Shown: positions 1 through 61,255 of the stretch, piece after piece
Layout: each line of letters starts with the position of its first letter
How positions within the stretch are numbered: the stretch's first letter is position 1
From: a virus
IMG/VR virus record: IMGVR_UViG_3300045988_081680
Coordinates: 1 to 61,255 of that record
Strand: one strand, 5' to 3'
DNA: 61,255 bases
The notes under the pieces: model-generated
Database searches by the model: none
Told to the model about the DNA's origin: nothing
What the model saw: only the letters and a program-made list of their open reading frames with translations
Made by a program: the position numbers and the translations under genes

Positions 1-55
1 TTTTAAAAGACGGTTCTGAAAGCCCGCCATTGTTTACGGACATTTGCATTGATTT
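1..55. repeat. 55-bp terminal overlap identical to 61201..61255 (circular or circularly permuted genome, probably an assembly overlap)
   Basis: First 55 nt (TTTTAAAAGACGGTTCTGAAAGCC...GCATTGATTT) equal the last 55 nt. The helicase ORF stays in frame across the junction. Confidence 0.9.
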
Positions 56-1232
56 AACCACAGTGGAATGTTTCAATCGCTTCATTGCAGAGGGTTATCT
101 TGCGCCGTTAATTCCTCGTTCCACTAATTACAAACTCGATATTGATGGTGTCCATATGCGTGGTGGAGAGTTTATCGAAAAAGAACTGCAATATGCAGTA
201 GATAAACATGAAATTACCGTCCAGGCGATTAAAGAGACACTCGAAGAGGGCGAGGACAGACGAAGCTGGCTTGTGTTTTGTGCGGGGATTGAACACGCTA
301 AAAACGCCGCTGACATTTTAAATGACATGGGCGTGCCTGCCGTTGCAGTGCATAGCAAAATGAGCAACAGCGAGCGCGACGAAGCTATCGCGGGTTTCAA
401 AAGCGGTAAATATCGAGCCATTACGAACAACGGCGTTTTAACCACAGGTTTTGACCATCCACCTATCGACTTAATCTTGTGTTTACGTCCAACGGCTTCT
501 CCTGTATTATGGGTGCAAATGTTAGGGCGAGGCACAAGGCCATATCCTGGAAAAGAAAACTGCTTAGTTTTGGACTTTGCAGATAATACCCGTCGCTTGG
601 GTGCAATTAACGACCCTGTCGTTCCTCGTAAAAAAGGTTCTAAATCTGGACCGCCACCTGTAAAAGAATGTCCTAAATGTAGAACATGGCAACACGCTTC
701 TGTTCGCTTTTGTACAGGTGTGGATAAGGACGGTATGCAATGCGACCATGAGTTTAAATTTGAGACTAAGCTGAAACAAGGTGCGTCCACCAAAGAGCTT
801 ATCAAAGGCGATATGCCTGTTGTGGAAGTGTTTAAAATAGACCATATTGCATACTCAACCCATCGTAAGGACGGACGACCGCCGATGATGAAAGTGTCTT
901 ATTATTGTGGTTATAAATGCTTCTCGGAATATGTGTGCATTGAGCATATCAACTATGCAGGCAAAAAAGCGCGCGATTGGTGGAGAGCAAGAACAGATAT
1001 TCCTGTTCCGGAGAAAACCGAACAGGCTTTGGAAATGACTAACCTTTTGAAAGTTCCGACTCATTTGCGAGTTTGGACTAACAAAAAGTATCCTGAGATT
1101 TTAGCAACCTGTTTTGATGGTACGGCTTTCGGTGTTGACGAAGATGATGGCTTCCGCCCAAACACTGAGAACTATGACGTTAAAACAACATCTCCTAACG
1201 AACCGTTAATTATTGATGATATTCCGTTTTAA
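1..1232 (+). CDS. SF2 DEAD/DEAH-type helicase, C-terminal part (continuation of the ORF starting at 60690)
   Basis: In frame with 60690..61200 after removing the 55-bp overlap (511+1232 nt = 581 codons). Helicase C-domain motifs HSKMSNSERDEAIAGFKSG, VLTTGFDHPPIDLI and QMLGRGTR. Confidence 0.85.
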   Translation, partial: LKDGSESPPLFTDICIDLTTVECFNRFIAEGYLAPLIPRSTNYKLDIDGVHMRGGEFIEKELQYAVDKHEITVQAIKETLEEGEDRRSWLVFCAGIEHAKNAADILNDMGVPAVAVHSKMSNSERDEAIAGFKSGKYRAITNNGVLTTGFDHPPIDLILCLRPTASPVLWVQMLGRGTRPYPGKENCLVLDFADNTRRLGAINDPVVPRKKGSKSGPPPVKECPKCRTWQHASVRFCTGVDKDGMQCDHEFKFETKLKQGASTKELIKGDMPVVEVFKIDHIAYSTHRKDGRPPMMKVSYYCGYKCFSEYVCIEHINYAGKKARDWWRARTDIPVPEKTEQALEMTNLLKVPTHLRVWTNKKYPEILATCFDGTAFGVDEDDGFRPNTENYDVKTTSPNEPLIIDDIPF

Positions 1233-1241
1233 GGAGTAGTT

Positions 1242-1916
1242 ATGTTTGTTTCTATTGATATGCAAAATTTGGAATTTTTGCATAAGCATTATAAAACATC
1301 TGTTTTATTTAACCTTGCCCATGTGGAAGTTCCAAAGTCCTTTGTTAAAATATTGGATACTGTTGCAGCGGTGCGAGGTTTAACGGAACTGGAAAAGAAA
1401 ATGATGGTTCGCAAATACGCACCGGACAGGTTACACGAAGACCATGAAGAAGTCCTTTGTGGTTATATTGATGCTATGCCTGTTGTTGATGTGGACGAAA
1501 GCGAACTTAAATTGCAGGCAAGTGTGATTCGTCCTACTGACAACCATGCTTACAAATACATTAAAGGCGCAATAACCAAGCGTAAACAGCCCACCGCGCC
1601 CCCGCCGTTAACGCCACAGGCGCAAAATACAACCGCCCCTACCGTTACCCTTGCCATGCAACAAACGCCCGCTATAACGCAAATAGAGCAAAGCGAGCAG
1701 TATCGCCAAATGACGCTAAAAACCAGAAGTTCTGGAGTGCGCGACGCAATTTGGGAAAAAGCAGACGAAATGTGGGAAGCCGCTGGTAAACCGACAGATT
1801 TAACCACAGTTCTCAAGTTACGCAAAGAGATTATGAACACGCTGGAAGAGGACGGGATTAAGCGTAACAGTGCTTCAAATGAGCTTGGCAAATGGCAGAA
1901 ACAACGTTTACAATAA
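1242..1916 (+). CDS. hypothetical protein; P/T/Q-rich linker plus a C-terminal ~58-aa domain shared with the 2013..2672 and 44987..45355 products
   Basis: ATG preceded by AAGGAG. C-terminus SGVRDAIWEKADEMWEAAGKPTDL...GIKRNSASNELGKWQKQ. Confidence 0.7.
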   Translation: MFVSIDMQNLEFLHKHYKTSVLFNLAHVEVPKSFVKILDTVAAVRGLTELEKKMMVRKYAPDRLHEDHEEVLCGYIDAMPVVDVDESELKLQASVIRPTDNHAYKYIKGAITKRKQPTAPPPLTPQAQNTTAPTVTLAMQQTPAITQIEQSEQYRQMTLKTRSSGVRDAIWEKADEMWEAAGKPTDLTTVLKLRKEIMNTLEEDGIKRNSASNELGKWQKQRLQ

Positions 1917-2012
1917 TTTACAAATAAAATCTGCACATCACTTGTGATTAGGGTTATACTTGCAACACCTAAACAAAACACCTGTTTCATTAACCAACAA
2001 AAAGGAAATATC

Positions 2013-2672
2013 ATGAGCGTTTCAAACGAAATGGAAAAAGCACTGCAAGACCAAGCAGAAGCCGCCAACAAAGAACAAGCCAAAGCAGAAGCTAAGGCTA
2101 AGAAAGAAGCCGAAAAAGCTGCTAAGGAAGCTGAAAAAGCTCAAAAAGCTGCAGAAAAAGCTGCTGCCAAAGAGCAAGCCAAAGCCGAACGCGAAGCCGC
2201 CAAAGCTGCTAAAGCAGAAGAAGCTGCTAAAGCTAAGGAAGCCGCCAAAGCTGCTAAAGAAGCGAACCGTATGCCGATGCAAAATGGTATTCGCCGTCCA
2301 AAACCTGAAACTTTGTGCGGCCAAGCGTGGGCTATCTTTGACGAAGTTTCCGCAGCTAAAGGTTCTCCTGCGGCTATTGGCGAATGCTTGCCGATTGCCA
2401 TTGAACGCGGTTTGAACCCGACTAACGTTCGTGTGGAATATGCCCGCTGGCGTAAATTCTACAACGTAACAGGTCGTATTGAAAACCCTGCCGCTGCCGA
2501 AAAGAAAGCTGCTGCTGAAGCTGCTAAAGCCGAAGCAAAAGCCAAAAAAGAAGCCGAGCGCAAAGCCGCCAAAGAAGCAAAAGAAGCTGAAAAGGCTGCT
2601 AAAAAGCAAGCTGAAGCAGAAGCAAAAGCTGCTGCCAAAGCTGAAGCTGAAAAAGAGCAACCGCAGCAATAA
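2013..2672 (+). CDS. Lys/Ala/Glu-rich (histone-H1-like tails) protein with a central putative DNA-binding domain
   Basis: ATG after AAAGGA. AKKEAEKAAK-type repeats flank NGIRRPKPETLCGQAWAIFDEVSAAKGSPAAIGECLPIAIERGLNPTNVRVEYARWRKF. Confidence 0.7.
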   Translation: MSVSNEMEKALQDQAEAANKEQAKAEAKAKKEAEKAAKEAEKAQKAAEKAAAKEQAKAEREAAKAAKAEEAAKAKEAAKAAKEANRMPMQNGIRRPKPETLCGQAWAIFDEVSAAKGSPAAIGECLPIAIERGLNPTNVRVEYARWRKFYNVTGRIENPAAAEKKAAAEAAKAEAKAKKEAERKAAKEAKEAEKAAKKQAEAEAKAAAKAEAEKEQPQQ

Positions 2673-2686
2673 TCCGGTAAATTAGT

Positions 2687-2725
2687 TTAAGGCGTGTGCA
2701 ACCCTATGAAACCCACGCGCCTTAA
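2687..2725 (+). other. 12-bp-stem hairpin downstream of the 2013..2672 gene (no U-tract)
   Basis: TTAAGGCGTGTG ... CACGCGCCTTAA, with one G-U pair. Confidence 0.3.
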
Positions 2726-2746
2726 TCGTGAATAAAGGTTATAGAA

Positions 2747-3502
2747 ATGATAAACATTCAACCTATTGAGAAGTTTTTCCAGCCACCTCATCGAGCTATT
2801 GCAGTTCATTCTATCTTCTACACAATACAAGGTGAAGGTCCGTTTACAGGTCGTCCTGCCGTATTTGTCCGTTTAGCAGGTTGTAACTTGCAATGTCCAG
2901 GTTGTGATACAGATTACACGTCCAAACGCCACTTTATGTCCGCACAGGAAATTGTTGCTAAGATTTTGGAACTAGCGAATAAGGAAACCCTTGTGGTTAT
3001 TACAGGCGGCGAACCTTTCCGACAATACAACATTCGTTATCTTTTGGAACTGCTTGTTAAAATGGCTATGAATGTTCAGATTGAAACAAACGGCACATTA
3101 TCACCTGTTCCATTTGACAATGGCGTTGAAGAAGATTACAACTATTGCGCGATGGTAACAAACATGAACGTTCCCGGCATTTGCGGCGTGTATATCGTTT
3201 GTTCGCCTAAATCAGGACGTATTAATCCGTTGATTCGCAAATACGCCTGCGCCCTTAAATATGTGATTAAGCACAATGATGTGGATCCAATGGACTACTT
3301 ACCTATCCACAGCTTAGACCATCCTGTTGGCGTAAAAGTCGCACGTCCGTCCCCTGAATTTGAACGAACCATTTACGTTCAACCAATGGACGAACAGGAC
3401 GAAGCTAAGAACAAATTGAATTTACAGGAAGCTATCAATAGCTGTTTAAAAGGCGGTTATACGCTTCAAATCCAAACCCACAAGATTATTAACATGGAGT
3501 AA
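2747..3502 (+). CDS. queE: 7-carboxy-7-deazaguanine synthase (radical SAM)
   Basis: FYTIQGEGPFTGRPAVFVRLAGCNLQCPGCDTDY (CX3CX2C cluster motif); located in the que/dpdA cluster. Confidence 0.9.
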   Translation: MINIQPIEKFFQPPHRAIAVHSIFYTIQGEGPFTGRPAVFVRLAGCNLQCPGCDTDYTSKRHFMSAQEIVAKILELANKETLVVITGGEPFRQYNIRYLLELLVKMAMNVQIETNGTLSPVPFDNGVEEDYNYCAMVTNMNVPGICGVYIVCSPKSGRINPLIRKYACALKYVIKHNDVDPMDYLPIHSLDHPVGVKVARPSPEFERTIYVQPMDEQDEAKNKLNLQEAINSCLKGGYTLQIQTHKIINME

Positions 3503-3507
3503 CCACA

Positions 3508-4278
3508 ATGAGTAAAGCATTAGTGATTCTGTCCGGTGGACAAGATTCCACCACTTGTCTGTTCTGGGCGAAAAAGCACTTTGACGAAGTACACGCCGTA
3601 ACTTTTGATTACGGGCAACGCCATGCTATCGAGCTTGAAGCAGCTAAAAAAGTCTCCGAGATTGCAGATGTTGCATCTCACGAATTTATTAAAATTCCGG
3701 ACTGCCTGAAATCCACAAGCCCGTTGACTTCCGATACAAAATTGGAAAAATACGAATCGTTTGAACAAATGGAAAAAACTGTTGGTACAAAAGTTGAAAC
3801 CACTTTCGTTCCGATGCGTAATATGTTGTTCTTCACAATCGCAATGAACCGCGCAATCTATCTCGCCTGCGATACACTGGTTACAGGCATTTGTGCAACG
3901 GACAATGCAAACTATCCTGATTGTACAGCGCAGTTTTTGGAAGCCTTTAACCATGCCGCCAGCACATCTTTGGGTGTGAATAATTTCCAAGTCGTTGCGC
4001 CGTTATTGTTTAACACTAAATGCGAAACTGTCGAAATGGCGTATGAGATGCCGGATTGCTGGAAAGCGTTGGCATATTCTCACACGTCTTACGATGGCAA
4101 ATATCCGCCGACTGATAATAACCACAGTAATATCCTGCGGGCGCAAGGCTTTTTAGAAGCAGGATTACCTGACCCGTTGGTTGTTCGCGCTGTTATCGAG
4201 GGTTTAATGCCGATGCCGACAACACGAAATTACCGCGAAGAACTGTTTGACGAAACTCAAGCGATTATCGGTATTTAA
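3508..4278 (+). CDS. queC: QueC-like 7-cyano-7-deazaguanine synthase homologue lacking the canonical C-terminal 4-Cys zinc motif
   Basis: N-terminus ALVILSGGQDSTTCLFWA..VHAVTFDYGQRH and GICATDNANYPDCTAQFLEAFNHA. The C-terminus reads AYSHTSYDGKYPPTDNNHSNILRAQGF where QueC normally has CY..C..C..C. Confidence 0.85.
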   Translation: MSKALVILSGGQDSTTCLFWAKKHFDEVHAVTFDYGQRHAIELEAAKKVSEIADVASHEFIKIPDCLKSTSPLTSDTKLEKYESFEQMEKTVGTKVETTFVPMRNMLFFTIAMNRAIYLACDTLVTGICATDNANYPDCTAQFLEAFNHAASTSLGVNNFQVVAPLLFNTKCETVEMAYEMPDCWKALAYSHTSYDGKYPPTDNNHSNILRAQGFLEAGLPDPLVVRAVIEGLMPMPTTRNYREELFDETQAIIGI

Positions 4279-4686
4279 ATGGATATCATTACTCATGCCG
4301 TTGTAGGTGCATATACAGGAAGCTTTTTTGGACACCCTATTGCTGGCGCAATAGCGGGTATAGCCGCCGATTTGCCCATTATGAGGGTAAAGCGTTACCA
4401 AAGCCCACCGCCTGCCTACAACGCAACACACAGCCTAGCGGCGGCTGTTATTGTGGGTATAGTAGGCTATGCCCTTTACGGCAACGCCGCTTTATTTTTA
4501 GCGTATTTGAGCCATCTTTACTTGGATTTATTTACGCATGGCAAAGAGTGGGGAAGTATGCTACTATACCCACACCCTAAAAGGTTTAGTTTTATGCCTG
4601 AATGGGAATTCTTCAACTCATCTTTTTATCTTGGCTTATTTTTAGCCGTTTTATGGAGCGTATTATTATGTCTAATCCTAAAATGA
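4279..4686 (+). CDS. small polytopic membrane protein, YdjM/DUF457-like (putative membrane-bound metal-dependent hydrolase fold)
   Basis: MDIITHAVVGA..., ...NATHSL..., ...LSHLYLDLFTHG motifs and several hydrophobic helices. ATG abuts the queC stop. Confidence 0.6.
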   Translation: MDIITHAVVGAYTGSFFGHPIAGAIAGIAADLPIMRVKRYQSPPPAYNATHSLAAAVIVGIVGYALYGNAALFLAYLSHLYLDLFTHGKEWGSMLLYPHPKRFSFMPEWEFFNSSFYLGLFLAVLWSVLLCLILK

Positions 4687-4949
4687 CAACTCGCGTGTCT
4701 ACATGGTTGCCGATTATCACTCGTTGTCCTTTGGCGGTTTTGCCGGACGTTATTTACATTTATGTAACTTTTGACGGCTTTGAAGAACTGTTCAAAGTGC
4801 GTAAAGAGTTACGCAAGAAGTATTCCATGAAGCGTATGTTTATGGAAGACATTGCTAAGGACGTATTAGACACATATCCTAACGCCATCAAATGTGAAGT
4901 TAAACTTTTAACAGGTCGCCACGTTGCAACGGCAGAAAGAAGCGAATAA
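4668..4949 (+). CDS. mini QueF-like T-fold protein (93 aa)
   Basis: By eye it aligns with B. subtilis QueF: ITRCPLAVLPDVIYIYVTF vs SLCPKTGQPDFATIYISY. This is followed by EELFKVRKEL.. and MFMEDIAKDVL vs DFHEDCMNII. It lacks the N-terminal part and has a degenerate QueF motif. Confidence 0.55.
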   Translation: MSNPKMTTRVSTWLPIITRCPLAVLPDVIYIYVTFDGFEELFKVRKELRKKYSMKRMFMEDIAKDVLDTYPNAIKCEVKLLTGRHVATAERSE

Positions 4950-5458
4950 TGACTAAAACGTCCATCACTCGTTACCACGATATTTGTGCAGGGCATCGTG
5001 TCGTAGGACATGAGGGTAAATGTCGCCATTTGCACGGTCATAACTATCGTATCCATTTCACTTGCGAAGCAGACAAGTTGGACGATTTGGGTCGGGTTAT
5101 TGATTTCTCCGTTGTAAAAGACCGCCTTTGTATGTGGTTAGAAAAGAACTGGGATCACAAGTTCCTCGTGTGGGAAAAAGACCCTTTGGTCTCTACCATG
5201 CACGGTCTTATTAACAACGGGGATTACTCGTTGAAACAAGAACGTGAACAGTTTAACGAATCCCTTGTATGGTTGGATTTCAACCCTACCGCTGAAAACC
5301 TTGCAGAATATCTGTTAAAAGTTGTAGCACCTGCCCAATTAAAAGGGACAGGCGTGACGGTAACTCAAGTTACTATTGAAGAGACACGCAAATGCGCGGC
5401 AACAGTAACCACAGATAAATCTCAGCAATCTCGCGGCTTAATGCCGTTTATGGATTAA
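4949..5458 (+). CDS. queD: 6-carboxy-5,6,7,8-tetrahydropterin synthase
   Basis: CAGHRVVGHEGKCRHLHGHNYRI (PTPS/QueD signature). TAATG overlap with the upstream gene. Confidence 0.9.
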   Translation: MTKTSITRYHDICAGHRVVGHEGKCRHLHGHNYRIHFTCEADKLDDLGRVIDFSVVKDRLCMWLEKNWDHKFLVWEKDPLVSTMHGLINNGDYSLKQEREQFNESLVWLDFNPTAENLAEYLLKVVAPAQLKGTGVTVTQVTIEETRKCAATVTTDKSQQSRGLMPFMD

Positions 5459-5467
5459 GGAACAACT

Positions 5468-6043
5468 ATGTGTGAAAAATGCAAGACAACCCATCGTAAA
5501 GAGGAACAAGTTTTCCGCGAGCTTTTGAAAGTTCTCGGGGAGAACCCTGAACGTGGCGGTCTGATTGAAACGCCTGCCCGCGCCTTAAAAGCATGGGAAT
5601 TTTGGACGCAAGGTTATGAACAAAACCCTGCGGACGTTCTTAAGGTTTTTGAGGACGGGGCGGAAAAATACGACCAAATGGTTATCGTTAAGGATATGCC
5701 GATTTACAGCCATTGTGAACATCACCTTGCGCCGTTCTTCGGCACGGCAACCATTGCTTATATCCCAAACGGTAAAGTTGTCGGTTTATCGAAGCTCAAA
5801 CGTGTGGCTAATATCTTCGCCCGCCGTTTGCAGGTGCAAGAGCGTTTGACACAGCAAATCGCTGACGCTATTGAGGAGCATTTGCAGCCTTTGGGCGTGG
5901 GTGTGCTTATCAAATGCCGTCATATGTGCATGGAAAGTCGCGGTATTGAGACACAAGGTGCTGAAACAATTACTTCCGCTTTGCGTGGTGCAATTCGCGA
6001 CGAACCACAAACACGCGCCGAGTTTTTAAACTTGGCAAACTGA
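5468..6043 (+). CDS. folE: GTP cyclohydrolase I
   Basis: ETPARALKAW..., IYSHCEHHLAPFFGTATIAYIPNGKVVGLSKLKRVANIFARRLQVQERLT. Confidence 0.92.
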   Translation: MCEKCKTTHRKEEQVFRELLKVLGENPERGGLIETPARALKAWEFWTQGYEQNPADVLKVFEDGAEKYDQMVIVKDMPIYSHCEHHLAPFFGTATIAYIPNGKVVGLSKLKRVANIFARRLQVQERLTQQIADAIEEHLQPLGVGVLIKCRHMCMESRGIETQGAETITSALRGAIRDEPQTRAEFLNLAN

Positions 6044-6063
6044 TACTTGCAGATTAAACGGAT

Positions 6064-6090
6064 AAACGGCATAATACATTTATGCCGTTT
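6064..6090 (+). terminator. rho-independent terminator between folE and dpdA
   Basis: AAACGGCATAA-TACAT-TTATGCCGTTT followed by T. Confidence 0.6.
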
Positions 6091-6110
6091 TACAAATTAG
6101 AGGTTTTAGA

Positions 6111-7043
6111 ATGAAATTATACACGGCTGCCGTATATACGAACGAATATGTTCCAGGTATGCACAGCCCTATTCGTTGGGACGTGCTAAACGAACACGAA
6201 CGTAATATCGTATCCAATTTACCGAATATTCTTGAGTCTTACCACTACGTTTGGAAAGACAAATATGTAAAAGGTATGCGCGAGGACGGCGCAAAGATAT
6301 TTCTTGACAGTGGCGCATTCTCGGCGTACACACTAGGGGCAAAAATCCATCTACCAACGTATGTGGATTACATTAAACGCAATATCGACATTCTTCGCGT
6401 TGAGGACGGCGTTTTAATGGCTGCCGTATTGGACGGCATTGGCGACCCTCTCGAAACGTATCGTAACCAATTGTCTATGGAAGCGTTAGGCGTGAAGCCT
6501 ATGCCGTGTTTCCACGCGGGCGAAGACGAACGTTATCTGGAATGGTACATTCAAAACTACGACTACATCAGTTTGGGTGGCATGGTAGGAAGTTCTACTA
6601 AACAGCTTATGTTGTGGTTAGACAGGGTTTGGGATAAATACCTTGTTGATGGTTCAGGACGACCTCGCTTAAAAGTGCATGGCTTCGGTATTACTTCGAT
6701 TCCAATTATGGAACGTTATCCGTGGTGGAGTTGTGACTCGTCCTCTTGGATTCAAGCAGGTTCTTTCGGTTCCATTGTAACGCCAGAATTCGGGCCAATC
6801 GCTATATCAGATAAGTCTCCTCAACGCCACGATGCGGGTATGCACTTGTCCACATTAACGCCTGCTGAACAAGATAAAGTTTTAGAGGCTTTGGAACGTG
6901 CGGGCTTCACTTACGAAAGACTGTCGACAGTTTATCAAAGTCGCATGGCGTACAATCTTTGGGCTTATGGTGTAATTAACGCGATGATGAACGCGGCTAA
7001 CGATTACAACCATTTCAAAGCTCACAATCAGGAGTTATTCTGA
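6111..7043 (+). CDS. dpdA: DpdA-type DNA 7-deazaguanine transglycosylase (TGT paralogue)
   Basis: IFLDSGAFSAY..., ISLGGMVG..., KVHGFGITS..., WWSCDSSSWIQAGSFG; adjacent to folE/queDCE. Confidence 0.85.
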   Translation: MKLYTAAVYTNEYVPGMHSPIRWDVLNEHERNIVSNLPNILESYHYVWKDKYVKGMREDGAKIFLDSGAFSAYTLGAKIHLPTYVDYIKRNIDILRVEDGVLMAAVLDGIGDPLETYRNQLSMEALGVKPMPCFHAGEDERYLEWYIQNYDYISLGGMVGSSTKQLMLWLDRVWDKYLVDGSGRPRLKVHGFGITSIPIMERYPWWSCDSSSWIQAGSFGSIVTPEFGPIAISDKSPQRHDAGMHLSTLTPAEQDKVLEALERAGFTYERLSTVYQSRMAYNLWAYGVINAMMNAANDYNHFKAHNQELF

Positions 7044-7999
7044 TGTTAGATTCATTAAAATTTGTTCAAGGTGCTGTCGCTAAAAAGGACTTTGTTCCTG
7101 AAATGACACACTTTGAAATCAAAAACGGGCGCATTACCGCTTTTAACGGACAACTCGCTTTATCCTGTCCAATACCTCTCGATATCGACTGTAAGCCAAA
7201 AGCAGAAGATATGGTAAAAGCTATCTCAAAATGTCAAGAGACCGTTAGTATCACAATGACGGAAACTAACCGCCTGAGAATCCAGTCCGGCAAGTTTAAA
7301 GCATTTGTCAACTGCTTGGACGGCACATGGTTGGATATTCATCCAGAGGGTGTGGAAGTTCCTATTAACGGCGAGGACGTTGTAAAGGCATTCCACGTCC
7401 TTTTACCTTTTATCGGTAATGATGCTTCTCGTGCGTGGGGCATGGGCGTATTGCTGGACAGTTCTTCCGCTTTTGCCACAAATAACGTTTGCCTTGTCCA
7501 ATACTGGCTCGGTACGCCGTTTCCAAAACGTGTGAATATTCCAAGTGCTGCTGTAAAAGAAATGTTACGCATTAAAGAAGCACCGATGGGAATGATGCTT
7601 CACGACAATAGCATTACTTTTGTTTACAGTGGCGACAGATGGTTAAGAACTCAATTACTTGAGGATAACTGCCCAGATTACGTTGCCTTACTGGATGGAC
7701 AGAAAAGCAATCCTCACTCTTTAAACGAAGATGTATTTGAGGGCTTGGAAACAATCAAACCTTTTGTCGGTAAGTTTGGTAAAATCCATTTTGCAAACGG
7801 CATTATGTCCACTGAATCCGATTTAACCACAGGTGCAACATACGCCATAAGCGACCAAACCTTAAAAGGTATTTACCGCCATGAAATGTTCGCTTTGTTA
7901 AAAGGCGTTGCAAAGCAGATAGACCTTACAACATATCCTAAACCTTGCGCGTTCTTTGGGGACAATTTGCGCGGTTTGATTATTGGAATGAAAGAATGA
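7043..7999 (+). CDS. DnaN-like sliding clamp candidate
   Basis: 318 aa. LKFVQGAVAKKDFVPEMTHFEIKNGRITAFNGQLAL, AFATNNVCLV (cf. ATDGHRLA) and CPDYVALLDG (cf. FPDY). It lies immediately upstream of the polymerase with an ATGA overlap. Confidence 0.6.
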   Translation: MLDSLKFVQGAVAKKDFVPEMTHFEIKNGRITAFNGQLALSCPIPLDIDCKPKAEDMVKAISKCQETVSITMTETNRLRIQSGKFKAFVNCLDGTWLDIHPEGVEVPINGEDVVKAFHVLLPFIGNDASRAWGMGVLLDSSSAFATNNVCLVQYWLGTPFPKRVNIPSAAVKEMLRIKEAPMGMMLHDNSITFVYSGDRWLRTQLLEDNCPDYVALLDGQKSNPHSLNEDVFEGLETIKPFVGKFGKIHFANGIMSTESDLTTGATYAISDQTLKGIYRHEMFALLKGVAKQIDLTTYPKPCAFFGDNLRGLIIGMKE

Positions 8000-10023
8000 G
8001 AAAAGATGCAGTTGGTTTATTTTGGGAGGATATTCCTCATGTTATACGTTCTGAAAAGAAAAAGCAAAAAGTAAAAGCGAAAGTTGAACCGCCAGAACCC
8101 GTGTGGTTATCACCGGACTATTTGCCAAATTTGGAAGAAGCCCAAAATATGCAAGTTCCGTTGATGAACGACATGGAACTGCTTGCTGCTTGTGGTAACA
8201 AAGAACGCTTATTGTTCGACATTGAGACATACCCTAACTACTTCCTCGCCTCTTTCCGTAGCGTGGTTTCCGGTAAACTCGTCTATTTTGAAATGACAAA
8301 GGACAGTAACTTTGAAGCGGGTAAGTTGAAATGGATTCTGGATAATTTTACCACAGTCGGCTTCAATAGCCTGAATTATGACTTGCCTATTACTGCCCTT
8401 GCCGTAAATGGAGCAAATAACGGCTTGCTCAAACAAGCCAGCGACATGATTGTCGCTCAACAAATGCGCCCGTCTGACGTCTTAAAACATTTTGGCGTTA
8501 AAATGCCAGCTTGGGATAATATTGACCTTATCGAAGTTGCACCATCTTTCTCTTCGCTTAAAATTTACGGCGGACGTTTGCACACGCCACGTCTTGAGGA
8601 CTTACCGTTTGAAGTTAACCAAAACTTGTCCCGTGAACAAATGGACATTGTTAAATGGTATAACGTGGAAGCCGACTTAGTAGCGACAGGTTTTCTGCAC
8701 CAAACACTTCAAGAACATTTGAATCTGCGTTACGCAATGTCCAACGAAGAGGGCGTTGACTTGCGTTCAAAATCTGACGCGCAAATTGCCGAAGCGGTTA
8801 TTGCTGCCGAGTATTATCGCGCAACAGGTAGGCGCGCGAAACGTGTCGAAATCCCCATCGGTACGCAATACAAATATGACACGCCTCACTTTATTAAGTT
8901 CCAAACGCCGTTGATGCAAAGGGCTTTGGAAATTATCCAAAACAGTGTTTTTGAAGTTGGTGAAAGCGGTGCAATCGACTTGCCACCATCCATTAAAAAC
9001 TTACTTCTGGAAATTAATACGTCCGTTTATCGTATGGGTATTGGTGGGTTACACTCGACCGAAAAATGCCAAAGTGTAAAAGAGGACGCTGAATACATTC
9101 TTAGGGATAAGGACGTAACGTCTTTCTATCCGTACATTATTCTTAATCAGGGGTTATACCCTGAACATCTTGGTCCAATATTCCTGCAAATTTACCGTGC
9201 CATTGTAAACCGTCGTGTTGATGCAAAAGCTCGCGGAGACAAGGTTGTAGCGGACAGCCTTAAAATCGTAATTAATGGTTCTTACGGTAAATTTGGTTCT
9301 AAATATTCTATTGTTTATTCTCCTAAACTTATTATCCAAACTACACTAACAGGACAGCTATCCTTACTGATGTTAATCGAACGTCTTGAGTTGGCTGGAA
9401 TCCGTGTGGTTAGCGCAAACACTGACGGCATTGTTATCCATTGCAAACGCACAATGCAGGATACAATGGAAGCCATTGTTAAACAGTGGGAACTGGATTG
9501 TGCTTTCCAAACAGAAGAAACTGTTTATTCTGCTATATACTCAAGAGATGTAAATAACTACATCGCGGTTAAACCTGACGGGTCTGTTAAAACTAAAGGC
9601 GCGTTTGCTAATCCGTGGTCTGATACTAAAAACTTGGCTGACCGCCTCAAGAAAAACCCTACAAACATTGTCTGCATTGATGCCGTGTGTTCATATTTAA
9701 CCACAGGTAGGCTCGTGGACGATTACATTTTAAATTGCAAGGATATAACTAAATTCCTGACGGTTCGTAGTGTTACGGGCGGGGCTGTTAAAGTGTATCC
9801 TGACAAAACAGATTATCTAGGTAAATCCATCCGTTGGTATTATGCCAAAAATATGGACGGAGAAATTGTATATGCTAAGTCTGGAAAGAAAGTACCTCGA
9901 ACAGACGGTGCTAAACCGTGCCTAACGTTACCAAGTGAATTTCCAGACGATATTAACCACACTTGGTATATCGAAGAGGCACACAAAATCCTAAAAGAAA
10001 TTGGAGCAGTTCATGAAAATTGA
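7996..10023 (+). CDS. family-B DNA polymerase with 3'-5' exonuclease domain
   Basis: Exo I FDIETYPNYF, Exo II NSLNYDLPI, Exo III YNVEADLV. Pol A DVTSFYPYII, Pol B KIVINGSYGKFG, Pol C SANTDGIVI. Confidence 0.9.
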   Translation: MRKDAVGLFWEDIPHVIRSEKKKQKVKAKVEPPEPVWLSPDYLPNLEEAQNMQVPLMNDMELLAACGNKERLLFDIETYPNYFLASFRSVVSGKLVYFEMTKDSNFEAGKLKWILDNFTTVGFNSLNYDLPITALAVNGANNGLLKQASDMIVAQQMRPSDVLKHFGVKMPAWDNIDLIEVAPSFSSLKIYGGRLHTPRLEDLPFEVNQNLSREQMDIVKWYNVEADLVATGFLHQTLQEHLNLRYAMSNEEGVDLRSKSDAQIAEAVIAAEYYRATGRRAKRVEIPIGTQYKYDTPHFIKFQTPLMQRALEIIQNSVFEVGESGAIDLPPSIKNLLLEINTSVYRMGIGGLHSTEKCQSVKEDAEYILRDKDVTSFYPYIILNQGLYPEHLGPIFLQIYRAIVNRRVDAKARGDKVVADSLKIVINGSYGKFGSKYSIVYSPKLIIQTTLTGQLSLLMLIERLELAGIRVVSANTDGIVIHCKRTMQDTMEAIVKQWELDCAFQTEETVYSAIYSRDVNNYIAVKPDGSVKTKGAFANPWSDTKNLADRLKKNPTNIVCIDAVCSYLTTGRLVDDYILNCKDITKFLTVRSVTGGAVKVYPDKTDYLGKSIRWYYAKNMDGEIVYAKSGKKVPRTDGAKPCLTLPSEFPDDINHTWYIEEAHKILKEIGAVHEN

Positions 10024-10276
10024 AGCGAAAAATGACGGCAAACTTTATACCGTTATCCGCCTTTTACAGGACGAACAAGGAACGTACCTGTTGATAGCTA
10101 GTGAAAGGCTGGATTCCTCTGCACCGTATGTGGTTATTGATGGCATGGTGCATCACGGGCGTTTACACGCAAGATGTCCTAATTGCCAAGAGAAATACTG
10201 GATGCCGTTGAACCAGACTCTTGAAGAGTTTAAGCAAGGTTGGCGTGTAACAGATATTAGACGTTTTAGAAGTTAA
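10013..10276 (+). CDS. hypothetical protein (87 aa)
   Basis: ATG 6 nt after TTGGAG; overlaps the polymerase end by 11 nt. Confidence 0.6.
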   Translation: MKIEAKNDGKLYTVIRLLQDEQGTYLLIASERLDSSAPYVVIDGMVHHGRLHARCPNCQEKYWMPLNQTLEEFKQGWRVTDIRRFRS

Positions 10277-10293
10277 TTAAACAGGAGACACAA

Positions 10294-10461
10294 ATGTCGG
10301 ATACAGTTAGAAGACGTCAGCGTGAGTTTATTCGTAATTTACAAGAAGAATGGGCTATTCTACTTGGTGGGTTCCGAAAACCTGAAAAGCGTGAGGTTAC
10401 TCAAAAGCGAATCAAACGACAGGTTGAGTTACGGTTTAAAGACAGAGATGCAGATTTGTAA
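10294..10461 (+). CDS. small basic hypothetical protein (55 aa; below the ORF-track cut-off)
   Basis: AGGAG 6 nt upstream of the ATG. MSDTVRRRQREFIRNLQEEW...RFKDRDADL. Confidence 0.45.
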   Translation: MSDTVRRRQREFIRNLQEEWAILLGGFRKPEKREVTQKRIKRQVELRFKDRDADL

Positions 10462-10475
10462 AGTTAAGTTATTGT

Positions 10476-10512
10476 AATTGTAGTCTGTTTAGAACCACTT
10501 TATACTACATTT
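10476..10512 (+). promoter_or_regulatory. member A of a conserved intergenic stem-loop family (loop TCTGTTTAGAAC)
   Basis: AATTGTAGT-loop-ACTACATTT; shares GATTTGTAAAG...GTAATTGTAGTCTGTTTAGAAC with 51606..51640. Confidence 0.45.
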
Positions 10513-10556
10513 ATTAAATAAGCAATAGGGCGTGTTACAGCGCGTTTAGCTACCCG

Positions 10557-10574
10557 CCCTATACTTACCCTTAC
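10557..10574. repeat. 18-mer CCCTATACTTACCCTTAC; reverse complement recurs at 47647..47664
   Basis: Exact 18/18 match in inverted orientation. It overlaps the right arm of hairpin 10525..10562 and sits 2 nt from a TAACCACA copy. Confidence 0.8.
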
Positions 10575-10617
10575 TTTAACCACAAACGCCCCGCATACGC
10601 GCGGCACGGAGCTACAA

Positions 10618-10785
10618 ATGCAGGTCTTTAAATATATTATTGCTGTTTTTGCATTAGGTTCGTTTTTAATTATTTCCTCTTGCTCGTACGATGACGAATT
10701 GGACAGCCAAGCTCGCTATTGTAAAGGCGTTCAAGAGGGTTCGCACCCAGACTATTTGGGTACTTTCGACAAGGAATGTAAATAA
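10618..10785 (+). CDS. small lipoprotein candidate (55 aa)
   Basis: MQVFKYIIAVFALGSFLIISSC: signal peptide plus lipobox-like ISSC. Confidence 0.5.
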   Translation: MQVFKYIIAVFALGSFLIISSCSYDDELDSQARYCKGVQEGSHPDYLGTFDKECK

Positions 10786-10861
10786 TGTGTGATTTCACTA
10801 GTCCAGGTGGACTGTTATTATTGTTCCTTGTATTGTTGATAATTTAACTTAGGACGATAAA

Positions 10862-11050
10862 ATGTATTCTGTTCAAAAATACGAATTGACTGACCCTAAA
10901 CAGGTTTATGTCTCAATCTATACTACCGGTAACGAAATTGAAGTTTATCTGGAAAACGACCAGAAAGGCTTGACTAAAGTGGAAATCTGCACAATTCCTG
11001 AAGCGATTGAGTTAGCCGCTAATATGGGTGTTCCTTTCCGGTTTGCATAA
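10862..11050 (+). CDS. hypothetical protein (62 aa), last gene of the rightward arm
   Basis: AGGACG upstream; followed directly by a terminator. Confidence 0.6.
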   Translation: MYSVQKYELTDPKQVYVSIYTTGNEIEVYLENDQKGLTKVEICTIPEAIELAANMGVPFRFA

Positions 11051-11051
11051 T

Positions 11052-11076
11052 AAAAGGGCGCGTTATGCGCCCTTTT
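11052..11076. terminator. bidirectional rho-independent terminator where the two arms converge
   Basis: AAAAGGGCGC-GTTAT-GCGCCCTTTT, with A-run and T-run on both sides, between stop codons at 11050 (+) and 11081 (-). Confidence 0.8.
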
Positions 11077-11080
11077 ATTA

Positions 11081-14000
11081 TTACAAAGTAATTCCGTATT
11101 TTGCAGCAAGTTCTGTTTTTCCAGTAACTTCGCCTGCGGTAATAAAGAATCCTTCGCCAACTTTCATTTCCACACATCCGTTGCCGCTATATGGCGCGCC
11201 GATACGGAGTTTCATACCTGCTGTCCAAGTTACAGTAAATTCCAACAGATACCATTTATCACGTTCAACAGCTAAGGCTGGAGAAGTAACAGTTCCGTTG
11301 ATTTTACCTGAACCACCTTTGATAGTGTAAGGTGTTGTACGTTCATCATAAACCAAGTCCGGACCGTCACCATCAGCAAAAGCTACAACGGCACTGGCGA
11401 CCTTACGATTGCCCATACCTGTGAATTTGACAGGTGCGACCAACTTGACTACATCACCCGCAACAAACGGAAGATTTTCAAAGTCGATGTAAGTACCAAG
11501 ATACTTAGTTTCACGGTCTTTCAGGTTGTTGACTAATACCCTGTGGTCACCGTCTTCTTGAACCATACCGTTAAATTGAGGACCGACGGTATTAGTGTTC
11601 ATAGACGGTTCTACTGTCACCTTAACGCCATCCGCATTTGTAACGGATTTTGCACCGATAGCCACATTGTCGCGAATATTAAACGTAACAAGTTTTTTAG
11701 GTGTAGCAGGTGCAGGGCTGGCGGGCGCGGCTGGCTCGTTACTGGCGGGCGGCTGCGCTGGTGCAGGTGTTGGGCTGGCTGGCTGCCCGCTTGCCGCTGG
11801 CGCGGCTGCTGGCGGGCTTGCTGGCGTTGCTTGCTCACCACTGGCGGCGGGTGCGGCTGCCTCGCCTTTTAACGCCAAATATGCGTTTCCAACTTCAGCA
11901 GCTGTCAATTCCTTGTTGTAGTACATGACGTTGTAAATATCAGCACTAACCTGACCGTTACCGTTCCAAATGGAACCCAAAGTAACAAGTTCGATGTCGG
12001 ACAGATGAGTCATAGTGATAACGTACTTGGTATTCAGCTTCAACTCTTGTCCTGTATAAGGAACGCCGTTAACATACATACGGTCTTGACGTTTCATTGT
12101 GAACAGGTCATCTCGTCCACCACGTTGAATACCAAATCCACCACCAACGCCTACTAAGTTTTCGCCGTTTTTATTAGCAAAGCCAACAAACGAAGTTCCT
12201 GTTGGACGACCGCCAAGACTCTTAATGGTAATTTCCATCATGAGACTGGCTTTTGCAGATTTTGTAACAGGCATCAAACCGTAAACACCAGCAGAAGCTT
12301 CTTCATCACGAAGTCGTGCGCGGATGTATTTGTTAGCAACATCAACCAAGCCCTCATATCCGCGTGGCGGGTAAGAACCTGCTTTTGTAACTTTGGTAGT
12401 CTTACCTTTGATTGGAATTTCCTCGCTAGTAGCATTCGCCCAATCGAGTTCATCAATCGGTGTGGGTACAGTTCCGTTTAAGGTAGGCTTAACGTAACTA
12501 TCTTCAAAGGTGACAACTTTAACCACAGTGGATTCCATTGTGAACTTCTCTGTCGCCGTGCCTGCAACGGTAATCGCTTCGCCGTTGTAAGTGTTACCGG
12601 ACACAAATGCGCGGTTCAGCGGCATTTTGCTGTTCAGCAGGAATTGAGCCATGAACTCGTCTTTTGGACGGTCACAAACAAACTTGTTGTTCATCAAGTT
12701 AAGGTGAATGCTTCCAGGTTCATCGAGTTCCAACGCGACAACACGGCGCACACTGTTTGTCGTGTAATGCAGTTCATTATCTTCGACAATAACAAGTGGA
12801 TGGCGAGCGCATTGGATGTAAAGGAATTGCGACCAAGAAACGTTCTTGCCTGCCTTGATTACATTGTGGTGAATATGGATTGGCATATCATTTGGAATAA
12901 CTGCCGAACCGTTTTTCTCTTGCAAGAAAATAGGCGTATCCATACCCTCTTCGTATGTGATGGTATTATGGGCGAACTCGATTTTACCAAGACCAATGTG
13001 GGCATTACCGTCCGCAGAAGCAAAGAAAATGTGGTGGATACGTTTACCTGTTACCGTGTTGTTTTTAATAACGACATTGGTCTTAACGTGTTTCGCGCCC
13101 TCATTATTGCGCCACTCGAACACGCGGTGACCTTTACGACCAGTCCAATCTATACCCTCAACAGTGTTACCCTCGATAAGGATATCCACGTCAGGTTGGT
13201 TCTTCCATGTTTGGTTTGGCTGCGGTTTGTTTTCCACACGCACACCAGTCCACTGATAGTAGTCGAAGTTACGGTATGGGTTGTCAGGGCTGGCAAACGT
13301 TGTCCATGGTTTGTGGGTTACGTCCCTTTCAAGAATGAAGTTCGGGTTATTGATCAGCTTGTTGCGGAGGATGCGGATGTTACGTTGAGGATAACCTCGA
13401 CCCTCGATAGCCACACCAAAGAAGCGGTCGCCATCAGATGTGTTGTCGCTAATCTCAGCGTCGCAAGCATCATGAGTATCTAAGCCTTTACGGTAGTTAG
13501 AACGGGTTGTGTTACCTGTCCAAGTAACCGAAGCGTTGACTGAACCGCTGAAAGCAGTGATGCCGTAACCCGTGCCACCGCTGGCTTCGTGACCGTTAAA
13601 TTCGCACAAACAACCGCGAACAATGTTACCTTTTTGATTTTGAACGAGAACGCCTGCGCTGCGGTTGTGGTGAGTATGACAATCAATAACCACATTGTCT
13701 TCGCCGCGATATTTAAGGTCGTCCAGTTTAACTTTACCAGTGTAGAAGTCAAAGTTTTCTTGCAAAGTTTCAGGGCTAATTGCACCGACAAAGATACCGG
13801 CACGATTACCGCCGCAAGCTTCAACACGTTCGACACGGCAACGTTTAGTGTCCATAAGAGCAAGGCATGAAATTTGACCGAAGTAAACATCGTCTGGGCG
13901 GTAGAATTCGCCCTCGTATTTGATTGTAAAGTCCTCAAAGACTTTATCCTCGACTTTATGGGCGAGAATACCGCAAGACAAACGGCTGTCCGTTTTGTTG

Positions 14001-14398
14001 GTATTGCTATCCCAATCGTATTCCTGCGCCCAATTAAACTTCAGAATGGACTTACCTTTACCAACACCCTTGATACCTTTAATCCGGCTATTGTTGGCTT
14101 TTGTAATTTTGATTTGAGATTCGAGAACGTACTCTTTCTCTTGCAGGCGAATAAAATCGCCCTCTTCCGCCGCGCGTTTAATCTCAAGCAAAAGCTCGAA
14201 CGTACTGTTGGAAGTGTAATCCTTACCTGTGGTTACACCTTTACCTTCCAGAATGTTGTTCAAGTTTTCACGAACGTCTTTTGGAATGTCCGATACGGAA
14301 TTAATAACCACAACATCATTCTGACGTTGCATGACGAGGGCTTTGTCCTCTCGATTATAGAAGCTGTAATCTTCAACTTTAGTGATCAGATCCATCAT
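11081..14398 (-). CDS. tailspike/depolymerase-like protein: right-handed beta-helix, LamG-like lectin domain, Pro/Ala linker, C-terminal binding domain
   Basis: 1105 aa. Beta-helix-type repeats (NRAGIFVG, HNRSAGVLVQN, GYGITAF). LamG-type ending ADIYNVMYYNKELTAAEVGNAYLAL. Linker AAAPAASGEQATPASPPAAAPAASGQPASPTPAPAQPPASNEPAAPASPAPATP. Confidence 0.75.
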   Translation of the reverse strand: MMDLITKVEDYSFYNREDKALVMQRQNDVVVINSVSDIPKDVRENLNNILEGKGVTTGKDYTSNSTFELLLEIKRAAEEGDFIRLQEKEYVLESQIKITKANNSRIKGIKGVGKGKSILKFNWAQEYDWDSNTNKTDSRLSCGILAHKVEDKVFEDFTIKYEGEFYRPDDVYFGQISCLALMDTKRCRVERVEACGGNRAGIFVGAISPETLQENFDFYTGKVKLDDLKYRGEDNVVIDCHTHHNRSAGVLVQNQKGNIVRGCLCEFNGHEASGGTGYGITAFSGSVNASVTWTGNTTRSNYRKGLDTHDACDAEISDNTSDGDRFFGVAIEGRGYPQRNIRILRNKLINNPNFILERDVTHKPWTTFASPDNPYRNFDYYQWTGVRVENKPQPNQTWKNQPDVDILIEGNTVEGIDWTGRKGHRVFEWRNNEGAKHVKTNVVIKNNTVTGKRIHHIFFASADGNAHIGLGKIEFAHNTITYEEGMDTPIFLQEKNGSAVIPNDMPIHIHHNVIKAGKNVSWSQFLYIQCARHPLVIVEDNELHYTTNSVRRVVALELDEPGSIHLNLMNNKFVCDRPKDEFMAQFLLNSKMPLNRAFVSGNTYNGEAITVAGTATEKFTMESTVVKVVTFEDSYVKPTLNGTVPTPIDELDWANATSEEIPIKGKTTKVTKAGSYPPRGYEGLVDVANKYIRARLRDEEASAGVYGLMPVTKSAKASLMMEITIKSLGGRPTGTSFVGFANKNGENLVGVGGGFGIQRGGRDDLFTMKRQDRMYVNGVPYTGQELKLNTKYVITMTHLSDIELVTLGSIWNGNGQVSADIYNVMYYNKELTAAEVGNAYLALKGEAAAPAASGEQATPASPPAAAPAASGQPASPTPAPAQPPASNEPAAPASPAPATPKKLVTFNIRDNVAIGAKSVTNADGVKVTVEPSMNTNTVGPQFNGMVQEDGDHRVLVNNLKDRETKYLGTYIDFENLPFVAGDVVKLVAPVKFTGMGNRKVASAVVAFADGDGPDLVYDERTTPYTIKGGSGKINGTVTSPALAVERDKWYLLEFTVTWTAGMKLRIGAPYSGNGCVEMKVGEGFFITAGEVTGKTELAAKYGITL

Positions 14399-14457
14399 TT
14401 ATCCGTTTCGTAATTATACGGAAGCAGCCTATGTTTCCATAAACTGCTTCTACTTTA

Positions 14458-14811
14458 TTAAACTTCTGATGCCTGCGCTCCAACTGATTTAGTAACCAGT
14501 TGGGCGGTTTTCAGAACTGACTCTTCCCCAGTTACAGGGTTCAATGCTTCTGTTAAATGGTTATAGATAAACTCTTCAGCACTTTCGTTACTTTGTGGCG
14601 CAGCGTTGATTTGTACTTCAATGCCCAATGCACCTACTGGCGATTTACCGTTTTCCCATGATTTTTGAGAAACGTAAGAACGCAACGTTGCTTGAACGAT
14701 ATTGCTTTCTTTGTTTACATAGTAGGACGTAACGCGGTGGAATTTACAGGTTACATCAGTTTCATCGTCAACTTGTTCAAGCAGAACGCCGATAATTTGA
14801 TTTTGTGACAT
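14458..14811 (-). CDS. hypothetical protein (117 aa)
   Basis: GGAGACAATC upstream of the ATG; located in the tail-fibre region. Confidence 0.7.
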   Translation of the reverse strand: MSQNQIIGVLLEQVDDETDVTCKFHRVTSYYVNKESNIVQATLRSYVSQKSWENGKSPVGALGIEVQINAAPQSNESAEEFIYNHLTEALNPVTGEESVLKTAQLVTKSVGAQASEV

Positions 14812-14831
14812 GATTGTCTCCTTGTTGTGAA

Positions 14832-15578
14832 TTAAATAGTTGGGGCTGTTACAAATTGTGAAGGGCGGCGAAATTTACATAATAGGCCGTATGCGTTGTA
14901 ATTTTCAAATCCTGTAAATGAAGCCTTACCATGATTATCGTGATACGAAATAAGACTACTCACATCTTCCAGTCTAGGGGAACTTCTGTCCCTTTTTCTA
15001 TTGTACACTCCAACCAAACGATTTCCTTTTCTATGTATAGATACCGCCCATATATCTATATCCACAAGACCTATAACAGTGTCAGGTGGTGTATATTCCA
15101 AACCTGTTACAATAACAATTTCTTTTCTGGGAGATCCTGACAAATCAATAATACCTAACACTTCATCGTCTGCTATATCTAATTCGCGCTCGAACGGTTG
15201 AGAAAACTTCAACTGCCCTAACACATTCAGATTCAACGCATTACTACTAAAGGTCAACTCGCCCGCTTCGTCATAAAGGTTTAGACCGTAACCGCTACTA
15301 TTGTCATTTTTCGTTGCCCGTGTAAAGTAATGACAGCGAACGATATTCTCATTTGGTTTATCCTGTACAGGGAAAGCGACATAATTGGCGTATTGTTCGG
15401 ACGGTATGCAAGCGATTGAGTAATTTTCAGAAATCTCCAACACTCGAATGACTTCACCACCGTGCATAGGTTCAAAAGAGACATAAGAATCTTTCTGTTC
15501 CTTTTGAACCGTGCCGTGATAGCTGTACACAATACCACCCGTCAGGCGTATCCCGTCTAACTCCGCACCAAAAATCAT
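14832..15578 (-). CDS. hypothetical protein (248 aa)
   Basis: ATGA overlap with the upstream gene; the track's start at 15590 is a TTG. Confidence 0.7.
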   Translation of the reverse strand: MIFGAELDGIRLTGGIVYSYHGTVQKEQKDSYVSFEPMHGGEVIRVLEISENYSIACIPSEQYANYVAFPVQDKPNENIVRCHYFTRATKNDNSSGYGLNLYDEAGELTFSSNALNLNVLGQLKFSQPFERELDIADDEVLGIIDLSGSPRKEIVIVTGLEYTPPDTVIGLVDIDIWAVSIHRKGNRLVGVYNRKRDRSSPRLEDVSSLISYHDNHGKASFTGFENYNAYGLLCKFRRPSQFVTAPTI

Positions 15579-15859
15579 AATGATCCCCAAACTTTCCCAC
15601 GCAAACGTATTCCATTCCAGTTACTGCAAGTAACTCTCAGACGGCCTGAATCTGGATTAAAATCAACATTAAGCTCGTCTTTATTTTGACCCAGTGGGGT
15701 GAATTGTTCCGAGTGGTCTTCAAAAGAGAAATGTAACTGTCTGTAGTTTGAAAATTCTTGTTTGAAATACCGCTCAATATTTCCTTTTATTTCAAACTCA
15801 CTTAGCAAAACTAAAAAGTTCTGCAACTTAAAATCCTTCAAATCCAAGCCGTAATCCAC
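15575..15859 (-). CDS. hypothetical protein (94 aa)
   Basis: ORF directly downstream of the fibre gene. Confidence 0.65.
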   Translation of the reverse strand: MDYGLDLKDFKLQNFLVLLSEFEIKGNIERYFKQEFSNYRQLHFSFEDHSEQFTPLGQNKDELNVDFNPDSGRLRVTCSNWNGIRLRGKVWGSL

Positions 15860-15862
15860 TGT

Positions 15863-18800
15863 TTAACCCAATTTTCCTAGTCGAACCCGCAAGACTCCTC
15901 TTTCATCATAAACATCTATACGGTCGTTAGTTATTCTCATGCCGATATTACCTGCATTAGCCCCAATGCGTACATTACCATTGTTATCTACTGCAAACTT
16001 ACCGTTACCAAGATTCAGCGAACCTGCGGTTACATCGCCCAAGTTAGCAGTAATTGCGGATAAACTATTCACGTTCATGTGGTTAGCAGTAATCGCCCTA
16101 CTTGCAATCTTCTGAGCAGTAATTTGACCTGCTCCAATTTTATCAGCGGTAACAGCACCAGCAGCTAAACGACTGGAATCAATACTACCTGCTTTAATCT
16201 TAGCAGCGTCAATAACGCCAGCGTTTAACTTGCGGATTAATGCTTCTCCGTTAACCACAAGGCTACCATCAATAGCGATTATACGGTTAACGGTGTCAAT
16301 TGTAAAGGGTGTAATGTTATTGTATCCAGGCTTACCGACTTTGAACTTATCCACAGAGAAGTAAATTTCTCCTCGCGGTTGACCGCTATTACGGTCAGAC
16401 AGCAATTTGTAACCTGTCAAGTAACCGTTGTTATCAATGAATACGGTTTTCTCAGCAGATACGCCGTTTATTGTGGAAGTATTGGTCTCAACCTTTGTGG
16501 TTAAGCCGTTAACTTTAGAAGTAAGTTCCGTTTGCTTTCTTGCACTTGCTTCATCTTTGGTTGCTTGGACCTGTTTAAACTCGTTGATAGTTGCTTTAGT
16601 TTTATCAACTTCAATACCTACATCTTCCGGTGCAGGAGTCCAGTCCGTCCCAATAGTACCACGTTCAAACTTAATCTTTTTAATGGTATTGTTTGAAGTG
16701 GCTGATTGTGGATAAGCGTAAACGTTCAAATTAACGTTGGTCGTTTTGTCACGTCCAGTATAAGTGTTATCTGCCCATTTAAACTGCTTTTGGTAGATAC
16801 CGTCACTAACCTTTTTCAGTTTGGCAAGCTCGCCCCAGCCCTCGCTATTGTACACGGCAAAATCCGTGCGACCTTGACCTAATTCTCCCCACAGGGTAAC
16901 GACTACATCATCTCCAAACTTAGGTGCTTCGGTGATTTTGAATTGATGCAAATAATTGCTATCCGTTACATTAGGATTACTATCCTTAACAAGGTTGCGA
17001 CCACCAATTTTGACGTTGTTCACTTTAGCTTCTAATTGTTCAGTTTTAGTCGCAAACGAACCCTTAGCGTCAGATAAGGTGTGTTCCAATCTTGTTATCT
17101 TAGCATCTGTTGATTTTTGAAGATTATTGGCGTGAGCTTTTGCGTCTTGCAATGCTTTATCAGCTTTCGATTGTGCGTCTGCCGCCGCTTGTTGCTTCAC
17201 AATAGCGTCCTTAGCTGCCGCATCAGCAATAGCTTGAGCTTTAGCAGCATTCGCTTTGGAAGTTGCATCACTTGAAGCGGAAGCAATAGCTTGGGCTTTA
17301 ACCGCGTCCGCTTTTGCTTGAGCCGCTTGTTCTGCTGCAATTCGAGCGTCATTCGCTTTGCTGGTTGCATACGTTTGCGCCGCTGCGACCGCTTGAGTTT
17401 TGGCATTGTCCGCCGTTGCTTCCCACAGTGATTGCAAACCTTGTCGCGCTAAGGAACTTACTTCTGTTTTAGTCGCTTTAGTAGTTTTGATTTCCTCAAT
17501 GCTACTTTCCGCAGTTTGTAATCTACTTTTAGCCGCATTGATTTCTTTGGTCTGAGCTTCGTCTTTAGTAACTTGAGCTTTTTTATATTGATTGAATTGT
17601 GCTGCCACGTCAGCAACACTAATATCCAAATCCTCTGCCGCTGGTGACCAGTCAGAAGGGATTGTTCCTCTTTCCAGTTTGATGCGGTCAATACGTGATG
17701 TACCTGTACCAGTCTCGGGTCCGTGATAAATCAATAGTTTGTCGTTTGACGGATTGTTTTTAGACCTGTCCCATGTTGCTGTCAGTCTGTAAACTCCATC
17801 AGACACTTTCTTCATTGTGCCTAGCCAGTTCCAGCCGTTTGAATTGAACGGCAAAAACGCTTCACGACCACTACCCAATTCGCCCCATATTGTGATAGTA
17901 ACAGGTTCATCCTGTTTTAAGGAGTTATCTGTTAGCAGGTATGTTTGCAGTAAGTAATTGGAATTTTGAACTTGTACGTTGGAACCTCGGACTAAGTTTC
18001 TCGCGCCAATAGACAATTTATCCAATCTCGCAGTAATCTGCTTTGTTTCTTCGGCAGATGCAAGATTAGTACCAGATATAGTTTTCTGTAATTGGGTAAT
18101 AGATGCAGTTGTGATGTCATTCAAACGTTTAGCTTCAGCTATTGCGTCCGCCTTAGCCTTATCTGCTTTCCGTTGAGCGTCATCCGCTGCTTGCTGTTTA
18201 ACGGATGCAACCTTTGCAGCAGCGTCCGCAATCGCGGCAAGTTTTGCAGCATTAGCTTTGGATTCCGCGTCGCCTTGTGCAACGGCAATAGCGGCGGCTT
18301 TTGCAGCGTCGGCTTTAGTTTGTGCAGCAGCTTCAGCCGCTTGCCGTGCGGCGGTTGCTTTGTTTTGCGCGTCAGTTTGTGCAGCGGTAACAGCTTCGCG
18401 TTTGGCGGTTGCAGCAGAATTTTCCCATTCGCTTCGCAGGGTGTTTCTTGCTAGGGAACTCACTTCATTCTTGGAAGCTTTTGTAGTTTCCAAGTTTGTA
18501 ATCTTGCTTGAGTTTTGACCAATGCGCGAATTAGCATCACGAAGTTGTTCTGTCAACGCTTGTTCTTTTTGCGCTAAAGCATTTCCGTATTGTGTAATCT
18601 GCGCTTGAGTATTAACCACAATTTCGTCAGTATCTTCTGGCGCGGGTGTCCAGTCCGTAGGTACAGTTCCTTTCTCAAACTTAACTTTTTTGATGTTAAA
18701 GGTTGATGTTGATGTGTTTGGGTAAGCATAAACGTTCAAAGTGGTATTTGATAACTTATCGCCGCCTGTGTAAGTATTGTCCGCCCACTTGAACTTAGCT

Positions 18801-20860
18801 TGGTACACGCCGTCTGAAATCTTCTTCAGTTGAGCTAATTCCCCAAAACCGCGTGAATTGTAAACAGCGAATGCGGTGCGTCCTTCACTTAAATCACCCC
18901 ATAATGTTACAATCACATCTTCCCCGAATTTAGGAGCTTCTGTAATAGCGAACTGATGTAAATACTGACTGTCGTTAGTGTTTGGGTTACTCTTGCGAAT
19001 AAGGTTGCGACCGCCGACATTGATATTGGAAAATTCAGCTTTCAGTTCTGTCAACTGTGTAGCTTGACTAGATTGAAAGTCTGAATAAGTTCTGCGGAGC
19101 GAAGTAATATCCGCTTCTGCGCCAGCGACGCGTGAAGAAAGTTGAGTAGTTTGTTCCGCTTGGCTTCTATCTTTTTCAGCACGAACTCTTTTTTCTTCGT
19201 TAATTGCAGCGGTGTTATCATTGAGCTTGGCGACCAACGTTTCACGGGCGCGGGCTTCTGCAGCATCAGCATCCGCGCGAGTTTTGCTTTCACGTTCAAT
19301 AGCGGCGTTAGCGTTACCCAGATTTGTGGTTAAAGTGTTAATCTGTTGTGTTTGGTTGTTGTTGACTGTTTCAACAGTTGTAATGCGTGTTCCAAGCTGA
19401 TTACTTTTAGCCAACAAGTCCGCAGCAGCTTTGTCCGAGGATTGTTTAATCGCTTGGACTCGTGCGGACTGTTCCGCTTGGATTTCGCGTGTGCGAGCGT
19501 CCGCTTCACGTTGCAGGGCTTCTGTTCGCTGTTGAGCTTCGGCGCGAGCGGATTGTGCAATAGCGTCTGACCGTGCTTGTGCTTCTGTTCTAAACCGGTT
19601 GTCAAAACTATCCAATCGTGTAAGGATATCACTGTTAAGGGTGTTTGTTGTCTTGCGGACAATATCCTTAACTTCTGCTTCTAATTGTTGAAGTCTTTTA
19701 TCTGCTTTTGCGTCAGCTTGGTTAAGTGATTCCTGAAGCTGTCTTTGCAGGTTGCGAAAATCTTCTTCAAACGGTGTAGCTACTTCCCCTTTTACCGGAC
19801 CAGTAAATGCACCTTCGATACCGCGTTTATCAATGGGTCTAACCCAAAAATAATAGTTTTCGTGTTGGCTTGCGCCAGTGTACATATAACTGTCCAAAGG
19901 CCAGTCGACAACGTTAATCAACTTGGCATTAGATAATTCAGTATTATTGGATACCCAAATTTCAGTATAACCGCCAGATTTAGCGGGAACGCTCCATTGC
20001 AAAAAGATAGCGTAGTTGGACGGTATTGTGGTTAAAGTACCTGAAGTGATATTAATGACTTGACGAGTACGCGCGACTTCTTGTTGGCTACCGTCTGCGT
20101 ATTCTTCAGTAACCACAACATCATAGTCGCCATTGGGCAAATTGCCGTTAATGCCTGCACCATCGAATTGTTTAACGACTTCGCCCGTATTGTGTTTATA
20201 TGCGGTTGTAAATGTGCGGAACAATCGTTTACCGCCAATGTTCAACCAAGTTGACCATTTTGTGTCAAAGAAGCGTACATCGATACCTTGTTTAGTGTAT
20301 CTTGTTTGATAAATGCGACCTTTAGCATCACGCAAACTAACAACAACATCACCATTGATGCGATAGATACCGTCCTGAACGTTGGATTCGTTTTCGTCCA
20401 ATTCAGTAGGTTTGAAGAAGTTACCCCAGCCCTGTTGAGGGTCTGTGTGAAGCGGTTTACCAGATTCGTAGTTAGCGATGAGTTGAGTGTCGCTTTCCGC
20501 GTGTTCATTGAGCGGTTCAGCTTCTACTGTAAAGGTGATACCATATCTGTGTCCCGCTTGTTCAGTTAATTGAAATGTGTTAGGGACAATTTGGACTTTG
20601 TGGGTTTGCGGACTTCCCTCGTCTGTAATTAAATCCATTAAGAAAGGCAATGCGCCGCGTTTGGTAATATGGCGGTAGAACGCCATGATATATTGGTATT
20701 GTTCTTTATTAAGATTAAAACCAACATTGATGGAATGCACGTTGTCCACGGTGTCCTTGCGGACACGACTTGCCCCACCGTTAAGGCGTGTTGAGATATT
20801 ACCCTCGCCAAATTTGACGTTATAGGAGCTAGAGTCTGGGAGCAACTGCAATTTTTTCAC
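15863..20860 (-). CDS. long tail fibre / host-specificity protein (1665 aa) with FN3 domain, coiled coils, three repeated beta modules and a J-like C-terminal repeat region
   Basis: GTG start in a GTGA overlap. FN3-like YAIFLQWSVPAKSGGYTEIWVS...YYFWVRPIDKRG. Three copies of GGRNL..WGELG.GR..F..YN...DGVY...ERGT..TDWTPAPED. C-terminus AGAVTADKIGAGQITAQKIASRAITANHM. Confidence 0.85.
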   Translation of the reverse strand: MKKLQLLPDSSSYNVKFGEGNISTRLNGGASRVRKDTVDNVHSINVGFNLNKEQYQYIMAFYRHITKRGALPFLMDLITDEGSPQTHKVQIVPNTFQLTEQAGHRYGITFTVEAEPLNEHAESDTQLIANYESGKPLHTDPQQGWGNFFKPTELDENESNVQDGIYRINGDVVVSLRDAKGRIYQTRYTKQGIDVRFFDTKWSTWLNIGGKRLFRTFTTAYKHNTGEVVKQFDGAGINGNLPNGDYDVVVTEEYADGSQQEVARTRQVINITSGTLTTIPSNYAIFLQWSVPAKSGGYTEIWVSNNTELSNAKLINVVDWPLDSYMYTGASQHENYYFWVRPIDKRGIEGAFTGPVKGEVATPFEEDFRNLQRQLQESLNQADAKADKRLQQLEAEVKDIVRKTTNTLNSDILTRLDSFDNRFRTEAQARSDAIAQSARAEAQQRTEALQREADARTREIQAEQSARVQAIKQSSDKAAADLLAKSNQLGTRITTVETVNNNQTQQINTLTTNLGNANAAIERESKTRADADAAEARARETLVAKLNDNTAAINEEKRVRAEKDRSQAEQTTQLSSRVAGAEADITSLRRTYSDFQSSQATQLTELKAEFSNINVGGRNLIRKSNPNTNDSQYLHQFAITEAPKFGEDVIVTLWGDLSEGRTAFAVYNSRGFGELAQLKKISDGVYQAKFKWADNTYTGGDKLSNTTLNVYAYPNTSTSTFNIKKVKFEKGTVPTDWTPAPEDTDEIVVNTQAQITQYGNALAQKEQALTEQLRDANSRIGQNSSKITNLETTKASKNEVSSLARNTLRSEWENSAATAKREAVTAAQTDAQNKATAARQAAEAAAQTKADAAKAAAIAVAQGDAESKANAAKLAAIADAAAKVASVKQQAADDAQRKADKAKADAIAEAKRLNDITTASITQLQKTISGTNLASAEETKQITARLDKLSIGARNLVRGSNVQVQNSNYLLQTYLLTDNSLKQDEPVTITIWGELGSGREAFLPFNSNGWNWLGTMKKVSDGVYRLTATWDRSKNNPSNDKLLIYHGPETGTGTSRIDRIKLERGTIPSDWSPAAEDLDISVADVAAQFNQYKKAQVTKDEAQTKEINAAKSRLQTAESSIEEIKTTKATKTEVSSLARQGLQSLWEATADNAKTQAVAAAQTYATSKANDARIAAEQAAQAKADAVKAQAIASASSDATSKANAAKAQAIADAAAKDAIVKQQAAADAQSKADKALQDAKAHANNLQKSTDAKITRLEHTLSDAKGSFATKTEQLEAKVNNVKIGGRNLVKDSNPNVTDSNYLHQFKITEAPKFGDDVVVTLWGELGQGRTDFAVYNSEGWGELAKLKKVSDGIYQKQFKWADNTYTGRDKTTNVNLNVYAYPQSATSNNTIKKIKFERGTIGTDWTPAPEDVGIEVDKTKATINEFKQVQATKDEASARKQTELTSKVNGLTTKVETNTSTINGVSAEKTVFIDNNGYLTGYKLLSDRNSGQPRGEIYFSVDKFKVGKPGYNNITPFTIDTVNRIIAIDGSLVVNGEALIRKLNAGVIDAAKIKAGSIDSSRLAAGAVTADKIGAGQITAQKIASRAITANHMNVNSLSAITANLGDVTAGSLNLGNGKFAVDNNGNVRIGANAGNIGMRITNDRIDVYDERGVLRVRLGKLG
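16622..17025 (-). repeat. fibre internal module copy 3 (IGGRNLVKDSNPNV...TDWTPAPED)
   Basis: About 130-aa module, closest to copy 1. Confidence 0.8.
17631..18014 (-). repeat. fibre internal module copy 2 (IGARNLVRGSNVQV...SDWSPAAED)
   Basis: More divergent copy. Confidence 0.75.
18633..19025 (-). repeat. fibre internal module copy 1 (VGGRNLIRKSNPNT...TDWTPAPED)
   Basis: Similarity to copy 3 is visible at both DNA and protein level. Confidence 0.8.
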
Positions 20861-21255
20861 GGTTTAAATCCTGCTATGATACGTTCATCGTCCGCGTCAT
20901 TGTGTTCTTTTGGTTCTGCTTCAACGTTAAATGCAATGACGTAACTGTTACCTGTTTGTGATTGTAATTGTAATGTATTGGGCAACATAACGCAAACATA
21001 TTCGTCCTTTAAACCGTCAACGATTAAGTCCATTAAAAACTTTTTAGCACCGTTAGAAGTAGATTTACGGTAAAATGCCATAAAGTATTCATAAGACTTA
21101 GGATTCAATTTAAGCGTAACGTTAACAGTATGCGTCCCTTTAATCATAGTCTTGCGGACACGACTAGCACCGCCGTCCAATTTGACAACGGTGTTTTCAT
21201 TGGCGAACTGCACACTGTAAGAGCTACTATCAGCTTGAAGTTTTAATTTATCCAT
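20857..21255 (-). CDS. 132-aa protein paralogous to the N-terminal ~118 aa of the 1665-aa fibre
   Basis: MDKLKLQADSSSYSVQF..LDGGASRVRK...FMAFYRK...FLMDLI...VEAEP vs MKKLQLLPDSSSYNVKF..LNGGASRVRK...IMAFYRH...FLMDLI...VEAEP. Confidence 0.75.
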   Translation of the reverse strand: MDKLKLQADSSSYSVQFANENTVVKLDGGASRVRKTMIKGTHTVNVTLKLNPKSYEYFMAFYRKSTSNGAKKFLMDLIVDGLKDEYVCVMLPNTLQLQSQTGNSYVIAFNVEAEPKEHNDADDERIIAGFKP

Positions 21256-24194
21256 TATACTACCTTACCTGAATATGGATTATTACCGTTCATGTAATCG
21301 TGGTCATTATCATAATATCGTTCATCATAGTTGATAGCTTTCACTTCAACTTGCATATCGTCTTCAGGACTTTTCTCCTGAAGTATGAACTGTTTATTAC
21401 GGCTAATTTTATCACTTGCTTCAATGATGTACATCGAGTTGACGTAGTTTAAATCATCCGCAGCCAACTGAAGACTAGGGGCGCGTTCCAATGTGATTAC
21501 GTTCCCTTCCACCTTAGCAATTTTGATAGACTCGGTTGTCTTGTTCCAGTGTTGGAAGAAGATGTAATTACCTGCTGTTGCGACTACCTCTCCCGATAAC
21601 CACACTTTAAGACCGTCTTGTTTAATCACTTCGCCTTCAGCATAAGCGGCGCGTGTATTATCGGATACTGCAATGCGGTCATTGACAACTAACAAATCCG
21701 CTTCAGCAAGGCTTTTGAATTTGACGCTTATTCGTTTATACCGTTGCATATTGTACAATCGCCAAGCGTGCAGATATGCTTGTCTGTGGTTACGAACGCC
21801 TAAGGATTCAATACTTTGGTATTTACGCGCAGAACCATCTTCAGGAATCATATAAATGGTTTGTGAACCGTCTTGTGGGTCAATATATTTGTATTGGATA
21901 CCGTCATAGTCGTTTTGAGTGCCAAACTTAATGCTTCGGGTCTCACTTCCTGGAATCTTGTTGCGATGGTTAAAAATCATTACAGGAAGTTTGTCATTGG
22001 TGTCAGAAGCGATTTTAATCTTTTCACCCGTGCGGTAAGCGGTTGCAAATGTAGCGTCTGCAACGGATTGAATCATTTCCTCAAACGACATATCTTCATC
22101 GTCAAAGGTGTATCCAAATTCAACAGCGTCCGATATGCCAAAATAACTTTTAATCTTGTCGTAGGTATCATAAATACCCTCAACATCAATTTCGTCTATT
22201 GTACGACCGCCGTTCTTAGGGTCTAAACAGATGGCGCAAAAAATGTCAGCCGCATAATTTGTCGGATGCAAGGTAGTGCTAAACTCTCTTGTGCCGATTC
22301 TTTGCGGTAACATTCTAGTAACCACAAGATTTAATTTGCGGTCTTTAACCGCCAATGCGCCGTCCGTAGCATTAGTAATCGATTTGACAATAGTAATATC
22401 TCCTGGATTACCAATATCCAGTTCTGAGCCATAATACAAATCACGCCACTTAATCTCATCGACCCAAGACCCGTCAAAGTTTTCGTTTGTAGGTGTTGTT
22501 CTGTAACATAACACTTTATAACGACCTTTGGGAACAGTGAGCTTTAATGTCAACGCGCGTGTACCTTGCCATTTTTCTTTACCTTGTACAGTGCCGCTTG
22601 TTTCGTAAGTATCGCCTACAATGTTGCCTTGATTATCAACTTGCATTGCTTTGAGGGTTACTTCGACATTAAGGGCGCGTTCACCGTCCTTATCACGAGA
22701 ATATAAACCACTTAAAGCGACAATATTGGCGATAATTTGAGTAGTACCAGCATGGTCACATACAAACGGACCGATAACTTCTGTTTCAATATCCTTAATG
22801 CTTGCTTTACCCACAGTCTGCAAGGGTGCATTCGGTAACGTAGCCCATGCTGGATTAACCCTAACAGGGTCTTTTAGTGTGAGAACGTTATTAGTATTTG
22901 AAAGGACTTCGTACCTACCGGACAAGTCTGCGCTGAAGTTAGATTGCTTAAGTTCTAACGATTCATAACTTCCTCTAATGCTTTCGCTGACTGTAACAGC
23001 TTCTTGAACTTCTACCCGATAACCTAAGAAAGCATTGTTTTGCAACCACCATTTTTCGCGCTTACGACCAAACATAGCAGAAACAGATTTAATGGTAAAG
23101 AAACCTGAACAGCCAGCGGTATATGATTGATTATTCACAACTTTAGTTACAAAGCGACTGTTGAGATAAACTGTGCTACCAGCTTTCAACGTTTTAATCT
23201 GTTGTAACCTGCTTTCGTCACCGTAGAACAACAACGCATTATTCTCAGGATTAAACTTAACCCCTTGCGTTGGAATATCCCTTACGTCACGAACAACAGC
23301 TTTGATATTGACTTGGCTACCAGCACGAAAAGGCGGCATAGTAGTGTTAAGATTTCGTCCTGCTGCCATTCGTATCCATAGTGAAGTACGAGTATCCGGA
23401 ATGCGGATTGTACCATCACGATTAATCTGCATTCCACGTTCACCCTCATAAGCTGCACCCTTGAAAGGTTTAAGGACTTGACCGTTTACACTATTAGAAC
23501 GTTTAAGGTTATAGAATTGTTGGTCGATTGGTTTACCTACACGATATTGCGGAGTAGTCAAGTTGAATGGTTCATACACTTCCACACTAGCACCGTCAAT
23601 CTCTTGAATAGGTGTAGTGTCGTCCTTAATGTCCGCTAAGTTGGCAATGTGATATTTACCTCTACCAATAGCCATCAAAGAGAATTCGCGCTCAATGTGG
23701 TTATCATAGATTTTATAAGGGTTGGAGATAAGGTCAGGGACAGACAGCACAGTTCCGTAAATATCAGGAATGCGTTTCCAGACACGCGCTTTATTTGTAC
23801 GTCGTGATAATTCGTTATTACCTGATTGATTTGTAGCATTTGCCATCGCTGCGGCGTTTGGTATATTTTTTGCCATTGTAGCTACAACAACAGCGGCTAC
23901 AACAGCAACGGCAATAGCCACATAAGCACCATACATGGCCATAAACGCTGACACCGCCTCTTTAGGTACTACCACTACATAAAATTCGCCTGTGAGCGCG
24001 TTTACGGCGTTTATGCTGTTGGTGTCAAAAGGGGTAACATCGTTTTCAGCGGACACACTCTCGTGAAACAAGTGCGCGTCTTGAGGCCATGTATCCCACA
24101 GAGTTGAAAGGTATTCTGCGACAGGTTTATCTGTTTCGTGAACTTCGTATTCGCTTTGTTCAAATGGGTTGAGCAGGATTTTGATTGTATTCAT
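21255..24194 (-). CDS. tail tip / host-specificity protein (lambda J-like), with an N-terminal hydrophobic gpI-like segment
   Basis: 979 aa. Position after the L- and K-like genes. Hydrophobic stretch AVSAFMAMYGAYVAIAVAVVAAVVVATMA. Confidence 0.75.
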   Translation of the reverse strand: MNTIKILLNPFEQSEYEVHETDKPVAEYLSTLWDTWPQDAHLFHESVSAENDVTPFDTNSINAVNALTGEFYVVVVPKEAVSAFMAMYGAYVAIAVAVVAAVVVATMAKNIPNAAAMANATNQSGNNELSRRTNKARVWKRIPDIYGTVLSVPDLISNPYKIYDNHIEREFSLMAIGRGKYHIANLADIKDDTTPIQEIDGASVEVYEPFNLTTPQYRVGKPIDQQFYNLKRSNSVNGQVLKPFKGAAYEGERGMQINRDGTIRIPDTRTSLWIRMAAGRNLNTTMPPFRAGSQVNIKAVVRDVRDIPTQGVKFNPENNALLFYGDESRLQQIKTLKAGSTVYLNSRFVTKVVNNQSYTAGCSGFFTIKSVSAMFGRKREKWWLQNNAFLGYRVEVQEAVTVSESIRGSYESLELKQSNFSADLSGRYEVLSNTNNVLTLKDPVRVNPAWATLPNAPLQTVGKASIKDIETEVIGPFVCDHAGTTQIIANIVALSGLYSRDKDGERALNVEVTLKAMQVDNQGNIVGDTYETSGTVQGKEKWQGTRALTLKLTVPKGRYKVLCYRTTPTNENFDGSWVDEIKWRDLYYGSELDIGNPGDITIVKSITNATDGALAVKDRKLNLVVTRMLPQRIGTREFSTTLHPTNYAADIFCAICLDPKNGGRTIDEIDVEGIYDTYDKIKSYFGISDAVEFGYTFDDEDMSFEEMIQSVADATFATAYRTGEKIKIASDTNDKLPVMIFNHRNKIPGSETRSIKFGTQNDYDGIQYKYIDPQDGSQTIYMIPEDGSARKYQSIESLGVRNHRQAYLHAWRLYNMQRYKRISVKFKSLAEADLLVVNDRIAVSDNTRAAYAEGEVIKQDGLKVWLSGEVVATAGNYIFFQHWNKTTESIKIAKVEGNVITLERAPSLQLAADDLNYVNSMYIIEASDKISRNKQFILQEKSPEDDMQVEVKAINYDERYYDNDHDYMNGNNPYSGKVV

Positions 24195-24525
24195 AATATC
24201 TTATCTTATAAGCAAAAATCGAAACCTGTTCTAAAGGTTCCCATTTAACGTTGTATTCGTCTGTTATGTGCAACAAACGCCCGTGAACCATTAAACCGCA
24301 GTGAAGTCCGTCCCAATAGTTAATCAACACGATTTGAGCTTCTTTATAACCACACTTGTGAAACATGGTTGTCTGGCGGCGTGTGGTCATACCATCTTCC
24401 AAGAACTTATTAAATTGTTCGCTAATATCAACGCCGTAAAAATACTCAAATGCTTCCATCATGAAATGGAAGCAGTTGTAATTCATTTTATCGTATTGCT
24501 TATTAAGCAAGTCGTCCAATGTCAT
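24160..24525 (-). CDS. tail tip assembly protein, NlpC/P60-like (lambda K-like) candidate
   Basis: NYNCFHFMMEAF (Cys) and HCGLMVHGRLLHI (His), in the gpK position. Confidence 0.55.
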   Translation of the reverse strand: MTLDDLLNKQYDKMNYNCFHFMMEAFEYFYGVDISEQFNKFLEDGMTTRRQTTMFHKCGYKEAQIVLINYWDGLHCGLMVHGRLLHITDEYNVKWEPLEQVSIFAYKIRYYEYNQNPAQPI

Positions 24526-25028
24526 AGCAAACTCTTGAGGAACGGAAATCTTACGGTTGAGTACAATTCCCCTGTTTTGGATTTGTTCACATTAGGTGCA
24601 GTCGCTTGGAAAGTCGTGCCTTGCTGGTCGTAGTTGAAACTGTCAATCTGCAAGGTAATTGGTCCGTACAATACAAAGTCAGGGTCATCGCTTGCATAGC
24701 AACGATACTTAAGAACAGGCTTTGCCAACATTCCTTCGTTCTCAAAAGCCCGTTCCAGTTCTTGAGGTAATACCTCGCCTAAATCGCCGATGGTAATATT
24801 TAAGGTCTGGTCTAAGTTCGTTTTACTGCTACCCATTTCCAGCTTTAGGGGAAAGTAATCAAATTGTACCCTATTCGCGTCGCCGTTGGCAAGTTTAGCC
24901 GTCCAACCGTTTGTAACGTTACGGACAATTCTTAAAGGCTTTGTAAAATGACTATGGATAATTTCGATAGTTTCAATATACACCACGTCTTTACGACCTT
25001 TAAGGAAAAACTCTTCCAAGCGACTCAT
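24522..25028 (-). CDS. minor tail protein (gpL/DUF1833-like) candidate
   Basis: 168 aa, directly after the tape measure; VYIETIEIIH...LNITIGDLGE. Confidence 0.6.
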   Translation of the reverse strand: MSRLEEFFLKGRKDVVYIETIEIIHSHFTKPLRIVRNVTNGWTAKLANGDANRVQFDYFPLKLEMGSSKTNLDQTLNITIGDLGEVLPQELERAFENEGMLAKPVLKYRCYASDDPDFVLYGPITLQIDSFNYDQQGTTFQATAPNVNKSKTGELYSTVRFPFLKSLL

Positions 25029-28000
25029 GATGTTCTCCTTTTAGCTTGAACGTTATCAGCAAGGGCTTTAGATACAGGGCTGTTCGGATTAGCCAGTTCC
25101 CCTGCAACAACGCGACCCGCTTGTCTACTAACCACAGCTTGAGCTTCTTGTCTGGCGATAATGCGAATGTTATCCTCATCAATTTGTTCTACTTCGTGCG
25201 TTACACCACTTGCATAGTTTTGGATAGTGATGTTAACACCAGAAGAAACAGAACCACCTTTGGCAGCTTTTCCTGATACTGACAAATTACCATTTCTCAA
25301 AGCTTCCAGATTATGCACACCAATCCGTCGAGTTGCATCAGCGTCAAATACATACTCTTGACCGTGTACAACGCCAGCAATCTGGTCTTTACCCATTGAG
25401 CCTGTATAACCACCTGTCATAAACCCTTTACCCAGCATAGCAGGCAGGGCGGCGGCTAATGCCACCACCGCCATCATACCCGCCATACCCGCTGCTGACG
25501 CGCTACCGAATGTAGCGGTATTCGCTAAGGTTGCAGCGGGCGCGTATGCGCTCGTAAGGCTCGCAGCTTGCGCCGTGCCTTGCGTGGTTGCAGCAGTACC
25601 CGCAGCCTTACTGCTACTAGACATCAACAGTTGAGTGATAACCCATTGAGTACCGAGTTTAACCAAACCAGAAATCAAACTTTGTAAGCCTTGTTTAGCT
25701 GCATTCTTAAGACTATCACCCAAGTTGTCGCCTTGCACGATAGCTTTACCAATGGAGTCCGCAAAACCGTCTTGAATGTTAGTGAAGAATGTACCAAATT
25801 GGTCTGTAAGGTCGTTCAATGTGCCGGTATATCCTTCCAGTAACTGGTCTTTACCCAGCATAATCGCGCCGAATACTTCCTGCCATGAGTTACCCATAGC
25901 AGAACCATCAGCGGTCAATCCTTGAGCTTGATTAGCACGTCCGATAGCAGTTTGATTTGCCAGCATTTTACGTCCAGCGTACTGACCGCCAATTTCACCA
26001 GAAGCCATCATTTCCATAATAGCCTGTTGTTCCATACGGAGTTTTTCAACTTCTGCTACTTGGGATTTATGAACGTTCAGCTTAGCCTGTTCTAATTCCA
26101 GGATTTTAGCGTGTTCAAGGCTTTCGTCTTTAAGTTTAGCAAGCTGTTCTTCTGTATAGAAGATGCCTTCCTTACGTTTACTTGCAATGTAATCATTGAA
26201 CGCAGCAATAGCTTTTTCTTCGATGGTAATAGCGCGTAAGTGCGTCAACTCTTTTTCACGACCTTCAGCAACTTCACGAAGTTCTTGGGCAACCTTAGCT
26301 TCCTCATACTTCAAAGCCAATTCCGCTACTTTCGCAACCTGTTCTGTGGTTAAATTCACATCATGTTGCTTTAGTGCGTCCATCATTTCCATTGTTTTCA
26401 CGTCAGCAAGACGCGCGTTACCCACAAGGGTTAGACTTTGGATTTCCTTCTCAGTTTTCTCAATGATTTGGTTGTAATAGTCAATCTGCTTCTCAAGAGC
26501 TTTTTCTTGTTTTTCGTAGATTTTATTATAAACACGATTATCCACTTTTGAGTCAATAGGACGGGCAATCATCAATTGACCGATACCCTTTTTCAGCTTG
26601 TTGTATTGGTCGTAACCTGCCGCACCAATACGACCGTCGCCATAGGTTTTTTGTTTAGCGTCGGATACCCAACCACTCTTAGTGAACATAGCACTGTGTC
26701 CGTGTATGCGACCCAATTTAGTCCAAGAGGACATAGATTGAATATCACCTACTTGTGGCGTATAATTCTCATCAAACTTAACCCATTTATACTTACCTGT
26801 CGCCACCGCGTTTCTGGCAACATTGATACCGCTGCCCGCGCGTTTGTAGTTTTTAGCAAACGCTTCTACAGCACGGTTGATATACTTAGCACAATCGCCT
26901 GTATATTTATCTAAAGCACGGGCATTCTTTTCAGCAAATTCAGCAGTCTTTTCTGCAAAGGTTTGACTTTCAGATTTACCTGCACGACCGCCCCTCAAAG
27001 ATTTTTTAGCAGCTTCGGATTGGCGATTCACTTCTGCAAGTTTTTTAGCAATTTCAGGGTTAGCGTTACGAAGAGTGTCTTCAATCTTACCCAATTTACC
27101 GTTAGATTCCCTTAACAATTTTTCTTGGGCTTGAGCTTCTTTGCGACTAGCTGCCGCGTTTTTAATCATATCTTCCATCCATGTTGATTGGCTTTTCAAC
27201 ATGGATTGTTCAAAAGTGTCGTTTTGTTTATAAGGAACTGGTGTTGTATTAACGTTCGCAAAAGGGTTATCGAAACCTGATAACTGCAATGTAGGACCTA
27301 CGGTATTATTAAACCATTGAACGATAGCTTTACCACTATTCATGATTTTAGCATTGAGATTGTCGAAATCAACCCCAATGTTATAGATGACATAATGTAA
27401 TGTAGCGGCGATTACAGAACCAATTATGTCGTACACTTTACCAACCGTTTCCAGCAAACCCCAAAAACCTGAATCCGTTGTTTTGAAGTAATCCTGGAAC
27501 AAGCTAGTTTGTTTATCGACACTTTTATCAGTTCTGGTTTCAATGTCTACTAATGAGTCGTAGACAACGTCATAAAGCATTGACCAACCTGCACCAACGG
27601 CATCAAGCATATCTAGGAAGAACGTGCCGGTATCAGCAATAACACCATGACTATTTTGCAACTCATCTTCCATTAATATGGCGTAAGTTATAATACCAGT
27701 GATAGCAACAATAGCGGCGATACCCATTGCAGCGAACGGATTTGCGGCGATTGCGGTAAATGTAGACAAAATAGCGGGCAACAGTCTGGACGATAATGCA
27801 ATAGCTATCGCTGTGAAAGCAGATACGCCAACGGAAGCCAGTAACTTCATGTGTTCCGATAACCACAGGATAGCACCAGCCAACTTGGAACTAACATTAA
27901 TTTTGCTATCGAGTTCACCCCAGAACTTAATCCATTGGTTTTTGAGTTCTGTCAGAGCGTCCGACACGCGCATTTTATAACCGGAAAACTGTTTATCCAC

Positions 28001-28747
28001 TTCTGGTTGGGCATCACGAATAGCCTCAATCATAACGTCCAGTGTCAGCTTACCTTGTTTACGCAGTTCCAACAATTCGCCGCGAGTAACACCCATTTTC
28101 TTCGCAATAGCGTCCATAAGCAAAGGCATAGTTTCTGCAACGGTACGGAATTCATCACCGTCCAGTTTACCTTTTGAAAACGCTTGCGATAACTGAAGCA
28201 AAGCTGCGCCCGCCTCTTGGCTGCCCTTACCGGACATTGCAATCATTTTGTTGACAGTTTCAGTCACCATTAAACTGTCTTTTTGGCTACGTCCAACAGA
28301 TTTTAAAGCTAAGTCAAAACGGCTAAAAGCGACTGCGGTATCCTCAACAGAAGAACGGCTTCGCTTGGCAATGTCAAACATCTCTTTTGTCAGTTGATTA
28401 ACCTGTGCCTGACTCTCTGAAACCAATTTCAATCTATTTTGCAAGTTGGTGTAACTGTCGATTGCTTTCACGATTGCGCCTGTACTAATTGTCGTACCTG
28501 CAAACGCGGAAAACAACGTCATCATTTGTCGTATTTTATAAACAGTTCTTGTTAATGAATTATGTAGTTTACCGAACTCTGAATGCAACTTTCCAAAACT
28601 GTGGTTATTGCTTTTCGACAAAGAACCATTCATTTTGTCCGCGCTTTTGGCGGCACTTTCAGCAGAATCTGCAATCTCTCGGATGTTACGGATGACAACA
28701 CGAGAACCACTTTCGCTAATAACAATCTTGATGTTTTCGTTTGCCAT
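25025..28747 (-). CDS. tape measure protein with an embedded Cys-His peptidase-like domain
   Basis: 1240 aa. Coiled-coil and hydrophobic central segments, Gly/Ala-rich C-terminal part; positioned after the G/GT chaperones. Confidence 0.9.
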   Translation of the reverse strand: MANENIKIVISESGSRVVIRNIREIADSAESAAKSADKMNGSLSKSNNHSFGKLHSEFGKLHNSLTRTVYKIRQMMTLFSAFAGTTISTGAIVKAIDSYTNLQNRLKLVSESQAQVNQLTKEMFDIAKRSRSSVEDTAVAFSRFDLALKSVGRSQKDSLMVTETVNKMIAMSGKGSQEAGAALLQLSQAFSKGKLDGDEFRTVAETMPLLMDAIAKKMGVTRGELLELRKQGKLTLDVMIEAIRDAQPEVDKQFSGYKMRVSDALTELKNQWIKFWGELDSKINVSSKLAGAILWLSEHMKLLASVGVSAFTAIAIALSSRLLPAILSTFTAIAANPFAAMGIAAIVAITGIITYAILMEDELQNSHGVIADTGTFFLDMLDAVGAGWSMLYDVVYDSLVDIETRTDKSVDKQTSLFQDYFKTTDSGFWGLLETVGKVYDIIGSVIAATLHYVIYNIGVDFDNLNAKIMNSGKAIVQWFNNTVGPTLQLSGFDNPFANVNTTPVPYKQNDTFEQSMLKSQSTWMEDMIKNAAASRKEAQAQEKLLRESNGKLGKIEDTLRNANPEIAKKLAEVNRQSEAAKKSLRGGRAGKSESQTFAEKTAEFAEKNARALDKYTGDCAKYINRAVEAFAKNYKRAGSGINVARNAVATGKYKWVKFDENYTPQVGDIQSMSSWTKLGRIHGHSAMFTKSGWVSDAKQKTYGDGRIGAAGYDQYNKLKKGIGQLMIARPIDSKVDNRVYNKIYEKQEKALEKQIDYYNQIIEKTEKEIQSLTLVGNARLADVKTMEMMDALKQHDVNLTTEQVAKVAELALKYEEAKVAQELREVAEGREKELTHLRAITIEEKAIAAFNDYIASKRKEGIFYTEEQLAKLKDESLEHAKILELEQAKLNVHKSQVAEVEKLRMEQQAIMEMMASGEIGGQYAGRKMLANQTAIGRANQAQGLTADGSAMGNSWQEVFGAIMLGKDQLLEGYTGTLNDLTDQFGTFFTNIQDGFADSIGKAIVQGDNLGDSLKNAAKQGLQSLISGLVKLGTQWVITQLLMSSSSKAAGTAATTQGTAQAASLTSAYAPAATLANTATFGSASAAGMAGMMAVVALAAALPAMLGKGFMTGGYTGSMGKDQIAGVVHGQEYVFDADATRRIGVHNLEALRNGNLSVSGKAAKGGSVSSGVNITIQNYASGVTHEVEQIDEDNIRIIARQEAQAVVSRQAGRVVAGELANPNSPVSKALADNVQAKRRTS

Positions 28748-29167
28748 TTAGAACGCCTTTAAAAGAATTTTTGAGTGTGTTTGTATCGAGTTTAATGCTA
28801 CTTCTGCTGCGCGTAAAACATAATTAGACGGAGCTTGTTGACTGCTGCCCTCATTAAGTTTAACGATATAATCCACATTGTTTTGGATATAAATAGGTTT
28901 AGTTCCAGAGTGAGCCGAGATAACCGCTGTCGCTGCGTTTAATGCACCAGGAATAGCGGCATCTCGACCATAAGTTTCGATAATGCTTTCAACGCCTGTG
29001 CCAATACTAACAATCCAGTTTGAACGCGCTTTACCTGTCAAAACAGGTGTCGCAGTAACCACATGGGCGTGGACATCACCTGCCACCTTTTTCATGATAC
29101 GGCTCGCACCTTTTTCAACTTCGTCCGCCGTTTCACGCATACGTTTTGCAAATTGGTCTAAGTTCAT
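28748..29167 (-). CDS. HK97 gp10-like tail component
   Basis: ATPVLTGKARSNW and DYIVKLNEGSSQQAP motifs. Unusual position between the GT chaperone and the tape measure. Confidence 0.55.
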   Translation of the reverse strand: MNLDQFAKRMRETADEVEKGASRIMKKVAGDVHAHVVTATPVLTGKARSNWIVSIGTGVESIIETYGRDAAIPGALNAATAVISAHSGTKPIYIQNNVDYIVKLNEGSSQQAPSNYVLRAAEVALNSIQTHSKILLKAF

Positions 29168-29912
29168 TTCTTTTTCAGTTGTTTAGCACGGTAATCTAAA
29201 TACGCATTATCCATTTCTCGCACCATGTAAAACAAGTCGTCTGTTTGATAAGCAGATAACCCGTTATATGCAGCCCAATCTCGTATTGCAGTCCAAGGAA
29301 TCGGACCTTCAGCCATACCGTAGCTTCGACACGTTGATAAATCTAAAAACGCCATGAAATACAACTCTAGTCCTTTCGTGAGAATAGGTGCATTTGCAAT
29401 GGCGTCCGGTATTGGAAGTTTTAATTGAGCGCACTGACGCAAGATAGCTTGTTCAGTGTCGCCCTGCTCCAACTGGTAGAGCAGGACGTCTTTTAGTTTT
29501 TTGCGTCTTGCTCATTAATTTCTGTGCGGAACAATGCAAGGTTAGTTGCCTGTTCTTGAACGTCTGCAAACAGTTCTGGCAAGTCCGAGAACAGTTTAAT
29601 GACGTTGTCGCGGTTGAAAGGCATAGGTTTACCGTCCGCGCCCTCAATGTTTGACCAGCCGATAACCACAGTGTCCGCATACACTTCACGCAGAATGGAA
29701 TTCATAACTTCCAAGTCCAGAGTGCCGTTTTGCAACTGGCGACGGTAAGGTTTGGTCTTGGCTTCCATTGCGCGGTTGTAAGCAGTGTTTGCGCCACCTG
29801 CACGGCAAATTTTAATCTGAATCGGTTTACCGTCTGCGGTAGTACCGTATTGAAGGAATACACCCTCTTGTTCAACTTTTTTGTCTGTTCCAAATTGGCT
29901 GTACAATGACAT
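29164..29912 (-). CDS. tail assembly chaperone G-T fusion made by a -1 programmed frameshift
   Basis: The frame of 29164..29472 is open upstream and is -1 relative to G. Slippery A_AAA_AAC lies immediately before the G stop. Confidence 0.6.
29493..29912 (-). CDS. tail assembly chaperone (gpG-like)
   Basis: ATG after TTGGAGATAAAA, between the tail tube and tape measure genes. The track's start at 29924 is a TTG. Confidence 0.75.
   Translation of the reverse strand: MSLYSQFGTDKKVEQEGVFLQYGTTADGKPIQIKICRAGGANTAYNRAMEAKTKPYRRQLQNGTLDLEVMNSILREVYADTVVIGWSNIEGADGKPMPFNRDNVIKLFSDLPELFADVQEQATNLALFRTEINEQDAKN
29496..29502 (-). other. -1 ribosomal frameshift slippery heptamer A_AAA_AAC
   Basis: Minus strand reads GAC GCA AAA AAC TAA. 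In the -1 frame it reads AAA AAA CTA AAA GAC GTC... and continues into 29164..29472. Confidence 0.6.
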
Positions 29913-29933
29913 TTTTATCTCCAAAATATTAAA

Positions 29934-29956
29934 AAGGACGGCGTTGTGCCGTCCTT
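29934..29956 (-). terminator. rho-independent terminator/attenuator after the tail tube gene
   Basis: Minus strand AAGGACGGC-ACAAC-GCCGTCCTT followed by TTTAATATTTT. Confidence 0.6.
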
Positions 29957-29961
29957 GTATT

Positions 29962-31485
29962 TTACACGCCGCCTGCTACGTTTGGCAAGTAGCTAAAGCG
30001 TTGAATCTGCAACGTGTAGCCGAATTTACCTTTAACAGCATTGGTATCCAGCGGCAACATGATTGCTTGGTCTTTTTCAACAGTCAAACGACCGTTACCC
30101 AGTGTCAACAGCGGAATATCCCAAACCATGCCGCTGTTACGTTTGAGCATAACCATGTCCAAAGTAATGTCAGCATTGTTACGGACGGCTTTAACCGCTG
30201 AAATGTCTGCAAAGTAAGCAGTCATAGAACCGCCAACCTCGAACATACCTGCGGTAGTATCGATAGCACCGAGAGTACCAATCGCTTTAGACGCGGATAC
30301 GTTGTTGTTAACGCTAATTGACAGTTCTGTCGCAAAAGCGTACAACGGTTTAACTGCGGATTCGTCCACAACTTCAGCCAACTTAATACGATGCACGTCT
30401 GAAGAAGTGTTAAACGCGGATTCAGGCGCAGAAATTGGTCGAGTGCCAGTTTTCAAACCAGCTTTACCATCGCGCTGTTCACTGTCCAATGCCATAAAGG
30501 ACATATCAACAGTAACTTTGTCGGCAGACGAAACGTTAACAGTCATTTCGTTAGGAACTGCGCCTACAAGGTATTCGGACATATCGCCGTCCTTGTCTTT
30601 GCCCAAATAACGTTCCAGTTGATATGAACGGCGTTTGATTAATGACGGTTCGGCTTCGTTGCGGATAATGCTACCTACATAAATCTCAATAGATTTATTA
30701 GTACCAACTTCCGCTTGGGCGGCAAAGTCTGTTTTGTCAAAAGTGATTGCGTTCGGTGTAACCACACTGATACGGGCAAAGCCTGTGTTATTGGCAAAAC
30801 GAGATGTAGGGTCGTCGCCGCCAATGAAAACCCATTCACCTGGAACAAAACCGTATGTATTCAGGTTACTACCGGTCAACTGGAACAGTTTACCGTTCAT
30901 TACGGCATTGAGCGCACTGGTATCGAATTTGATACCGACGTGATTGATATAAGCACCTGCGGGCGGAGTTTCGTCCAAAACAGCTTCTTTAAACGTAACC
31001 TTTGTCGCACTGGCGTCAGCGGCAACAGTGCGGCGAACGTTGTTTTCGGCTTTACCAAAGCCGCCAAATTGCACAATATAGCCCTTTTTAAAACCAGCCA
31101 AGCCAGCAGCAGCGGCAACGCTTTTGTCAGCGGCTGCGGCGGCTGTGAGGGCAACAGGCGCACCATTCAGCGGCATAGTAGTGGCACGTTCGCGAGCGTC
31201 GGCAAACAAAAAGCCTTGCAACAATCGCCAAGTATTACCGATTGTCAAGTCTTGTTGGAAACCGCCGGAAGCTTCCAAGTCTGTAACAACGCCTTTTTCA
31301 CGTTGACGAGACGCTGAAATTGGTTCACGCGCCTGTGTGGTAATAGTACCACCGAAATCGTTATAGGAGTTCGGTTCCAATCCATGCCATGTAACATTGG
31401 CGGGTAACTGACGCAAACATTCCTCTTCAGCGTAACGGAGTCCTGTGGCGTTCGAGTCTAATCGGTTTGACTGACATACTGCCAT
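29962..31485 (-). CDS. major tail (tube) protein candidate
   Basis: 507 aa, between the terminator-like protein and the chaperones. Followed by a hairpin, as is typical of highly expressed tail genes. Confidence 0.6.
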   Translation of the reverse strand: MAVCQSNRLDSNATGLRYAEEECLRQLPANVTWHGLEPNSYNDFGGTITTQAREPISASRQREKGVVTDLEASGGFQQDLTIGNTWRLLQGFLFADARERATTMPLNGAPVALTAAAAADKSVAAAAGLAGFKKGYIVQFGGFGKAENNVRRTVAADASATKVTFKEAVLDETPPAGAYINHVGIKFDTSALNAVMNGKLFQLTGSNLNTYGFVPGEWVFIGGDDPTSRFANNTGFARISVVTPNAITFDKTDFAAQAEVGTNKSIEIYVGSIIRNEAEPSLIKRRSYQLERYLGKDKDGDMSEYLVGAVPNEMTVNVSSADKVTVDMSFMALDSEQRDGKAGLKTGTRPISAPESAFNTSSDVHRIKLAEVVDESAVKPLYAFATELSISVNNNVSASKAIGTLGAIDTTAGMFEVGGSMTAYFADISAVKAVRNNADITLDMVMLKRNSGMVWDIPLLTLGNGRLTVEKDQAIMLPLDTNAVKGKFGYTLQIQRFSYLPNVAGGV

Positions 31486-31491
31486 TTTAAA

Positions 31492-31902
31492 TCACCTTAT
31501 ATCTTCATAAGTAAAAATCGCGCTCACATTCATCTGCTGAAACGCACCTTCCGGCATTGCCTCTAACAAAGAAACACGCCTAAACCATATATCATCGTAT
31601 CGTGCTGCTTGATACGCATCAACTATTTGCTGCCCTAACTCATAAAGCTGGACATTGCCGTCATGCACGGGAGCAAATAGCTGGATATTTAACTGCCCTA
31701 TTCTTTCATACCGCCGCTTGTCATTACCACAACCAAGCGATGTCTGCCCTGCGCTGACATGGGCAATCGTTACACGCGCCCAGCAAGTTTCTGTGGACGG
31801 CGGCTTTGCAAGGCTATCTTCCCATACAACAGGATAACCTGTCGTTTTCCAAACGCTGTAAAAAGGTTCGTGTATTTTGTCTCTAGCGTCCAGATATTTC
31901 AT
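31492..31902 (-). CDS. tail terminator-like protein candidate
   Basis: 136 aa, immediately upstream of the tube gene. Confidence 0.5.
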   Translation of the reverse strand: MKYLDARDKIHEPFYSVWKTTGYPVVWEDSLAKPPSTETCWARVTIAHVSAGQTSLGCGNDKRRYERIGQLNIQLFAPVHDGNVQLYELGQQIVDAYQAARYDDIWFRRVSLLEAMPEGAFQQMNVSAIFTYEDIR

Positions 31903-32270
31903 CGTTTTACCCCTACTGCATAAAACAATTCATGCTTACCAGGACGAAGCTCACTTAGGAACACGACACGCCACTTAACGCCATCGTCAATAATGAAACG
32001 TGCGTCCACAAGACGGTTAATGCCTGAGAAAAGGACAAACTGTTCGCATTCTGCAAGCAAATCCTCTTCTTTTATAGATAAACCAAAGTCCTTCTGTGCC
32101 GTGTACGACGGAACAAAGACACCCATCTGCTTAATCTCGGTGTCTTGTTTTTTAAAACCGTTCCACGGTTTATTAGGGTCTGCGGGTTCGTTGCTAGGAA
32201 TAACGAGCGTTACTTCACGCCCGTTTTCAGCAATCATCTCTTCAACCCACATATATTCAGAAGGGAGCAT
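31899..32270 (-). CDS. head-tail joining protein candidate
   Basis: 123 aa; position only. Confidence 0.45.
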   Translation of the reverse strand: MLPSEYMWVEEMIAENGREVTLVIPSNEPADPNKPWNGFKKQDTEIKQMGVFVPSYTAQKDFGLSIKEEDLLAECEQFVLFSGINRLVDARFIIDDGVKWRVVFLSELRPGKHELFYAVGVKR

Positions 32271-32788
32271 TAGTTTCTAATCCATCTGTTTTCACAAGAA
32301 CTTCCAAGCAGCGGCACTAACAAATAATCCGCACCCGGATAGGGTCTAAATAATGTTACTGTAGAACCAACGCCCTTTGATGGCGTTCTCATTTCTGTTT
32401 CCAACGGTCCGACCTTTTTACGGCGAACTGTTGAAGCCATACCGGATTCGTCAAACTTAGGGTCTGGAACAAGCGGAGCGTTATTTGCACGAATGGCGTA
32501 TTCAAAACACGCTTTTTTAAGAACTTCCGGAATTGGGCTAATGTAAGTAATTCCCGTTCTTGGGAAACTTAACGGCTGATTATCCTGCTTCTTCTTTCCG
32601 AGGAAGCGTCGCCCAAAGCGAAGTTCTATGTAGTCGGTTGCTGCAATCAGAAGTGCTTCTTTAGCGGTCTGTTCCAGCGATAACCACACATGGTTATTTC
32701 GTGCCGTGAAATAGTTATCTGCTTCAACAAGGTCAACATAACTATTTGCATTTGGGACAATAGAACCATCTTCAACAATGAGCGACAT
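32270..32788 (-). CDS. head-tail adaptor (gp6/DnaT-like connector family) candidate
   Basis: SLIVEDGSIVPNANSYVDLVEADNYFTAR...AKEALLIAATDYIE. Confidence 0.6.
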   Translation of the reverse strand: MSLIVEDGSIVPNANSYVDLVEADNYFTARNNHVWLSLEQTAKEALLIAATDYIELRFGRRFLGKKKQDNQPLSFPRTGITYISPIPEVLKKACFEYAIRANNAPLVPDPKFDESGMASTVRRKKVGPLETEMRTPSKGVGSTVTLFRPYPGADYLLVPLLGSSCENRWIRN

Positions 32789-32795
32789 GATAAAC

Positions 32796-33455
32796 CTATT
32801 TCTTAGTTGAGTAAGCTAAATCCGTTGGATTCACGCCTGCTAACTTTTGCAGAACTTCCGGCGTAACGCCAGCTTCACGCAATGCTTCTACAACACGGCT
32901 GCGTTCGTTGTTCGCTTCCAGTTGAGCATTCAGATAACCGCGAACCGGATCCAAATCGTCAGTTTTCGGTTTTGCAGCGTCCAAAGCCAAGCGAGCGGCA
33001 TCCTCTTCTTGCAAAGCAGCAACATAGTCCGCTTCAGCCTGTTCTTTAGCCAAAAGTTTTTCATTCGTTTTGGCTTCGGCATCGGCAAGAGCTTTTTCAA
33101 GAACTTCGATATCGGTTTCTTCTACCTTTTCTTCCGGTTTGGTTTCCGGATCTTGAGGTTCAGACCCTGCATCAACGCTTGTTCCTGTTGCTGTAACAGA
33201 ATTTTCTTGCGGCTGGTTTTCTGCGCCTTGTTGGTTATCGGACGGGGTCTGAACTTGCCCTTCCGTTTGCTTCGGTTCCCAGTTTGCGGCTGTTTCTCGG
33301 TTGAAATCCGGTGCGACCGCATTGAGGGTGTCTCGGGTAACAGATGGGTCTGAAGCAAGCATTTTGACAGTGTCCAGGCGAGGTTGTCCATCGACTGTCC
33401 AGTGGTTGTCATTTGAAACGTCCAATTTTTTCAACGCATCAATAATATTTTGCAT
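32796..33455 (-). CDS. acidic hypothetical head-module protein
   Basis: ATG at 33455 lies 6 nt after GGAG. The alternative ATG at 33467 abuts the hairpin. Confidence 0.65.
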   Translation of the reverse strand: MQNIIDALKKLDVSNDNHWTVDGQPRLDTVKMLASDPSVTRDTLNAVAPDFNRETAANWEPKQTEGQVQTPSDNQQGAENQPQENSVTATGTSVDAGSEPQDPETKPEEKVEETDIEVLEKALADAEAKTNEKLLAKEQAEADYVAALQEEDAARLALDAAKPKTDDLDPVRGYLNAQLEANNERSRVVEALREAGVTPEVLQKLAGVNPTDLAYSTKK

Positions 33456-33467
33456 TTCGGTCTCCAT

Positions 33468-33505
33468 TGTGGTTATAGAAGGCCATTAAACCATCTATAA
33501 CCACA
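33468..33505 (-). promoter_or_regulatory. hairpin built from an inverted pair of the extended octamer (TGTGGTTATAG / CTATAACCACA), directly after the capsid gene
   Basis: 11-bp perfect stem, 16-nt loop, between the capsid stop (33514) and the next start. Confidence 0.6.
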
Positions 33506-33513
33506 GTTTAGGA

Positions 33514-34545
33514 TTATTTGAATTCGCGGGTAATCAGGCGAGCAATCTTGATTTGCTTGCGTTCAGGGAACACGCGCTTCCAAGAGTCTTTATGCGCCAA
33601 GTTGTTCGCGGTTGCTTCGTTGCTTGGACCGCCTTTAGCTGGTGTACCAACGAACGCATGACCGACAGGGTGGATTGCAAACTCTTGACGGTTGTAGAGG
33701 ATTTCTTGACCGCCGCCGTTACCAGCATCAGGTTTGCGTTCAACTTCGGTTGGAACAGCAGGCATACCTTGACCCAGTTTGACCGCGCCAGCTTCAAACA
33801 GCCAAGACTCAAATACGCCTTTTTCGATTACAGGCATACTGTCGTCCACAATTACTTGGCGACCCAAGTAATGAGCAATTTTGACAGCGTGGTTGTTGAT
33901 TGAGACAGGAATGAACTCAATCAAGTTGCGTTTCAGCATATTGTTGTAGACAACGGAGTGAACCATCACCATAGACAGACGGTCCATGCTGTCGCCCATA
34001 GTGAGGCAAGTATCCAGGAACGAACCACCGTTGAAGTCGGTCACGCCTGCTTGGTAAGTTGTACCGCGAACGTCAAATGTCAAGTCATTCAAAACGTGTT
34101 CGTTAGCGGTAGGAGCAGCGGCATTGTCGGCAAAGACACCTTTCATTGTGGCAATAAAGGCAGCTTGCAAGCGACGCGCCCAGTAGTAAGAAACGCGGTC
34201 GGCAATAGCAGCCATAGGGTCAGAGCCAGCCAAGTCAGCAACCAAGTCCATGCTAGACCATGATTTGTTACGGTTCATGCGAACTTGGATTTCGTTACCG
34301 GTAGTGATTTTGGAAGGAGTGGATTTTTGAGACGGGTCGTCAGTTGTGACGTTTTCGTCCTCATTAGCCAAATCGTTCCAGAACGGACGGTTGAAAGTTA
34401 AACCACCGCCAGCCAAATCAGCGGACAAACCGCTGTCAATTTGCAAAGCACCGGATTGAATCAAGCGGCACTTTTCTTGGGTCAGTTGTTGGACGTAGGG
34501 GTTAAAAATTTCCGGTACAACAACGTCAGAAATACGGACTGTCAT
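33514..34545 (-). CDS. major capsid protein (HK97-fold type)
   Basis: 343 aa after the scaffold gene. N-terminus ISDVVVPEIFNPYVQQLTQEKCRLIQSGAL...LAGGGLTFNRPFWNDL is typical of siphoviral capsid proteins. Confidence 0.85.
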   Translation of the reverse strand: MTVRISDVVVPEIFNPYVQQLTQEKCRLIQSGALQIDSGLSADLAGGGLTFNRPFWNDLANEDENVTTDDPSQKSTPSKITTGNEIQVRMNRNKSWSSMDLVADLAGSDPMAAIADRVSYYWARRLQAAFIATMKGVFADNAAAPTANEHVLNDLTFDVRGTTYQAGVTDFNGGSFLDTCLTMGDSMDRLSMVMVHSVVYNNMLKRNLIEFIPVSINNHAVKIAHYLGRQVIVDDSMPVIEKGVFESWLFEAGAVKLGQGMPAVPTEVERKPDAGNGGGQEILYNRQEFAIHPVGHAFVGTPAKGGPSNEATANNLAHKDSWKRVFPERKQIKIARLITREFK

Positions 34546-34610
34546 TTGTATATCCTTAGATTGAAATTAGGAGTTAAAGTCTACGTCCTCAAGACCCTAG
34601 ACTCAAAAAG

Positions 34611-34656
34611 TTAAGCAGCCATGCTACTTTCAAGATACTGTAACATGGCTGCTTAA
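34611..34656 (-). terminator. strong hairpin (13-bp stem) between the scaffold and capsid genes
   Basis: TTAAGCAGCCATG ... CATGGCTGCTTAA; on the minus strand it is followed by CTTTTTGAG. Confidence 0.55.
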
Positions 34657-34668
34657 AATTGTCAACGA

Positions 34669-35478
34669 TTATTTTTTGGCTTCAGGTTTCGGACCGCCGA
34701 TTGTAGTACCTGCTGCGCGGGCAAGTTGTTCCGCACGTTTAGGGTCTTCGCGGATAATTTGACCTTGTTTAGTCAAATTCCAACCACCATTAGTCCACGG
34801 ATTGTCGCCTGTTACACCTGCGCCGCGACTACCTGCTGCGCCGCCGCCTTGAGAAGTACCCCACCAGTGAGGCTTATCGTTCTTACGGTCTGACAACCAA
34901 TCTTCTGCACTGATTCCAGGTGTTACGCCTACATTGTCTTTTGTAACCACACTACCATCGTCGAGAACTTCAAACAGGCGTTCACCGAGTGTTACAGCGT
35001 CCTCAATAGCGGACTTTTGGAAACCTTGCTGTTTACCAACAGCCGAACGGATACTGTCGTGAATCTTACGAACACGGGATGCGCTTTCGTAACTGCCAAT
35101 AGTGGCTTTAGCCTCTTCCAACTCTTTGGCGTATTTGTCGCGTTCGCGTTCAACAGGAACAATTTTAGCGCGAAGTTTAGCTTCAACCAATTCGTCCACG
35201 TTTTTGTCGCCTTTAGCGGCGGCTTCCAATTCTGGAATACGGTCGAGTTCCACAATTACGTCTTCAATTTTACGGTCGCCCAACAATTTCACGCGTTCTT
35301 TCAGATTTTTATGGTCTGCGCGTTCTTTTGTCAATGCGGTTTGCAAGCGGTCAACGTCCGCTTTGGTTTTCATACCCTCAACGCCAGTCAGTTCAAACTT
35401 GCCGTCTTTTTCTGTGTAGAGGTCGTGGTATTTTTCATCAACATCATCCAGAGTCTCTACGATAATTTGTAATGCCAT
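34669..35478 (-). CDS. scaffolding protein
   Basis: 269 aa, charged coiled-coil sequence, between portal and capsid. Confidence 0.7.
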   Translation of the reverse strand: MALQIIVETLDDVDEKYHDLYTEKDGKFELTGVEGMKTKADVDRLQTALTKERADHKNLKERVKLLGDRKIEDVIVELDRIPELEAAAKGDKNVDELVEAKLRAKIVPVERERDKYAKELEEAKATIGSYESASRVRKIHDSIRSAVGKQQGFQKSAIEDAVTLGERLFEVLDDGSVVTKDNVGVTPGISAEDWLSDRKNDKPHWWGTSQGGGAAGSRGAGVTGDNPWTNGGWNLTKQGQIIREDPKRAEQLARAAGTTIGGPKPEAKK

Positions 35479-35513
35479 TTTGAATCTCCAATTAATTGTG
35501 AATAGCAGGGCTA

Positions 35514-37010
35514 TTATGCCTCGTCATCTTTCGGCTTGTCAACAGGTTTGTCATTAGCAGGGTTTGGAACTTGCAAACCTACATTTTGTGGAACTGTAAC
35601 ACGACGACCCTCTTTAATCTCTTTTTCAATTTGGATTAACTCGTCCTCGTATGTCATTGTGGTTAAACCTTTAGACAGGGCAAGGCGGTGGACAGATTCG
35701 TGTGAAATCGGCGCACCAAGTTGGATTGCTTGCATATACATCAACAGGTCTTGACCTTCCAAATCGTTAACGGCAAACTCAAGGTTAGGATGAACTTCAA
35801 CTTCATCTTCGTTTAAACCCATCCATTTAGCGCATAACTTGAGGATTTTCTCAAGGGCTGCCGCGCCACTAATAGCAATCTGCATCAGTGTAGAAGTTTG
35901 TGCGCCCAAACGTGTCTGCAAAGCGATACCGGATTCCACTTTGTCGTTTGAGTTTGACAGTTGACCACTTTGAATTTCCGCGCGTAAGCGGTCGTTTACC
36001 AGTGCATAACGTTGTTCAGGCAAACCACGACCATCAACGCCAATGAATTTGGCATCACCGCCCTGCTCAATGTGAAGGGCTGCACCAGAACCAATACGCA
36101 CCTTTTCGTCCTCTTCGCGATTCATAGCTCCGATAACCACAAGGGTGTCCTGACCCATCATGTAGAGTGTTTGGCGGTAATCCGCTTCTGCGCGGTAAAT
36201 TGCAAGGGACTGATTCGCCAGTGCCAACAAAGGCGGTTCATCGGGATTAGACGTTAAGTCTTTGGTGTTCACAAAGACAAAAGGAACTTCTTTTAAAGGA
36301 ACGCCTTTGTAAACAGGTGTAATCATATTGGACGGGTCGTATTCAAACGTGCCGTCTTGAGTGAACACGCCCTGCTTGTAATCTGCTTCACCGTTGGATT
36401 CATTTTCGTCCAATTCGCCCAAAAGAAGCAAACGATATTTCTCGTAAACGTCCCAATTAAAGCCGTTTGTGCGTTTAACGGAACTTTCGTTGAGGACAAC
36501 AAAGTTAAGTTCCGTATGACCCTCGCCGATAACGTTTTCGTCCCAGTTAATAATAGCTTCCGCATCGTACAGCGCAATATAAGGTAACGTAGTATCTTCT
36601 GTTATCTGTGGTAAATCCAGCAGCAACCCGCAACGACCGTTAATCAGTTGTTCTTCGTTAACACGACGCAACAGGTTCACAAGACTTTCGCCGTTAGGTG
36701 TGGCAAAATTCCGCATTCCTTCCATACCTTTTGGAAGTTTGATTGTAGCAGGCCGTCTCCACAACATACCCACATAGTTTTCCACAGCTTCCTTAACATA
36801 TTCCGGAAATACCGCTCGCAACAGATAGCTATTGTAGGCCGCCAAACCATCGCAACCGTGATTCATTCCGTCCAAAAGCATACCTGCCGTTGGTGGCAAG
36901 TATTTTGTTGATTTAGATTTAACCACACGAGAACCTTTATAGGTGTCGCGCATTACTTCCCAATCAGGAACTTTCTCGGCATAAGCAGGATGAGTATTTT
37001 TAATGGACAT
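35514..37010 (-). CDS. portal protein
   Basis: 498 aa directly after terL, with an acidic C-terminus. Confidence 0.85.
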   Translation of the reverse strand: MSIKNTHPAYAEKVPDWEVMRDTYKGSRVVKSKSTKYLPPTAGMLLDGMNHGCDGLAAYNSYLLRAVFPEYVKEAVENYVGMLWRRPATIKLPKGMEGMRNFATPNGESLVNLLRRVNEEQLINGRCGLLLDLPQITEDTTLPYIALYDAEAIINWDENVIGEGHTELNFVVLNESSVKRTNGFNWDVYEKYRLLLLGELDENESNGEADYKQGVFTQDGTFEYDPSNMITPVYKGVPLKEVPFVFVNTKDLTSNPDEPPLLALANQSLAIYRAEADYRQTLYMMGQDTLVVIGAMNREEDEKVRIGSGAALHIEQGGDAKFIGVDGRGLPEQRYALVNDRLRAEIQSGQLSNSNDKVESGIALQTRLGAQTSTLMQIAISGAAALEKILKLCAKWMGLNEDEVEVHPNLEFAVNDLEGQDLLMYMQAIQLGAPISHESVHRLALSKGLTTMTYEDELIQIEKEIKEGRRVTVPQNVGLQVPNPANDKPVDKPKDDEA

Positions 37011-38339
37011 TTAAGTTCCTTTTGTCCTTGAGGACGTAAATTTAATAGAGCCAACAGACCAATGCCAGTCCACAAAGTAACCGATAGCAGTTGTGATGTG
37101 TTGATACTGGTTTGTTTGGTCTTCTTGAAAGCTAGAACCCTCTTTAAGCTGAACTGTGGCTAAACCTTTATGACAGTAAGGGGCTTTGCTGGTGTTCACA
37201 AACAAGCGAACTTTGCCTTCAGCGTTCAATATAAGGGCGCGCACTGCGTTTTGACGGTCTTTAATCGCTGGATGTTTATGTTTCACACGGCGTTCATACT
37301 TCCAACCATGCAAACGCAATACTTCTTCAATCTCGTCATAATCTGATTTGTGACCGTGTTTCTCGCCAGAACGTCCCGCAGGGTCTCCATAAATGAAAAC
37401 CTTTTTATTCTTGTGGTCTTTAAATTTTTCCACAAATTCTTTGGCAGACTCACGAGATACAGCGTGTTCCAGAATAATCTCGTCTACGAAATACGGAATG
37501 TCATCGCGAATGACGGCAATAGCGGATGACAACGGCGTAAAGTTTTGGTCGTGCATCCAATGTATTTCTTCGGTCGGTTGTAGCTCGGCATTTGTGAAGT
37601 TATCCGCGCAATAATCCTCATAAATACGGCCACTTGCAGTTTCAAAGGACGCGCAATACTCTTGATTGTACTGTCGTGCTGACATGGTGCGTTTTGCCGC
37701 CGCAATAACGTCTTCCGGCAAAATCTCTTCTGACTTCCAATGGAACACTTTGTAGTCTGGGTCTTCGCCTTTGATAGCGTACTCGTACATATCGTAGTAA
37801 TGGTTAAGACCGTCCGGCACACCGATAAACCAGCACCACGCGCGATAATAAGGGCGCGTTGGATTAACGGTATTCAGTGCAGGCATGATGTTTTCTTGCA
37901 ATGCAGACCCTTTAACGTCCGCAATCTCGTCAATAATACCGCCAGTCCAGTTAATACCCTCGATACGTTGAGGTTGGTCTAGACCAATAACGTGAATCTC
38001 AGTTCCGTTAGGTAAAAAGATTTTTAGCTCGGACTCTGACGGTGGACGCGGGTGCATACAGGAAATAGTCAAGGCTTTTAAATCGTCCCACCAAATCTTC
38101 TTAGCTTGGTTGACAGTTGGTGCAGCCGCAAAGTATTTCTCGTTCGGATAATACATCGCTTGACGCGCTAAAAACCGTTTAGCGCGTTCTGTTTTACCCG
38201 AACGTCGACCTGCTGGAACCACAGGAAAGCGTATTCCGTCATCAACCGCCCTGTCCAATGCCAACTGGACAGGGTGCGCTTTTAACGGATACCATCGAGC
38301 TTTTTGACGCTCGATGATTAGCTTGGATACTTGAGACAT
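37011..38339 (-). CDS. terL: terminase large subunit
   Basis: Walker A VVPAGRRSGKTE and Walker B GGIIDEIAD. The C-terminal nuclease region contains GDPAG. Confidence 0.9.
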   Translation of the reverse strand: MSQVSKLIIERQKARWYPLKAHPVQLALDRAVDDGIRFPVVPAGRRSGKTERAKRFLARQAMYYPNEKYFAAAPTVNQAKKIWWDDLKALTISCMHPRPPSESELKIFLPNGTEIHVIGLDQPQRIEGINWTGGIIDEIADVKGSALQENIMPALNTVNPTRPYYRAWCWFIGVPDGLNHYYDMYEYAIKGEDPDYKVFHWKSEEILPEDVIAAAKRTMSARQYNQEYCASFETASGRIYEDYCADNFTNAELQPTEEIHWMHDQNFTPLSSAIAVIRDDIPYFVDEIILEHAVSRESAKEFVEKFKDHKNKKVFIYGDPAGRSGEKHGHKSDYDEIEEVLRLHGWKYERRVKHKHPAIKDRQNAVRALILNAEGKVRLFVNTSKAPYCHKGLATVQLKEGSSFQEDQTNQYQHITTAIGYFVDWHWSVGSIKFTSSRTKGT

Positions 38340-38905
38340 TATTTAAATACACCAGCGCGGAACAGAATACCGCGCAAAGCTTCCGGATAATTGGTTGAAA
38401 CTTTGAAACCAGTTTTTGTCAACTCGCTTGTGTAGATGACAATCTTCTTAGATTTATCTGTGGTTTCTGCGGTAATTTCAAACACATCGGGCTTTTTGCT
38501 AAAAGGTTTAGGGAAAGCCAAAGAGAAATAAGTATTCTTCTCTTTTTGGATAGTGCTGACATCAATATAACCCTCGTGATATTCGGCGTAAAACTCGCCT
38601 ATATTTACGCCGCTAGGGGCTGGCGTAGGTGTGGGTGTGGCTGGTGTACCACCTGCACCGCCTGCGCCCTCTGTGCCGCTCCCTGCGCCACCATTTGCAA
38701 CAAGTACAAGCGAATTGCGGGCTGCCATTGCCGCCTGAATCTCTTGTATGGTTGAGTAATCCCCATACATACGATAATAGTATTGCCCGTAAAGGCTCAA
38801 AACGATGTCACTTGCGGCATTTGTAACCACAATTCCGTAATCCGCTGCCGCGTAAACCGTGTTTGCTGCCAATCTCTTTGGCAAAGTATCAACTTTGACT
38901 GCCAT
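38339..38905 (-). CDS. hypothetical protein with Gly/Thr/Pro linker, inserted between terS and terL
   Basis: ATG 8 nt after AGGA; GGAGSGTEGAGGAGGTPATPTPTPAPSG linker. The track's start at 38938 is a TTG. Confidence 0.6.
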   Translation of the reverse strand: MAVKVDTLPKRLAANTVYAAADYGIVVTNAASDIVLSLYGQYYYRMYGDYSTIQEIQAAMAARNSLVLVANGGAGSGTEGAGGAGGTPATPTPTPAPSGVNIGEFYAEYHEGYIDVSTIQKEKNTYFSLAFPKPFSKKPDVFEITAETTDKSKKIVIYTSELTKTGFKVSTNYPEALRGILFRAGVFK

Positions 38906-39359
38906 CTTTTCTATCCTGTACCGCCATACCGACGGCAATGTCCTTAAATACGTCTATCAATGCTTTAGTACCGTCCTCAATCTCGGCGCGGTCAAAGCCG
39001 TGCATAACAGCCATCTGTTTCGCCGCAGATACGCGGGATGCGTGTGGACCGTCTTGCATTGCAATACGAAGTGTGGTTAGGATAAGTTCCTTGTCCTTAG
39101 CTTTAACCTCTTCTTCTGTTAACTGTCTGCGTCCTGTTACGTTTGAGATTTGCTGTTGGACGTAGGACTCTTCCATAAAACGGATAGCCCAGTCGTTCGC
39201 ATATGGAACTTGCAAGCCCATTCTCAAGCAAGCGTTAACAGGATGGAAGTCTTTGACATACTCAAGCACGAACAAGTCGCGAAGAGCTTTTTCATCTTCG
39301 CTTAATTCAGGAGCTAACAAGTCCTTATCCAAAACACCAAGTGGATTTACTTTGTTCAT
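38889..39359 (-). CDS. terS: terminase small subunit
   Basis: LFVLEYVKDFHPVNACLRMGLQVPYANDWAIRFMEESYVQQQI (Terminase_2-like). ATG follows GGAAGA. Confidence 0.7.
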   Translation of the reverse strand: MNKVNPLGVLDKDLLAPELSEDEKALRDLFVLEYVKDFHPVNACLRMGLQVPYANDWAIRFMEESYVQQQISNVTGRRQLTEEEVKAKDKELILTTLRIAMQDGPHASRVSAAKQMAVMHGFDRAEIEDGTKALIDVFKDIAVGMAVQDRKDGSQS

Positions 39360-39385
39360 GTTATTCTTCCGCGTACTTTTGAGCC

Positions 39386-39398
39386 TTATATAACCACA
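39386..39398 (-). promoter_or_regulatory. extended octamer TGTGGTTATATAA, 26 nt upstream of the terS ATG
   Basis: Intergenic, on the coding strand, just downstream of terminator 39615..39650 and the small ORF. Confidence 0.4.
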
Positions 39399-39399
39399 A

Positions 39400-39594
39400 T
39401 TATTGTCGTTTGTCAACTGATTTAGCAGCCGCTTCCTCAATAGACCGATTATAATAGTCTCGCATTCCCTCGTAATTCTGAATATCCACTTGCGCTTCTG
39501 AAAACGCTTTAAAGTCCGCATTTTCACTTGCTACACGAGATTTCTCTTTGGATATTTCCAGCATTCTTTCACAAAATTTTAAGCAATTAAACAT
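39400..39594 (-). CDS. hypothetical protein (64 aa)
   Basis: ORF between the lysis-cassette terminator and terS. Confidence 0.45.
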   Translation of the reverse strand: MFNCLKFCERMLEISKEKSRVASENADFKAFSEAQVDIQNYEGMRDYYNRSIEEAAAKSVDKRQ

Positions 39595-39614
39595 GATAGT
39601 GAGCAGAAAGAAAG

Positions 39615-39650
39615 CCCGCGCCCAATATTTTATTTTCTTCTAAGCGCGGG
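39615..39650 (-). terminator. rho-independent terminator after the endolysin gene
   Basis: Minus strand CCCGCGC...GCGCGGG followed by CTTTCTTTCTG. Confidence 0.55.
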
Positions 39651-39659
39651 AGTTGTTAA

Positions 39660-40139
39660 TTAGACGTGCAAACCTTGCAGATATACAGTTTTACCGTTTT
39701 TCTTGGTTGCTGTTAAAATTTGATTACGCATCGGTGCGTTACGGCGGAATCCAATGTGAACCCATGCACCGTCGCCGCGTTCCGGAAATTCCAGAATCAA
39801 CTGGTCGAATACCAATTTACCAGCGTCACGCATCTTAATCAACTCTTTAGCAAATGCCAAAGAAGTCAAACCGATTGCATCGCAGTCTGCTGCCAAACCG
39901 AAGCGGTGTGCTGATGTAGGGCTACCGCCGACCAATTTGTTCACGCGTTCGCTACGGAAGCAACTTGTTACAATAATTCCACGTCCAACATATTCGCGGA
40001 TTTTCTCCAACTGCTGCGCCGTGTAATAGATATTGTCCATTTCCGCTGGGGTAGGGACGTTTTCGATACCTGCACGTCGAGCGGACTCGCTACGCGTCAG
40101 TTCTCGAAAACTGAAGTGTTCACTGATTTGTTTTTCCAT
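39660..40139 (-). CDS. endolysin, peptidase M15 (L-alanyl-D-glutamate / D-Ala-D-Ala peptidase type)
   Basis: FSFRELTRSESARRAGIENVP..., SCFRSERVNKLVGGSPTSAHRFGLAADC. Confidence 0.85.
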   Translation of the reverse strand: MEKQISEHFSFRELTRSESARRAGIENVPTPAEMDNIYYTAQQLEKIREYVGRGIIVTSCFRSERVNKLVGGSPTSAHRFGLAADCDAIGLTSLAFAKELIKMRDAGKLVFDQLILEFPERGDGAWVHIGFRRNAPMRNQILTATKKNGKTVYLQGLHV

Positions 40140-40653
40140 CTTGAGTTCCTATTTCACGGTCAGCTTTTAAAATGGCAACACAGGCATCGCGCTGACCTAT
40201 TGCGATGTTTGCTTGCTCGGCGATGTTGAGAATATGTTGTCCAACTCGTTCTGAATCGTCACCTTGTTTGGTTTCGGGTCGGTTATCCACGCTGGCACGG
40301 GTGCTAACTTCGGTTGTTCGCACTGGCACGGCGGCGGTTGGACATGACCGCAAGCGGATAGTACCATTAGACAGCTTACTGCGGAGAGTATTGATTTCAT
40401 CTCGTGCTTCCTTTAATTCAGCAGTTTTTTCTTCGTCTATCTTTGCAACAGCTTCAACAGACTTACGTTCCATGTTACGAACTTCGGTCTTGTGTTTAAC
40501 AATTTCCTTTTGTTGTCGCAACATTTCGACATTCCATTTATCTTGCCAATGCTTATTGACAATGTAACCGCCTGTTACGCTTGCAAGCGTGGCTATAACC
40601 ACACCTGCAAGCGCATAAACGGTCAATTTATTTGTCAGAAGATTCGGTATCAT
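40120..40653 (-). CDS. i-spanin (Rz-like)
   Basis: N-terminal TM helix LTVYALAGVVIATLASV, then coiled coil; overlaps the endolysin start. Confidence 0.75.
   Translation of the reverse strand: MIPNLLTNKLTVYALAGVVIATLASVTGGYIVNKHWQDKWNVEMLRQQKEIVKHKTEVRNMERKSVEAVAKIDEEKTAELKEARDEINTLRSKLSNGTIRLRSCPTAAVPVRTTEVSTRASVDNRPETKQGDDSERVGQHILNIAEQANIAIGQRDACVAILKADREIGTQDGKTNQ
40197..40400 (-). CDS. o-spanin (Rz1-like), fully embedded in the i-spanin gene in another frame
   Basis: MKSILSAVSCLMVLSAC lipobox followed by the Pro-rich GHVQPPPCQCEQPKLAPVPAW. Confidence 0.75.
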   Translation of the reverse strand: MKSILSAVSCLMVLSACGHVQPPPCQCEQPKLAPVPAWITDPKPNKVTIQNELDNIFSTSPSKQTSQ

Positions 40654-41062
40654 TTTTCTTGTCCACCGTTTTCTTGAAATTATCTGTATATTTGCGAATT
40701 ATCTCGTAACCCAGAACACCAGCACAGCAAGCAAAGAACATTATCATTACAGGGTTGACGTTGATCATTGTTGTACCTGAGAAAAACAGGAATGTCATTA
40801 TACCTGCGAAGCTCGATATCAGCAAGTTTGCGGCAAGTTCCACAGCGAGATTATGACTGTACGTTCTCGGATTTTGCAAGTTACGAATAGTCTGAACTAA
40901 TCCACCTGCCGCGCCAGCAAGACACGAGTAAAGGATATCCCATACCATCGGTCCTGTTTTTATAGCTTCATGGAATGATTCCCTTACCTCTGCCAACGCC
41001 AGACTGGTAAGGGAACAATAAAGCAATGTGGATAAAATCCACTTCGTTTTCCGTTTAAACAT
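40628..41062 (-). CDS. holin candidate (multi-pass membrane protein)
   Basis: About 4 hydrophobic helices, immediately upstream of the spanins. Start could be 41062 or 41077. Confidence 0.5.
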   Translation of the reverse strand: MFKRKTKWILSTLLYCSLTSLALAEVRESFHEAIKTGPMVWDILYSCLAGAAGGLVQTIRNLQNPRTYSHNLAVELAANLLISSFAGIMTFLFFSGTTMINVNPVMIMFFACCAGVLGYEIIRKYTDNFKKTVDKKNDTESSDK

Positions 41063-41585
41063 TTTTCCATTTTCCATTATTAATTGCACCTTCCAATAAC
41101 GCGCAACCCATACCCCATAGGAATAACCACAGGTAGAATATCTTGAGAATAGGCGGACTAGGAATGTGCAAGTGAGTAGACAAAGGAATAATAAACAAAG
41201 ACCCGAACGTTGTTGGCAGGTAGAACCAGTGTCTGTATCTTGTGGCAAAAGCACACCACGCGCGGACAATAAAATTTAACGCCTCAAAACGTTGCATTCG
41301 GATGTGGCAACCCATGCAGTGCTTTTTAATCCACTCTTTTGTTGAGTTCCACACAGTCTCCACAAAAACATCCATAATCAAAAGGATAGTGGAAACTGCC
41401 AAAAACCATATCAAACTTTTACCAAGTAAGGAACTATTCGCGTAAACACGCTGCATAATAGTTCCCGATATGTTAAGGTGGACAAGCATTAGCACAAAAA
41501 CAGAAAATCCGTAACTAGCCCGTAACGCTCGAATTAAAAGAACATTCTGCTTTCGGATCCAATAACGTTGCGACATTTTGGACAT
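41055..41585 (-). CDS. polytopic membrane protein (holin/antiholin or exclusion protein candidate)
   Basis: ATG 6 nt after GGAG; several TM segments. Confidence 0.55.
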   Translation of the reverse strand: MSKMSQRYWIRKQNVLLIRALRASYGFSVFVLMLVHLNISGTIMQRVYANSSLLGKSLIWFLAVSTILLIMDVFVETVWNSTKEWIKKHCMGCHIRMQRFEALNFIVRAWCAFATRYRHWFYLPTTFGSLFIIPLSTHLHIPSPPILKIFYLWLFLWGMGCALLEGAINNGKWKNV

Positions 41586-41693
41586 ATCAAACTCCAACGG
41601 TAATAATATTCTTCACGTTTACAAACCCCGTATTATCATGTTATAATATCAATTACCTTAATTATAACATTCATTTTTATGATAGGCAAATAA

Positions 41694-41721
41694 AAACTGG
41701 CAAGCCTAAACTTGCCAGTTT
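41694..41721 (-). terminator. rho-independent terminator after the HExxH gene
   Basis: Minus strand AAACTGGCAAG-TTTAGG-CTTGCCAGTTT followed by TTATTTG. Confidence 0.7.
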
Positions 41722-41757
41722 CCGTCCATCACAGGAGATAAGGAGTAAACACGGCTA

Positions 41758-42141
41758 TTAACCGCGAAGCGTATTATACTCGCGAAGTAAGTTTTCCACA
41801 ATACCCTGCACAATGTAAGCTTCAGTTTCAGGCGAGAACGCGTCCTCTTGCATCCAAATAGCAATTTCCTGCTTAATGTGAACAGCCTCATGCACCAACA
41901 AAGGAATGTCCATTCCAATATAACAAGTCGGAACCATCCACACGATACACATGACATCGGTAATCGTGCGTCCGTCTTCTACACGCTTGTTCACAAGTGT
42001 TTGCGTGTGGGCAGCGCATGGAGCGTCCGGAAGTTTATCACGCGGAATATCCAACGCCTTGAACAACTTCTTACATTGCTTGAGTGATTCCACATAGGCA
42101 TATTTCACATTCGCCAACGGCGCGTCATAAACCTTTATCAT
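41758..42141 (-). CDS. small HExxH protein (putative zinc metallopeptidase fold)
   Basis: LLVHEAVHIKQE motif; 127 aa. Confidence 0.55.
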   Translation of the reverse strand: MIKVYDAPLANVKYAYVESLKQCKKLFKALDIPRDKLPDAPCAAHTQTLVNKRVEDGRTITDVMCIVWMVPTCYIGMDIPLLVHEAVHIKQEIAIWMQEDAFSPETEAYIVQGIVENLLREYNTLRG

Positions 42142-42364
42142 TACTAATCCTTTGTTTTACAGTTTGCGGCATACGCAACAATGGAAACCATGCCACGTCA
42201 TAATTCGGGTCAAAAGTCCCGATACGCGCTACGCCGTATTTTGAAATGACAAACAGTTTCGTATTGAGCGGCGGTGGTGTTATTTGTGCGTCGTAACATT
42301 CAAATTCGCCCACACAGTGTGCATGGGTACTTCCACTAGATTGTTTAATCTTCGTATTTACCAT
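42125..42364 (-). CDS. hypothetical protein (79 aa)
   Basis: First ATG of the ORF (the track's start at 42406 is a TTG). Confidence 0.45.
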   Translation of the reverse strand: MVNTKIKQSSGSTHAHCVGEFECYDAQITPPPLNTKLFVISKYGVARIGTFDPNYDVAWFPLLRMPQTVKQRISNDKGL

Positions 42365-42794
42365 CTTTAATCCAAGTCTCAATGTAGTATTTAAACCAAC
42401 TTTCAAAATCTTCTTGGTCCACAGTAACGCGTCGCAATACTTGCTTCATAGGTGTGACAGGCAAGAACGCTTCCATTACAAAGTTCCACTTGCGCTTACC
42501 GTTTTGACGATACATCACAATCGGAACACCGCCAAACTCTTCTGAAGCCGTAACGCATTGCTTCCACCACGCATTGACCTGCAACGTTTCCTGACGTTTA
42601 ACCTCGATACACAAGCCAAACGGATTTGTAATATCGGATCCACCAACAGCACTTTGGTTCTGGTTACGTTGGAACAGTGGCTTCAGTGGCGTTTTATAAC
42701 CACATTGGGCAAGTATCGGTAGAGTTAGTGATTCCAATAACTGACAAATTTCGCGTTCGCCCGCCTGTCCTTTGGCACGGATATTAATTCCCAT
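42345..42794 (-). CDS. PD-(D/E)XK nuclease (Holliday-junction-resolvase-like) candidate
   Basis: GGGGAGAAACAAA upstream of the ATG. KGQAGEREICQLL ... GGSDI ... CIEVKRQE pattern. Confidence 0.6.
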   Translation of the reverse strand: MGINIRAKGQAGEREICQLLESLTLPILAQCGYKTPLKPLFQRNQNQSAVGGSDITNPFGLCIEVKRQETLQVNAWWKQCVTASEEFGGVPIVMYRQNGKRKWNFVMEAFLPVTPMKQVLRRVTVDQEDFESWFKYYIETWIKDGKYED

Positions 42795-43017
42795 TTTGTT
42801 TCTCCCCGTAAGTAGAAACAATCTCAATAGCGCGGTCAATAGATTGTTTCGCTTCTTGCAAATCTTCCAGTGCGTCTTTATGTCCGCGTTGACCACAAGC
42901 CAAGAGTTTCTTGACTGCGTGTTGGATAGCAGGGTCATGGACTTCAAACATAATCAAGACGTCATACACGTCGATATGGTCTTTACCGTGTGGAATACGC
43001 CGTGCGTATTTATTCAT
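42784..43017 (-). CDS. DUF3310-like small phage protein
   Basis: IDVYDVLIMF...AIQHAVKKLLACGQRGHKDALEDLQEAKQSIDRAIE. AAGGAG upstream. Confidence 0.55.
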   Translation of the reverse strand: MNKYARRIPHGKDHIDVYDVLIMFEVHDPAIQHAVKKLLACGQRGHKDALEDLQEAKQSIDRAIEIVSTYGEKQNGN

Positions 43018-43046
43018 AGATTACTCCTTTAAGGATGGGATTGGTT

Positions 43047-43058
43047 GTTATAACCACA
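43047..43058 (-). promoter_or_regulatory. extended octamer TGTGGTTATAAC, 29 nt upstream of the ATG at 43017 (first gene after terminator 43434..43463)
   Basis: Intergenic, on the coding strand. Confidence 0.4.
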
Positions 43059-43380
43059 AATAAGGTGTGGTAATGAGTTGGTATTATATGGCGGCGGTGT
43101 GAGGATTACAAGTAATGGATTTGTAAATGTGGTGTCGAAATTTACAACGCCGCGTATTTTGGCGAAGAGGATTGGTGATAATATTTCGAGGGTGAAATTT
43201 GACAGGGCAGTAGATGTGTTGTTAGTAGATGTAATAGAAAGTAGACCTATTTCCGAATTTTGAGACGGCTGGGTGGTGGTAATAAGGCGCGGGCGTTACT
43301 CACATATACAACTATACCCCCCTACTATACCGCGTGTAACTATAACGGGTGTTACATATACCCGCGCTTGCTTGTACCGT

Positions 43381-43410
43381 TGTTTATTGTAACGCTGTTT
43401 ATTGTAACGC
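43381..43410. repeat. perfect tandem 15-mer x2 (TGTTTATTGTAACGC)
   Basis: Read directly; lies between the terminator and the next operon. Confidence 0.85.
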
Positions 43411-43433
43411 ACGTTATTATAATAAATAAAATT

Positions 43434-43463
43434 ATACCGCTTGCATTTTATTGCAAGCGGTAT
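43434..43463 (-). terminator. rho-independent terminator ending the leftward early operon
   Basis: ATACCGCTTGCA-loop-TGCAAGCGGTAT, 12-bp perfect stem; followed on the minus strand by AATTTTATTTATT. Confidence 0.75.
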
Positions 43464-43477
43464 TGTATGCGTGTTAA

Positions 43478-44029
43478 CTATTGCTTTGGCATTAGTATAA
43501 TGTGGTAATACTCACTATTTAATGTGCCGTTTTGCCGTTTGCGTGGCGTGGCAATGTAACCTAAGCTTTTGTTACGTTTGTTGTACTCATTACAAAGTTT
43601 TATTGCTGTTTGCTCCTGTAAAAAACAGTGCATTTTAAAGCAACCTTTGGCCTGTTTATAAAAGCGGTAACTCCTAAATGTGCGTTTGTGTGCGAGCTTG
43701 TAAACCTCTAACAATAACGCATATTTTGCAGGGTGCATAAGGCGTTTTTGCTTGGCTAAAATGCCACTTGCATATTGCACGGCGTAAACCTCTAACGCCT
43801 TTTGTAAAGTGTAACCGCCCAAAGCGTTTAATAGTTTGGTTTGTTGCTTTGGTGTTAACTGCAAAAACAATGCGCCAAACTCATTTACATAGTAAGTTAA
43901 CGCACGGCATTTAAGTTTACCGTTTGGCATAACCTTTACAGCGCCATTACGCACGGCGCGTTGTACCTCATTTTTAAGGGTTTGCAATACCTCTTTATAT
44001 GTAGGTTTTTTGGGTTTAATTGTAAGCAT
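43478..44029 (-). CDS. hypothetical protein (183 aa, basic)
   Basis: ORF with GGAGCAAACC upstream. Confidence 0.65.
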   Translation of the reverse strand: MLTIKPKKPTYKEVLQTLKNEVQRAVRNGAVKVMPNGKLKCRALTYYVNEFGALFLQLTPKQQTKLLNALGGYTLQKALEVYAVQYASGILAKQKRLMHPAKYALLLEVYKLAHKRTFRSYRFYKQAKGCFKMHCFLQEQTAIKLCNEYNKRNKSLGYIATPRKRQNGTLNSEYYHIILMPKQ

Positions 44030-44038
44030 GGTTTGCTC

Positions 44039-44305
44039 CTAAATTATGCTATATGGTTTGCCGTATAACTCAACGGTAACGGCCAAGCCTGCTACATTTG
44101 CGCCAATGGCGTGTAAAACCGTTAACATGTTATTAATATGCCATGCAGGTTTACCAACATAGCGAGCCTTTAACTGTTTACTTAGTGCATTATTACTATG
44201 GTTAATATTAGTAATAATACAGTTACAGGTTTTACATTGTGGCTTGCCACAATTACAGGCATTAATAGTTGCTTGGGTTATTACTTTATTGTTAATAGTT
44301 TGCAT
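44039..44305 (-). CDS. hypothetical Cys-rich protein (88 aa)
   Basis: CNCGKPQCKTCNC motif. Confidence 0.6.
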   Translation of the reverse strand: MQTINNKVITQATINACNCGKPQCKTCNCIITNINHSNNALSKQLKARYVGKPAWHINNMLTVLHAIGANVAGLAVTVELYGKPYSII

Positions 44306-44307
44306 GG

Positions 44308-44916
44308 TTATGCCTCATTAATAGGCGTATAACCATTAAACAGGCCTGTTTGCTTTAAGTACTTTTTAACCGCTTTTAATGTTGGTAATGCTTGGCATTG
44401 CTCAAATACAAAGCAAGTAACACATTTACTGCAATTATGCACATTGTTTGCATTGCAAAAGGCCTGTACATTGGCTAACGGGCAAAGCTCAACGGCGCGT
44501 GCAAGCATAGTAAATTTACCTTGCTCAAACAGTAAGCCTAACTGCTCACTTGTAGCTCCTTTGTAGCGAGTTAAATAACCCTCAATAGCATACAGTGCAA
44601 CGTTAACCAATGGCTTAGCGTTTAAACCCTCAATATAGCCAAAAATAGCCTCATGCACATAGTAACTATTAGTTACCCGTTTTTTAATAGCTGCCAAAAT
44701 AGCCTTTGCTATTACAGTATATAGCTGTATGGTTGAGTAATTGCCCATATTGCTCACGCGGTAAATACTAAACAGGCAAGCATTTTGGCAAACAGCAAGC
44801 CTTAGCTCCTTAAACTCTGCTTTACCCTCAAAATGCGCCTTTGCAATGTTGTAAACCTCGCAGTTATTAAATAACTCAATGGCCAAGCCTGCCACTTGGT
44901 TGTTAAAGTTTTGCAT
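44308..44916 (-). CDS. hypothetical protein (202 aa)
   Basis: Long ORF, tightly packed with its neighbours. Confidence 0.65.
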   Translation of the reverse strand: MQNFNNQVAGLAIELFNNCEVYNIAKAHFEGKAEFKELRLAVCQNACLFSIYRVSNMGNYSTIQLYTVIAKAILAAIKKRVTNSYYVHEAIFGYIEGLNAKPLVNVALYAIEGYLTRYKGATSEQLGLLFEQGKFTMLARAVELCPLANVQAFCNANNVHNCSKCVTCFVFEQCQALPTLKAVKKYLKQTGLFNGYTPINEA

Positions 44917-44986
44917 TTTATTAACCTTTTAAAATATGTTGTTTGGTTATTAGGCGGGCGGTTTTGCCCGCCTAATTGTTAATATG

Positions 44987-45355
44987 TTATTTAGCGTTTA
45001 AACCGTTAAATTTACGCCAGCGGTAAAACTCAATTTGCGTATTAGTAGCGTTTGCGCCTTGCATTGCCTCGCACGCCATAACCTCTTTGAGTGTAGGCAC
45101 CTTACCTGTTGCTTTGTACAAGGCCTCGCACGCTTGCCATACTGCCATACATTTACCGGCTCGCATTGGGGCTTTAATGCCGTTTTTAATAACAGGCTCG
45201 GTTTTTTGCGGTTTTGCAGGTGTTGCAACAGGTGCAGGCAACAAGTTTACAACGTTTGGCACGTTTAAAAGCTCGGTAACTGCTTTTTGCTCCTTTGCTT
45301 TAGTAACGCGTGTTGCTTTTGCAGTTTTTGCAGTTTTGGTTAAAGTTACAGCCAT
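44987..45355 (-). CDS. small basic protein: TKTAKTAKATRVTKAKEQKA tail plus a C-terminal domain homologous to the centre of the 2013..2672 product
   Basis: NGIKAPMRAGKCMAVWQACEALYKATGKVPTLKEVMACEAMQGANATNTQIEFYRWRKF. Confidence 0.7.
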   Translation of the reverse strand: MAVTLTKTAKTAKATRVTKAKEQKAVTELLNVPNVVNLLPAPVATPAKPQKTEPVIKNGIKAPMRAGKCMAVWQACEALYKATGKVPTLKEVMACEAMQGANATNTQIEFYRWRKFNGLNAK

Positions 45356-45785
45356 TTTTAATACTCCTATAAATTAGTTTTAAATTTAAGGCGGTTTGCC
45401 TTTTGCGTTTTATTGGTTGCTTTGTTTGCTTAACCAATGAGGCCATTATACCGCCTATTTTGTTAAATGGCGTTAACTTATATAAATATTGTGTAAACAA
45501 TAAAAAGTAATTGGGCATTAAAAAACATATTAATGAGCGCGCGTAAATACACTAAATTTAGCCAAAATGCAAGCAATTTTACACTTTAGCCATGTAAAAC
45601 TTACTTTACATTACCTTTACAGTTTATTAACACACGTCAACTTAGATTAACATTACACTTATTATTGCTTTTGTTAATGGCACGGCGCAAACAATAGTGT
45701 CTGTCTATTACGCATGGTATCGTAACTTTGGTAATGGTTACTAGGGGTATTATTGCGCCTGTATGGTTACTAAAGTGACTATTAA

Positions 45786-45801
45786 GGTAGTTATAACCAC
45801 A
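45786..45801. promoter_or_regulatory. near-palindromic double octamer site GGTAGTTATAACCACA (14/16 match to TGTGGTTATAACCACA)
   Basis: Read directly; non-coding region. Confidence 0.4.
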
Positions 45802-45810
45802 GTTACCGCC

Positions 45811-46010
45811 AATAGAGCCAATAGAGCCAGCCAAGCAAACGGCGACACACAGAAAAACGCCGAAAGCCCTGCAAATAAATCGCGAAAGCTGTACAAAAAT
45901 CGCGACAGCCCTGCGTATAAAAACGCCGAAAGCCCTTTTATGCGCGGCTTCGCCCGCCAAAACCAACGGCAAAACAACGGCAACGCACGGGCAAAGCACA
46001 CAAAACCGCC
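45811..46010. repeat. A/C-rich iteron-like array
   Basis: AATAGAGCC x2 (45811..45828). AAAAACGCCGAAAGCCCT x2 (45853..45870, 45919..45936). AAATCGCGA[A/C]AGC x2 (45877, 45897). AACGGCAA-type units at 45960-46010. Confidence 0.75.
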
Positions 46011-46129
46011 AGCAACCCGCCAAATTTCGCCCACAAGCCCTATTTGAGCCGTTGCTAACCCTAACCCACGCTAAAGCAGCTAAACGCCAGCATACGCGAA
46101 AACTAACCAATTACCGCAAAGGTCTTAAA

Positions 46130-46354
46130 ATGAAACTAAAAACTACTAAATACATCATCGAGTTTCCAGAAAACAATATGCCGTCAGCAGTTCACGACAA
46201 CTACTACACAGTGAAGTCCTGTTCTGCCGTCCCAACATCACGCCGTATCCCTATCCCAAGCTACTACATCCGAGATTGTTGCGTCTTTACAGATATCAAA
46301 CGCCGAGAATCCAAACGTATCCTAGACCGTTTTCTTGACCAATTCTTTATCTAA
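46130..46354 (+). CDS. small hypothetical protein (74 aa) on the opposite strand within the leftward/non-coding region
   Basis: ATG with a weak AAAGG upstream; followed by its own terminator. Confidence 0.45.
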   Translation: MKLKTTKYIIEFPENNMPSAVHDNYYTVKSCSAVPTSRRIPIPSYYIRDCCVFTDIKRRESKRILDRFLDQFFI

Positions 46355-46375
46355 TCTATCCTACACCTAACATCC

Positions 46376-46413
46376 AACACCAGCTAGACAAATCCAATAG
46401 ACTAGCTGGTGTT
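46376..46413 (+). terminator. rho-independent terminator downstream of 46130..46354
   Basis: AACACCAGCTAG-loop-CTAGCTGGTGTT followed by TT. Confidence 0.6.
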
Positions 46414-46575
46414 TTCATCTATCATTCCTTATTTCCTCCAAATCCTCTTCTGATTCAACATCCGAACCAAACAGTCAAAATAAATTTCCGATTCAATTCG
46501 GAACCAGTTCGCTACCAAATAAAACTGATTTCGGAACCAAATCGGAAACTCGTCGCTACCTATCAACAGTCTTAA

Positions 46576-46605
46576 CCACAAGGAAGCCACCCACAAGGAA
46601 GCCAT
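46576..46605. repeat. tandem 15-mer x2 (CCACAAGGAAGCCAC / CCACAAGGAAGCCAT); the first copy overlaps a TAACCACA
   Basis: Read directly. Confidence 0.8.
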
Positions 46606-46665
46606 CCACTATCACTATCGCCCGCAGGAACTTCCATCCTACTCCACCCACTTCCGAACCCACTA

Positions 46666-46800
46666 TCACTGCCAATCGTAATAGTTCCTATCGTCTTCTT
46701 GTTCCTGACGTTGTTCTTCATATAACTTACGTCTAGCTTCAATTTCGGCTTCCTCTTCCTCGTCTCTTTCACCAGTAAATAACCATGCATCGTAGTTCAT
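46666..46800 (-). CDS. very acidic 44-aa protein, first gene of the leftward arm
   Basis: ATG after GGAGAG. MNYDAWLFTGERDEEEEAEIEARRKLYEEQRQEQEDDRNYYDWQ. Confidence 0.45.
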   Translation of the reverse strand: MNYDAWLFTGERDEEEEAEIEARRKLYEEQRQEQEDDRNYYDWQ

Positions 46801-46812
46801 TTTAACTCTCCA

Positions 46813-46824
46813 TTTATAACCACA
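46813..46824 (-). promoter_or_regulatory. extended octamer TGTGGTTATAAA, 12 nt upstream of the ATG at 46800
   Basis: Intergenic, on the coding strand. Confidence 0.4.
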
Positions 46825-46980
46825 GGTAACCCTGCTACAACCCAAACTATACGCCAAGTCTTAGACCTACACAAGTACTTTTACACTTCCTTAACCCTCA
46901 ACTTTCGGATTTAAGTCCGAACGACCATCACTACCTATCACCGCACCAATTTTTAATGCCGTCACCACTATACATTAAAA

Positions 46981-47040
46981 TTTGTCGGGGTAACAAAATG
47001 CTACACACAAAAGGCATTATTTTTTTGTCGGGGTAACAAA
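46981..47040. repeat. two direct copies of TTTGTCGGGGTAACAAA (46981..46997, 47024..47040), each internally palindromic
   Basis: Read directly; the spacer contains the AATGC...GCATT inverted repeat. Confidence 0.8.
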
Positions 47041-47147
47041 TTTTCACCTCGCTATGTACTTTACGCAATTTTAACAGCGAAACATTGTTTACGGAGAGGG
47101 CTTACTATTAATATGTTAACAAATTAAATACCCCGAATTAATACCCC

Positions 47148-47259
47148 AAAATAATAATAATAAATAATATATATATTAAATAGATATATATAAGTATATA
47201 TATTTTATAAGTTTTTTATAATTAAATTTAATTAATTTTATTTTTTATTATTTTTTTTA
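47148..47259. other. 112-nt tract with 0 C and 3 G (~97% A+T): DNA-unwinding element / divergent promoter region candidate
   Basis: Read directly. Preceded by AATACCCC x2 (47127, 47140). Lies between the first leftward and first rightward genes. Confidence 0.6.
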
Positions 47260-47277
47260 CTAACAGGGGGTCATTGA

Positions 47278-47311
47278 ACAGTATATATTAATGATAGAGG
47301 GTATATACTGT
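47278..47311 (+). other. 10-bp inverted repeat ACAGTATATA/TATATACTGT followed by a T7 run
   Basis: Read directly. Confidence 0.4.
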
Positions 47312-47582
47312 TTTTTTGTTAAGTTATGTTAATTCTGTACGTGTTCATTTAGTTTTAAACATTTAAATTTTAATGCACAAACCATACACATTCGCATGTA
47401 TAATTTTTAATAACTCACAAAGTACATTAAAAACAACCTACCCATCCAACTCTTACATTACCGCTCCTAAATGTAAATTTTGTGTAAAGCTCACATCACC
47501 AACTAGCATTACTATTTAAATCCTCCTATACTGCAAACCTCTTTAAAGCAACGGCAACCGCCCAAACGCCTTACCCTTACAT

Positions 47583-47594
47583 TGTGGTTATAAA
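47583..47594 (+). promoter_or_regulatory. extended octamer TGTGGTTATAAA, 153 nt upstream of the first rightward gene
   Basis: Flanked by the CTTACCCTTAC (47570..47580) / GTAAGGGTAAG (47647..47657) inverted repeat. Confidence 0.4.
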
Positions 47595-47646
47595 GATGCA
47601 CGTTTGCAGCCCCAATTTGAGCCTCACAGCGCATTTATAGGCACGG

Positions 47647-47664
47647 GTAAGGGTAAGTATAGGG
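47647..47664. repeat. GTAAGGGTAAGTATAGGG, reverse complement of the 18-mer at 10557..10574
   Basis: Exact match. Confidence 0.8.
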
Positions 47665-47747
47665 TAACCCCTAAAAGTGGCTATGCGGGCGAATTTGAGC
47701 CGTTACCGTTAAATCTGTAAACTTAACCTTATTCAAGAGGTATTAAA

Positions 47748-48155
47748 ATGAGCAATACTATTCAGCACCTGCGAGCAGACCTTATGTTTCTGTATGCAGC
47801 AGACGCTAAAACAACAGACAAACCTTGGACACGTTGGCAAAAGAAAGTGGACGGCGAATGGGTGCAATGTGAAACCCACCCTGCTTGGGACGATGCCGAA
47901 TACCGACGCTGCCGTGTGGTTATTACTGTCGGTAAACACGAATTCATTAAAGGCGAAACTGAACCGCTTGCTATTGGTCAGACGTACTATTACATTGCCT
48001 ACAGTCAAGACCGTGGATTTTATGATTACGGTACTAGATGGCAAGGATTGAGTTGGGAGATGAAACTGCTTGAGCAAGGTCTGGTTCACGTTAATATGAA
48101 AGACGCGCAACAACACGCGAAAGTCTTAAACGCTGTATCACTTGGAGATATTTAA
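47748..48155 (+). CDS. hypothetical protein (135 aa), first gene of the rightward arm
   Basis: AGAGG upstream of the ATG. Confidence 0.7.
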   Translation: MSNTIQHLRADLMFLYAADAKTTDKPWTRWQKKVDGEWVQCETHPAWDDAEYRRCRVVITVGKHEFIKGETEPLAIGQTYYYIAYSQDRGFYDYGTRWQGLSWEMKLLEQGLVHVNMKDAQQHAKVLNAVSLGDI

Positions 48156-48156
48156 A

Positions 48157-48942
48157 ATGGCAGATGTAGTTAATGTTTTAACCACAGATAATGTGGAACA
48201 CGAGACTGAAGTTAAGTCAGAAGAAGATGTTTTGATGCAGGCGTTGATTCGAGAGTTTCCGACTGCGGTTGCAGAAGTTGTGGAAAATATCGCCAGCCTC
48301 AAAAAAGACGCTATGATGCTGGACGTTGACAAAATTACTGTCGACTACCTCAAAAGTAAGTTAGACGGTCTGCGGGCGAAGCGTGGTCGTGTGGTTATGA
48401 AGACGGCAGAATCGCCGTTAATGCTGATGCGTAACTTGGCATACTTAGATAAGTTAAGTCATGCAGACTTGGAATTTGAAATGGTGCAGTCTTACTTGAC
48501 CGACTATTACCGTATCTTTGGACAAGAACTTGCTTTGGTTGAGCCGCCGTTGTGGATTACAGAAGCAGACTTTGCCGAGTATATGAAATTGCGGGCGAAG
48601 TGTTCGCCATCGCATATTAAACGACCGAACTTTGTGCTGTCATTGCAATACTTAATGAGCCGACCGCGAGCCTTAGCCGTAGGTACGACATTCAAAGAGC
48701 TTGTAGAAACTGGTGCAGAAAGCGTCAACTTTGAAAAAGAAGAAAAGTTAATCAGTTACCTTAAATACAACCGGAACCAGAAACGTAAACGTAATGGCGA
48801 AGTTATGCTCCACGACTTGTACCATAAAGAATATAAGGCTAAACTGGCGGAACGCAAAAACTATTTGGCGAAGATTAACGCCGAACTTGAGTATTTGCGA
48901 GATAGATATCTTGAACAAAAAGCGATTGACTTAGGCGAATAA
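48157..48942 (+). CDS. hypothetical protein (261 aa)
   Basis: ATG 8 nt after GGAGA. Confidence 0.7.
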   Translation: MADVVNVLTTDNVEHETEVKSEEDVLMQALIREFPTAVAEVVENIASLKKDAMMLDVDKITVDYLKSKLDGLRAKRGRVVMKTAESPLMLMRNLAYLDKLSHADLEFEMVQSYLTDYYRIFGQELALVEPPLWITEADFAEYMKLRAKCSPSHIKRPNFVLSLQYLMSRPRALAVGTTFKELVETGAESVNFEKEEKLISYLKYNRNQKRKRNGEVMLHDLYHKEYKAKLAERKNYLAKINAELEYLRDRYLEQKAIDLGE

Positions 48943-48943
48943 T

Positions 48944-51346
48944 ATGAGTTGGAATTTAATTCCTGCGGAATTGAGGGAACGTCCTCAATGGGCGATTTGC
49001 GGAGGCGATAAAGCACCTTGCACTGTGGTTAACGGGAAGGTGATTTATGCTTCCGTAAATGAGCCTAACACTTGGATGCGTTTCGAGGATGCTTGCCAAG
49101 CTGCTTATAGTCGTGGTCTTAATGTGGGGTTTATCCTGTCGGAAAACGACCCTTATACTTGTATCGACTTGGATGTTAAGGACGCTGAAAACTGTCCGGA
49201 CCATCCGGAGTTGTGGACGACACAAGAAGACTACGATTTGTATTACCGGATGATGAAAACTTATGCGAGCTATACTGAATCCAGTGTATCTGGCAAAGGT
49301 TTGCACATCTGGGTTCGAGCAGATGTTGGTGCAGGTCGGAAACGTGGTAACGTTGAGATATATTCTCGTCAACGTTTTATTGTAACCACAGGTAGGGTTG
49401 TCGAGAACTTACCTATTGCAGACCGGAATGAAATGGCTTGCAATATGGCGAGTCAGATGGACGTTATTCGTGGTGCGACGATCGAACTTGAGGAAGTGGA
49501 AGCTGTCGATGACGACTGGTATGTCCTCAAGACTGCTGCTGAAGCGGACAACAAAGAGAAGTTCTTGGCGTTGTACGAAGGACGTTGGCATGAGTTAGGT
49601 TATCCTAGCCAGTCGGAAGCAGACGTTGCTTTAATGTCAATGTTTACTTTCTATTCTCCGAGTAACGAACAGTGCCGTCGGTTGTTCCGTATGAGTGCAT
49701 TAGGACAGCGTGAAAAAGCTGTTAAAAACGATGTGTACTTAAACAGAACTCTGAAAATGATTCGTAGCCGTGAGGCTGCAGAACAAGCGGTAGATTTAAG
49801 TTGCTTGGCTGCCAGCATTGACGCTACGGCGGCGATACGGCAAAAAGCAGCAAAAGCTATTGCCAATATACAGGGCGCACCAATGGCAAGCCGTGTTGAG
49901 CCTGCCTTGCACGTTGCAAACCAAACCGCGCCCGTTGTAGCCCCTACCCCTGCCCCTGTTGTAGCGAGCCTTGCTGCCCCTGTAAGCGCAGAAGTCGTAA
50001 ACAGCGGTAAAGTCGGATTGAGTTGGTGTCCAGGGTTTGCTGGGCGAATCGCACAGTACATCTATCAAACTGCACCGCGTCCTGTTAAAGAGGTTGCCAT
50101 TGTGTCAGCTTTGGGTTTGTTGGCTGGTATCTGCGGTAAAGCATGGCATATTCCACAATCAGGTCTCAATATGTACATCGTGCTTATTGCGCGAAGTGCG
50201 GTTGGTAAGGAAGCCATGCACTCGGGAATCTCTTCATTAATTGCAGCAGCCAGTCAAAAGATGCCGACTTTCCATAGTTTTGTTGACTTTACGGACTATG
50301 CCAGCGGTCCGGCGTTAATGAAAGCCGTTGCTGCGAACCCTAGCTTTGTGAACGTTAGCGGTGAATGGGGACGTAAACTCAAACGTTTGTCAGATGACCT
50401 TAAAGACGGTCCGTTAACCACACTCCGAACACAGATGACGAACCTGTATCAAAAATCTGGTCCGCAAAGTGTTGTTGGTGGTATCGGTTACTCAAATAAG
50501 GATAATAACATTGCGTCCGTTAGCGGTGTTGCTTACAGTATGATAGGCGAAACGACACCTGATACTTTCTATCAGTCTTTGACACCTAGCATGATGGAAG
50601 ATGGTTTCCTTAGCCGTTTCCTTATTATTGAGTACGACGGTCAACGTCCACCGATGAACGAAAAGACTTTGACTGCGCCGGACGAGGCTTTAACAGACGG
50701 TCTGGTTAAACTCGCTTTCCAAGCTCAAAACTTACTTAATATGCGAACTTCACAACCTGTGGATAAAACTGCGGAAGCTGCGGAGATGTTGAGTAAGTTC
50801 GAGTTAGAATGCGACAACGAGATTAACAAGACGGACGAAGAAAGCTATCGACAAATGTGGAACCGTGCGGCGTTAAAAGCTGCTCGACTAGCAGCTTTGC
50901 TTGCCGTTGCAGATAACTGGATTACGCCGATTATCACTAAGGAACATTTGGACTGGGCTATTACTGTGGTTAGACGAGACATCGGAACCATGAGCCAAAA
51001 ACTTATGGACGGTGATATTGGTTTGTCTGATGATAGCCGTGAGCGTAAGATGTTGTCCATTATGGTTGAGTATCTCCGCGAGTTTCTTCCAGCAAGTTAC
51101 GGTATTAAACCGCAGATGCAAGTGGACGGTGTTATCCCACGAAGCTATTTGTCCCGTAGATTGTCCCGCATTACTTCTTACGCCAAGTATCCAAGAGGTA
51201 GTAATGCTGCATTGGACGCGACATTGGCAAGTTTAATCGCTAACGGGTTTATTATGGAATGTAAGCCTGTTGACATTGTTAAAAATTACAGTTTTTACGG
51301 TAAATGTTACCGTATACTGAACATTGATATTATTAGTGAGTTGTAA
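48944..51346 (+). CDS. bifunctional primase-polymerase (AEP prim-pol) / PriCT-2 / DUF3987-type helicase
   Basis: CIDLDVKD..., SVSGKGLHIWV, VEIYSRQRFIVTTGR; GYPSQSEADVALMSMFTFY; YIYQTAPRPVKEVAIVSALGLLAGI...ARSAVGKE. Confidence 0.88.
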   Translation: MSWNLIPAELRERPQWAICGGDKAPCTVVNGKVIYASVNEPNTWMRFEDACQAAYSRGLNVGFILSENDPYTCIDLDVKDAENCPDHPELWTTQEDYDLYYRMMKTYASYTESSVSGKGLHIWVRADVGAGRKRGNVEIYSRQRFIVTTGRVVENLPIADRNEMACNMASQMDVIRGATIELEEVEAVDDDWYVLKTAAEADNKEKFLALYEGRWHELGYPSQSEADVALMSMFTFYSPSNEQCRRLFRMSALGQREKAVKNDVYLNRTLKMIRSREAAEQAVDLSCLAASIDATAAIRQKAAKAIANIQGAPMASRVEPALHVANQTAPVVAPTPAPVVASLAAPVSAEVVNSGKVGLSWCPGFAGRIAQYIYQTAPRPVKEVAIVSALGLLAGICGKAWHIPQSGLNMYIVLIARSAVGKEAMHSGISSLIAAASQKMPTFHSFVDFTDYASGPALMKAVAANPSFVNVSGEWGRKLKRLSDDLKDGPLTTLRTQMTNLYQKSGPQSVVGGIGYSNKDNNIASVSGVAYSMIGETTPDTFYQSLTPSMMEDGFLSRFLIIEYDGQRPPMNEKTLTAPDEALTDGLVKLAFQAQNLLNMRTSQPVDKTAEAAEMLSKFELECDNEINKTDEESYRQMWNRAALKAARLAALLAVADNWITPIITKEHLDWAITVVRRDIGTMSQKLMDGDIGLSDDSRERKMLSIMVEYLREFLPASYGIKPQMQVDGVIPRSYLSRRLSRITSYAKYPRGSNAALDATLASLIANGFIMECKPVDIVKNYSFYGKCYRILNIDIISEL

Positions 51347-51347
51347 T

Positions 51348-51599
51348 ATGGAAAAGACTATTGAAGATTTCAACCGTGAACGTGATGAGGCTATTATCAG
51401 CCTGATTGATGGCGAATTGTGTGATGTTCTGGAACACTACGCAACATTGCTTCTCGACTGCAAAAGTAAATTGGGAATGCGCCGTGCCAAAGAGTATCTC
51501 GAAAGTGCTGTTGAGTCTTGCGAACCTGCACACGTTGCACTTCTGGAACCTTTTATTCAACGTATGATTGACGTTGTTGGCAAGGAACTAGATGTGTAA
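51348..51599 (+). CDS. hypothetical protein (83 aa)
   Basis: ATG 1 nt after the primase stop. Confidence 0.6.
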   Translation: MEKTIEDFNRERDEAIISLIDGELCDVLEHYATLLLDCKSKLGMRRAKEYLESAVESCEPAHVALLEPFIQRMIDVVGKELDV

Positions 51600-51615
51600 T
51601 GTATTGATTTGTAAA

Positions 51616-51653
51616 GGTTATAGTAATCTGTTTAGAACTAGGTTACTATAACT
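51616..51653 (+). promoter_or_regulatory. member B of the conserved intergenic stem-loop family
   Basis: GGTTATAGTAA-TCTGTTTAGAACTAGG-TTACTATAAC, then ACACTTAAACA and AAGGAG. Confidence 0.5.
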
Positions 51654-51677
51654 ACACTTAAACACAAGGAGCAACAA

Positions 51678-51866
51678 ATGCTTAAAGGTATCATTCGCAG
51701 TTTAACTCTGTTCGCCGTGTACGCTACAAGCGTATTCTTATTCAACCGTATGCTGGATTCAACAAGCCCTGTTGATATTGCAGGCTATGCAGTGTCTTTC
51801 ACGCTGGTGTATCTTGTACATTTTGTCTGCGGTGGCGAAGTTTACAAACGCTTGGACAAGAAATAA
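51678..51866 (+). CDS. small membrane protein (62 aa)
   Basis: Two hydrophobic helices; AAGGAG upstream. Confidence 0.6.
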   Translation: MLKGIIRSLTLFAVYATSVFLFNRMLDSTSPVDIAGYAVSFTLVYLVHFVCGGEVYKRLDKK

Positions 51867-51881
51867 TATTTGGAGTTTGAC

Positions 51882-52439
51882 ATGGAAGTAAAAGTATTAA
51901 AGGATAGCTATTACGGTAAACATCGTAAAGTTACGCTTCAAGTAGAAGCAAGTCCTTCCGAGTTACTCGCAATCGAGTCCTTACTACGACGGCAACTGTC
52001 TTACTGCACCAACATGAAGAACACTGACGCCTTAGTGATTACTGATAGCTTTTGGTTTTTGAAATCTTTTGCGGAAGCATATCGTTCAACTACCAAAGTG
52101 TTAAGTCTGTTTCTGGACGAAATGCTAAGAGCATTGAATAAAAGTATTTCCACTAAAAGTGCTATCCATGCGCCGTTTGTTTCGGAAGCCCGAATTAAAG
52201 AGGTTCTTAAAAGCGAGAACCTTGAAGAGGAACTCCGAAGCATTGTAGGTTTGTCCGTTTACCAATGCTGGTGCGGTGCTTCCGACGAACCTGAAAAGGT
52301 TGTGCTGGACAAACTCAAAGAACTGCGTAACCCTGCGATGGTAGTCGCTTTTAACCATTGCGGTGTCGTTTACAACGAAGTAGATGGTTATGTTAGCCCT
52401 CATGTTTTTATGTCAGAACTGACAAATTATGGAGTTTAA
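51882..52439 (+). CDS. paralogue 1 of a three-member family
   Basis: MEVKVLKDSYYGKHRKVTLQVEAS..., ...AIHAPFVSEARIKEVL. Confidence 0.7.
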   Translation: MEVKVLKDSYYGKHRKVTLQVEASPSELLAIESLLRRQLSYCTNMKNTDALVITDSFWFLKSFAEAYRSTTKVLSLFLDEMLRALNKSISTKSAIHAPFVSEARIKEVLKSENLEEELRSIVGLSVYQCWCGASDEPEKVVLDKLKELRNPAMVVAFNHCGVVYNEVDGYVSPHVFMSELTNYGV

Positions 52440-52440
52440 A

Positions 52441-52683
52441 ATGAAATATCTCGTTCTTGCGTTTGCGGTGCTTTTGGCTGCTTGCGAACCTGCAAAACTT
52501 CCTAGTGACGCTACTATGTATGATAAGGGAACTGATACGTTCAGTTCCTACTCATTTCAAAATAAATTGGTAAAATTGAAAAATGGTCGTGTGATAGAAT
52601 GTTTAATTTTCGACTACCATACTGGTTACAGCATGGATTGCAACTGGAATTACGGTGAGGAACAAGATGAAACACGCCGTTAA
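52441..52683 (+). CDS. small lipoprotein (80 aa)
   Basis: MKYLVLAFAVLLAAC lipobox. Confidence 0.65.
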   Translation: MKYLVLAFAVLLAACEPAKLPSDATMYDKGTDTFSSYSFQNKLVKLKNGRVIECLIFDYHTGYSMDCNWNYGEEQDETRR

Positions 52684-53248
52684 AATCGAATTGGACACTA
52701 AGTTTGGTTTAGACCGTGTTCTAACCTTTAACGTATCCATGCCTGCCGAACAAATCGGGTTAGTACGGAACTTTCTTATTTACCGCGACCATGTGGTTAC
52801 AACGGGTCGTGATGTTGAGGGTCATCCGTCTTTTAACGTAACAATAAGTCCTGATGAAGTCTTAAGCCTATTGCTTGTGGACAAAACCGATGAAGAGGAA
52901 GAGGTTGTAGACCGTATTCTCAACGTCATGTTTGCGATGCTGCGACAACATAAACCTGTGGAACGTCGCTTCCATTTACCATTCTTTCCAGAAGAAGTGA
53001 TTAAAAACTGGTTTGGGGTGTTCTCATGGCGTATTCAAAAGAACCGTATTAAAAATGCCTTGTATTTGTCCGGTTATTTTTGCAAGCAGGGCGGTTACGA
53101 TAATCGTTTAGCAATAGAAGATATTATTCTTGGCGTAAACATGGATATGGCAGAGCAAAACGCGTCCTATCTAGACCATTGCCGTTTTTGCAAACACGAA
53201 TTTTTTAACACAGGACTTGAAATTTTAACAGGTCTTGTGGAACTTTAA
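52667..53248 (+). CDS. paralogue 2 of the three-member family
   Basis: MKHAVKIELDTKFGLDRVLTFNVS..., ...RRFHLPFFPEEVIKNWF. Confidence 0.7.
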   Translation: MKHAVKIELDTKFGLDRVLTFNVSMPAEQIGLVRNFLIYRDHVVTTGRDVEGHPSFNVTISPDEVLSLLLVDKTDEEEEVVDRILNVMFAMLRQHKPVERRFHLPFFPEEVIKNWFGVFSWRIQKNRIKNALYLSGYFCKQGGYDNRLAIEDIILGVNMDMAEQNASYLDHCRFCKHEFFNTGLEILTGLVEL

Positions 53249-53266
53249 TCTACGAAAGGTAATATC

Positions 53267-54367
53267 ATGCAAGTAAAAGTTTTATTGGATACTAAATACG
53301 AAGAACATCGTGTAACCACAGTGGAAGTTTCCGGTAAGCGTGAATCTTTAAAGTTTCTTTTGAAGATTCCCGCTTTCGACGAATACCGTTTAACTGGAAA
53401 TCATAACTGCACCAGTTCTCGACGGTTTAATATTGTTATGCCAACAGACCCTGTCGTGGAAAACGACGATTTGGTTCTCGTTTTCACTTCCACAGATTGG
53501 AAAAGTGTTTTTGAGGGTCTCAACGATACTGTCAACACTAATCCTGTTGAACGCGAAATTGTGCGTGAAATTAAACGCCAAATCGAGCAATCAGTTCCTT
53601 ATGAATCAAAATATCACTTTCCAGAAATTCCACGCGAAGAAGTTGATTCTTATGTTAAAAAAGGTGAAGATGTTGTATCTGGTGAAATGCGGACCGTATA
53701 TGAACGTCTTTGCCGTGTTTCCGGTATTTTGTTAAAATTTCCAGAACAAAAAGGTCTCAGCGTAAGTAAACTTTTCGCAAATTCTTTTACATTTACAGAA
53801 CGCTTTGAGACGTTAGACGTGTTTGAGCATTCCTACGTTTTTGAAAAAGGTATTGTTGGACATTTCCCGTTAAATGTTGGTGTATCCTTAATAAAATGTG
53901 CATTTTTTGATGCAAATGTAGCGTCCAACATTGCCGAGTGGTTCCGACGTGCCAAAGAGTTCCCAACCAAAGACGACCTGCTTGTCCAAATTGGTTGCCA
54001 TTATGAAGAGATGGCAGAGTTTACCGATGCGGTAGATAAAAAGCATAACGTCAAGTCCCATACGACAGGTTTGCTTGAAGATAACGCACACGGCTGGAAA
54101 AACAAAATGGATTGCTCCAAAGAACGCTTGGAAGCAATCCTCAATGATAAAGAGCGCAAACGTGAAGTAATTGACGCTTTGGCTGATACTGTGGTTACAG
54201 CTATCGGCGTCCTGTACGAACTGACGGGCGACCCTATTGGTGTCCTTTCAGAAGTAAATCGTAGCAACTGGTCTAAGTTCGATTTCGGTGTGCCAGTATT
54301 TGATGAAAACGGTAAAATCAAAAAAGGCGTGACTTACAGCAAGCCGGATTTAGACCGTTTTATTTAA
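53267..54367 (+). CDS. paralogue 3 fused to a C-terminal MazG-like nucleoside-triphosphate pyrophosphohydrolase domain
   Basis: MQVKVLLDTKYEEHRVTTVEVS..., ...SKYHFPEIPREEVDSYV. C-terminus HYEEMAEFTDAV...VIDALADTVVTAIGVLYELTGDP..VNRSNWSKF...GKIKKGVTYSKPDL. Confidence 0.75.
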   Translation: MQVKVLLDTKYEEHRVTTVEVSGKRESLKFLLKIPAFDEYRLTGNHNCTSSRRFNIVMPTDPVVENDDLVLVFTSTDWKSVFEGLNDTVNTNPVEREIVREIKRQIEQSVPYESKYHFPEIPREEVDSYVKKGEDVVSGEMRTVYERLCRVSGILLKFPEQKGLSVSKLFANSFTFTERFETLDVFEHSYVFEKGIVGHFPLNVGVSLIKCAFFDANVASNIAEWFRRAKEFPTKDDLLVQIGCHYEEMAEFTDAVDKKHNVKSHTTGLLEDNAHGWKNKMDCSKERLEAILNDKERKREVIDALADTVVTAIGVLYELTGDPIGVLSEVNRSNWSKFDFGVPVFDENGKIKKGVTYSKPDLDRFI

Positions 54368-54378
54368 CGTAATTTTAC

Positions 54379-54423
54379 ACCCGTAAACCTATATGGACCA
54401 TTGCATCTGTTTGGTTTACGGGT
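54379..54423 (+). promoter_or_regulatory. member C (divergent) of the intergenic stem-loop family, followed by ATTATAACCACACTTAAACA
   Basis: ACCCGTAAACC-23 nt loop ending CATCTGTTT-GGTTTACGGGT. Confidence 0.5.
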
Positions 54424-54467
54424 TATTATAACCACACTTAAACAACAAACCAAAAAGGAGTAAGTCA

Positions 54468-54890
54468 ATGAGTTTAAACAGTAAACCTCTTGTAACCGTC
54501 ACCCAAGAGGAATTCAATGAGTGGTACACGCTCAAGCAACAAATGGAAACCATTAAAGAGCGTGAAGCAGAATTGCGTAAAAAGATTTTTACCGCCTATT
54601 TTGCAGAAGCACATGAGGGAACAAACAAACTCGAATTACAAGGCGGTTATACGCTCAACGGTAAACGGGTTATTTCCCGCACCATTGACAAAGGTGCAAT
54701 GGTTAGCCTGACACCGGAATTGCAAGCAGCAGGCATTCGCTTGGACGATATTGTGGAATGGAAACCGTCATTGAAACTTTCCATGTACCGCAAACTGTCT
54801 GAAGAGCAAACCAAACTTTTTGACCAAATTCTCGTCATTAAAGATGGTATGCCTGGATTGGAAATTGTTGCACCTAAAGAGGTGGAATGA
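54468..54890 (+). CDS. hypothetical protein (140 aa)
   Basis: AAGGAG upstream. Confidence 0.7.
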   Translation: MSLNSKPLVTVTQEEFNEWYTLKQQMETIKEREAELRKKIFTAYFAEAHEGTNKLELQGGYTLNGKRVISRTIDKGAMVSLTPELQAAGIRLDDIVEWKPSLKLSMYRKLSEEQTKLFDQILVIKDGMPGLEIVAPKEVE

Positions 54891-55273
54891 TGATTGATAT
54901 CAATGAACAATTCAATCCTTATGAATTGGAATTAATTAGCGAGTATCCGGAGCAAGGTTTTAATACTGCTTCTGATGAATTTCAAAAAGATTTAAGGGTT
55001 TATAATAACCTTATAAATAAAGGAATACTTTATAATGAGTATCCGGATAAGTTTAACAACAGGAACTATACTCTTTGCCGACTATCGTATGCAGGTTGCT
55101 TTTTGCAGGCATTGGTTATTGAAAAAGCTCGACACCATGATGAGCTGTCAAGTTACCGTCGCGATATTTATGCTCAAGTATATCGAAAAGGTTATGATGA
55201 AGCTGTTGAAAAGATGGGATATGCAATGGGTGAAATGATTGCTTCACATATCGGCGAACCGTCTTGTATGTAA
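54887..55273 (+). CDS. hypothetical protein (128 aa)
   Basis: ATGA overlap with the upstream gene. Confidence 0.65.
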   Translation: MMIDINEQFNPYELELISEYPEQGFNTASDEFQKDLRVYNNLINKGILYNEYPDKFNNRNYTLCRLSYAGCFLQALVIEKARHHDELSSYRRDIYAQVYRKGYDEAVEKMGYAMGEMIASHIGEPSCM

Positions 55274-55305
55274 TACCGAATAATTTTAGATTGTTGAGGA
55301 AAATA

Positions 55306-55692
55306 ATGAATGCTAAAGAATTAAAGGAATTAGATTCCTTTGTTAAAACCGAAATGATGGACGAAAAGGTTGCCGCCGCTTTGGATTTGCAACTTGACAC
55401 AACGCAACTGGAAAAGTTCGTTATGAGCCATCCGCAAGGTATCTGTGTTATGCTTGGTGCTTTGTCCTGTACACCAGACTATCTCATTGCCAACGAGATG
55501 GCTGCACTTGAGGAGTTTGTCCTGCATTTGCATGAGAAAGGCGAATTGGAAGGAAGCAAGATTTTCGTTACCCGCTTGCGGGCTATGTTGAATATGATGC
55601 TGTCGTGGCATTTAACCCCAGAAGCAAAAATTTTGAACGATATGTATTTACGAGACGTTCAAAAGGAAGCTGAAAACGTTACTAAACAATAG
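55306..55692 (+). CDS. hypothetical protein (128 aa)
   Basis: ATG 5 nt after GAGGA. Confidence 0.65.
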   Translation: MNAKELKELDSFVKTEMMDEKVAAALDLQLDTTQLEKFVMSHPQGICVMLGALSCTPDYLIANEMAALEEFVLHLHEKGELEGSKIFVTRLRAMLNMMLSWHLTPEAKILNDMYLRDVQKEAENVTKQ

Positions 55693-55704
55693 AAAGGTAA
55701 TCAA

Positions 55705-56043
55705 ATGAAAGTGATTGTTAACGGTATTGTGGAAGAATTGACCGCAAAAAGCTCTCAACACAAAGACATTTCTGAATCTTTGGCGCGTGGTATGGACCGT
55801 TCCTTAAAACACAAATGGAACGAAGAAGCACAGGCTTACGAACTTTCCGAAAGCGAACTCGACTACTGGAAAGACGTGTTTAAACGCCAAGACGAGTTCG
55901 TAGACCGTTTGGACCGTTTGACACCTCGCTTTGGTGAAGAAGCCGTTGCTGATGTTTTGCGTAAAGTAACCACAACAGAATTTCCGCAATACTACATCGC
56001 AATGAACGAAGAACTTGATATTGCATTTGGCGAGGGTTCTTGA
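55705..56043 (+). CDS. hypothetical protein (112 aa)
   Basis: AAAGG upstream. Confidence 0.65.
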   Translation: MKVIVNGIVEELTAKSSQHKDISESLARGMDRSLKHKWNEEAQAYELSESELDYWKDVFKRQDEFVDRLDRLTPRFGEEAVADVLRKVTTTEFPQYYIAMNEELDIAFGEGS

Positions 56044-56648
56044 TGTTTATAACGGTGATGACTGATGCCAGTTATTGTAGCCGTTCTCGTTCTGCAGGCT
56101 ATGGTTTTTGGATAGCCTGCGAGCGAGGTAAAAAAGCAGGAAGTGGATTTTACACGTTTGATGTTGTTAGCGCGTGTGAAGCAGAAATGCTTGCCGTTGC
56201 AGACGCAATATATAACGGCATAAAAAGTTTCCTGATTCACAAAGGCGATTCTATACTGGTGCAATTAGATAGTATTCCTGCTATAAGCGCGTTTACTGGA
56301 GAACGTATTCCTAAACAGGAAAAGGAGAACCAAGCGATAGAATATTTGTGGTTACTGAAGAATCAGTTTAACCTTGAGATTAGTTTTAAACACGTTAAAG
56401 GGCATTCTAATTTAGAGGATGCGAGAAGTAAATCCAATGCTCATTGTGATAGTGCTGCAAAAGCAGCGTTAAAGCAGGTAAGACAAAAGAAAGGTCGTCA
56501 AAATGGCAAATTTAAAACCAATGCTGGCAGTGGAAGCAGAACTGGAAAAATTGGAGTATCCGGTACTAGTAAGCGCAAAGTTAGACGGTATCCGAGCGGT
56601 TATAAAAGATGGAAAGGTTTTAAGTCGAAGTCTAAAACCAATTCCTAA
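56043..56648 (+). CDS. RNase H (type 1 fold) with a basic C-terminal tail encoded in overlap with the ligase gene
   Basis: VMTDASY, ACEAEMLAVADA, LVQLDS, VKGHSN...NAHCDSAAKAA. TGATG start overlap. Confidence 0.75.
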   Translation: MFITVMTDASYCSRSRSAGYGFWIACERGKKAGSGFYTFDVVSACEAEMLAVADAIYNGIKSFLIHKGDSILVQLDSIPAISAFTGERIPKQEKENQAIEYLWLLKNQFNLEISFKHVKGHSNLEDARSKSNAHCDSAAKAALKQVRQKKGRQNGKFKTNAGSGSRTGKIGVSGTSKRKVRRYPSGYKRWKGFKSKSKTNS

Positions 56649-57411
56649 TAAGTTTGTCCAAAGTGAGATTTCAAAATTTCCGTTGTTAAATGGTTTGGAC
56701 GGTGAATTAATTGTTGGTTCACCAGTGGACAAAAACTGTATGCAGAACACCACAAGTGGGGTTATGTCCCAAGAAGGTGAACCTGATTTTACATACTTCG
56801 TGTTCGATTATTGGACTAACCCTGAAGTTCCGTATCACTTAAGATTCGACCATTTATCCTTATGGGAAGTTAGAGGTTGTTTCAAACAGACAAAAGGACG
56901 TGTTAAAGTTCTTCCTCATGAAATTGTACACAACAAAGAACAGCTTCTTTGGTTTGAAGAGCGCGTTCTTTCAGAAGGTTTTGAGGGCGTGATGATTCGC
57001 AAACGCGACGCCCCGTACAAATACGGTCGTTCTACCGTCAAGCAAGGATACTTGCTGAAGTTAAAACGGTTTGCGGACTCAGAAGCAGAAGTTGTGGAAG
57101 CAGAAGAGTTATTGCATAACCACAATGAAGCAACACTGGACGCACTCGGCAATACCGTCCGCTCAGACCATAAAGACGGCAAGGTTGGCGGTGATACACT
57201 TGGCGCACTTGTGGTCAAAGATATTACAACAGGTATTACGTTCAAAATCGGAACTGGTTTTGATGCTACAACACGCCAAGAGCTTTGGGATATGCACAAA
57301 GAGGGCGCACTTGTAGGAAAGATTGTTAAGTACAAATCGTTCCTTATTGGTGTAAAAGAAGCTCCACGTTTCCCAGTTTTTCTCGGCTTTCGCGATAAAT
57401 TAGATATGTAA
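56503..57411 (+). CDS. ATP-dependent DNA ligase
   Basis: Adenylation motif VSAKLDGIRAV (KxDG), GFEGVMIRK, LLKLKRF. Confidence 0.9.
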   Translation: MANLKPMLAVEAELEKLEYPVLVSAKLDGIRAVIKDGKVLSRSLKPIPNKFVQSEISKFPLLNGLDGELIVGSPVDKNCMQNTTSGVMSQEGEPDFTYFVFDYWTNPEVPYHLRFDHLSLWEVRGCFKQTKGRVKVLPHEIVHNKEQLLWFEERVLSEGFEGVMIRKRDAPYKYGRSTVKQGYLLKLKRFADSEAEVVEAEELLHNHNEATLDALGNTVRSDHKDGKVGGDTLGALVVKDITTGITFKIGTGFDATTRQELWDMHKEGALVGKIVKYKSFLIGVKEAPRFPVFLGFRDKLDM

Positions 57412-57420
57412 TGAAGTGTA

Positions 57421-57462
57421 AAGGTAATTGTAATCCAAACGGAACAAAACTACAATTACCTT
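57421..57462 (+). promoter_or_regulatory. member D of the intergenic stem-loop family
   Basis: AAGGTAATTGTA-18 nt loop-TACAATTACCTT (12-bp perfect stem), then ATTAAATAAAGGAG. Confidence 0.5.
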
Positions 57463-57481
57463 ATTAAATAAAGGAGCAATT

Positions 57482-57826
57482 ATGCACGTCATCTGTAATA
57501 ACCACAGTAATATTGAGGCGCGAGAAGCAGCCGACTATATTAACAAACTCGCAGGAGATGCGGGTTATGGTCCAGAGTCTTTTGACTGGTTTTTAGCGCA
57601 AATTATGTCTTGCGCGGAAGGCATTCGTGAGGACTTGGACATTGACTCAACCGACGACAAATATATCTTAGCTGGTTACGCAAACCGTGAAGAGTATTTG
57701 GAATGCTTGGCTGAAGACTTGGATATGGACTACGAACACGTTAAGGCAACTGCAGAACTTCTCGGTCAGGACGAGGACTTTGATATGCTTGTTGTTGCTT
57801 TAAATGCCGCAGGCGGGGTACAATAA
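57482..57826 (+). CDS. acidic hypothetical protein (114 aa)
   Basis: AAGGAG upstream; strongly acidic composition. Confidence 0.65.
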   Translation: MHVICNNHSNIEAREAADYINKLAGDAGYGPESFDWFLAQIMSCAEGIREDLDIDSTDDKYILAGYANREEYLECLAEDLDMDYEHVKATAELLGQDEDFDMLVVALNAAGGVQ

Positions 57827-58191
57827 TGATTTTCAGTAACTCAACTTTTGAGGAAATGCGCCGCGAGGCGGAATCCTCAAACAACGAACTTGCACTTGCA
57901 ATTCTAAAGAAAATAGACGACAGTGAAGAAATTACTGTTCTGTCTAAATCTGAGGAATATGATTTTGAAGTTCGAGGGTACGTGATACATGATATAAACA
58001 ACGATATTGCGGGTTTTGTTGTTGAGTTTTTGAAATCTGTTTATGAAGCAAAAGGCGGTAAGCGTAAAACATTGGAAGCAATTCAACAATTTCGCTTGGA
58101 CGTTGAGAATGTTCCCGCTGACCAAGCGGAAATGATTGAACACTTTTTAAATGATGTTCCCGATAAATTCGAACAATTTGTGAGAAAATAA
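57826..58191 (+). CDS. hypothetical protein (121 aa)
   Basis: TAATG overlap with the upstream gene. Confidence 0.65.
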   Translation: MIFSNSTFEEMRREAESSNNELALAILKKIDDSEEITVLSKSEEYDFEVRGYVIHDINNDIAGFVVEFLKSVYEAKGGKRKTLEAIQQFRLDVENVPADQAEMIEHFLNDVPDKFEQFVRK

Positions 58192-58928
58192 TGGCACTCA
58201 AATTTACCACAGCGGAAGAAAGTTCCGCACAAAATGGCGTCAAATGTTTGGTTTATGGTTCGGCTGGTATGGGTAAAACCGTATTAACCGCAACCTGCCC
58301 AACGCCAATTCTACTGTCCGCAGAATCCGGTTCGCTGTCTCTTCGTAAAGCAAACTTGGAACGTTTGTTTGGTGTTGGCAATCCGTGGATTTCTTACCAC
58401 ATACCGATGATCCAAATTAAAACTGTTGACGACTTGCGGGAAGCCTATGAATGGGCTGCAAATTCCGCAGAAGCACAAGGCTTTGCAACCGTCGTTTTGG
58501 ACAGTATTTCAGAAATTGCTGAAGTTGTCCTTAACAACGCAAAACGGCAAGTAAAAGACCCTCGACAAGCGTATGGAGAATTGCTGGAAAAAATGCAAAC
58601 ACTGATTCGCTTGTTTCGAGACTTGCCAAACAAAAATGTCTATTTTGCGGCTAAAATGGAACCGCAAAAGGACGAACTATCTGGGGTTACTCGATTTTTA
58701 CCGTCGATGCCCGGAAGTAAGTTAGGTAATCAATTACCTTACTTCTTTGACGAAGTGTTCCGCTTAGGGGTAAACAAAGACCAACAAGGTAATTCCTTCC
58801 GGTTTTTGCAAACACAGCCTGATTTACAATATGAGGCTAAAGACCGAAGCGGCGCACTGGATCCAATGGAAGCCCCTATTTTGGGTGCAATTTTTCAGAA
58901 AATCATGAGTCAACCGACTCAACAATAA
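58191..58928 (+). CDS. AAA_24 / Sak4-like RecA-fold ATPase
   Basis: Walker A YGSAGMGKT and Walker B VVLDSISE. Confidence 0.8.
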   Translation: MALKFTTAEESSAQNGVKCLVYGSAGMGKTVLTATCPTPILLSAESGSLSLRKANLERLFGVGNPWISYHIPMIQIKTVDDLREAYEWAANSAEAQGFATVVLDSISEIAEVVLNNAKRQVKDPRQAYGELLEKMQTLIRLFRDLPNKNVYFAAKMEPQKDELSGVTRFLPSMPGSKLGNQLPYFFDEVFRLGVNKDQQGNSFRFLQTQPDLQYEAKDRSGALDPMEAPILGAIFQKIMSQPTQQ

Positions 58929-58939
58929 GGAAGTCCATC

Positions 58940-59734
58940 ATGGCAACATTAAATTTTGACGCAAATGCAATTCAACCTGACACCTCTTTTGACCCGATTC
59001 CGGCTGGCTGGTATAACGCCATTATTGACGAATCCGAAATGAAACCTACTCGAGACGGTTCCGGTGCTTACTTGGCATTGCGATTCAACGTTATTGACGG
59101 TCAATATGCTGGTCGTAAAGTGTTTACCCGTCTGAACTTGCGTAACCAAAACCCTGTCGCGCAAGACATTGCTCAAAAACAACTGTCTAGCATCTGCCAC
59201 GCTGTCAACGTTTTGAATGTTCAAGACAGTTCCCAGTTACACGCCTTGCCTTTGCAAATCCGCGTTAAAGTTACAAACGACCCGACAGGTCAATACGAAC
59301 CGTCAAACGAAATTTCCGGTTATAAAGCCATCGGTGCTGCAAACGGACAAGGTGCTGCCGCGCCGTTGGCTGCCCCTGCATACAGCGCACCCGCCGCGCC
59401 TGTTGCACCAGTTGCACCCGCTGCCCCTGTTGCACCTGTACAGCCTCAAACTGCACCCGCTGGCGGTACATGGCAACCGCCTGCAAACGCGCAGCAACAA
59501 TGGGCACAGCCTGCACAGCCTGCACAGCCTGCACAGCCTCAACCCGCGCCCGCTCCACAATGGGTAAACGGTACACCAACACAGCCCGCACCAACCGCGC
59601 CACAAGCAACCGCGCAACAAATGCAAACTGTTGAAGTGACACCAGAACAAGCTGCCGCTATCTCAGCCGCTCAAAGTAAGACCGTTCCGTGGGCGCAACC
59701 TCAAGAGCAAACTCAAGAACAAGCTCAACAATAA
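58940..59734 (+). CDS. DUF669-type ssDNA-binding protein candidate with a Pro/Ala/Gln-rich tail
   Basis: FDPIPAGWYNAIIDESEMKPTRDGSGAYLALRFNVIDGQYAGRKVF; follows the Sak4-like ATPase, as is usual for this pair. Confidence 0.7.
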   Translation: MATLNFDANAIQPDTSFDPIPAGWYNAIIDESEMKPTRDGSGAYLALRFNVIDGQYAGRKVFTRLNLRNQNPVAQDIAQKQLSSICHAVNVLNVQDSSQLHALPLQIRVKVTNDPTGQYEPSNEISGYKAIGAANGQGAAAPLAAPAYSAPAAPVAPVAPAAPVAPVQPQTAPAGGTWQPPANAQQQWAQPAQPAQPAQPQPAPAPQWVNGTPTQPAPTAPQATAQQMQTVEVTPEQAAAISAAQSKTVPWAQPQEQTQEQAQQ

Positions 59735-59745
59735 TCCGGCTTAAC

Positions 59746-59773
59746 AAACAGGCTTGCTTCGGCGAGCCTGTTT
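59746..59773 (+). terminator. rho-independent terminator (UUCG tetraloop)
   Basis: AAACAGGCTTGC-TTCG-GCGAGCCTGTTT followed by CATTT. Confidence 0.7.
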
Positions 59774-59790
59774 CATTTAAAGGACTTAAA

Positions 59791-60690
59791 ATGCAATTAG
59801 CAAGAAAGACAATGCACAAAATAGATAGCATGGTCGCACAGGATCAGGGAAGTGCCTATCGAGTGTGGTTAGGACAGGTATTACCACATATTGGCGATGC
59901 GTATCGTGCAGGAAACGATGGACATCGTGGACACATGGGTGCGTCCTTAATCGGTAAAGAATGCGCCCGTTCAATTTGGTACGACTTTTTCTGGGCAACA
60001 AAATCCGCGTTTGATGGACGTATGGTACGTCTGTTTAATCGTGGGCATTTGGAAGAGGGACGTTTTATCGCCCTGCTTCTGATGATTGGTTGCCAAGTTT
60101 GGCAACAAGACGAAAACGGTAATCAATTTCGTATTTCCGACGTAGAGGGTCATTTTGGCGGTTCTGGTGACGGCGTTGCATTAGGCGTTCCGGACATTGA
60201 CCCTAATACCTATTGTCTATTAGAATTTAAAACACACTCAGAAAAATCTTTTAGAGAGTTGCAAGCCAAAGGCGTTCAAGAAGCAAAATGGGAACATTAT
60301 GTTCAAATGAACGTCTATATGCGTAAGATGGGTCTTGCTGTTGCCCTTTACATGGCGGTAAATAAGAACACAGACGAAATCCATGCTGAAATTGTAACCT
60401 TAAATCCAGAGGTTGCAGACCAATATATCGACCGCGCCCATAAGATTGTGTGGTTATCAGAGCCACCAAAGAAATTAAGCGAGTCTCCTGGATTTTATAA
60501 ATGCCGTTTTTGTAACCACAGACCTGTCTGCCACCTTAACGCAAAACCTGATAAAAACTGTCGAACTTGCACTTATTCTAGACCAGATTCAGATGGTAAG
60601 TGGGTTTGCGTCATTGATTTTGTTGAAGCCGAACTTTCTAAAGAATTGCAATTAACAGGTTGCGACCGTTACAAGCAAAGGAAAATGTGA
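59791..60690 (+). CDS. PD-(D/E)XK exonuclease, Cas4/RecB-like with C-terminal Cys cluster
   Basis: GHFGGSGDGV...LLEFKTHS...YVQMNVY and CRFCNHRPVC...C..C. Confidence 0.75.
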   Translation: MQLARKTMHKIDSMVAQDQGSAYRVWLGQVLPHIGDAYRAGNDGHRGHMGASLIGKECARSIWYDFFWATKSAFDGRMVRLFNRGHLEEGRFIALLLMIGCQVWQQDENGNQFRISDVEGHFGGSGDGVALGVPDIDPNTYCLLEFKTHSEKSFRELQAKGVQEAKWEHYVQMNVYMRKMGLAVALYMAVNKNTDEIHAEIVTLNPEVADQYIDRAHKIVWLSEPPKKLSESPGFYKCRFCNHRPVCHLNAKPDKNCRTCTYSRPDSDGKWVCVIDFVEAELSKELQLTGCDRYKQRKM

Positions 60691-61255
60691 TGCAACTTCG
60701 AGATTACCAACAAGAATCCGTAGACGCAATTTGGTCGTACTTTATGTCCGGTAAAACTGGGAATCCTTTAGTAGCACTTCCGACCGGAACGGGCAAGTCT
60801 GTAGTAATTGCCGGATTCCTTAAAAGTGTTTATGATAAGTTCCCCGAACAGCGTATTATGATGTTGACACACGTTAAGGAACTTATCGAGCAAAACTATT
60901 CAAAACTGATGGCAATGTGGCAATTTGCACCTGCTGGGATTTATTCCGCAGGTTTAAATCGCAAGGACGTACACGCGCCCATCACTTTCGCTGGTATCGC
61001 TTCCGTTGCCAAAAAAGCGCACTTGTTTGGACACATTGACTTAATCATTATTGACGAAGCCCACTTGGTAAGCCCTAATGACGAAACAATGTATCAGAAG
61101 TTTATTGGCGAACTTAAAAAAGTTAATCCGTACATTAAGGTTATTGGATTAACAGCGACTCCGTATCGTTTAGGACATGGTAAATTAACAGATGGAAAAG
61201 TTTTAAAAGACGGTTCTGAAAGCCCGCCATTGTTTACGGACATTTGCATTGATTT
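60690..61255 (+). CDS. SF2 DEAD/DEAH-type helicase, N-terminal part (continues at nt 1 after removing the 55-bp overlap)
   Basis: LRDYQQESV, Walker A LPTGTGKS, DEAH box IIIDEAHL, LTATPYR. TGATG overlap with the exonuclease. Confidence 0.88.
   Translation, partial: MQLRDYQQESVDAIWSYFMSGKTGNPLVALPTGTGKSVVIAGFLKSVYDKFPEQRIMMLTHVKELIEQNYSKLMAMWQFAPAGIYSAGLNRKDVHAPITFAGIASVAKKAHLFGHIDLIIIDEAHLVSPNDETMYQKFIGELKKVNPYIKVIGLTATPYRLGHGKLTDGKVLKDGSESPPLFTDICID

Follow-up and report, generated by a model that had tools for sequence, protein, structure and literature searches.

A hyper-abundant octamer in a circular phage genome as the probable dispersed recognition site of the phage's own primase

The virus represented by IMG/VR record IMGVR_UViG_3300045988_081680, analysed here as a single window of 61,255 nucleotides, carries 77 exact copies of the octamer TAACCACA and its complement TGTGGTTA, which are probably dispersed recognition sites at which the phage's own primase would prime the lagging strand. 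The window ends with a 55-nt repeat of its beginning (an assembly overlap); the unique genome is circular and 61,200 bp long, and no copy was counted twice. If this reading is correct, the genome offers discontinuous DNA synthesis a starting point roughly every 1-2 kb on each strand. The literature collection searched contained no report of such dispersed primase sites.

An exact scan of the window places TAACCACA 47 times on the + strand and 30 times on the - strand. The initial annotation had recognised the hyper-abundance, and every coordinate that it listed was correct, while its total of 74 (46 + 28) missed the copies starting at 21597 on the + strand and at 23696 and 28600 on the - strand (strand of TAACCACA). 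The word ranks first among all 8-mers of the window, followed by its own one-base extensions (ATAACCAC, 33; AACCACAG, 29; etc.). Dinucleotide shuffles (n=100) gave an expectation of 2.50 +/- 1.48 copies with a maximum of 7, and Markov models of orders 1-3 predict 2.7-3.5 (z = 39 at order 3); expectations are high at orders 4, 5 and 6 (11, 27 and 64) because the word dominates its own sub-words. Synonymous codon shuffling of all ORFs (200 runs) did not reproduce a similar count, yielding 14.0 +/- 2.6 copies (maximum 24), a figure that includes the 7 intergenic copies untouched by the shuffle. The 70 copies inside ORFs lie in 51 different peptide contexts, and the word is read in all 5 frames in which it introduces no TAA stop. 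One-mismatch variants are rare, as first described, all 24 occurring at background (0-10 times each), although individual counts had been slightly off (GAACCACA is found 2 times and TTACCACA/TGTGGTAA 10 times). The flanks are nearly uninformative; on the TGTGGTTA strand, A is preferred at -2 and avoided at -1.

Comparison with relatives at 88-93% identity revealed 94 of 98 site comparisons to be intact, against 59% predicted by the flanks, and a column identity of 98.9% in the word against 93.7% in the flanks. The excess is genuine, and the word is under purifying selection. The codon shuffle, the use of all permitted frames and the selection on the eight columns relative to their flanks together place the constraint on DNA and not on protein, as had been proposed from the sequence.

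The word belongs to a family that is maintained in phages of E. coli, Pseudomonas, Alteromonas, Stenotrophomonas, Rhodobacter, Acinetobacter and Achromobacter. Related phages of the first three hosts carry TGTGGTYA: TGTGGTTA is the top word of CAjan (41 per 50 kb), and counts of TGTGGTCA plus TGTGGTTA are 34+9 in NP1, 30+17 in 9g and 16+28 in R7M. TGTGGGC(A) is found in DLP_1, RcSpartan, Loki and phiAxp-1, a clade lacking both DpdA and the ligase, and the words of BcepGomr are TGTGGTCA and TGTGGCTA. The octamer is the unit in this phage, as initially described, whereas what the lineage has in common is a TGTGG core to which each clade adds its own triplet. The family is abundant in the phages, while the word is at background in E. 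coli K-12 (2 per 50 kb) and in 1.25 Mb from 80 bacterial species (only 9 copies). The reader of the word is phage-encoded, not host-encoded.

The most probable reader is a putative primase-polymerase/helicase (Table 1) in which an archaeo-eukaryotic primase (AEP) prim/pol core and a helix-bundle domain (HBD; together about residues 1-300) are followed by a DUF3987-type helicase. Pfam searches detected NrS1-1_pol-like_HBD (E 1.5e-5, under the gathering score) and DUF3987; tblastn matched the primase of phage NrS-1 at E 2e-7, and phmmer matches in the PDB were 7ola and the NrS-1 N300 structures 6a9w, 6k9a, 7rr3 and 7rr4. The homology extends through the template-reading domain, as hhalign covers NrS-1 residues 10-284, i.e. 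the catalytic core and the HBD (99.9%, E 3.9e-33), and aligns Tyr265 with NrS-1 Y261, which is said to read that enzyme's 8-nt site. The template sites of the NrS-1 primase, mapped biochemically, are 5'-TTTGGTTA-3' and 5'-GTGG-3' (PMC8718748). TGTGGTTA shares 7 of its 8 bases with the former and contains the latter; the word does therefore resemble a named motif, contrary to what had been stated. In addition, exact TGTGGTTA and TGTGGTCA stand beside TTTGGTTA in the iteron field that directly follows the NrS-1 primase gene.

By analogy with the NrS-1 enzyme, 5'-TGTGGTTA-3' on a single-stranded template would be bound by the helix-bundle domain of this primase, and primer synthesis would start opposite the base just 5' of the word and run away from it; on the NrS-1 template 5'-T15-G-TTTGGTTA-3' the primer begins with pppC opposite the G (PMC8718748). 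Chance alone would supply an 8-base site no more than about two times in 61 kb; selection would therefore have spread copies through the genes, using every permitted frame, so as to give each Okazaki-type fragment a start site. The phage encodes its own family B DNA polymerase (PolB), clamp, RNase H and ligase, which favours the priming reading; in such a replisome PolB would extend the primers, RNase H would remove them and the ligase would join the fragments. The start of the PolB gene is probably later than given in Table 1, because the listed ORF begins at an upstream TTG.

Table 1. Word copies, replication genes and AT-only block in the window. For word copies, the strand is that carrying 5'-TGTGGTTA-3', the proposed template strand.
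Feature	Position	Strand	Remarks
Word copy	55..62	-	
Word copy	439..446	-	
Word copy	906..913	+	
Word copy	1458..1465	+	
Word copy	1801..1808	-	
Word copy	2992..2999	+	
Word copy	3500..3507	-	intergenic
Word copy	4119..4126	-	
Word copy	5133..5140	+	
Word copy	5406..5413	-	
Word copy	6613..6620	+	
Sliding-clamp-like processivity factor	7043..7999	+	PHROG 947, E 3e-66
Word copy	7824..7831	-	
Family B DNA polymerase	7945..10023	+	tblastn hits in phage records with DNA polymerase B annotation
Word copy	8102..8109	+	
Word copy	9405..9412	+	
Word copy	9698..9705	-	
Word copy	9954..9961	-	
Word copy	10129..10136	+	
Word copy	10577..10584	-	intergenic
Word copy	12520..12527	-	
Word copy	13687..13694	-	
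Word copy	14228..14235	+	
Word copy	14305..14312	-	
Word copy	16078..16085	+	sole site lost in three relatives
Word copy	16252..16259	-	
Word copy	16496..16503	+	
Word copy	18613..18620	-	
Word copy	19325..19332	+	
Word copy	20027..20034	+	
Word copy	20110..20117	-	
Word copy	21597..21604	-	missed initially
Word copy	21785..21792	+	
Word copy	22319..22326	-	
Word copy	23696..23703	+	missed initially
Word copy	24347..24354	-	
Word copy	25129..25136	-	
Word copy	26345..26352	+	
Word copy	27860..27867	-	
Word copy	28600..28607	+	missed initially
Word copy	29056..29063	-	
Word copy	29663..29670	-	
Word copy	30759..30766	-	
Word copy	32681..32688	-	
Word copy	33468..33475	+	intergenic; 30 bp to opposite-strand copy at 33498
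Word copy	33498..33505	-	intergenic
Word copy	34944..34951	-	
Word copy	35658..35665	+	
Word copy	36134..36141	-	
Word copy	36920..36927	-	
Word copy	38824..38831	-	
Word copy	39072..39079	+	
Word copy	39391..39398	-	
Word copy	40596..40603	-	
Word copy	41124..41131	-	
Word copy	42697..42704	-	
Word copy	43051..43058	-	
Word copy	45794..45801	-	
Word copy	46573..46580	-	
Word copy	46817..46824	-	intergenic; left arm of 12-nt inverted pair
AT-only palindromic block	47148..47258		in largest non-coding stretch
Word copy	47583..47590	+	intergenic; right arm of 12-nt inverted pair
Word copy	47915..47922	+	
Word copy	48179..48186	-	
Word copy	48390..48397	+	
Putative primase-polymerase/helicase	48944..51346	+	800 aa; proposed word reader
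Word copy	49024..49031	+	
Word copy	49383..49390	-	
Word copy	50415..50422	-	
Word copy	50965..50972	+	
Word copy	52792..52799	+	
Word copy	53313..53320	-	
Word copy	54190..54197	+	
Word copy	54429..54436	-	intergenic
Word copy	55967..55974	-	
RNase H (primer removal)	56040..56648	+	PHROG 531, E 2e-27
Word copy	56347..56354	+	
ATP-dependent DNA ligase	56503..57411	+	Pfam DNA_ligase_A_M and OB_2
Word copy	57117..57124	-	
Word copy	57499..57506	-	
DUF669 protein	58940..59734	+	Pfam DUF669, E 6.5e-16; 9g homologue annotated ssDNA-binding protein
Word copy	59864..59871	+	
Word copy	60449..60456	+	
Word copy	60513..60520	-	

The phylogenetic distribution suggests that the word family tracks the primase rather than other shared genes. 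PolB, clamp, SF2 helicase, exonuclease and Sak4 are inherited together with the primase within the lytic clades, where presence or absence therefore cannot isolate the primase. Psp6 has PolB with a different primase and no such word; BcepGomr, in which the AEP N-terminus is joined to a helicase of a different type, retains a TGTGG word. GTGG/CCAC lies within the highest-ranking 8-mer of 19 of 62 de-replicated IMG/VR primase loci, most of which lack PolB, clamp and Sak4; for control loci the figure is 3 of 64 (p = 1e-4). Dispersed and regularly spaced copies occur in some of the primase loci (L068). GTGG-anchored words thus seem to accompany the primase gene even without PolB, the PolB-less evidence consisting of partial loci of <=21 kb bearing other word variants.

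Several observations count against the priming reading. The identity of the window primase to NrS-1 is only about 27%, and the more distant homologues PSA, JD001 and CP-T1 have no hyper-abundant word. Unlike in the window, the 8-mer is not scattered over the NrS-1 genome (TTTGGTTA occurs once and TGTGGTTA 4 times); the NrS-1 enzyme primes well on GTGG alone, whereas the present phage keeps the full octamer; and a substrate said to hold 'the 8-nt recognition sequence' (PMC7102993) lacks TTTGGTTA.

The arrangement of the copies provides further insights into their probable role. The strand with 47 copies has a mean spacing of 1.3 kb and a largest gap of 3.0 kb, and the strand with 30 copies a mean spacing of 2.1 kb. 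The even spread noted earlier is borne out: the per-strand coefficient of variation (CV) is 0.24-0.57 on 16 of 20 strands in ten genomes, as against about 1 for random placement. Strand bias has the same direction in all ten genomes (236:145, or ~62:38; p = 3.6e-6). A simple one-direction model cannot account for copies on both strands with a bias of only ~62:38. Three strand/arm classes have 0.40-0.45 words per kb, and the fourth has 0.24. A two-phase geometry, formulated post hoc, would have forks running mainly along the direction of late-gene transcription with the early arm crossed both ways; GC3 skew lends no independent support to any replication direction.

Priming sites were one of several options listed in the initial annotation, and the evidence favours them over the following alternatives. 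The word may instead be bound as duplex DNA, either as a dispersed loading or origin site for the helicase portion of the prim-pol or by another DNA-binding protein of the phage involved in organising, condensing or marking the genome, with priming indirect or irrelevant; we regard this as rather doubtful. Many copies lie on both strands, and iteron clusters of related words adjoin the primase gene in NrS-1 and in IMG/VR loci L045, L050 and L061, like origin iterons. Extended sites also form a perfect inverted pair around an AT-rich block of the main non-coding region, and small HTH genes lie directly upstream of the primase in several relatives. However, for an orientation-blind site the spacing should be at its most even with the two strands taken together, whereas the pooled CV (0.47-0.75) usually exceeds the per-strand one, and the strand bias is genome-wide. 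The small upstream ORFs form two unrelated families, and no homologue of either could be detected in the window; the ORF annotated upstream of the primase in 9g is really the primase N-terminus. Retention of the TGTGG word in BcepGomr despite its other helicase domain type also counts against this reading.

Site-specific single-strand interruptions in packaged DNA, as in T5 and the Pseudomonas phages tf and Rembedalsseter, are an unlikely explanation. Known nick motifs are conserved, lineage-specific 8-9-mers inside genes (PMC11780129), and the phage encodes a DNA ligase. Nevertheless, the Rembedalsseter motif has 13 copies, unevenly spread on a single strand (PMC11780129), unlike the 77 copies on both strands here, some in opposite-strand pairs 30 bp apart. 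Relatives of the TGTGGGC clade have no ligase homologue, no conserved nickase was found, and the match to the primase site is left unexplained; the native nanopore studies of CAjan and iggy mention no nicks, which is weak evidence.

Chi words are over-represented, strand-specific 5-8-mers read on single strands, and the phage module has an SF2 helicase adjoining a Cas4-like PD-(D/E)XK exonuclease. A Chi-like signal that protects or recombines phage DNA, read by these enzymes or by host RecBCD/AddAB, is nonetheless very unlikely. Phages whose hosts belong to different orders share the word, and E. coli has it at background level, so host Chi is excluded. Dispersed TGTGG words in IMG/VR loci L029, L037, L068, L069 and L073 have no helicase homologue within +/-10 kb, and regular 1-2 kb spacing is not predicted. 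The host distribution equally disposes of the Chi/KOPS-type words and DNA-uptake sequences considered earlier, the family being conserved among phages of these varied hosts and at background in E. coli and the 80 bacterial species; a DnaA box was also rejected as the identity of the word.

A target, or protected non-target, of 7-deazaguanine modification is the least probable reading, although the window encodes FolE, QueD, QueE, QueC and a DpdA homologue: DLP_1, RcSpartan, Loki and phiAxp-1 carry the word family without DpdA/preQ0 genes, for which reason the base-modification target suggested initially was rejected, and modification would select neither a 30-fold excess nor regular spacing. 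The DpdA target motifs described in the literature are short (a strict GA motif in iggy, two distinct motifs in CAjan), and the word is mentioned in neither of the two papers.

The late and early gene units diverge from either side of the largest non-coding stretch (46.1-47.75 kb). Within this stretch the perfect 12-nt inverted pair TTTATAACCACA / TGTGGTTATAAA brackets the AT-only block, which may be the unwinding element of an origin.

The initial annotation had singled out a non-palindromic octamer (hereafter the word; TAACCACA, whose complement TGTGGTTA is the proposed template-strand reading) as hyper-abundant, and an exact count bears this out, with 77 copies in the window, 47 on the plus strand and 30 on the minus strand. 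All 74 coordinates listed earlier were right, and three copies (+21597, -23696 and -28600) had been overlooked. No other 8-mer is as frequent in the window, those ranked next being one-base extensions of the word, and the average distance between copies is 0.8 kb when the strands are pooled over the whole window. Markov models of orders 1-3 predict 2.7-3.5 copies (z = 39 at order 3) and dinucleotide shuffles of the window 2.5 +/- 1.5 (at most 7). Orders 4-6 (11, 27 and 64 expected) were unusable as a baseline, because most occurrences of the sub-words come from the word itself. Synonymous codon shuffling of every ORF leaves 14.0 +/- 2.6 copies, 7 of them the untouched intergenic ones, and one-base variants are rare, each of the 24 one-mismatch forms being found 0-10 times. 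The 70 copies inside ORFs lie in 51 distinct peptide contexts and use all five frames that avoid the TAA stop.

Conservation of the word was assessed in four IMG/VR contigs with 88-93% nucleotide identity to the window, which gave 98 site-by-contig comparisons. The word was intact in 94 of these, against only 59% predicted from the divergence of the flanks, and the eight site columns show 98.9% identity to the relatives as compared with 93.7% for the +/-20 nt flanks. Purifying selection on the word itself appears to be strong.

The window represents the entire genome of a siphovirus-type phage of the Queuovirinae kind. As the terminal 55-nt repeat is an overlap produced by the assembler on circularisation, the genome proper is a circle of 61,200 bp. 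It encodes the preQ0 pathway (FolE, QueD, QueE and QueC) and a DpdA homologue; a family B polymerase (PolB), a clamp-like processivity factor, RNase H and an ATP-dependent ligase for replication; and a DUF669 protein, a Sak4-type ATPase, an SF2 helicase, a PD-(D/E)XK exonuclease (a weak match) and a primase-polymerase/helicase (hereafter prim-pol). No tRNA genes were found in the window. QueC is plain (256 aa), while NP1, 9g and R7M are annotated with a glutamine-amidotransferase-fused QueC, and the unfused form suggests that the DNA modification is dPreQ0 rather than dG+. The largest non-coding stretch separates the divergent late (-) and early (+) gene units and contains an AT-only palindromic block bracketed by two extended word copies that form a perfect 12-nt inverted pair; primers from these two copies would converge on the block, as at a bidirectional origin.

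Coordinates of the features in the window and in related records
Feature	Record	Position (nt)	Strand	Remarks
Terminal repeat	Window	61201-61255		Exact copy of nt 1-55
SF2 helicase ORF	Window	60642 to 1232		Open stretch of 596 aa, unbroken across the circle junction
preQ0 cluster	Window	2747-7043		
YdjM-like membrane protein gene	Window	4279-4686		Inside the preQ0 cluster
Structural-module ORF	Window	32796-33467		
Closest pair of word copies	Window	33468-33505	both	
Structural-module ORF	Window	33514-34545		
Largest non-coding stretch	Window	46110-47750		GC 37%
Extended word copy TTTATAACCACA	Window	46813-46824		Inverted pair with TGTGGTTATAAA
Perfect 17-nt direct repeat TTTGTCGGGGTAACAAA	Window	46981 and 47024		
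AT-only palindromic block	Window	47148-47258		
Extended word copy TGTGGTTATAAA	Window	47583-47594		Inverted pair with TTTATAACCACA
Prim-pol ORF	Window	48944-51346	+	800 aa
Iteron field	NrS-1 (L008)	17050-17460	both	About 400 bp directly downstream of the primase gene
gp26, annotated hypothetical protein	9g (L014)	21992-22231		Starts MLELFPQEIKQYEQWAVCG...
TGTGGAAG copies	IMG/VR primase locus L068	3100, 4055, 5347, 6588, 7730, 13421, 15151, 16807, 18120	one	

Related phages were compared by the most over-represented 8-mer of each genome, which proved to be the word of the window or a close variant of it. The lineage-wide unit is a TGTGG core followed by a clade-specific triplet, with A favoured at position -2 across the clades.

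Over-represented words in related phages
Phage	Host	Word and number of copies
CAjan	E. coli	TGTGGTTA, 41 per 50 kb
9g	E. coli	TGTGGTCA 30, TGTGGTTA 17
NP1	Pseudomonas (58% GC)	TGTGGTCA 34, TGTGGTTA 9
R7M	Alteromonas	TGTGGTTA 28, TGTGGTCA 16
DLP_1	Stenotrophomonas	TGTGGGCA 19
RcSpartan	Rhodobacter	TGTGGGCA 16
Loki	Acinetobacter	ATGTGGG 22
phiAxp-1	Achromobacter	TGTGGGC 26
BcepGomr	Burkholderia	TGTGGCTA 13, TGTGGTCA 14

On the bacterial side, 50 kb of E. coli K-12 contain 2 + 1 copies, and 80 bacterial species together have 9 in 1.25 Mb. These low counts and the occurrence of phage-lineage variants exclude an uptake sequence, a host Chi and a DnaA box. The word is one base off the DnaA box TTATCCACA, but the core TATCCACA is present in only 7 copies (background) against 77 of TAACCACA, and the clade variants TGACCACA and TGCCCACA stray further from the consensus. 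Separately, the GTGG tetramer is depleted 6-9-fold over the whole loci of DLP_1 (63 copies against about 385 expected from base composition) and RcSpartan (45 against about 412), where the remaining GTGG lies almost only within TGTGGGC(A/T) and TGTGGT has zero copies. The depletion, which is milder in Loki and phiAxp-1 and absent in the window, looks like selection against partial sites.

Judged from these patterns and from the homologies described below, the octamer is probably the site recognised on the template by the phage's own primase-polymerase from the AEP (archaeo-eukaryotic primase) class, seeded genome-wide at roughly Okazaki-fragment spacing. The N-terminal ~300 aa of the prim-pol match the primase-polymerase of phage NrS-1, which has been studied biochemically (tblastn E 2e-7), and the phmmer matches include the NrS-1 N300 crystal structures and 7ola_A, a 797-aa DNA primase. 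Pfam searches of the ORF returned a helix-bundle domain (HBD; sub-threshold) and DUF3987. A profile of seven phage sequences aligned by hhalign with NrS-1 residues 10-284 (99.9% probability, E 3.9e-33), which comprise the catalytic core and the HBD, so that the homology spans both; the catalytic residues and the HBD columns are invariant in the alignment of the prim-pols. A genome carrying the word is thus found to encode a prim-pol with an AEP catalytic core and an HBD. As a separate PolB is encoded alongside, the prim-pol of the window probably has the role of primase and not that of the replicase. The annotated start of gp26 in 9g is the conserved prim-pol N-terminus, and the primase gene of 9g therefore appears to be split or mis-annotated in the record.

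The template sites of NrS-1 have been mapped biochemically as 5'-TTTGGTTA-3' and 5'-GTGG-3', of which GTG is essential, and its HBD is required for priming (PMC8718748). The word in the form TGTGGTTA is identical to TTTGGTTA at seven of the eight bases and contains the second site, GTGG, and Tyr265 of the prim-pol aligns with NrS-1 Y261, which is said in a review to read the 8-nt site (PMC8775771). On the template 5'-T15-G-TTTGGTTA-3' the primer begins with pppC opposite G (PMC8718748 supplement), from which it follows that the start point of NrS-1 synthesis is the base 5' of the site, with elongation leading away from it. A substrate in PMC7102993 is said to hold 'the 8-nt recognition sequence', yet is without TTTGGTTA; the same article states two genomic copies of TTTGGTTA, while one was counted here, along with four of TGTGGTTA. 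The field downstream of the NrS-1 primase gene is dense with GGTTACAC(TT) iterons, one strand reading TGTGGTTAcacTTTTGGTTAcacTTTGGGTTAcac, and holds exact TGTGGTTA on both strands, TGTGGTCA, GTGGTTA and the sole genomic TTTGGTTA. Published discussion treats the NrS-1 8-mer as a possible origin signal (PMC8718748, PMC7102993). The two phages thus share homologous prim-pols and closely similar 8-nt sites, but differ in that the NrS-1 words are clustered beside the primase gene and its 8-mer is rare in the genome, whereas the word of the window is spread over the whole genome and both strands. Origin iterons were rejected as an identity for the window copies, which are not clustered within a few hundred bp.

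In the lytic clades, a gene-by-genome matrix shows that PolB, clamp, helicase, exonuclease and Sak4 are co-inherited with the primase, which gene presence or absence therefore cannot single out. In Psp6 a related PolB goes with a different primase and no TGTGG word, and BcepGomr, in which the AEP N-terminus is fused to a different, RepA-type helicase, has kept TGTGG words. The primase alignment was also used to retrieve 62 de-replicated IMG/VR loci, mostly from temperate phages that lack PolB, clamp and Sak4 in the surrounding +/-10 kb. GTGG/CCAC occurs in the top over-represented 8-mer of 19 of these loci as compared with 3 of 64 bacterial control loci (Fisher p = 1e-4), with CCAC ranking first among the 4-mer cores. 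In some of the loci the copies are dispersed and regularly placed, as is TGTGGAAG in L068; in others the copies form NrS-1-like iteron clusters directly after the primase gene. The word family therefore accompanies the primase gene in elements that are otherwise unrelated; the distant homologues PSA, JD001 and CP-T1 have no such word. A small HTH ORF upstream of the primase was rejected as the reader, since it belongs to two unrelated families in the relatives and neither is detectable in the window. Three prophage-type IMG/VR contigs (L045, L050 and L061) carry eight GGGTTACT copies in ~400 bp on both strands directly after the primase gene, ~2.3-2.7 kb downstream of where the primase match begins, and these clusters are candidate origin iterons comparable to the NrS-1 field.

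The arrangement of the word on the two strands bears on whether it is read as single-stranded template or as duplex. Spacing on the 47-copy strand of the window has a CV of 0.55 (mean gap 1.3 kb, largest 3.0 kb), and the mean gap on the 30-copy strand is 2.1 kb. Over ten genomes the per-strand CV is 0.24-0.57 on 16 of the 20 strands, random placement giving ~1, and the pooled-strand CV (0.47-0.75) is usually above the per-strand values. This is the opposite of what is expected for an orientation-blind duplex site, and dispersed duplex binding, loading or origin sites, among which regularity would not usually be higher per strand than pooled, are an unlikely explanation of the word. With the genomes oriented alike, TGTGG is more often on the sense strand of the structural genes in all ten (236:145, p = 3.6e-6). 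The pooled density in the late arm is 0.45 per kb on the sense and 0.24 on the antisense strand, and in the early arm 0.40 and 0.39 on the two strands. Spacing and strand bias together are consistent with a word that acts on one strand, as single-stranded template. Avoidance of the TAA stop was considered for the 47:30 split (sense:antisense 42:28, or 3:2) and is insufficient as the whole explanation, because the TGTGGGC variants, stop-free in both orientations, show the same or a stronger bias in the same direction, and because absolute strand is a better predictor of density than sense or antisense. Under the priming reading, and post hoc, forks in the late arm would travel mostly with late transcription, the sense strand being the lagging-strand template, and the early arm would be passed by forks in both directions. 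A GC3-skew decomposition found no consistent replication component and gave no support for any fork direction.

A role as nick sites is improbable. The nick motifs of tf, Rembedalsseter and T5 are likewise lineage-conserved 8-9-mers within the genes of a phage family; that of tf and Rembedalsseter is WACTRTGAC, with 13 copies on a single strand of part of the Rembedalsseter genome and physical nicks (PMC11780129). The 77 copies on both strands of the window contrast with such one-strand motifs, of which there are ~10-15 per genome, and nicks go unmentioned in the CAjan and iggy papers.

A phage Chi-like signal is less probable still. The word does resemble Chi, KOPS and DUS/USS in being one short non-palindromic sequence over-represented in genes through selection at the DNA level, but those are words of host chromosomes read by the host, whereas the present one is specific to a phage lineage whatever the host, regularly spaced and only mildly biased (~62:38) between strands. 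Against Chi, a word particular to the RecBCD/AddAB of its host and enriched in that host's genome, stands the sharing of the word by E. coli, Pseudomonas and Alteromonas phages and its background level in E. coli. Words of the KOPS type have near-complete strand polarity, switching at the origin and terminus, while polarity here is weak (47:30 in the window, 236:145 pooled) and both strands are populated along the whole genome. DUS/USS were rejected as the word is conserved in phages of unrelated hosts and is not hyper-abundant in E. coli K-12 or the 80 species.

It is scarcely credible that the word is a DpdA-related site, since DLP_1, RcSpartan, Loki and phiAxp-1 (the TGTGGGC clade) have the word family without a DpdA homologue and the modification system is therefore not the reader; a ligase homologue is likewise lacking in this clade. 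GGC is reportedly among the contexts that the CAjan and iggy DpdA enzymes modify, and GA is given as the modified context of iggy. The read strand TGTGGTYA of the Queuovirinae, including the TGTGGTTA strand of all 77 window sites, has neither GA nor GGC, while the TGTGGGC of the DpdA-less clade contains GGC. The priming word and the DNA modification may be co-adapted, or this may be coincidence; TGTGGCTA of BcepGomr is a counter-example to co-adaptation.

Sequence-specific priming is textbook biology, and the known primase sites of 3-5 bases occur everywhere by chance. The site of T7 gp4 consists of GTC-based pentamers and that of T4 gp61 of GTT or GCT; their role is the one proposed here for the word, but the enzymes are of the DnaG/TOPRIM class, unrelated to AEP, and we know of no genome-wide seeding or regular spacing of these sites. 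They are described as lagging-strand primer start signals on single-stranded template (PMC12839067). In the prim-pol ORF904 of pRN1, the HBD reads a GTG template motif (as cited in PMC8718748). Here too the HBD picks a template triplet 3' of the start, and GTG lies within TGTGGTTA; unlike the word, however, this site on an archaeal plasmid is only 3 nt long and hence common by chance, with no need for enrichment. The 8-nt site of NrS-1 was also already known, while full-text literature searches found no report of a genome-wide, regularly spaced, conserved 8-mer priming word, and the papers describing CAjan, iggy, R7M and Loki do not mention it.

A site of eight bases seems to have obliged an entire phage lineage to place priming sites in its genes at even spacing, with strong purifying selection on them. 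If the octamer is indeed the priming site of the prim-pol, the starts of lagging-strand fragments would be hard-coded in the sequence, and the question of Okazaki fragment size and position would become directly testable by phage recoding. It would explain a genome signature common to the Queuovirinae and several other siphovirus genera, which could aid classification of metagenomic contigs and prediction of primase specificity from sequence alone. The natural primase/word pairs would offer a panel for engineering enzymes for primer-free DNA amplification, and synonymous changes at the words may not be neutral, which would call for caution with recoded or synthetic therapeutic phages.

More tentatively, the 8-base priming word could serve as a self-mark for replication, by which phage DNA is copied and host or competitor DNA ignored. 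The primase would start efficiently only at the word, which is nearly missing from the host chromosome (~2 per 50 kb in E. coli) and would be offered by the phage genome every 1-2 kb per strand. Word and primase would co-evolve as lock and key, the triplets being TTA/TCA in Queuovirinae, GCA in Septimatrevirus, Titanvirus and Lokivirus, and AAG and others in temperate lineages; bare GTGG would be purged by selection outside complete sites in some lineages (DLP_1, RcSpartan), and the length of Okazaki fragments would be encoded in the genome sequence and not set by replisome kinetics.

The closest pair of copies in the genome lies on opposite strands, 30 bp apart, in a short intergenic gap between two ORFs of the structural module.

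What the first reader, a model, noticed from the sequence alone, without database searches (positions are those of the whole stretch)
2747..7043. Complete phage 7-deazaguanine DNA-modification cluster with two extra, non-standard genes
The gene order is queE - queC-like - DUF457-like membrane protein - mini QueF-like - queD - folE - terminator hairpin (6064..6090) - dpdA. A clamp-like gene and the family-B polymerase follow directly. FolE, QueD, QueE and QueC make preQ0 from GTP, and DpdA inserts it into DNA; this is the established Dpd/phage pathway. The phage therefore very probably replaces some G by a 7-deazaguanine as an anti-restriction measure. The cluster differs from a textbook one in three ways: an atypical QueC, a 93-aa QueF-like protein and a membrane protein embedded in the operon. 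The final base cannot be predicted from the sequence. Candidates are preQ0, preQ1, archaeosine-type G+, ADG or something else.
Basis: partly seen in the sequence, partly recalled or inferred. Interest (0 to 1): 0.72.

Follow-up and report, generated by a model that had tools for sequence, protein, structure and literature searches.

The report
Phage deazaguanine cluster with membrane-partnered QueF-L
This complete phage genome carries the known gene set for replacing guanine in its DNA with a 7-deazaguanine, plus a two-gene add-on found so far almost only in phage sequence, a tiny QueF-L-like enzyme always paired with a small membrane metal-hydrolase-like protein, that probably converts the inserted base to archaeosine but has never been tested.

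Summary
The order is queE, queC, a YdjM/DUF457-like membrane gene, a 93-aa T-fold gene, queD, folE, a conserved hairpin, dpdA, then clamp and PolB.

The interpretation (a DpdA-type 7-deazaguanine DNA modification) is supported by profile searches and by synteny with CAjan, Iggy, 9g-like phages and Sphingomonas phage MMDA13.

- **QueC.** It has lost its four zinc-binding cysteines. This subtype is common in phages. Phage Iggy has it, and its DNA carries dPreQ0.
- **Mini protein.** It matches no Pfam, NCBIfam or PHROG model. Its predicted fold and its family profile both point first to archaeal QueF-L (archaeosine synthase). The catalytic Cys, Asp and Glu are kept and the QueF NADPH motif is absent. 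MMDA13 and a UniProt entry already carry this annotation in silico.
- **The pairing.** I found no report of this. In 39 of 40 loci the mini gene directly follows, and usually overlaps, the YdjM-like gene. One contig has them fused. The pair occurs with three QueC types and never with Gat-QueC. It was absent next to archaeal QueF-L and from cellular chromosomes.

The most likely product is dG+ (about 45-50%). dADG or a new derivative remains possible. dPreQ1 is unlikely. The role of the membrane partner is unknown.

The parts
2747..3502 (+). [quoted passage not shown]
   Evidence: Pfam Radical_SAM 1.4e-11. NCBIfam QueE models score 1e-24, below their equivalog cutoffs. phrog_2076 'QueE-like' 2.4e-53. 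The CNLQCPGC motif is in the sequence.
3508..4278 (+). queC (preQ0 synthase), 256 aa; phage subtype lacking the four Zn-binding cysteines
   Evidence: Pfam QueC 4.6e-50. TIGR00364 165 bits (cutoff 150). PDB 2PG3 and 3BL5 are matched only over residues 1-182. Alignment A2 shows TSYDG...NNHSNILRAQGF where canonical QueC has TCYNG...CGKCPACKLRA. It is 57% identical to Iggy QueC, which has the same C-terminal motif.
4279..4686 (+). YdjM/DUF457-like small polytopic membrane protein with a conserved His/Asp/Glu set, 135 aa; obligate partner of the next gene
   Evidence: Pfam PF04307 6.4e-9, above its cutoff. There is a faint Zn_dep_PLPC hit at residues 67-92. M1 D2 H6 D31 H51 H79 D83 H87 W109 E110 are invariant or at least 94% conserved, and E108 at least 90%, across 32 unique phage homologues. 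Its ATG follows the queC stop directly (TAAATG). The AF2 model is poor (pLDDT 57), so nothing was learned from structure.
4668..4949 (+). Mini T-fold protein, QueF-L-like (putative dPreQ0 amidinotransferase / archaeosine synthase), 93 aa; catalytic candidates Cys20, Asp27, Glu60
   Evidence: No hit in Pfam, NCBIfam, PHROGs or PADLOC. The AF2 model has pLDDT 80.5 and a bbaabb topology. The top 13 Foldseek PDB hits are all P. calidifontis QueF-L (5K0P, 5JYX; E 2.7e-4, TM 0.61-0.78), while B. subtilis QueF 4F8B scores E 0.03. The family profile's best PDB sequence hit is 5JYX, E 0.0022, with Cys21 and Asp28 aligned to the family Cys and Asp, and 'HEE' aligned to 'MED'. None of 67 members has the NADPH motif.
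4949..5458 (+). queD (6-carboxytetrahydropterin synthase), 169 aa
   Evidence: Pfam PTPS 9e-28; phrog_2389 3.3e-54. The CRHLHGH motif (CxxxHGH) is in the sequence. Its start overlaps the previous stop (TAATG).
5468..6043 (+). folE (GTP cyclohydrolase I), 191 aa
   Evidence: Pfam 4.6e-71; NF006825 241 bits (cutoff 174).
6064..6090 (+). Conserved RNA hairpin between folE and dpdA (weak intrinsic terminator, attenuator or stabiliser)
   Evidence: 11-bp stem and 5-nt loop; -14 kcal/mol; z -3.19. The stem is conserved and the loop varies in L016-L018. L019 has a hairpin of different sequence. The terminator scan did not call it because the T-tract is short.
6111..7043 (+). dpdA (DNA guanine transglycosylase, the type found in CAjan), 310 aa
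   Evidence: phrog_887 1.2e-85. tblastn gives 71% identity to MiCath, 67% to NP1 and PaMx25, and 66% to CAjan, each over 100% of the length. CAjan DpdA is genetically required for dPreQ0 in DNA (PMC6884629).
7043..7999 (+). Sliding-clamp-like processivity factor (context, not part of the pathway)
   Evidence: phrog_947 3.4e-66; weak dnaN hit.
7945..10023 (+). Family-B DNA polymerase (context). The true start is probably downstream of the TTG at 7945.
   Evidence: phrog_1252 7.6e-206.

Best explanation
The window is a complete, circularly assembled siphovirus-like genome of about 61.2 kb, with the gene layout of the Queuovirinae. Its replication module holds a tightly packed operon for post-replicative 7-deazaguanine modification of its own DNA.

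1. **Making preQ0.** FolE, QueD, QueE and a zinc-cysteine-less phage QueC make preQ0 from GTP.
2. **Inserting it.** A DpdA of the CAjan type swaps it for guanine in DNA.
3. **Converting it.** A two-gene add-on then acts on the nitrile. The add-on is a 93-aa basic T-fold protein related to archaeal QueF-L, translationally coupled to a 135-aa YdjM/DUF457-like inner-membrane protein.

The most likely chemistry is as follows. Cys20 of the T-fold protein attacks the nitrile of DNA-bound dPreQ0 to form a thioimide. Ammonia resolves the thioimide to the formamidine, giving 2'-deoxyarchaeosine (dG+). The pair would then be the functional counterpart of the glutamine-amidotransferase domain of Gat-QueC, which occupies the same slot in 9g-like phages.

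The membrane protein keeps a full set of His, Asp and Glu residues typical of a metal centre. By my reading of the topology and of the natural fusion protein, these residues face the cytoplasm. I infer that the membrane protein is an obligate accessory subunit that docks or activates the T-fold enzyme at the membrane, or supplies its nucleophile. Its actual reaction is unknown.

- **Shown here:** gene identities, synteny, fold, conserved residues, the obligate pairing, and the near-restriction to phage sequence.
- **Inferred:** the substrate (DNA-bound dPreQ0), the product (dG+), and any role of the membrane protein.
For: **Pathway genes and DpdA.**

**Synteny with characterised phages.** Three alternative fillings of one slot were found.
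- QueC alone: CAjan and Iggy, whose DNA carries dPreQ0 by LC-MS.
- Gat-QueC: MiCath and R7M here, and 9g in the literature, which carries dG+.
- QueC + YdjM-like + mini T-fold: the window, MMDA13 and about 38 metagenomic loci.
Sources; PMC6884629, PMC10484667, PMC7472734.

**The pair never co-occurs with a GAT domain**. This mirrors the inverse distribution of QueF-L and Gat-QueC in Crenarchaeota (PMC5485725).

**QueF-L likeness.**
- The Foldseek top 13 hits are QueF-L.
- The family profile's top PDB hit is QueF-L, with Cys, Asp and Glu aligned.
- hhalign against archaeal QueF-L gives E 0.0012.
- None of 67 members has the NADPH motif, and the median pI is 9.1.
- BFVD's top hit is annotated 'Archeaosine synthase'.
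- MMDA13 gp33 scored 91% for QueF-L in HHpred (PMC7472734).

**Pairing.**
- 39 of 40 loci have the YdjM-like gene directly upstream, overlapping or abutting it.
- The reverse search finds the same set.
- A single-ORF fusion lies between folE and dpdA.
- The pair occurs with three QueC types and in four gene orders.

**Putative metal ligands are conserved**.

**A partner that supplies NH4+ to QueF-L was explicitly left open by its discoverers** (PMC5485725).
Against: - No member of this phage T-fold family has been assayed.
- Every phage 'QueF/QueF-L' protein tested so far proved to be a preQ1-forming reductase, and Cui et al. found that no phage sequence aligned with QueF-L (PMC6884629, PMC10516641).
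- Homology to QueF-L is remote: 17-21% identity, hhalign probability 19%, and no Pfam QueF hit at threshold.
- The QueF/QueF-L histidine in 'HE' is a methionine here.
- Archaeal QueF-L has no YdjM-like neighbour and works alone with free NH4+ in vitro (PMC5485725). The obligate partner therefore hints at different or additional chemistry.
- One locus (L005) has the T-fold gene without the partner in the 6.4 kb available.
- A membrane location is odd for a DNA-modifying step.
- The metal-site reading of the YdjM-like protein rests on a Pfam hit, on conserved residues and on my recollection of the PLC/P1-nuclease ligand pattern. No reliable structural model was obtained.
Confidence: 0.5

Rival explanations
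1. [quoted passage not shown] Water, not ammonia, resolves the Cys thioimide, as in nitrilase or nitrile-hydratase chemistry. The metal-hydrolase-like membrane protein assists or is needed for turnover. The pair would then be a phage analogue of bacterial DpdC.
For: - The same conserved Cys, Asp and Glu and the missing NADPH motif fit hydrolysis as well as amidine formation.
- The partner belongs to a family annotated as membrane-bound metal-dependent hydrolases.
- Hutinet et al. raised the possibility that a phage QueF-L might switch between amidohydrolase and amidotransferase activity (PMC6884629).
- dADG occurs in several phages whose enzyme for it is unknown (PMC6884629, PMC8306585).
Against: - The pair replaces Gat-QueC, a dG+ maker, at the same position.
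- The closest solved relative is an amidinotransferase.
- No T-fold enzyme is known to hydrate a nitrile.
Confidence: 0.15
2. The two extra genes do not change the base. The DNA carries dPreQ0, as in Iggy and CAjan. The YdjM-like protein and the T-fold protein would serve another purpose, such as preQ0 handling or salvage at the membrane (compare the YhhQ-like transporter in the same slot in CAjan), or host takeover.
For: - The rest of the cluster equals that of Iggy, which carries strictly dPreQ0.
- CAjan also has a small membrane protein, annotated as a preQ0 transporter, directly after queC.
- P. calidifontis QueF-L binds free preQ0 as a stable thioimide that does not react with NH4+ (PMC5485725). 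A preQ0-binding or carrier role is therefore conceivable.
Against: - The catalytic Cys, Asp and Glu and the putative metal ligands are strictly conserved over about 40 diverged loci.
- The pair is mutually exclusive with Gat-QueC.
- Tight translational coupling and a fusion argue for one enzymatic unit inside the pathway.
Confidence: 0.12
3. The mini protein is a true QueF nitrile reductase and the phage DNA carries dPreQ1, as in Dp-1, HVTV-1 and phiSM.
For: - All phage QueF-family proteins tested so far are reductases (PMC6884629, PMC10516641).
- The protein has the T-fold and the conserved Cys, Asp and Glu shared with QueF.
Against: - None of 67 family members has the NADPH motif E(S/L)K(S/A)hK(L/Y)(Y/F/W).
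- At 93 aa it is far shorter than B. subtilis QueF (145 residues in PDB chain 4F8B), so there is little room for extra segments.
- QueF ranks far below QueF-L in the fold search and is absent from the profile search of PDB sequences.
- DpdA is of the preQ0-inserting CAjan type.
Confidence: 0.04

Closest known systems
Sphingomonas phage vB_StuS_MMDA13 gp36-gp30 (MN820898; Marmo et al. 2020, PMC7472734)
   Same: The gene order is identical: queE, queC (no GAT), YdjM-like gp34, QueF-L-like gp33, queD, folE, dpdA, a small ORF, clamp, PolB. Identities are QueC 61%, gp34 49% and gp33 41%. The authors predicted QueF-L (HHpred 91%) and archaeosine in the DNA.
   Different: The host and base composition differ (59% GC against 43-44%). 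MMDA13 FolE has an N-terminal extension. gp34 was left as 'hypothetical', and its link to gp33 was not noted. There is no nucleoside analysis for either phage.
Escherichia phage 9g and other Gat-QueC phages (MiCath, NP1, Alteromonas R7M): dG+ in DNA
   Same: They share the replication-module synteny and the DpdA type, with 67-71% DpdA identity. They are expected to give the same end product if the QueF-L reading is right.
   Different: They have a single 467-aa Gat-QueC fusion in place of QueC + YdjM-like + mini T-fold. They have no membrane component.
Pseudomonas phage Iggy and Escherichia phage CAjan: dPreQ0 in DNA
   Same: [quoted passage not shown] Iggy has the same cysteine-less QueC subtype (57% identity). 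CAjan DpdA is 66% identical.
   Different: Neither has the YdjM-like and T-fold pair. CAjan has a YhhQ-like membrane protein and two unrelated ORFs in that slot.
Archaeal QueF-L, archaeosine synthase (Pyrobaculum calidifontis; PDB 5K0P, 5JYX; PMC5485725)
   Same: It is a single T-fold domain of about 100 aa. It is the best structural match and the best sequence-profile match. The thioimide Cys, the general acid/base Asp and a Glu are aligned. Neither has the NADPH motif.
   Different: - Identity is only 17-21%.
- The phage family misses Pfam PF14489, which archaeal QueF-L hits.
- The phage family has Met where QueF-L has His.
- The phage family is basic (median pI 9.1 against 6.2).
- The known QueF-L substrate is tRNA, not DNA.
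- Archaeal genes have no YdjM-like neighbour.
Bacterial and phage QueF (NADPH-dependent preQ0 reductase; for example B. subtilis 4F8B)
   Same: It shares the T-fold, covalent Cys-thioimide chemistry on the preQ0 nitrile, and conserved Asp and Glu.
   Different: The NADPH motif is absent here. The Foldseek E-value is 0.03 against 3e-4 for QueF-L.
YdjM/YbcI family (Pfam PF04307, DUF457), SOS-regulated inner-membrane proteins of unknown function
   Same: The Pfam hit is above the gathering score. The protein is a small polytopic membrane protein with conserved His and Asp residues.
   Different: The phage protein is shorter, matching profile positions 1-145 of 176. It forms its own subfamily, found only next to the mini T-fold gene. 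No function is known for any member of the family.

Membership tests
Phage DpdA-type 7-deazaguanine DNA modification system (Queuovirinae layout) | A DpdA DNA transglycosylase homologue | tested here: met
   phrog_887 1.2e-85; 66% identity over the full length to CAjan DpdA.
Phage DpdA-type 7-deazaguanine DNA modification system (Queuovirinae layout) | A complete preQ0 pathway (FolE, QueD, QueE, QueC) | tested here: met
   Pfam, NCBIfam and PHROG hits for all four, with signature motifs present.
Phage DpdA-type 7-deazaguanine DNA modification system (Queuovirinae layout) | Order queE-queC-queD-folE-dpdA inside the replication module, followed by clamp and PolB | tested here: met
   The order is the same in CAjan, MiCath, Iggy, HD01, R7M and MMDA13.
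Phage DpdA-type 7-deazaguanine DNA modification system (Queuovirinae layout) | A 7-deazaguanine nucleoside actually present in virion DNA | not testable with these tools
   This needs LC-MS/MS of virion DNA.
[quoted passage not shown] | PP-loop ATP-pyrophosphatase core with SGGxDS, and a score above the equivalog cutoff | tested here: met
   SGGQDS at residues 9-14. TIGR00364 scores 165 bits against a cutoff of 150. Pfam 4.6e-50.
[quoted passage not shown] | A C-terminal four-cysteine Zn site (C...CxxCxxC) | tested here: not met
   All four Cys are replaced (TSYDG...NNHSNILRA). The same holds in Iggy, HD01, MMDA13 and most related loci. Iggy nevertheless carries dPreQ0 (PMC10484667). Host QueC was not excluded as the source there.
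QueF-L (archaeosine synthase, T-fold amidinotransferase) | A single T-fold (bbaabb) domain of about 100 aa that resembles QueF-L more than other T-fold enzymes | tested here: met
   AF2 pLDDT 80.5. The top 13 Foldseek hits are 5K0P and 5JYX, with TM 0.61-0.78.
QueF-L (archaeosine synthase, T-fold amidinotransferase) | Catalytic Cys (Cys21) and Asp (Asp28) that form the thioimide | tested here: met
   Cys20 and Asp27 are at least 90% conserved in 67 family members. They align to Cys21 and Asp28 of 5JYX.
QueF-L (archaeosine synthase, T-fold amidinotransferase) | Absence of the QueF NADPH-binding motif | tested here: met
   0 of 67 members have it, and 0 of 13 archaeal QueF-L have it.
QueF-L (archaeosine synthase, T-fold amidinotransferase) | Significant sequence membership (Pfam PF14489, or a profile-profile match) | tested here: inconclusive
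   - No Pfam hit for the window protein; 3 of 67 members hit at E >= 0.025.
- Family HMM against PDB: QueF-L is the top hit, E 0.0022.
- hhalign: E 0.0012 but probability 19%.
- Archaeal QueF-L proteins do hit PF14489.
QueF-L (archaeosine synthase, T-fold amidinotransferase) | Ammonia-dependent conversion of nucleic-acid-bound preQ0 to G+ | not testable with these tools
   This needs an enzyme assay or nucleoside analysis.
QueF (NADPH-dependent nitrile reductase) | The NADPH motif E(S/L)K(S/A)hK(L/Y)(Y/F/W) | tested here: not met
   0 of 67 members. The region reads FEELFKVRKELRK.
YdjM/DUF457 (PF04307) | A Pfam score above the gathering threshold, and a small polytopic membrane protein | tested here: met
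   36 bits against a cutoff of 29. The precomputed PF04307 annotation is on all 5 close homologues. Hydrophobic segments lie at about residues 3-30, 50-84 and 113-135.
YdjM/DUF457 (PF04307) | Metal-dependent hydrolase activity | not testable with these tools
   The only evidence is the conservation of D2, H6, D31, H51, H79, D83, H87, E108 and E110. The structural model was not reliable.

The most novel reading that the evidence does not exclude
The YdjM-like membrane metalloprotein and the mini T-fold protein form a two-subunit, membrane-anchored enzyme whose product is neither dG+ nor any of the eight 7-deazaguanines known in DNA. For example, a nucleophile delivered or generated by the membrane subunit could capture the Cys thioimide, giving an N-substituted amidine. 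Alternatively, the pair does make dG+, and the membrane subunit is the long-hypothesised physiological ammonia-supplying partner of a QueF-L-type enzyme.
Probability: 0.15. Interest if true: 0.85.

Novelty: new variant of a known kind. Interest (0 to 1): 0.55.

Why it matters
7-Deazaguanine DNA modifications are a major phage counter-defence against restriction enzymes and Cas9. The chemistry that diversifies preQ0 after insertion is only partly mapped.

Every phage 'QueF/QueF-L' protein tested so far proved to be a reductase, so no true QueF-L-type amidinotransferase has been shown to act on DNA. This family is the best candidate for one.

Its obligate, sometimes fused, membrane partner is a member of the uncharacterised, SOS-linked YdjM/DUF457 family. 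Working out the pair would do three things:
- assign the modified base for a widespread clade of phages of about 56-64 kb;
- test whether QueF-L-type enzymes use a partner to obtain their nucleophile;
- give a first functional handle on DUF457.

If the product is simply dG+ and the partner is dispensable, this is just a third, interchangeable route to a known modification.

Tried and rejected
- **Near-identity DNA search against isolate phages.** Only a 486-bp stretch of dpdA matched, at 75% identity to Alteromonas phage R7M. No close isolate exists.
- **Libraries for the mini protein.** Pfam, NCBIfam, PHROGs and PADLOC found nothing. phmmer and a shallow 10-sequence profile against PDB sequences gave only weak dihydroneopterin aldolase hits, E 0.3. 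Only the 67-sequence profile reached QueF-L.
- **Hypothesis that the YdjM-like gene compensates for the lost zinc site of QueC.** Rejected. Iggy and HD01 have the same cysteine-less QueC without the gene. L031 and L034 have a zinc-cysteine QueC with it.
- **Comparison with CAjan's genes between queC and queD.** These are a YhhQ-like gene and ORFs of 189 and 107 aa. tblastn with the window's YdjM-like and mini T-fold proteins did not hit CAjan, and the sequences look unrelated.
- **Structure of the YdjM-like protein.** AF2 gave pLDDT 57. Foldseek and a PDB profile search gave nothing meaningful.
- **GTDB genome scan.** It found two MAG contigs of phage size and one false hit, in a Prevotella PepT gene that shares 'KKFMEDIAKK'.
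- **The search for related loci with the broadest alignments.** It failed for lack of a conserved stretch.
- **Literature.** I found nothing linking YdjM or DUF457 to deazaguanine, and no functional data on the family. The QueF-L structure paper (PMC5167649) is not held. The supplement of Cui et al. is not held either, so I could not check whether MMDA13 gp33 was in their QueF set.

Full report
**What is there.**
The + strand between 2747 and 7043 holds seven tightly packed genes.
- **Standard pathway genes.** queE, queC, queD and folE all pass profile searches, and their signature motifs are visible in the sequence.
- **DpdA.** It has no Pfam hit, which is usual for phage DpdA. It matches phrog_887 at 1.2e-85. 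It is 66-71% identical over its whole length to the DpdA of CAjan, NP1, PaMx25 and MiCath.
- **Downstream genes.** A clamp-like processivity factor and a family-B polymerase follow.
- **Hairpin.** The hairpin at 6064-6090 is real (-14 kcal/mol, z = -3.2). It is conserved among close relatives, and a more distant relative has a different hairpin in its place. Its T-tract is weak.
- **Gene junctions.** They are TAAATG (queC to the membrane gene), a 19-nt overlap (membrane gene to T-fold gene) and TAATG (T-fold gene to queD). The unit from queE to folE therefore looks like one translationally coupled operon.

**Genome context.**
The window is a whole phage genome. Its last 55 bases repeat its first 55, and a helicase gene spans the junction. 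The rest of the early region encodes primase, a MazG-like protein, RNase H, ligase, Sak4, SSB and a Cas4-like exonuclease. No isolate phage is close at the DNA level. IMG/VR holds genomes of about 59.7 kb that are 96-98% identical in these proteins.

**The slot between queE and queD.**
Syntenic phages fill this slot in three ways.
- **QueC alone.** CAjan and Iggy, both with dPreQ0 measured in their DNA (PMC6884629, PMC10484667).
- **A 467-aa Gat-QueC fusion.** MiCath and R7M here, and 9g in the literature, which carries dG+.
- **QueC + YdjM-like + mini T-fold.** This is the window's arrangement. Sphingomonas phage vB_StuS_MMDA13 has the identical arrangement. Its authors called gp33 a QueF-L homologue (HHpred 91%) and predicted archaeosine. 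They left gp34 as hypothetical.

**QueC.**
It is a real QueC by score (TIGR00364 is above its cutoff). All four zinc-binding cysteines of canonical QueC are replaced. This is not peculiar to the window.
- The same C-terminal motif occurs in Iggy, Acinetobacter phage HD01 and MMDA13, and the closest QueC matches in the phage database are spread over many host genera.
- Iggy, which lacks the two extra genes, carries strictly dPreQ0.
- I therefore treat this QueC as an ordinary phage preQ0 synthase. One caveat is that Iggy's host also has QueC.

**The mini T-fold protein.**
No curated library recognises it.
- **Family size.** An exhaustive HMMER search of 1.84 billion representative proteins finds only 79 clusters. 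Pro, Thr, Cys, Pro, Asp, Arg and Glu are almost invariant, at window positions 15, 18, 20, 21, 27, 45 and 60 in 93-aa numbering.
- **Fold.** AlphaFold gives a confident bbaabb fold (pLDDT 80.5). The 13 best PDB matches are all chains of Pyrobaculum calidifontis QueF-L. They rank ahead of PTPS/QueD, GTP cyclohydrolase I and dihydroneopterin aldolase. Unimodular QueF ranks 23rd.
- **Sequence profile.** The 67-sequence family profile finds the same QueF-L as its best PDB sequence hit (E 0.0022). It aligns the family Cys and Asp to Cys21 and Asp28, the thioimide-forming pair (PMC5485725). hhalign against an archaeal QueF-L alignment gives the same register, with E 0.0012 but only 19% probability.
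- **Other properties.** No family member has the QueF NADPH motif, and the family is basic, with a median pI of 9.1.
- **Existing annotation.** BFVD's best match is already named 'Archeaosine synthase'.
- **Conclusion.** It works like, and is remotely related to, QueF-L. It lies outside the curated QueF/QueF-L family.

**The pairing.**
I collected loci through the T-fold protein and, independently, through the membrane protein. I scored them with profile searches.
- **Frequency.** Of 40 non-identical loci with the T-fold gene, 39 have the YdjM-like gene directly upstream. By profile envelope, the coding regions are between 48 nt of overlap and 0 nt apart.
- **Fusion.** In one contig the two are a single 211-aa ORF lying between folE and dpdA.
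- **Reverse search.** Every locus found through the membrane protein has the T-fold gene wherever downstream sequence exists.
- **Independence from context.** The pair occurs in at least four gene orders and with three QueC types, including the canonical zinc-cysteine type (L031, L034). It is therefore a module of its own, not an adaptation to the odd QueC.
- **Exclusions.** It never occurs with Gat-QueC. It is absent next to archaeal QueF-L genes. Among 185,579 species genomes it appears only on two phage-sized MAG contigs.
- **The exception.** It is a 6.4-kb high-GC contig, L005.
- **Literature.** I found no paper linking YdjM or DUF457 to 7-deazaguanines.

**The membrane protein.**
Its Pfam YdjM hit is above threshold.
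- **Conserved residues.** Across 32 unique phage homologues, M1, D2, H6, D31, H51, H79, D83, H87, E108, W109 and E110 are invariant or nearly so.
- **Possible metal centre.** From memory, not tested here, the pattern (His6, H-x3-D, and about nine ligands) recalls the tri-zinc centre of phospholipase C and P1 nuclease, the Pfam clan to which YdjM belongs. A faint Zn_dep_PLPC hit covers the HxxxDxxxH stretch.
- **Topology.** Basic residues in the loops (the positive-inside rule) and the fusion protein, in which the T-fold domain replaces the last transmembrane helix, suggest that this polar cluster faces the cytoplasm. This is inference.
- **Structure.** The model was too poor to use.

**Mechanism.**
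1. preQ0 is made from GTP and inserted by DpdA. This is an established pathway, and the homology here is strong.
2. The T-fold enzyme forms a Cys20 thioimide with the nitrile of DNA-bound dPreQ0. This is inferred from QueF-L, which turns over only nucleic-acid-bound preQ0 (PMC5485725).
3. Ammonia resolves the thioimide to dG+. This is inferred from the replacement of Gat-QueC and from the missing NADPH motif.
4. The membrane protein is required. This is inferred from the pairing and the fusion. It could dock the enzyme or supply the nucleophile, and the QueF-L authors left open a partner that generates NH4+. This last step is speculative.

I put dG+ at roughly 45-50%, dADG at about 15%, unchanged dPreQ0 at about 12%, a new derivative or an ammonia-supplying partner at about 15%, and dPreQ1 at under 5%.

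**Verdict.**
- **Already known.** The cluster type is known, and this very variant was drawn in 2020.
- **Not known.** Its chemistry is untested, no phage QueF-L-type enzyme has been validated, and the obligate YdjM-like partner has gone unnoticed.
- **Rating.** It is a new variant of a known kind, of moderate interest.

Noticed in passing
window 1-55 and 61201-61255; 60690-61255 joined to 1-1232: The last 55 bases repeat the first 55, so the window is a circularly closed assembly of about 61.2 kb. A DEAD/ResIII helicase gene runs across the junction.
   Followed up: yes
L015 162-797 (JGI 3300001213, 902-bp contig); protein P0087: A single 211-aa ORF fuses a YdjM-like N-terminal part, lacking the last TM helix, to the mini QueF-L-like domain. 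It sits between a folE 3' end and a dpdA 5' end. An internal ATG precedes the T-fold part, but there is no stop codon between the two parts.
   Followed up: partly
L005 (IMGVR_UViG_3300044729_001912), 1-3200: This is the only locus with the mini T-fold gene and no YdjM-like gene. It is high-GC. Its order is a distant dpdA-like gene, the T-fold gene, a zinc-cysteine QueC, queD, queE, folE. The contig is only 6.4 kb, so the partner could lie elsewhere.
   Followed up: partly
L071 (IMGVR_UViG_3300029288_000059, 289,811-bp contig), 4001-5449: The YdjM-like and T-fold pair also occurs on a contig of jumbo-phage size, in the order YdjM-like, T-fold, QueC. No queD, queE, folE or dpdA was detected within the 8.3 kb fetched.
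   Followed up: no
L004 2849-3772; L003 6791-7678; L010 6737-7633; L040 about 6877-8313: In several related loci FolE is 295-310 aa or longer, with an N-terminal extension. In L004 the extension contains 'FFIDDIIDSGETM', which looks like a phosphoribosyltransferase motif. The window's FolE (191 aa) has no such extension.
   Followed up: no
window 1944-2672 (+): A 242-aa protein has long Lys/Ala/Glu-rich repeats (AKAEAKAKKEAEKAAKEAEKA...) on both sides of a conserved core (phrog_18634). A gene annotated in the same way sits just upstream of queE in CAjan ('FtrA domain'), Iggy, HD01 and R7M ('transcriptional activator'). MiCath and L006 also encode a K/A/E-rich protein there.
   Followed up: partly
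L013 5001-6062 (Pseudomonas phage Iggy QueC): Iggy QueC has the same cysteine-less C-terminal motif as the window's QueC, plus an extra tail of about 100 aa with no match. The Iggy paper notes the tail but not the loss of the zinc-binding cysteines.
   Followed up: partly
L029 4861-5616; L037 3352-4050: There is a third QueC C-terminal type, with the zinc-binding cysteines also lost but in a CAjan-like scaffold (TDYNG...WGYGTLDTPSSKLRAEGY). It too is followed by the YdjM-like and T-fold pair.
   Followed up: no
window 7945-7999: The longest PolB ORF starts at a TTG inside the clamp gene. The real start is probably a downstream ATG. It was not resolved.
   Followed up: no
window 11081-14398 (-): A 1105-aa protein in the late (- strand) gene block has Pro/Ala-rich linkers (AAAPAASGEQATPASPPAAAPAASGQPASPTPAPAQPP). 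The mirrored GC-rich repeats create spurious ORFs on the opposite strand. It was not compared with any database.
   Followed up: no
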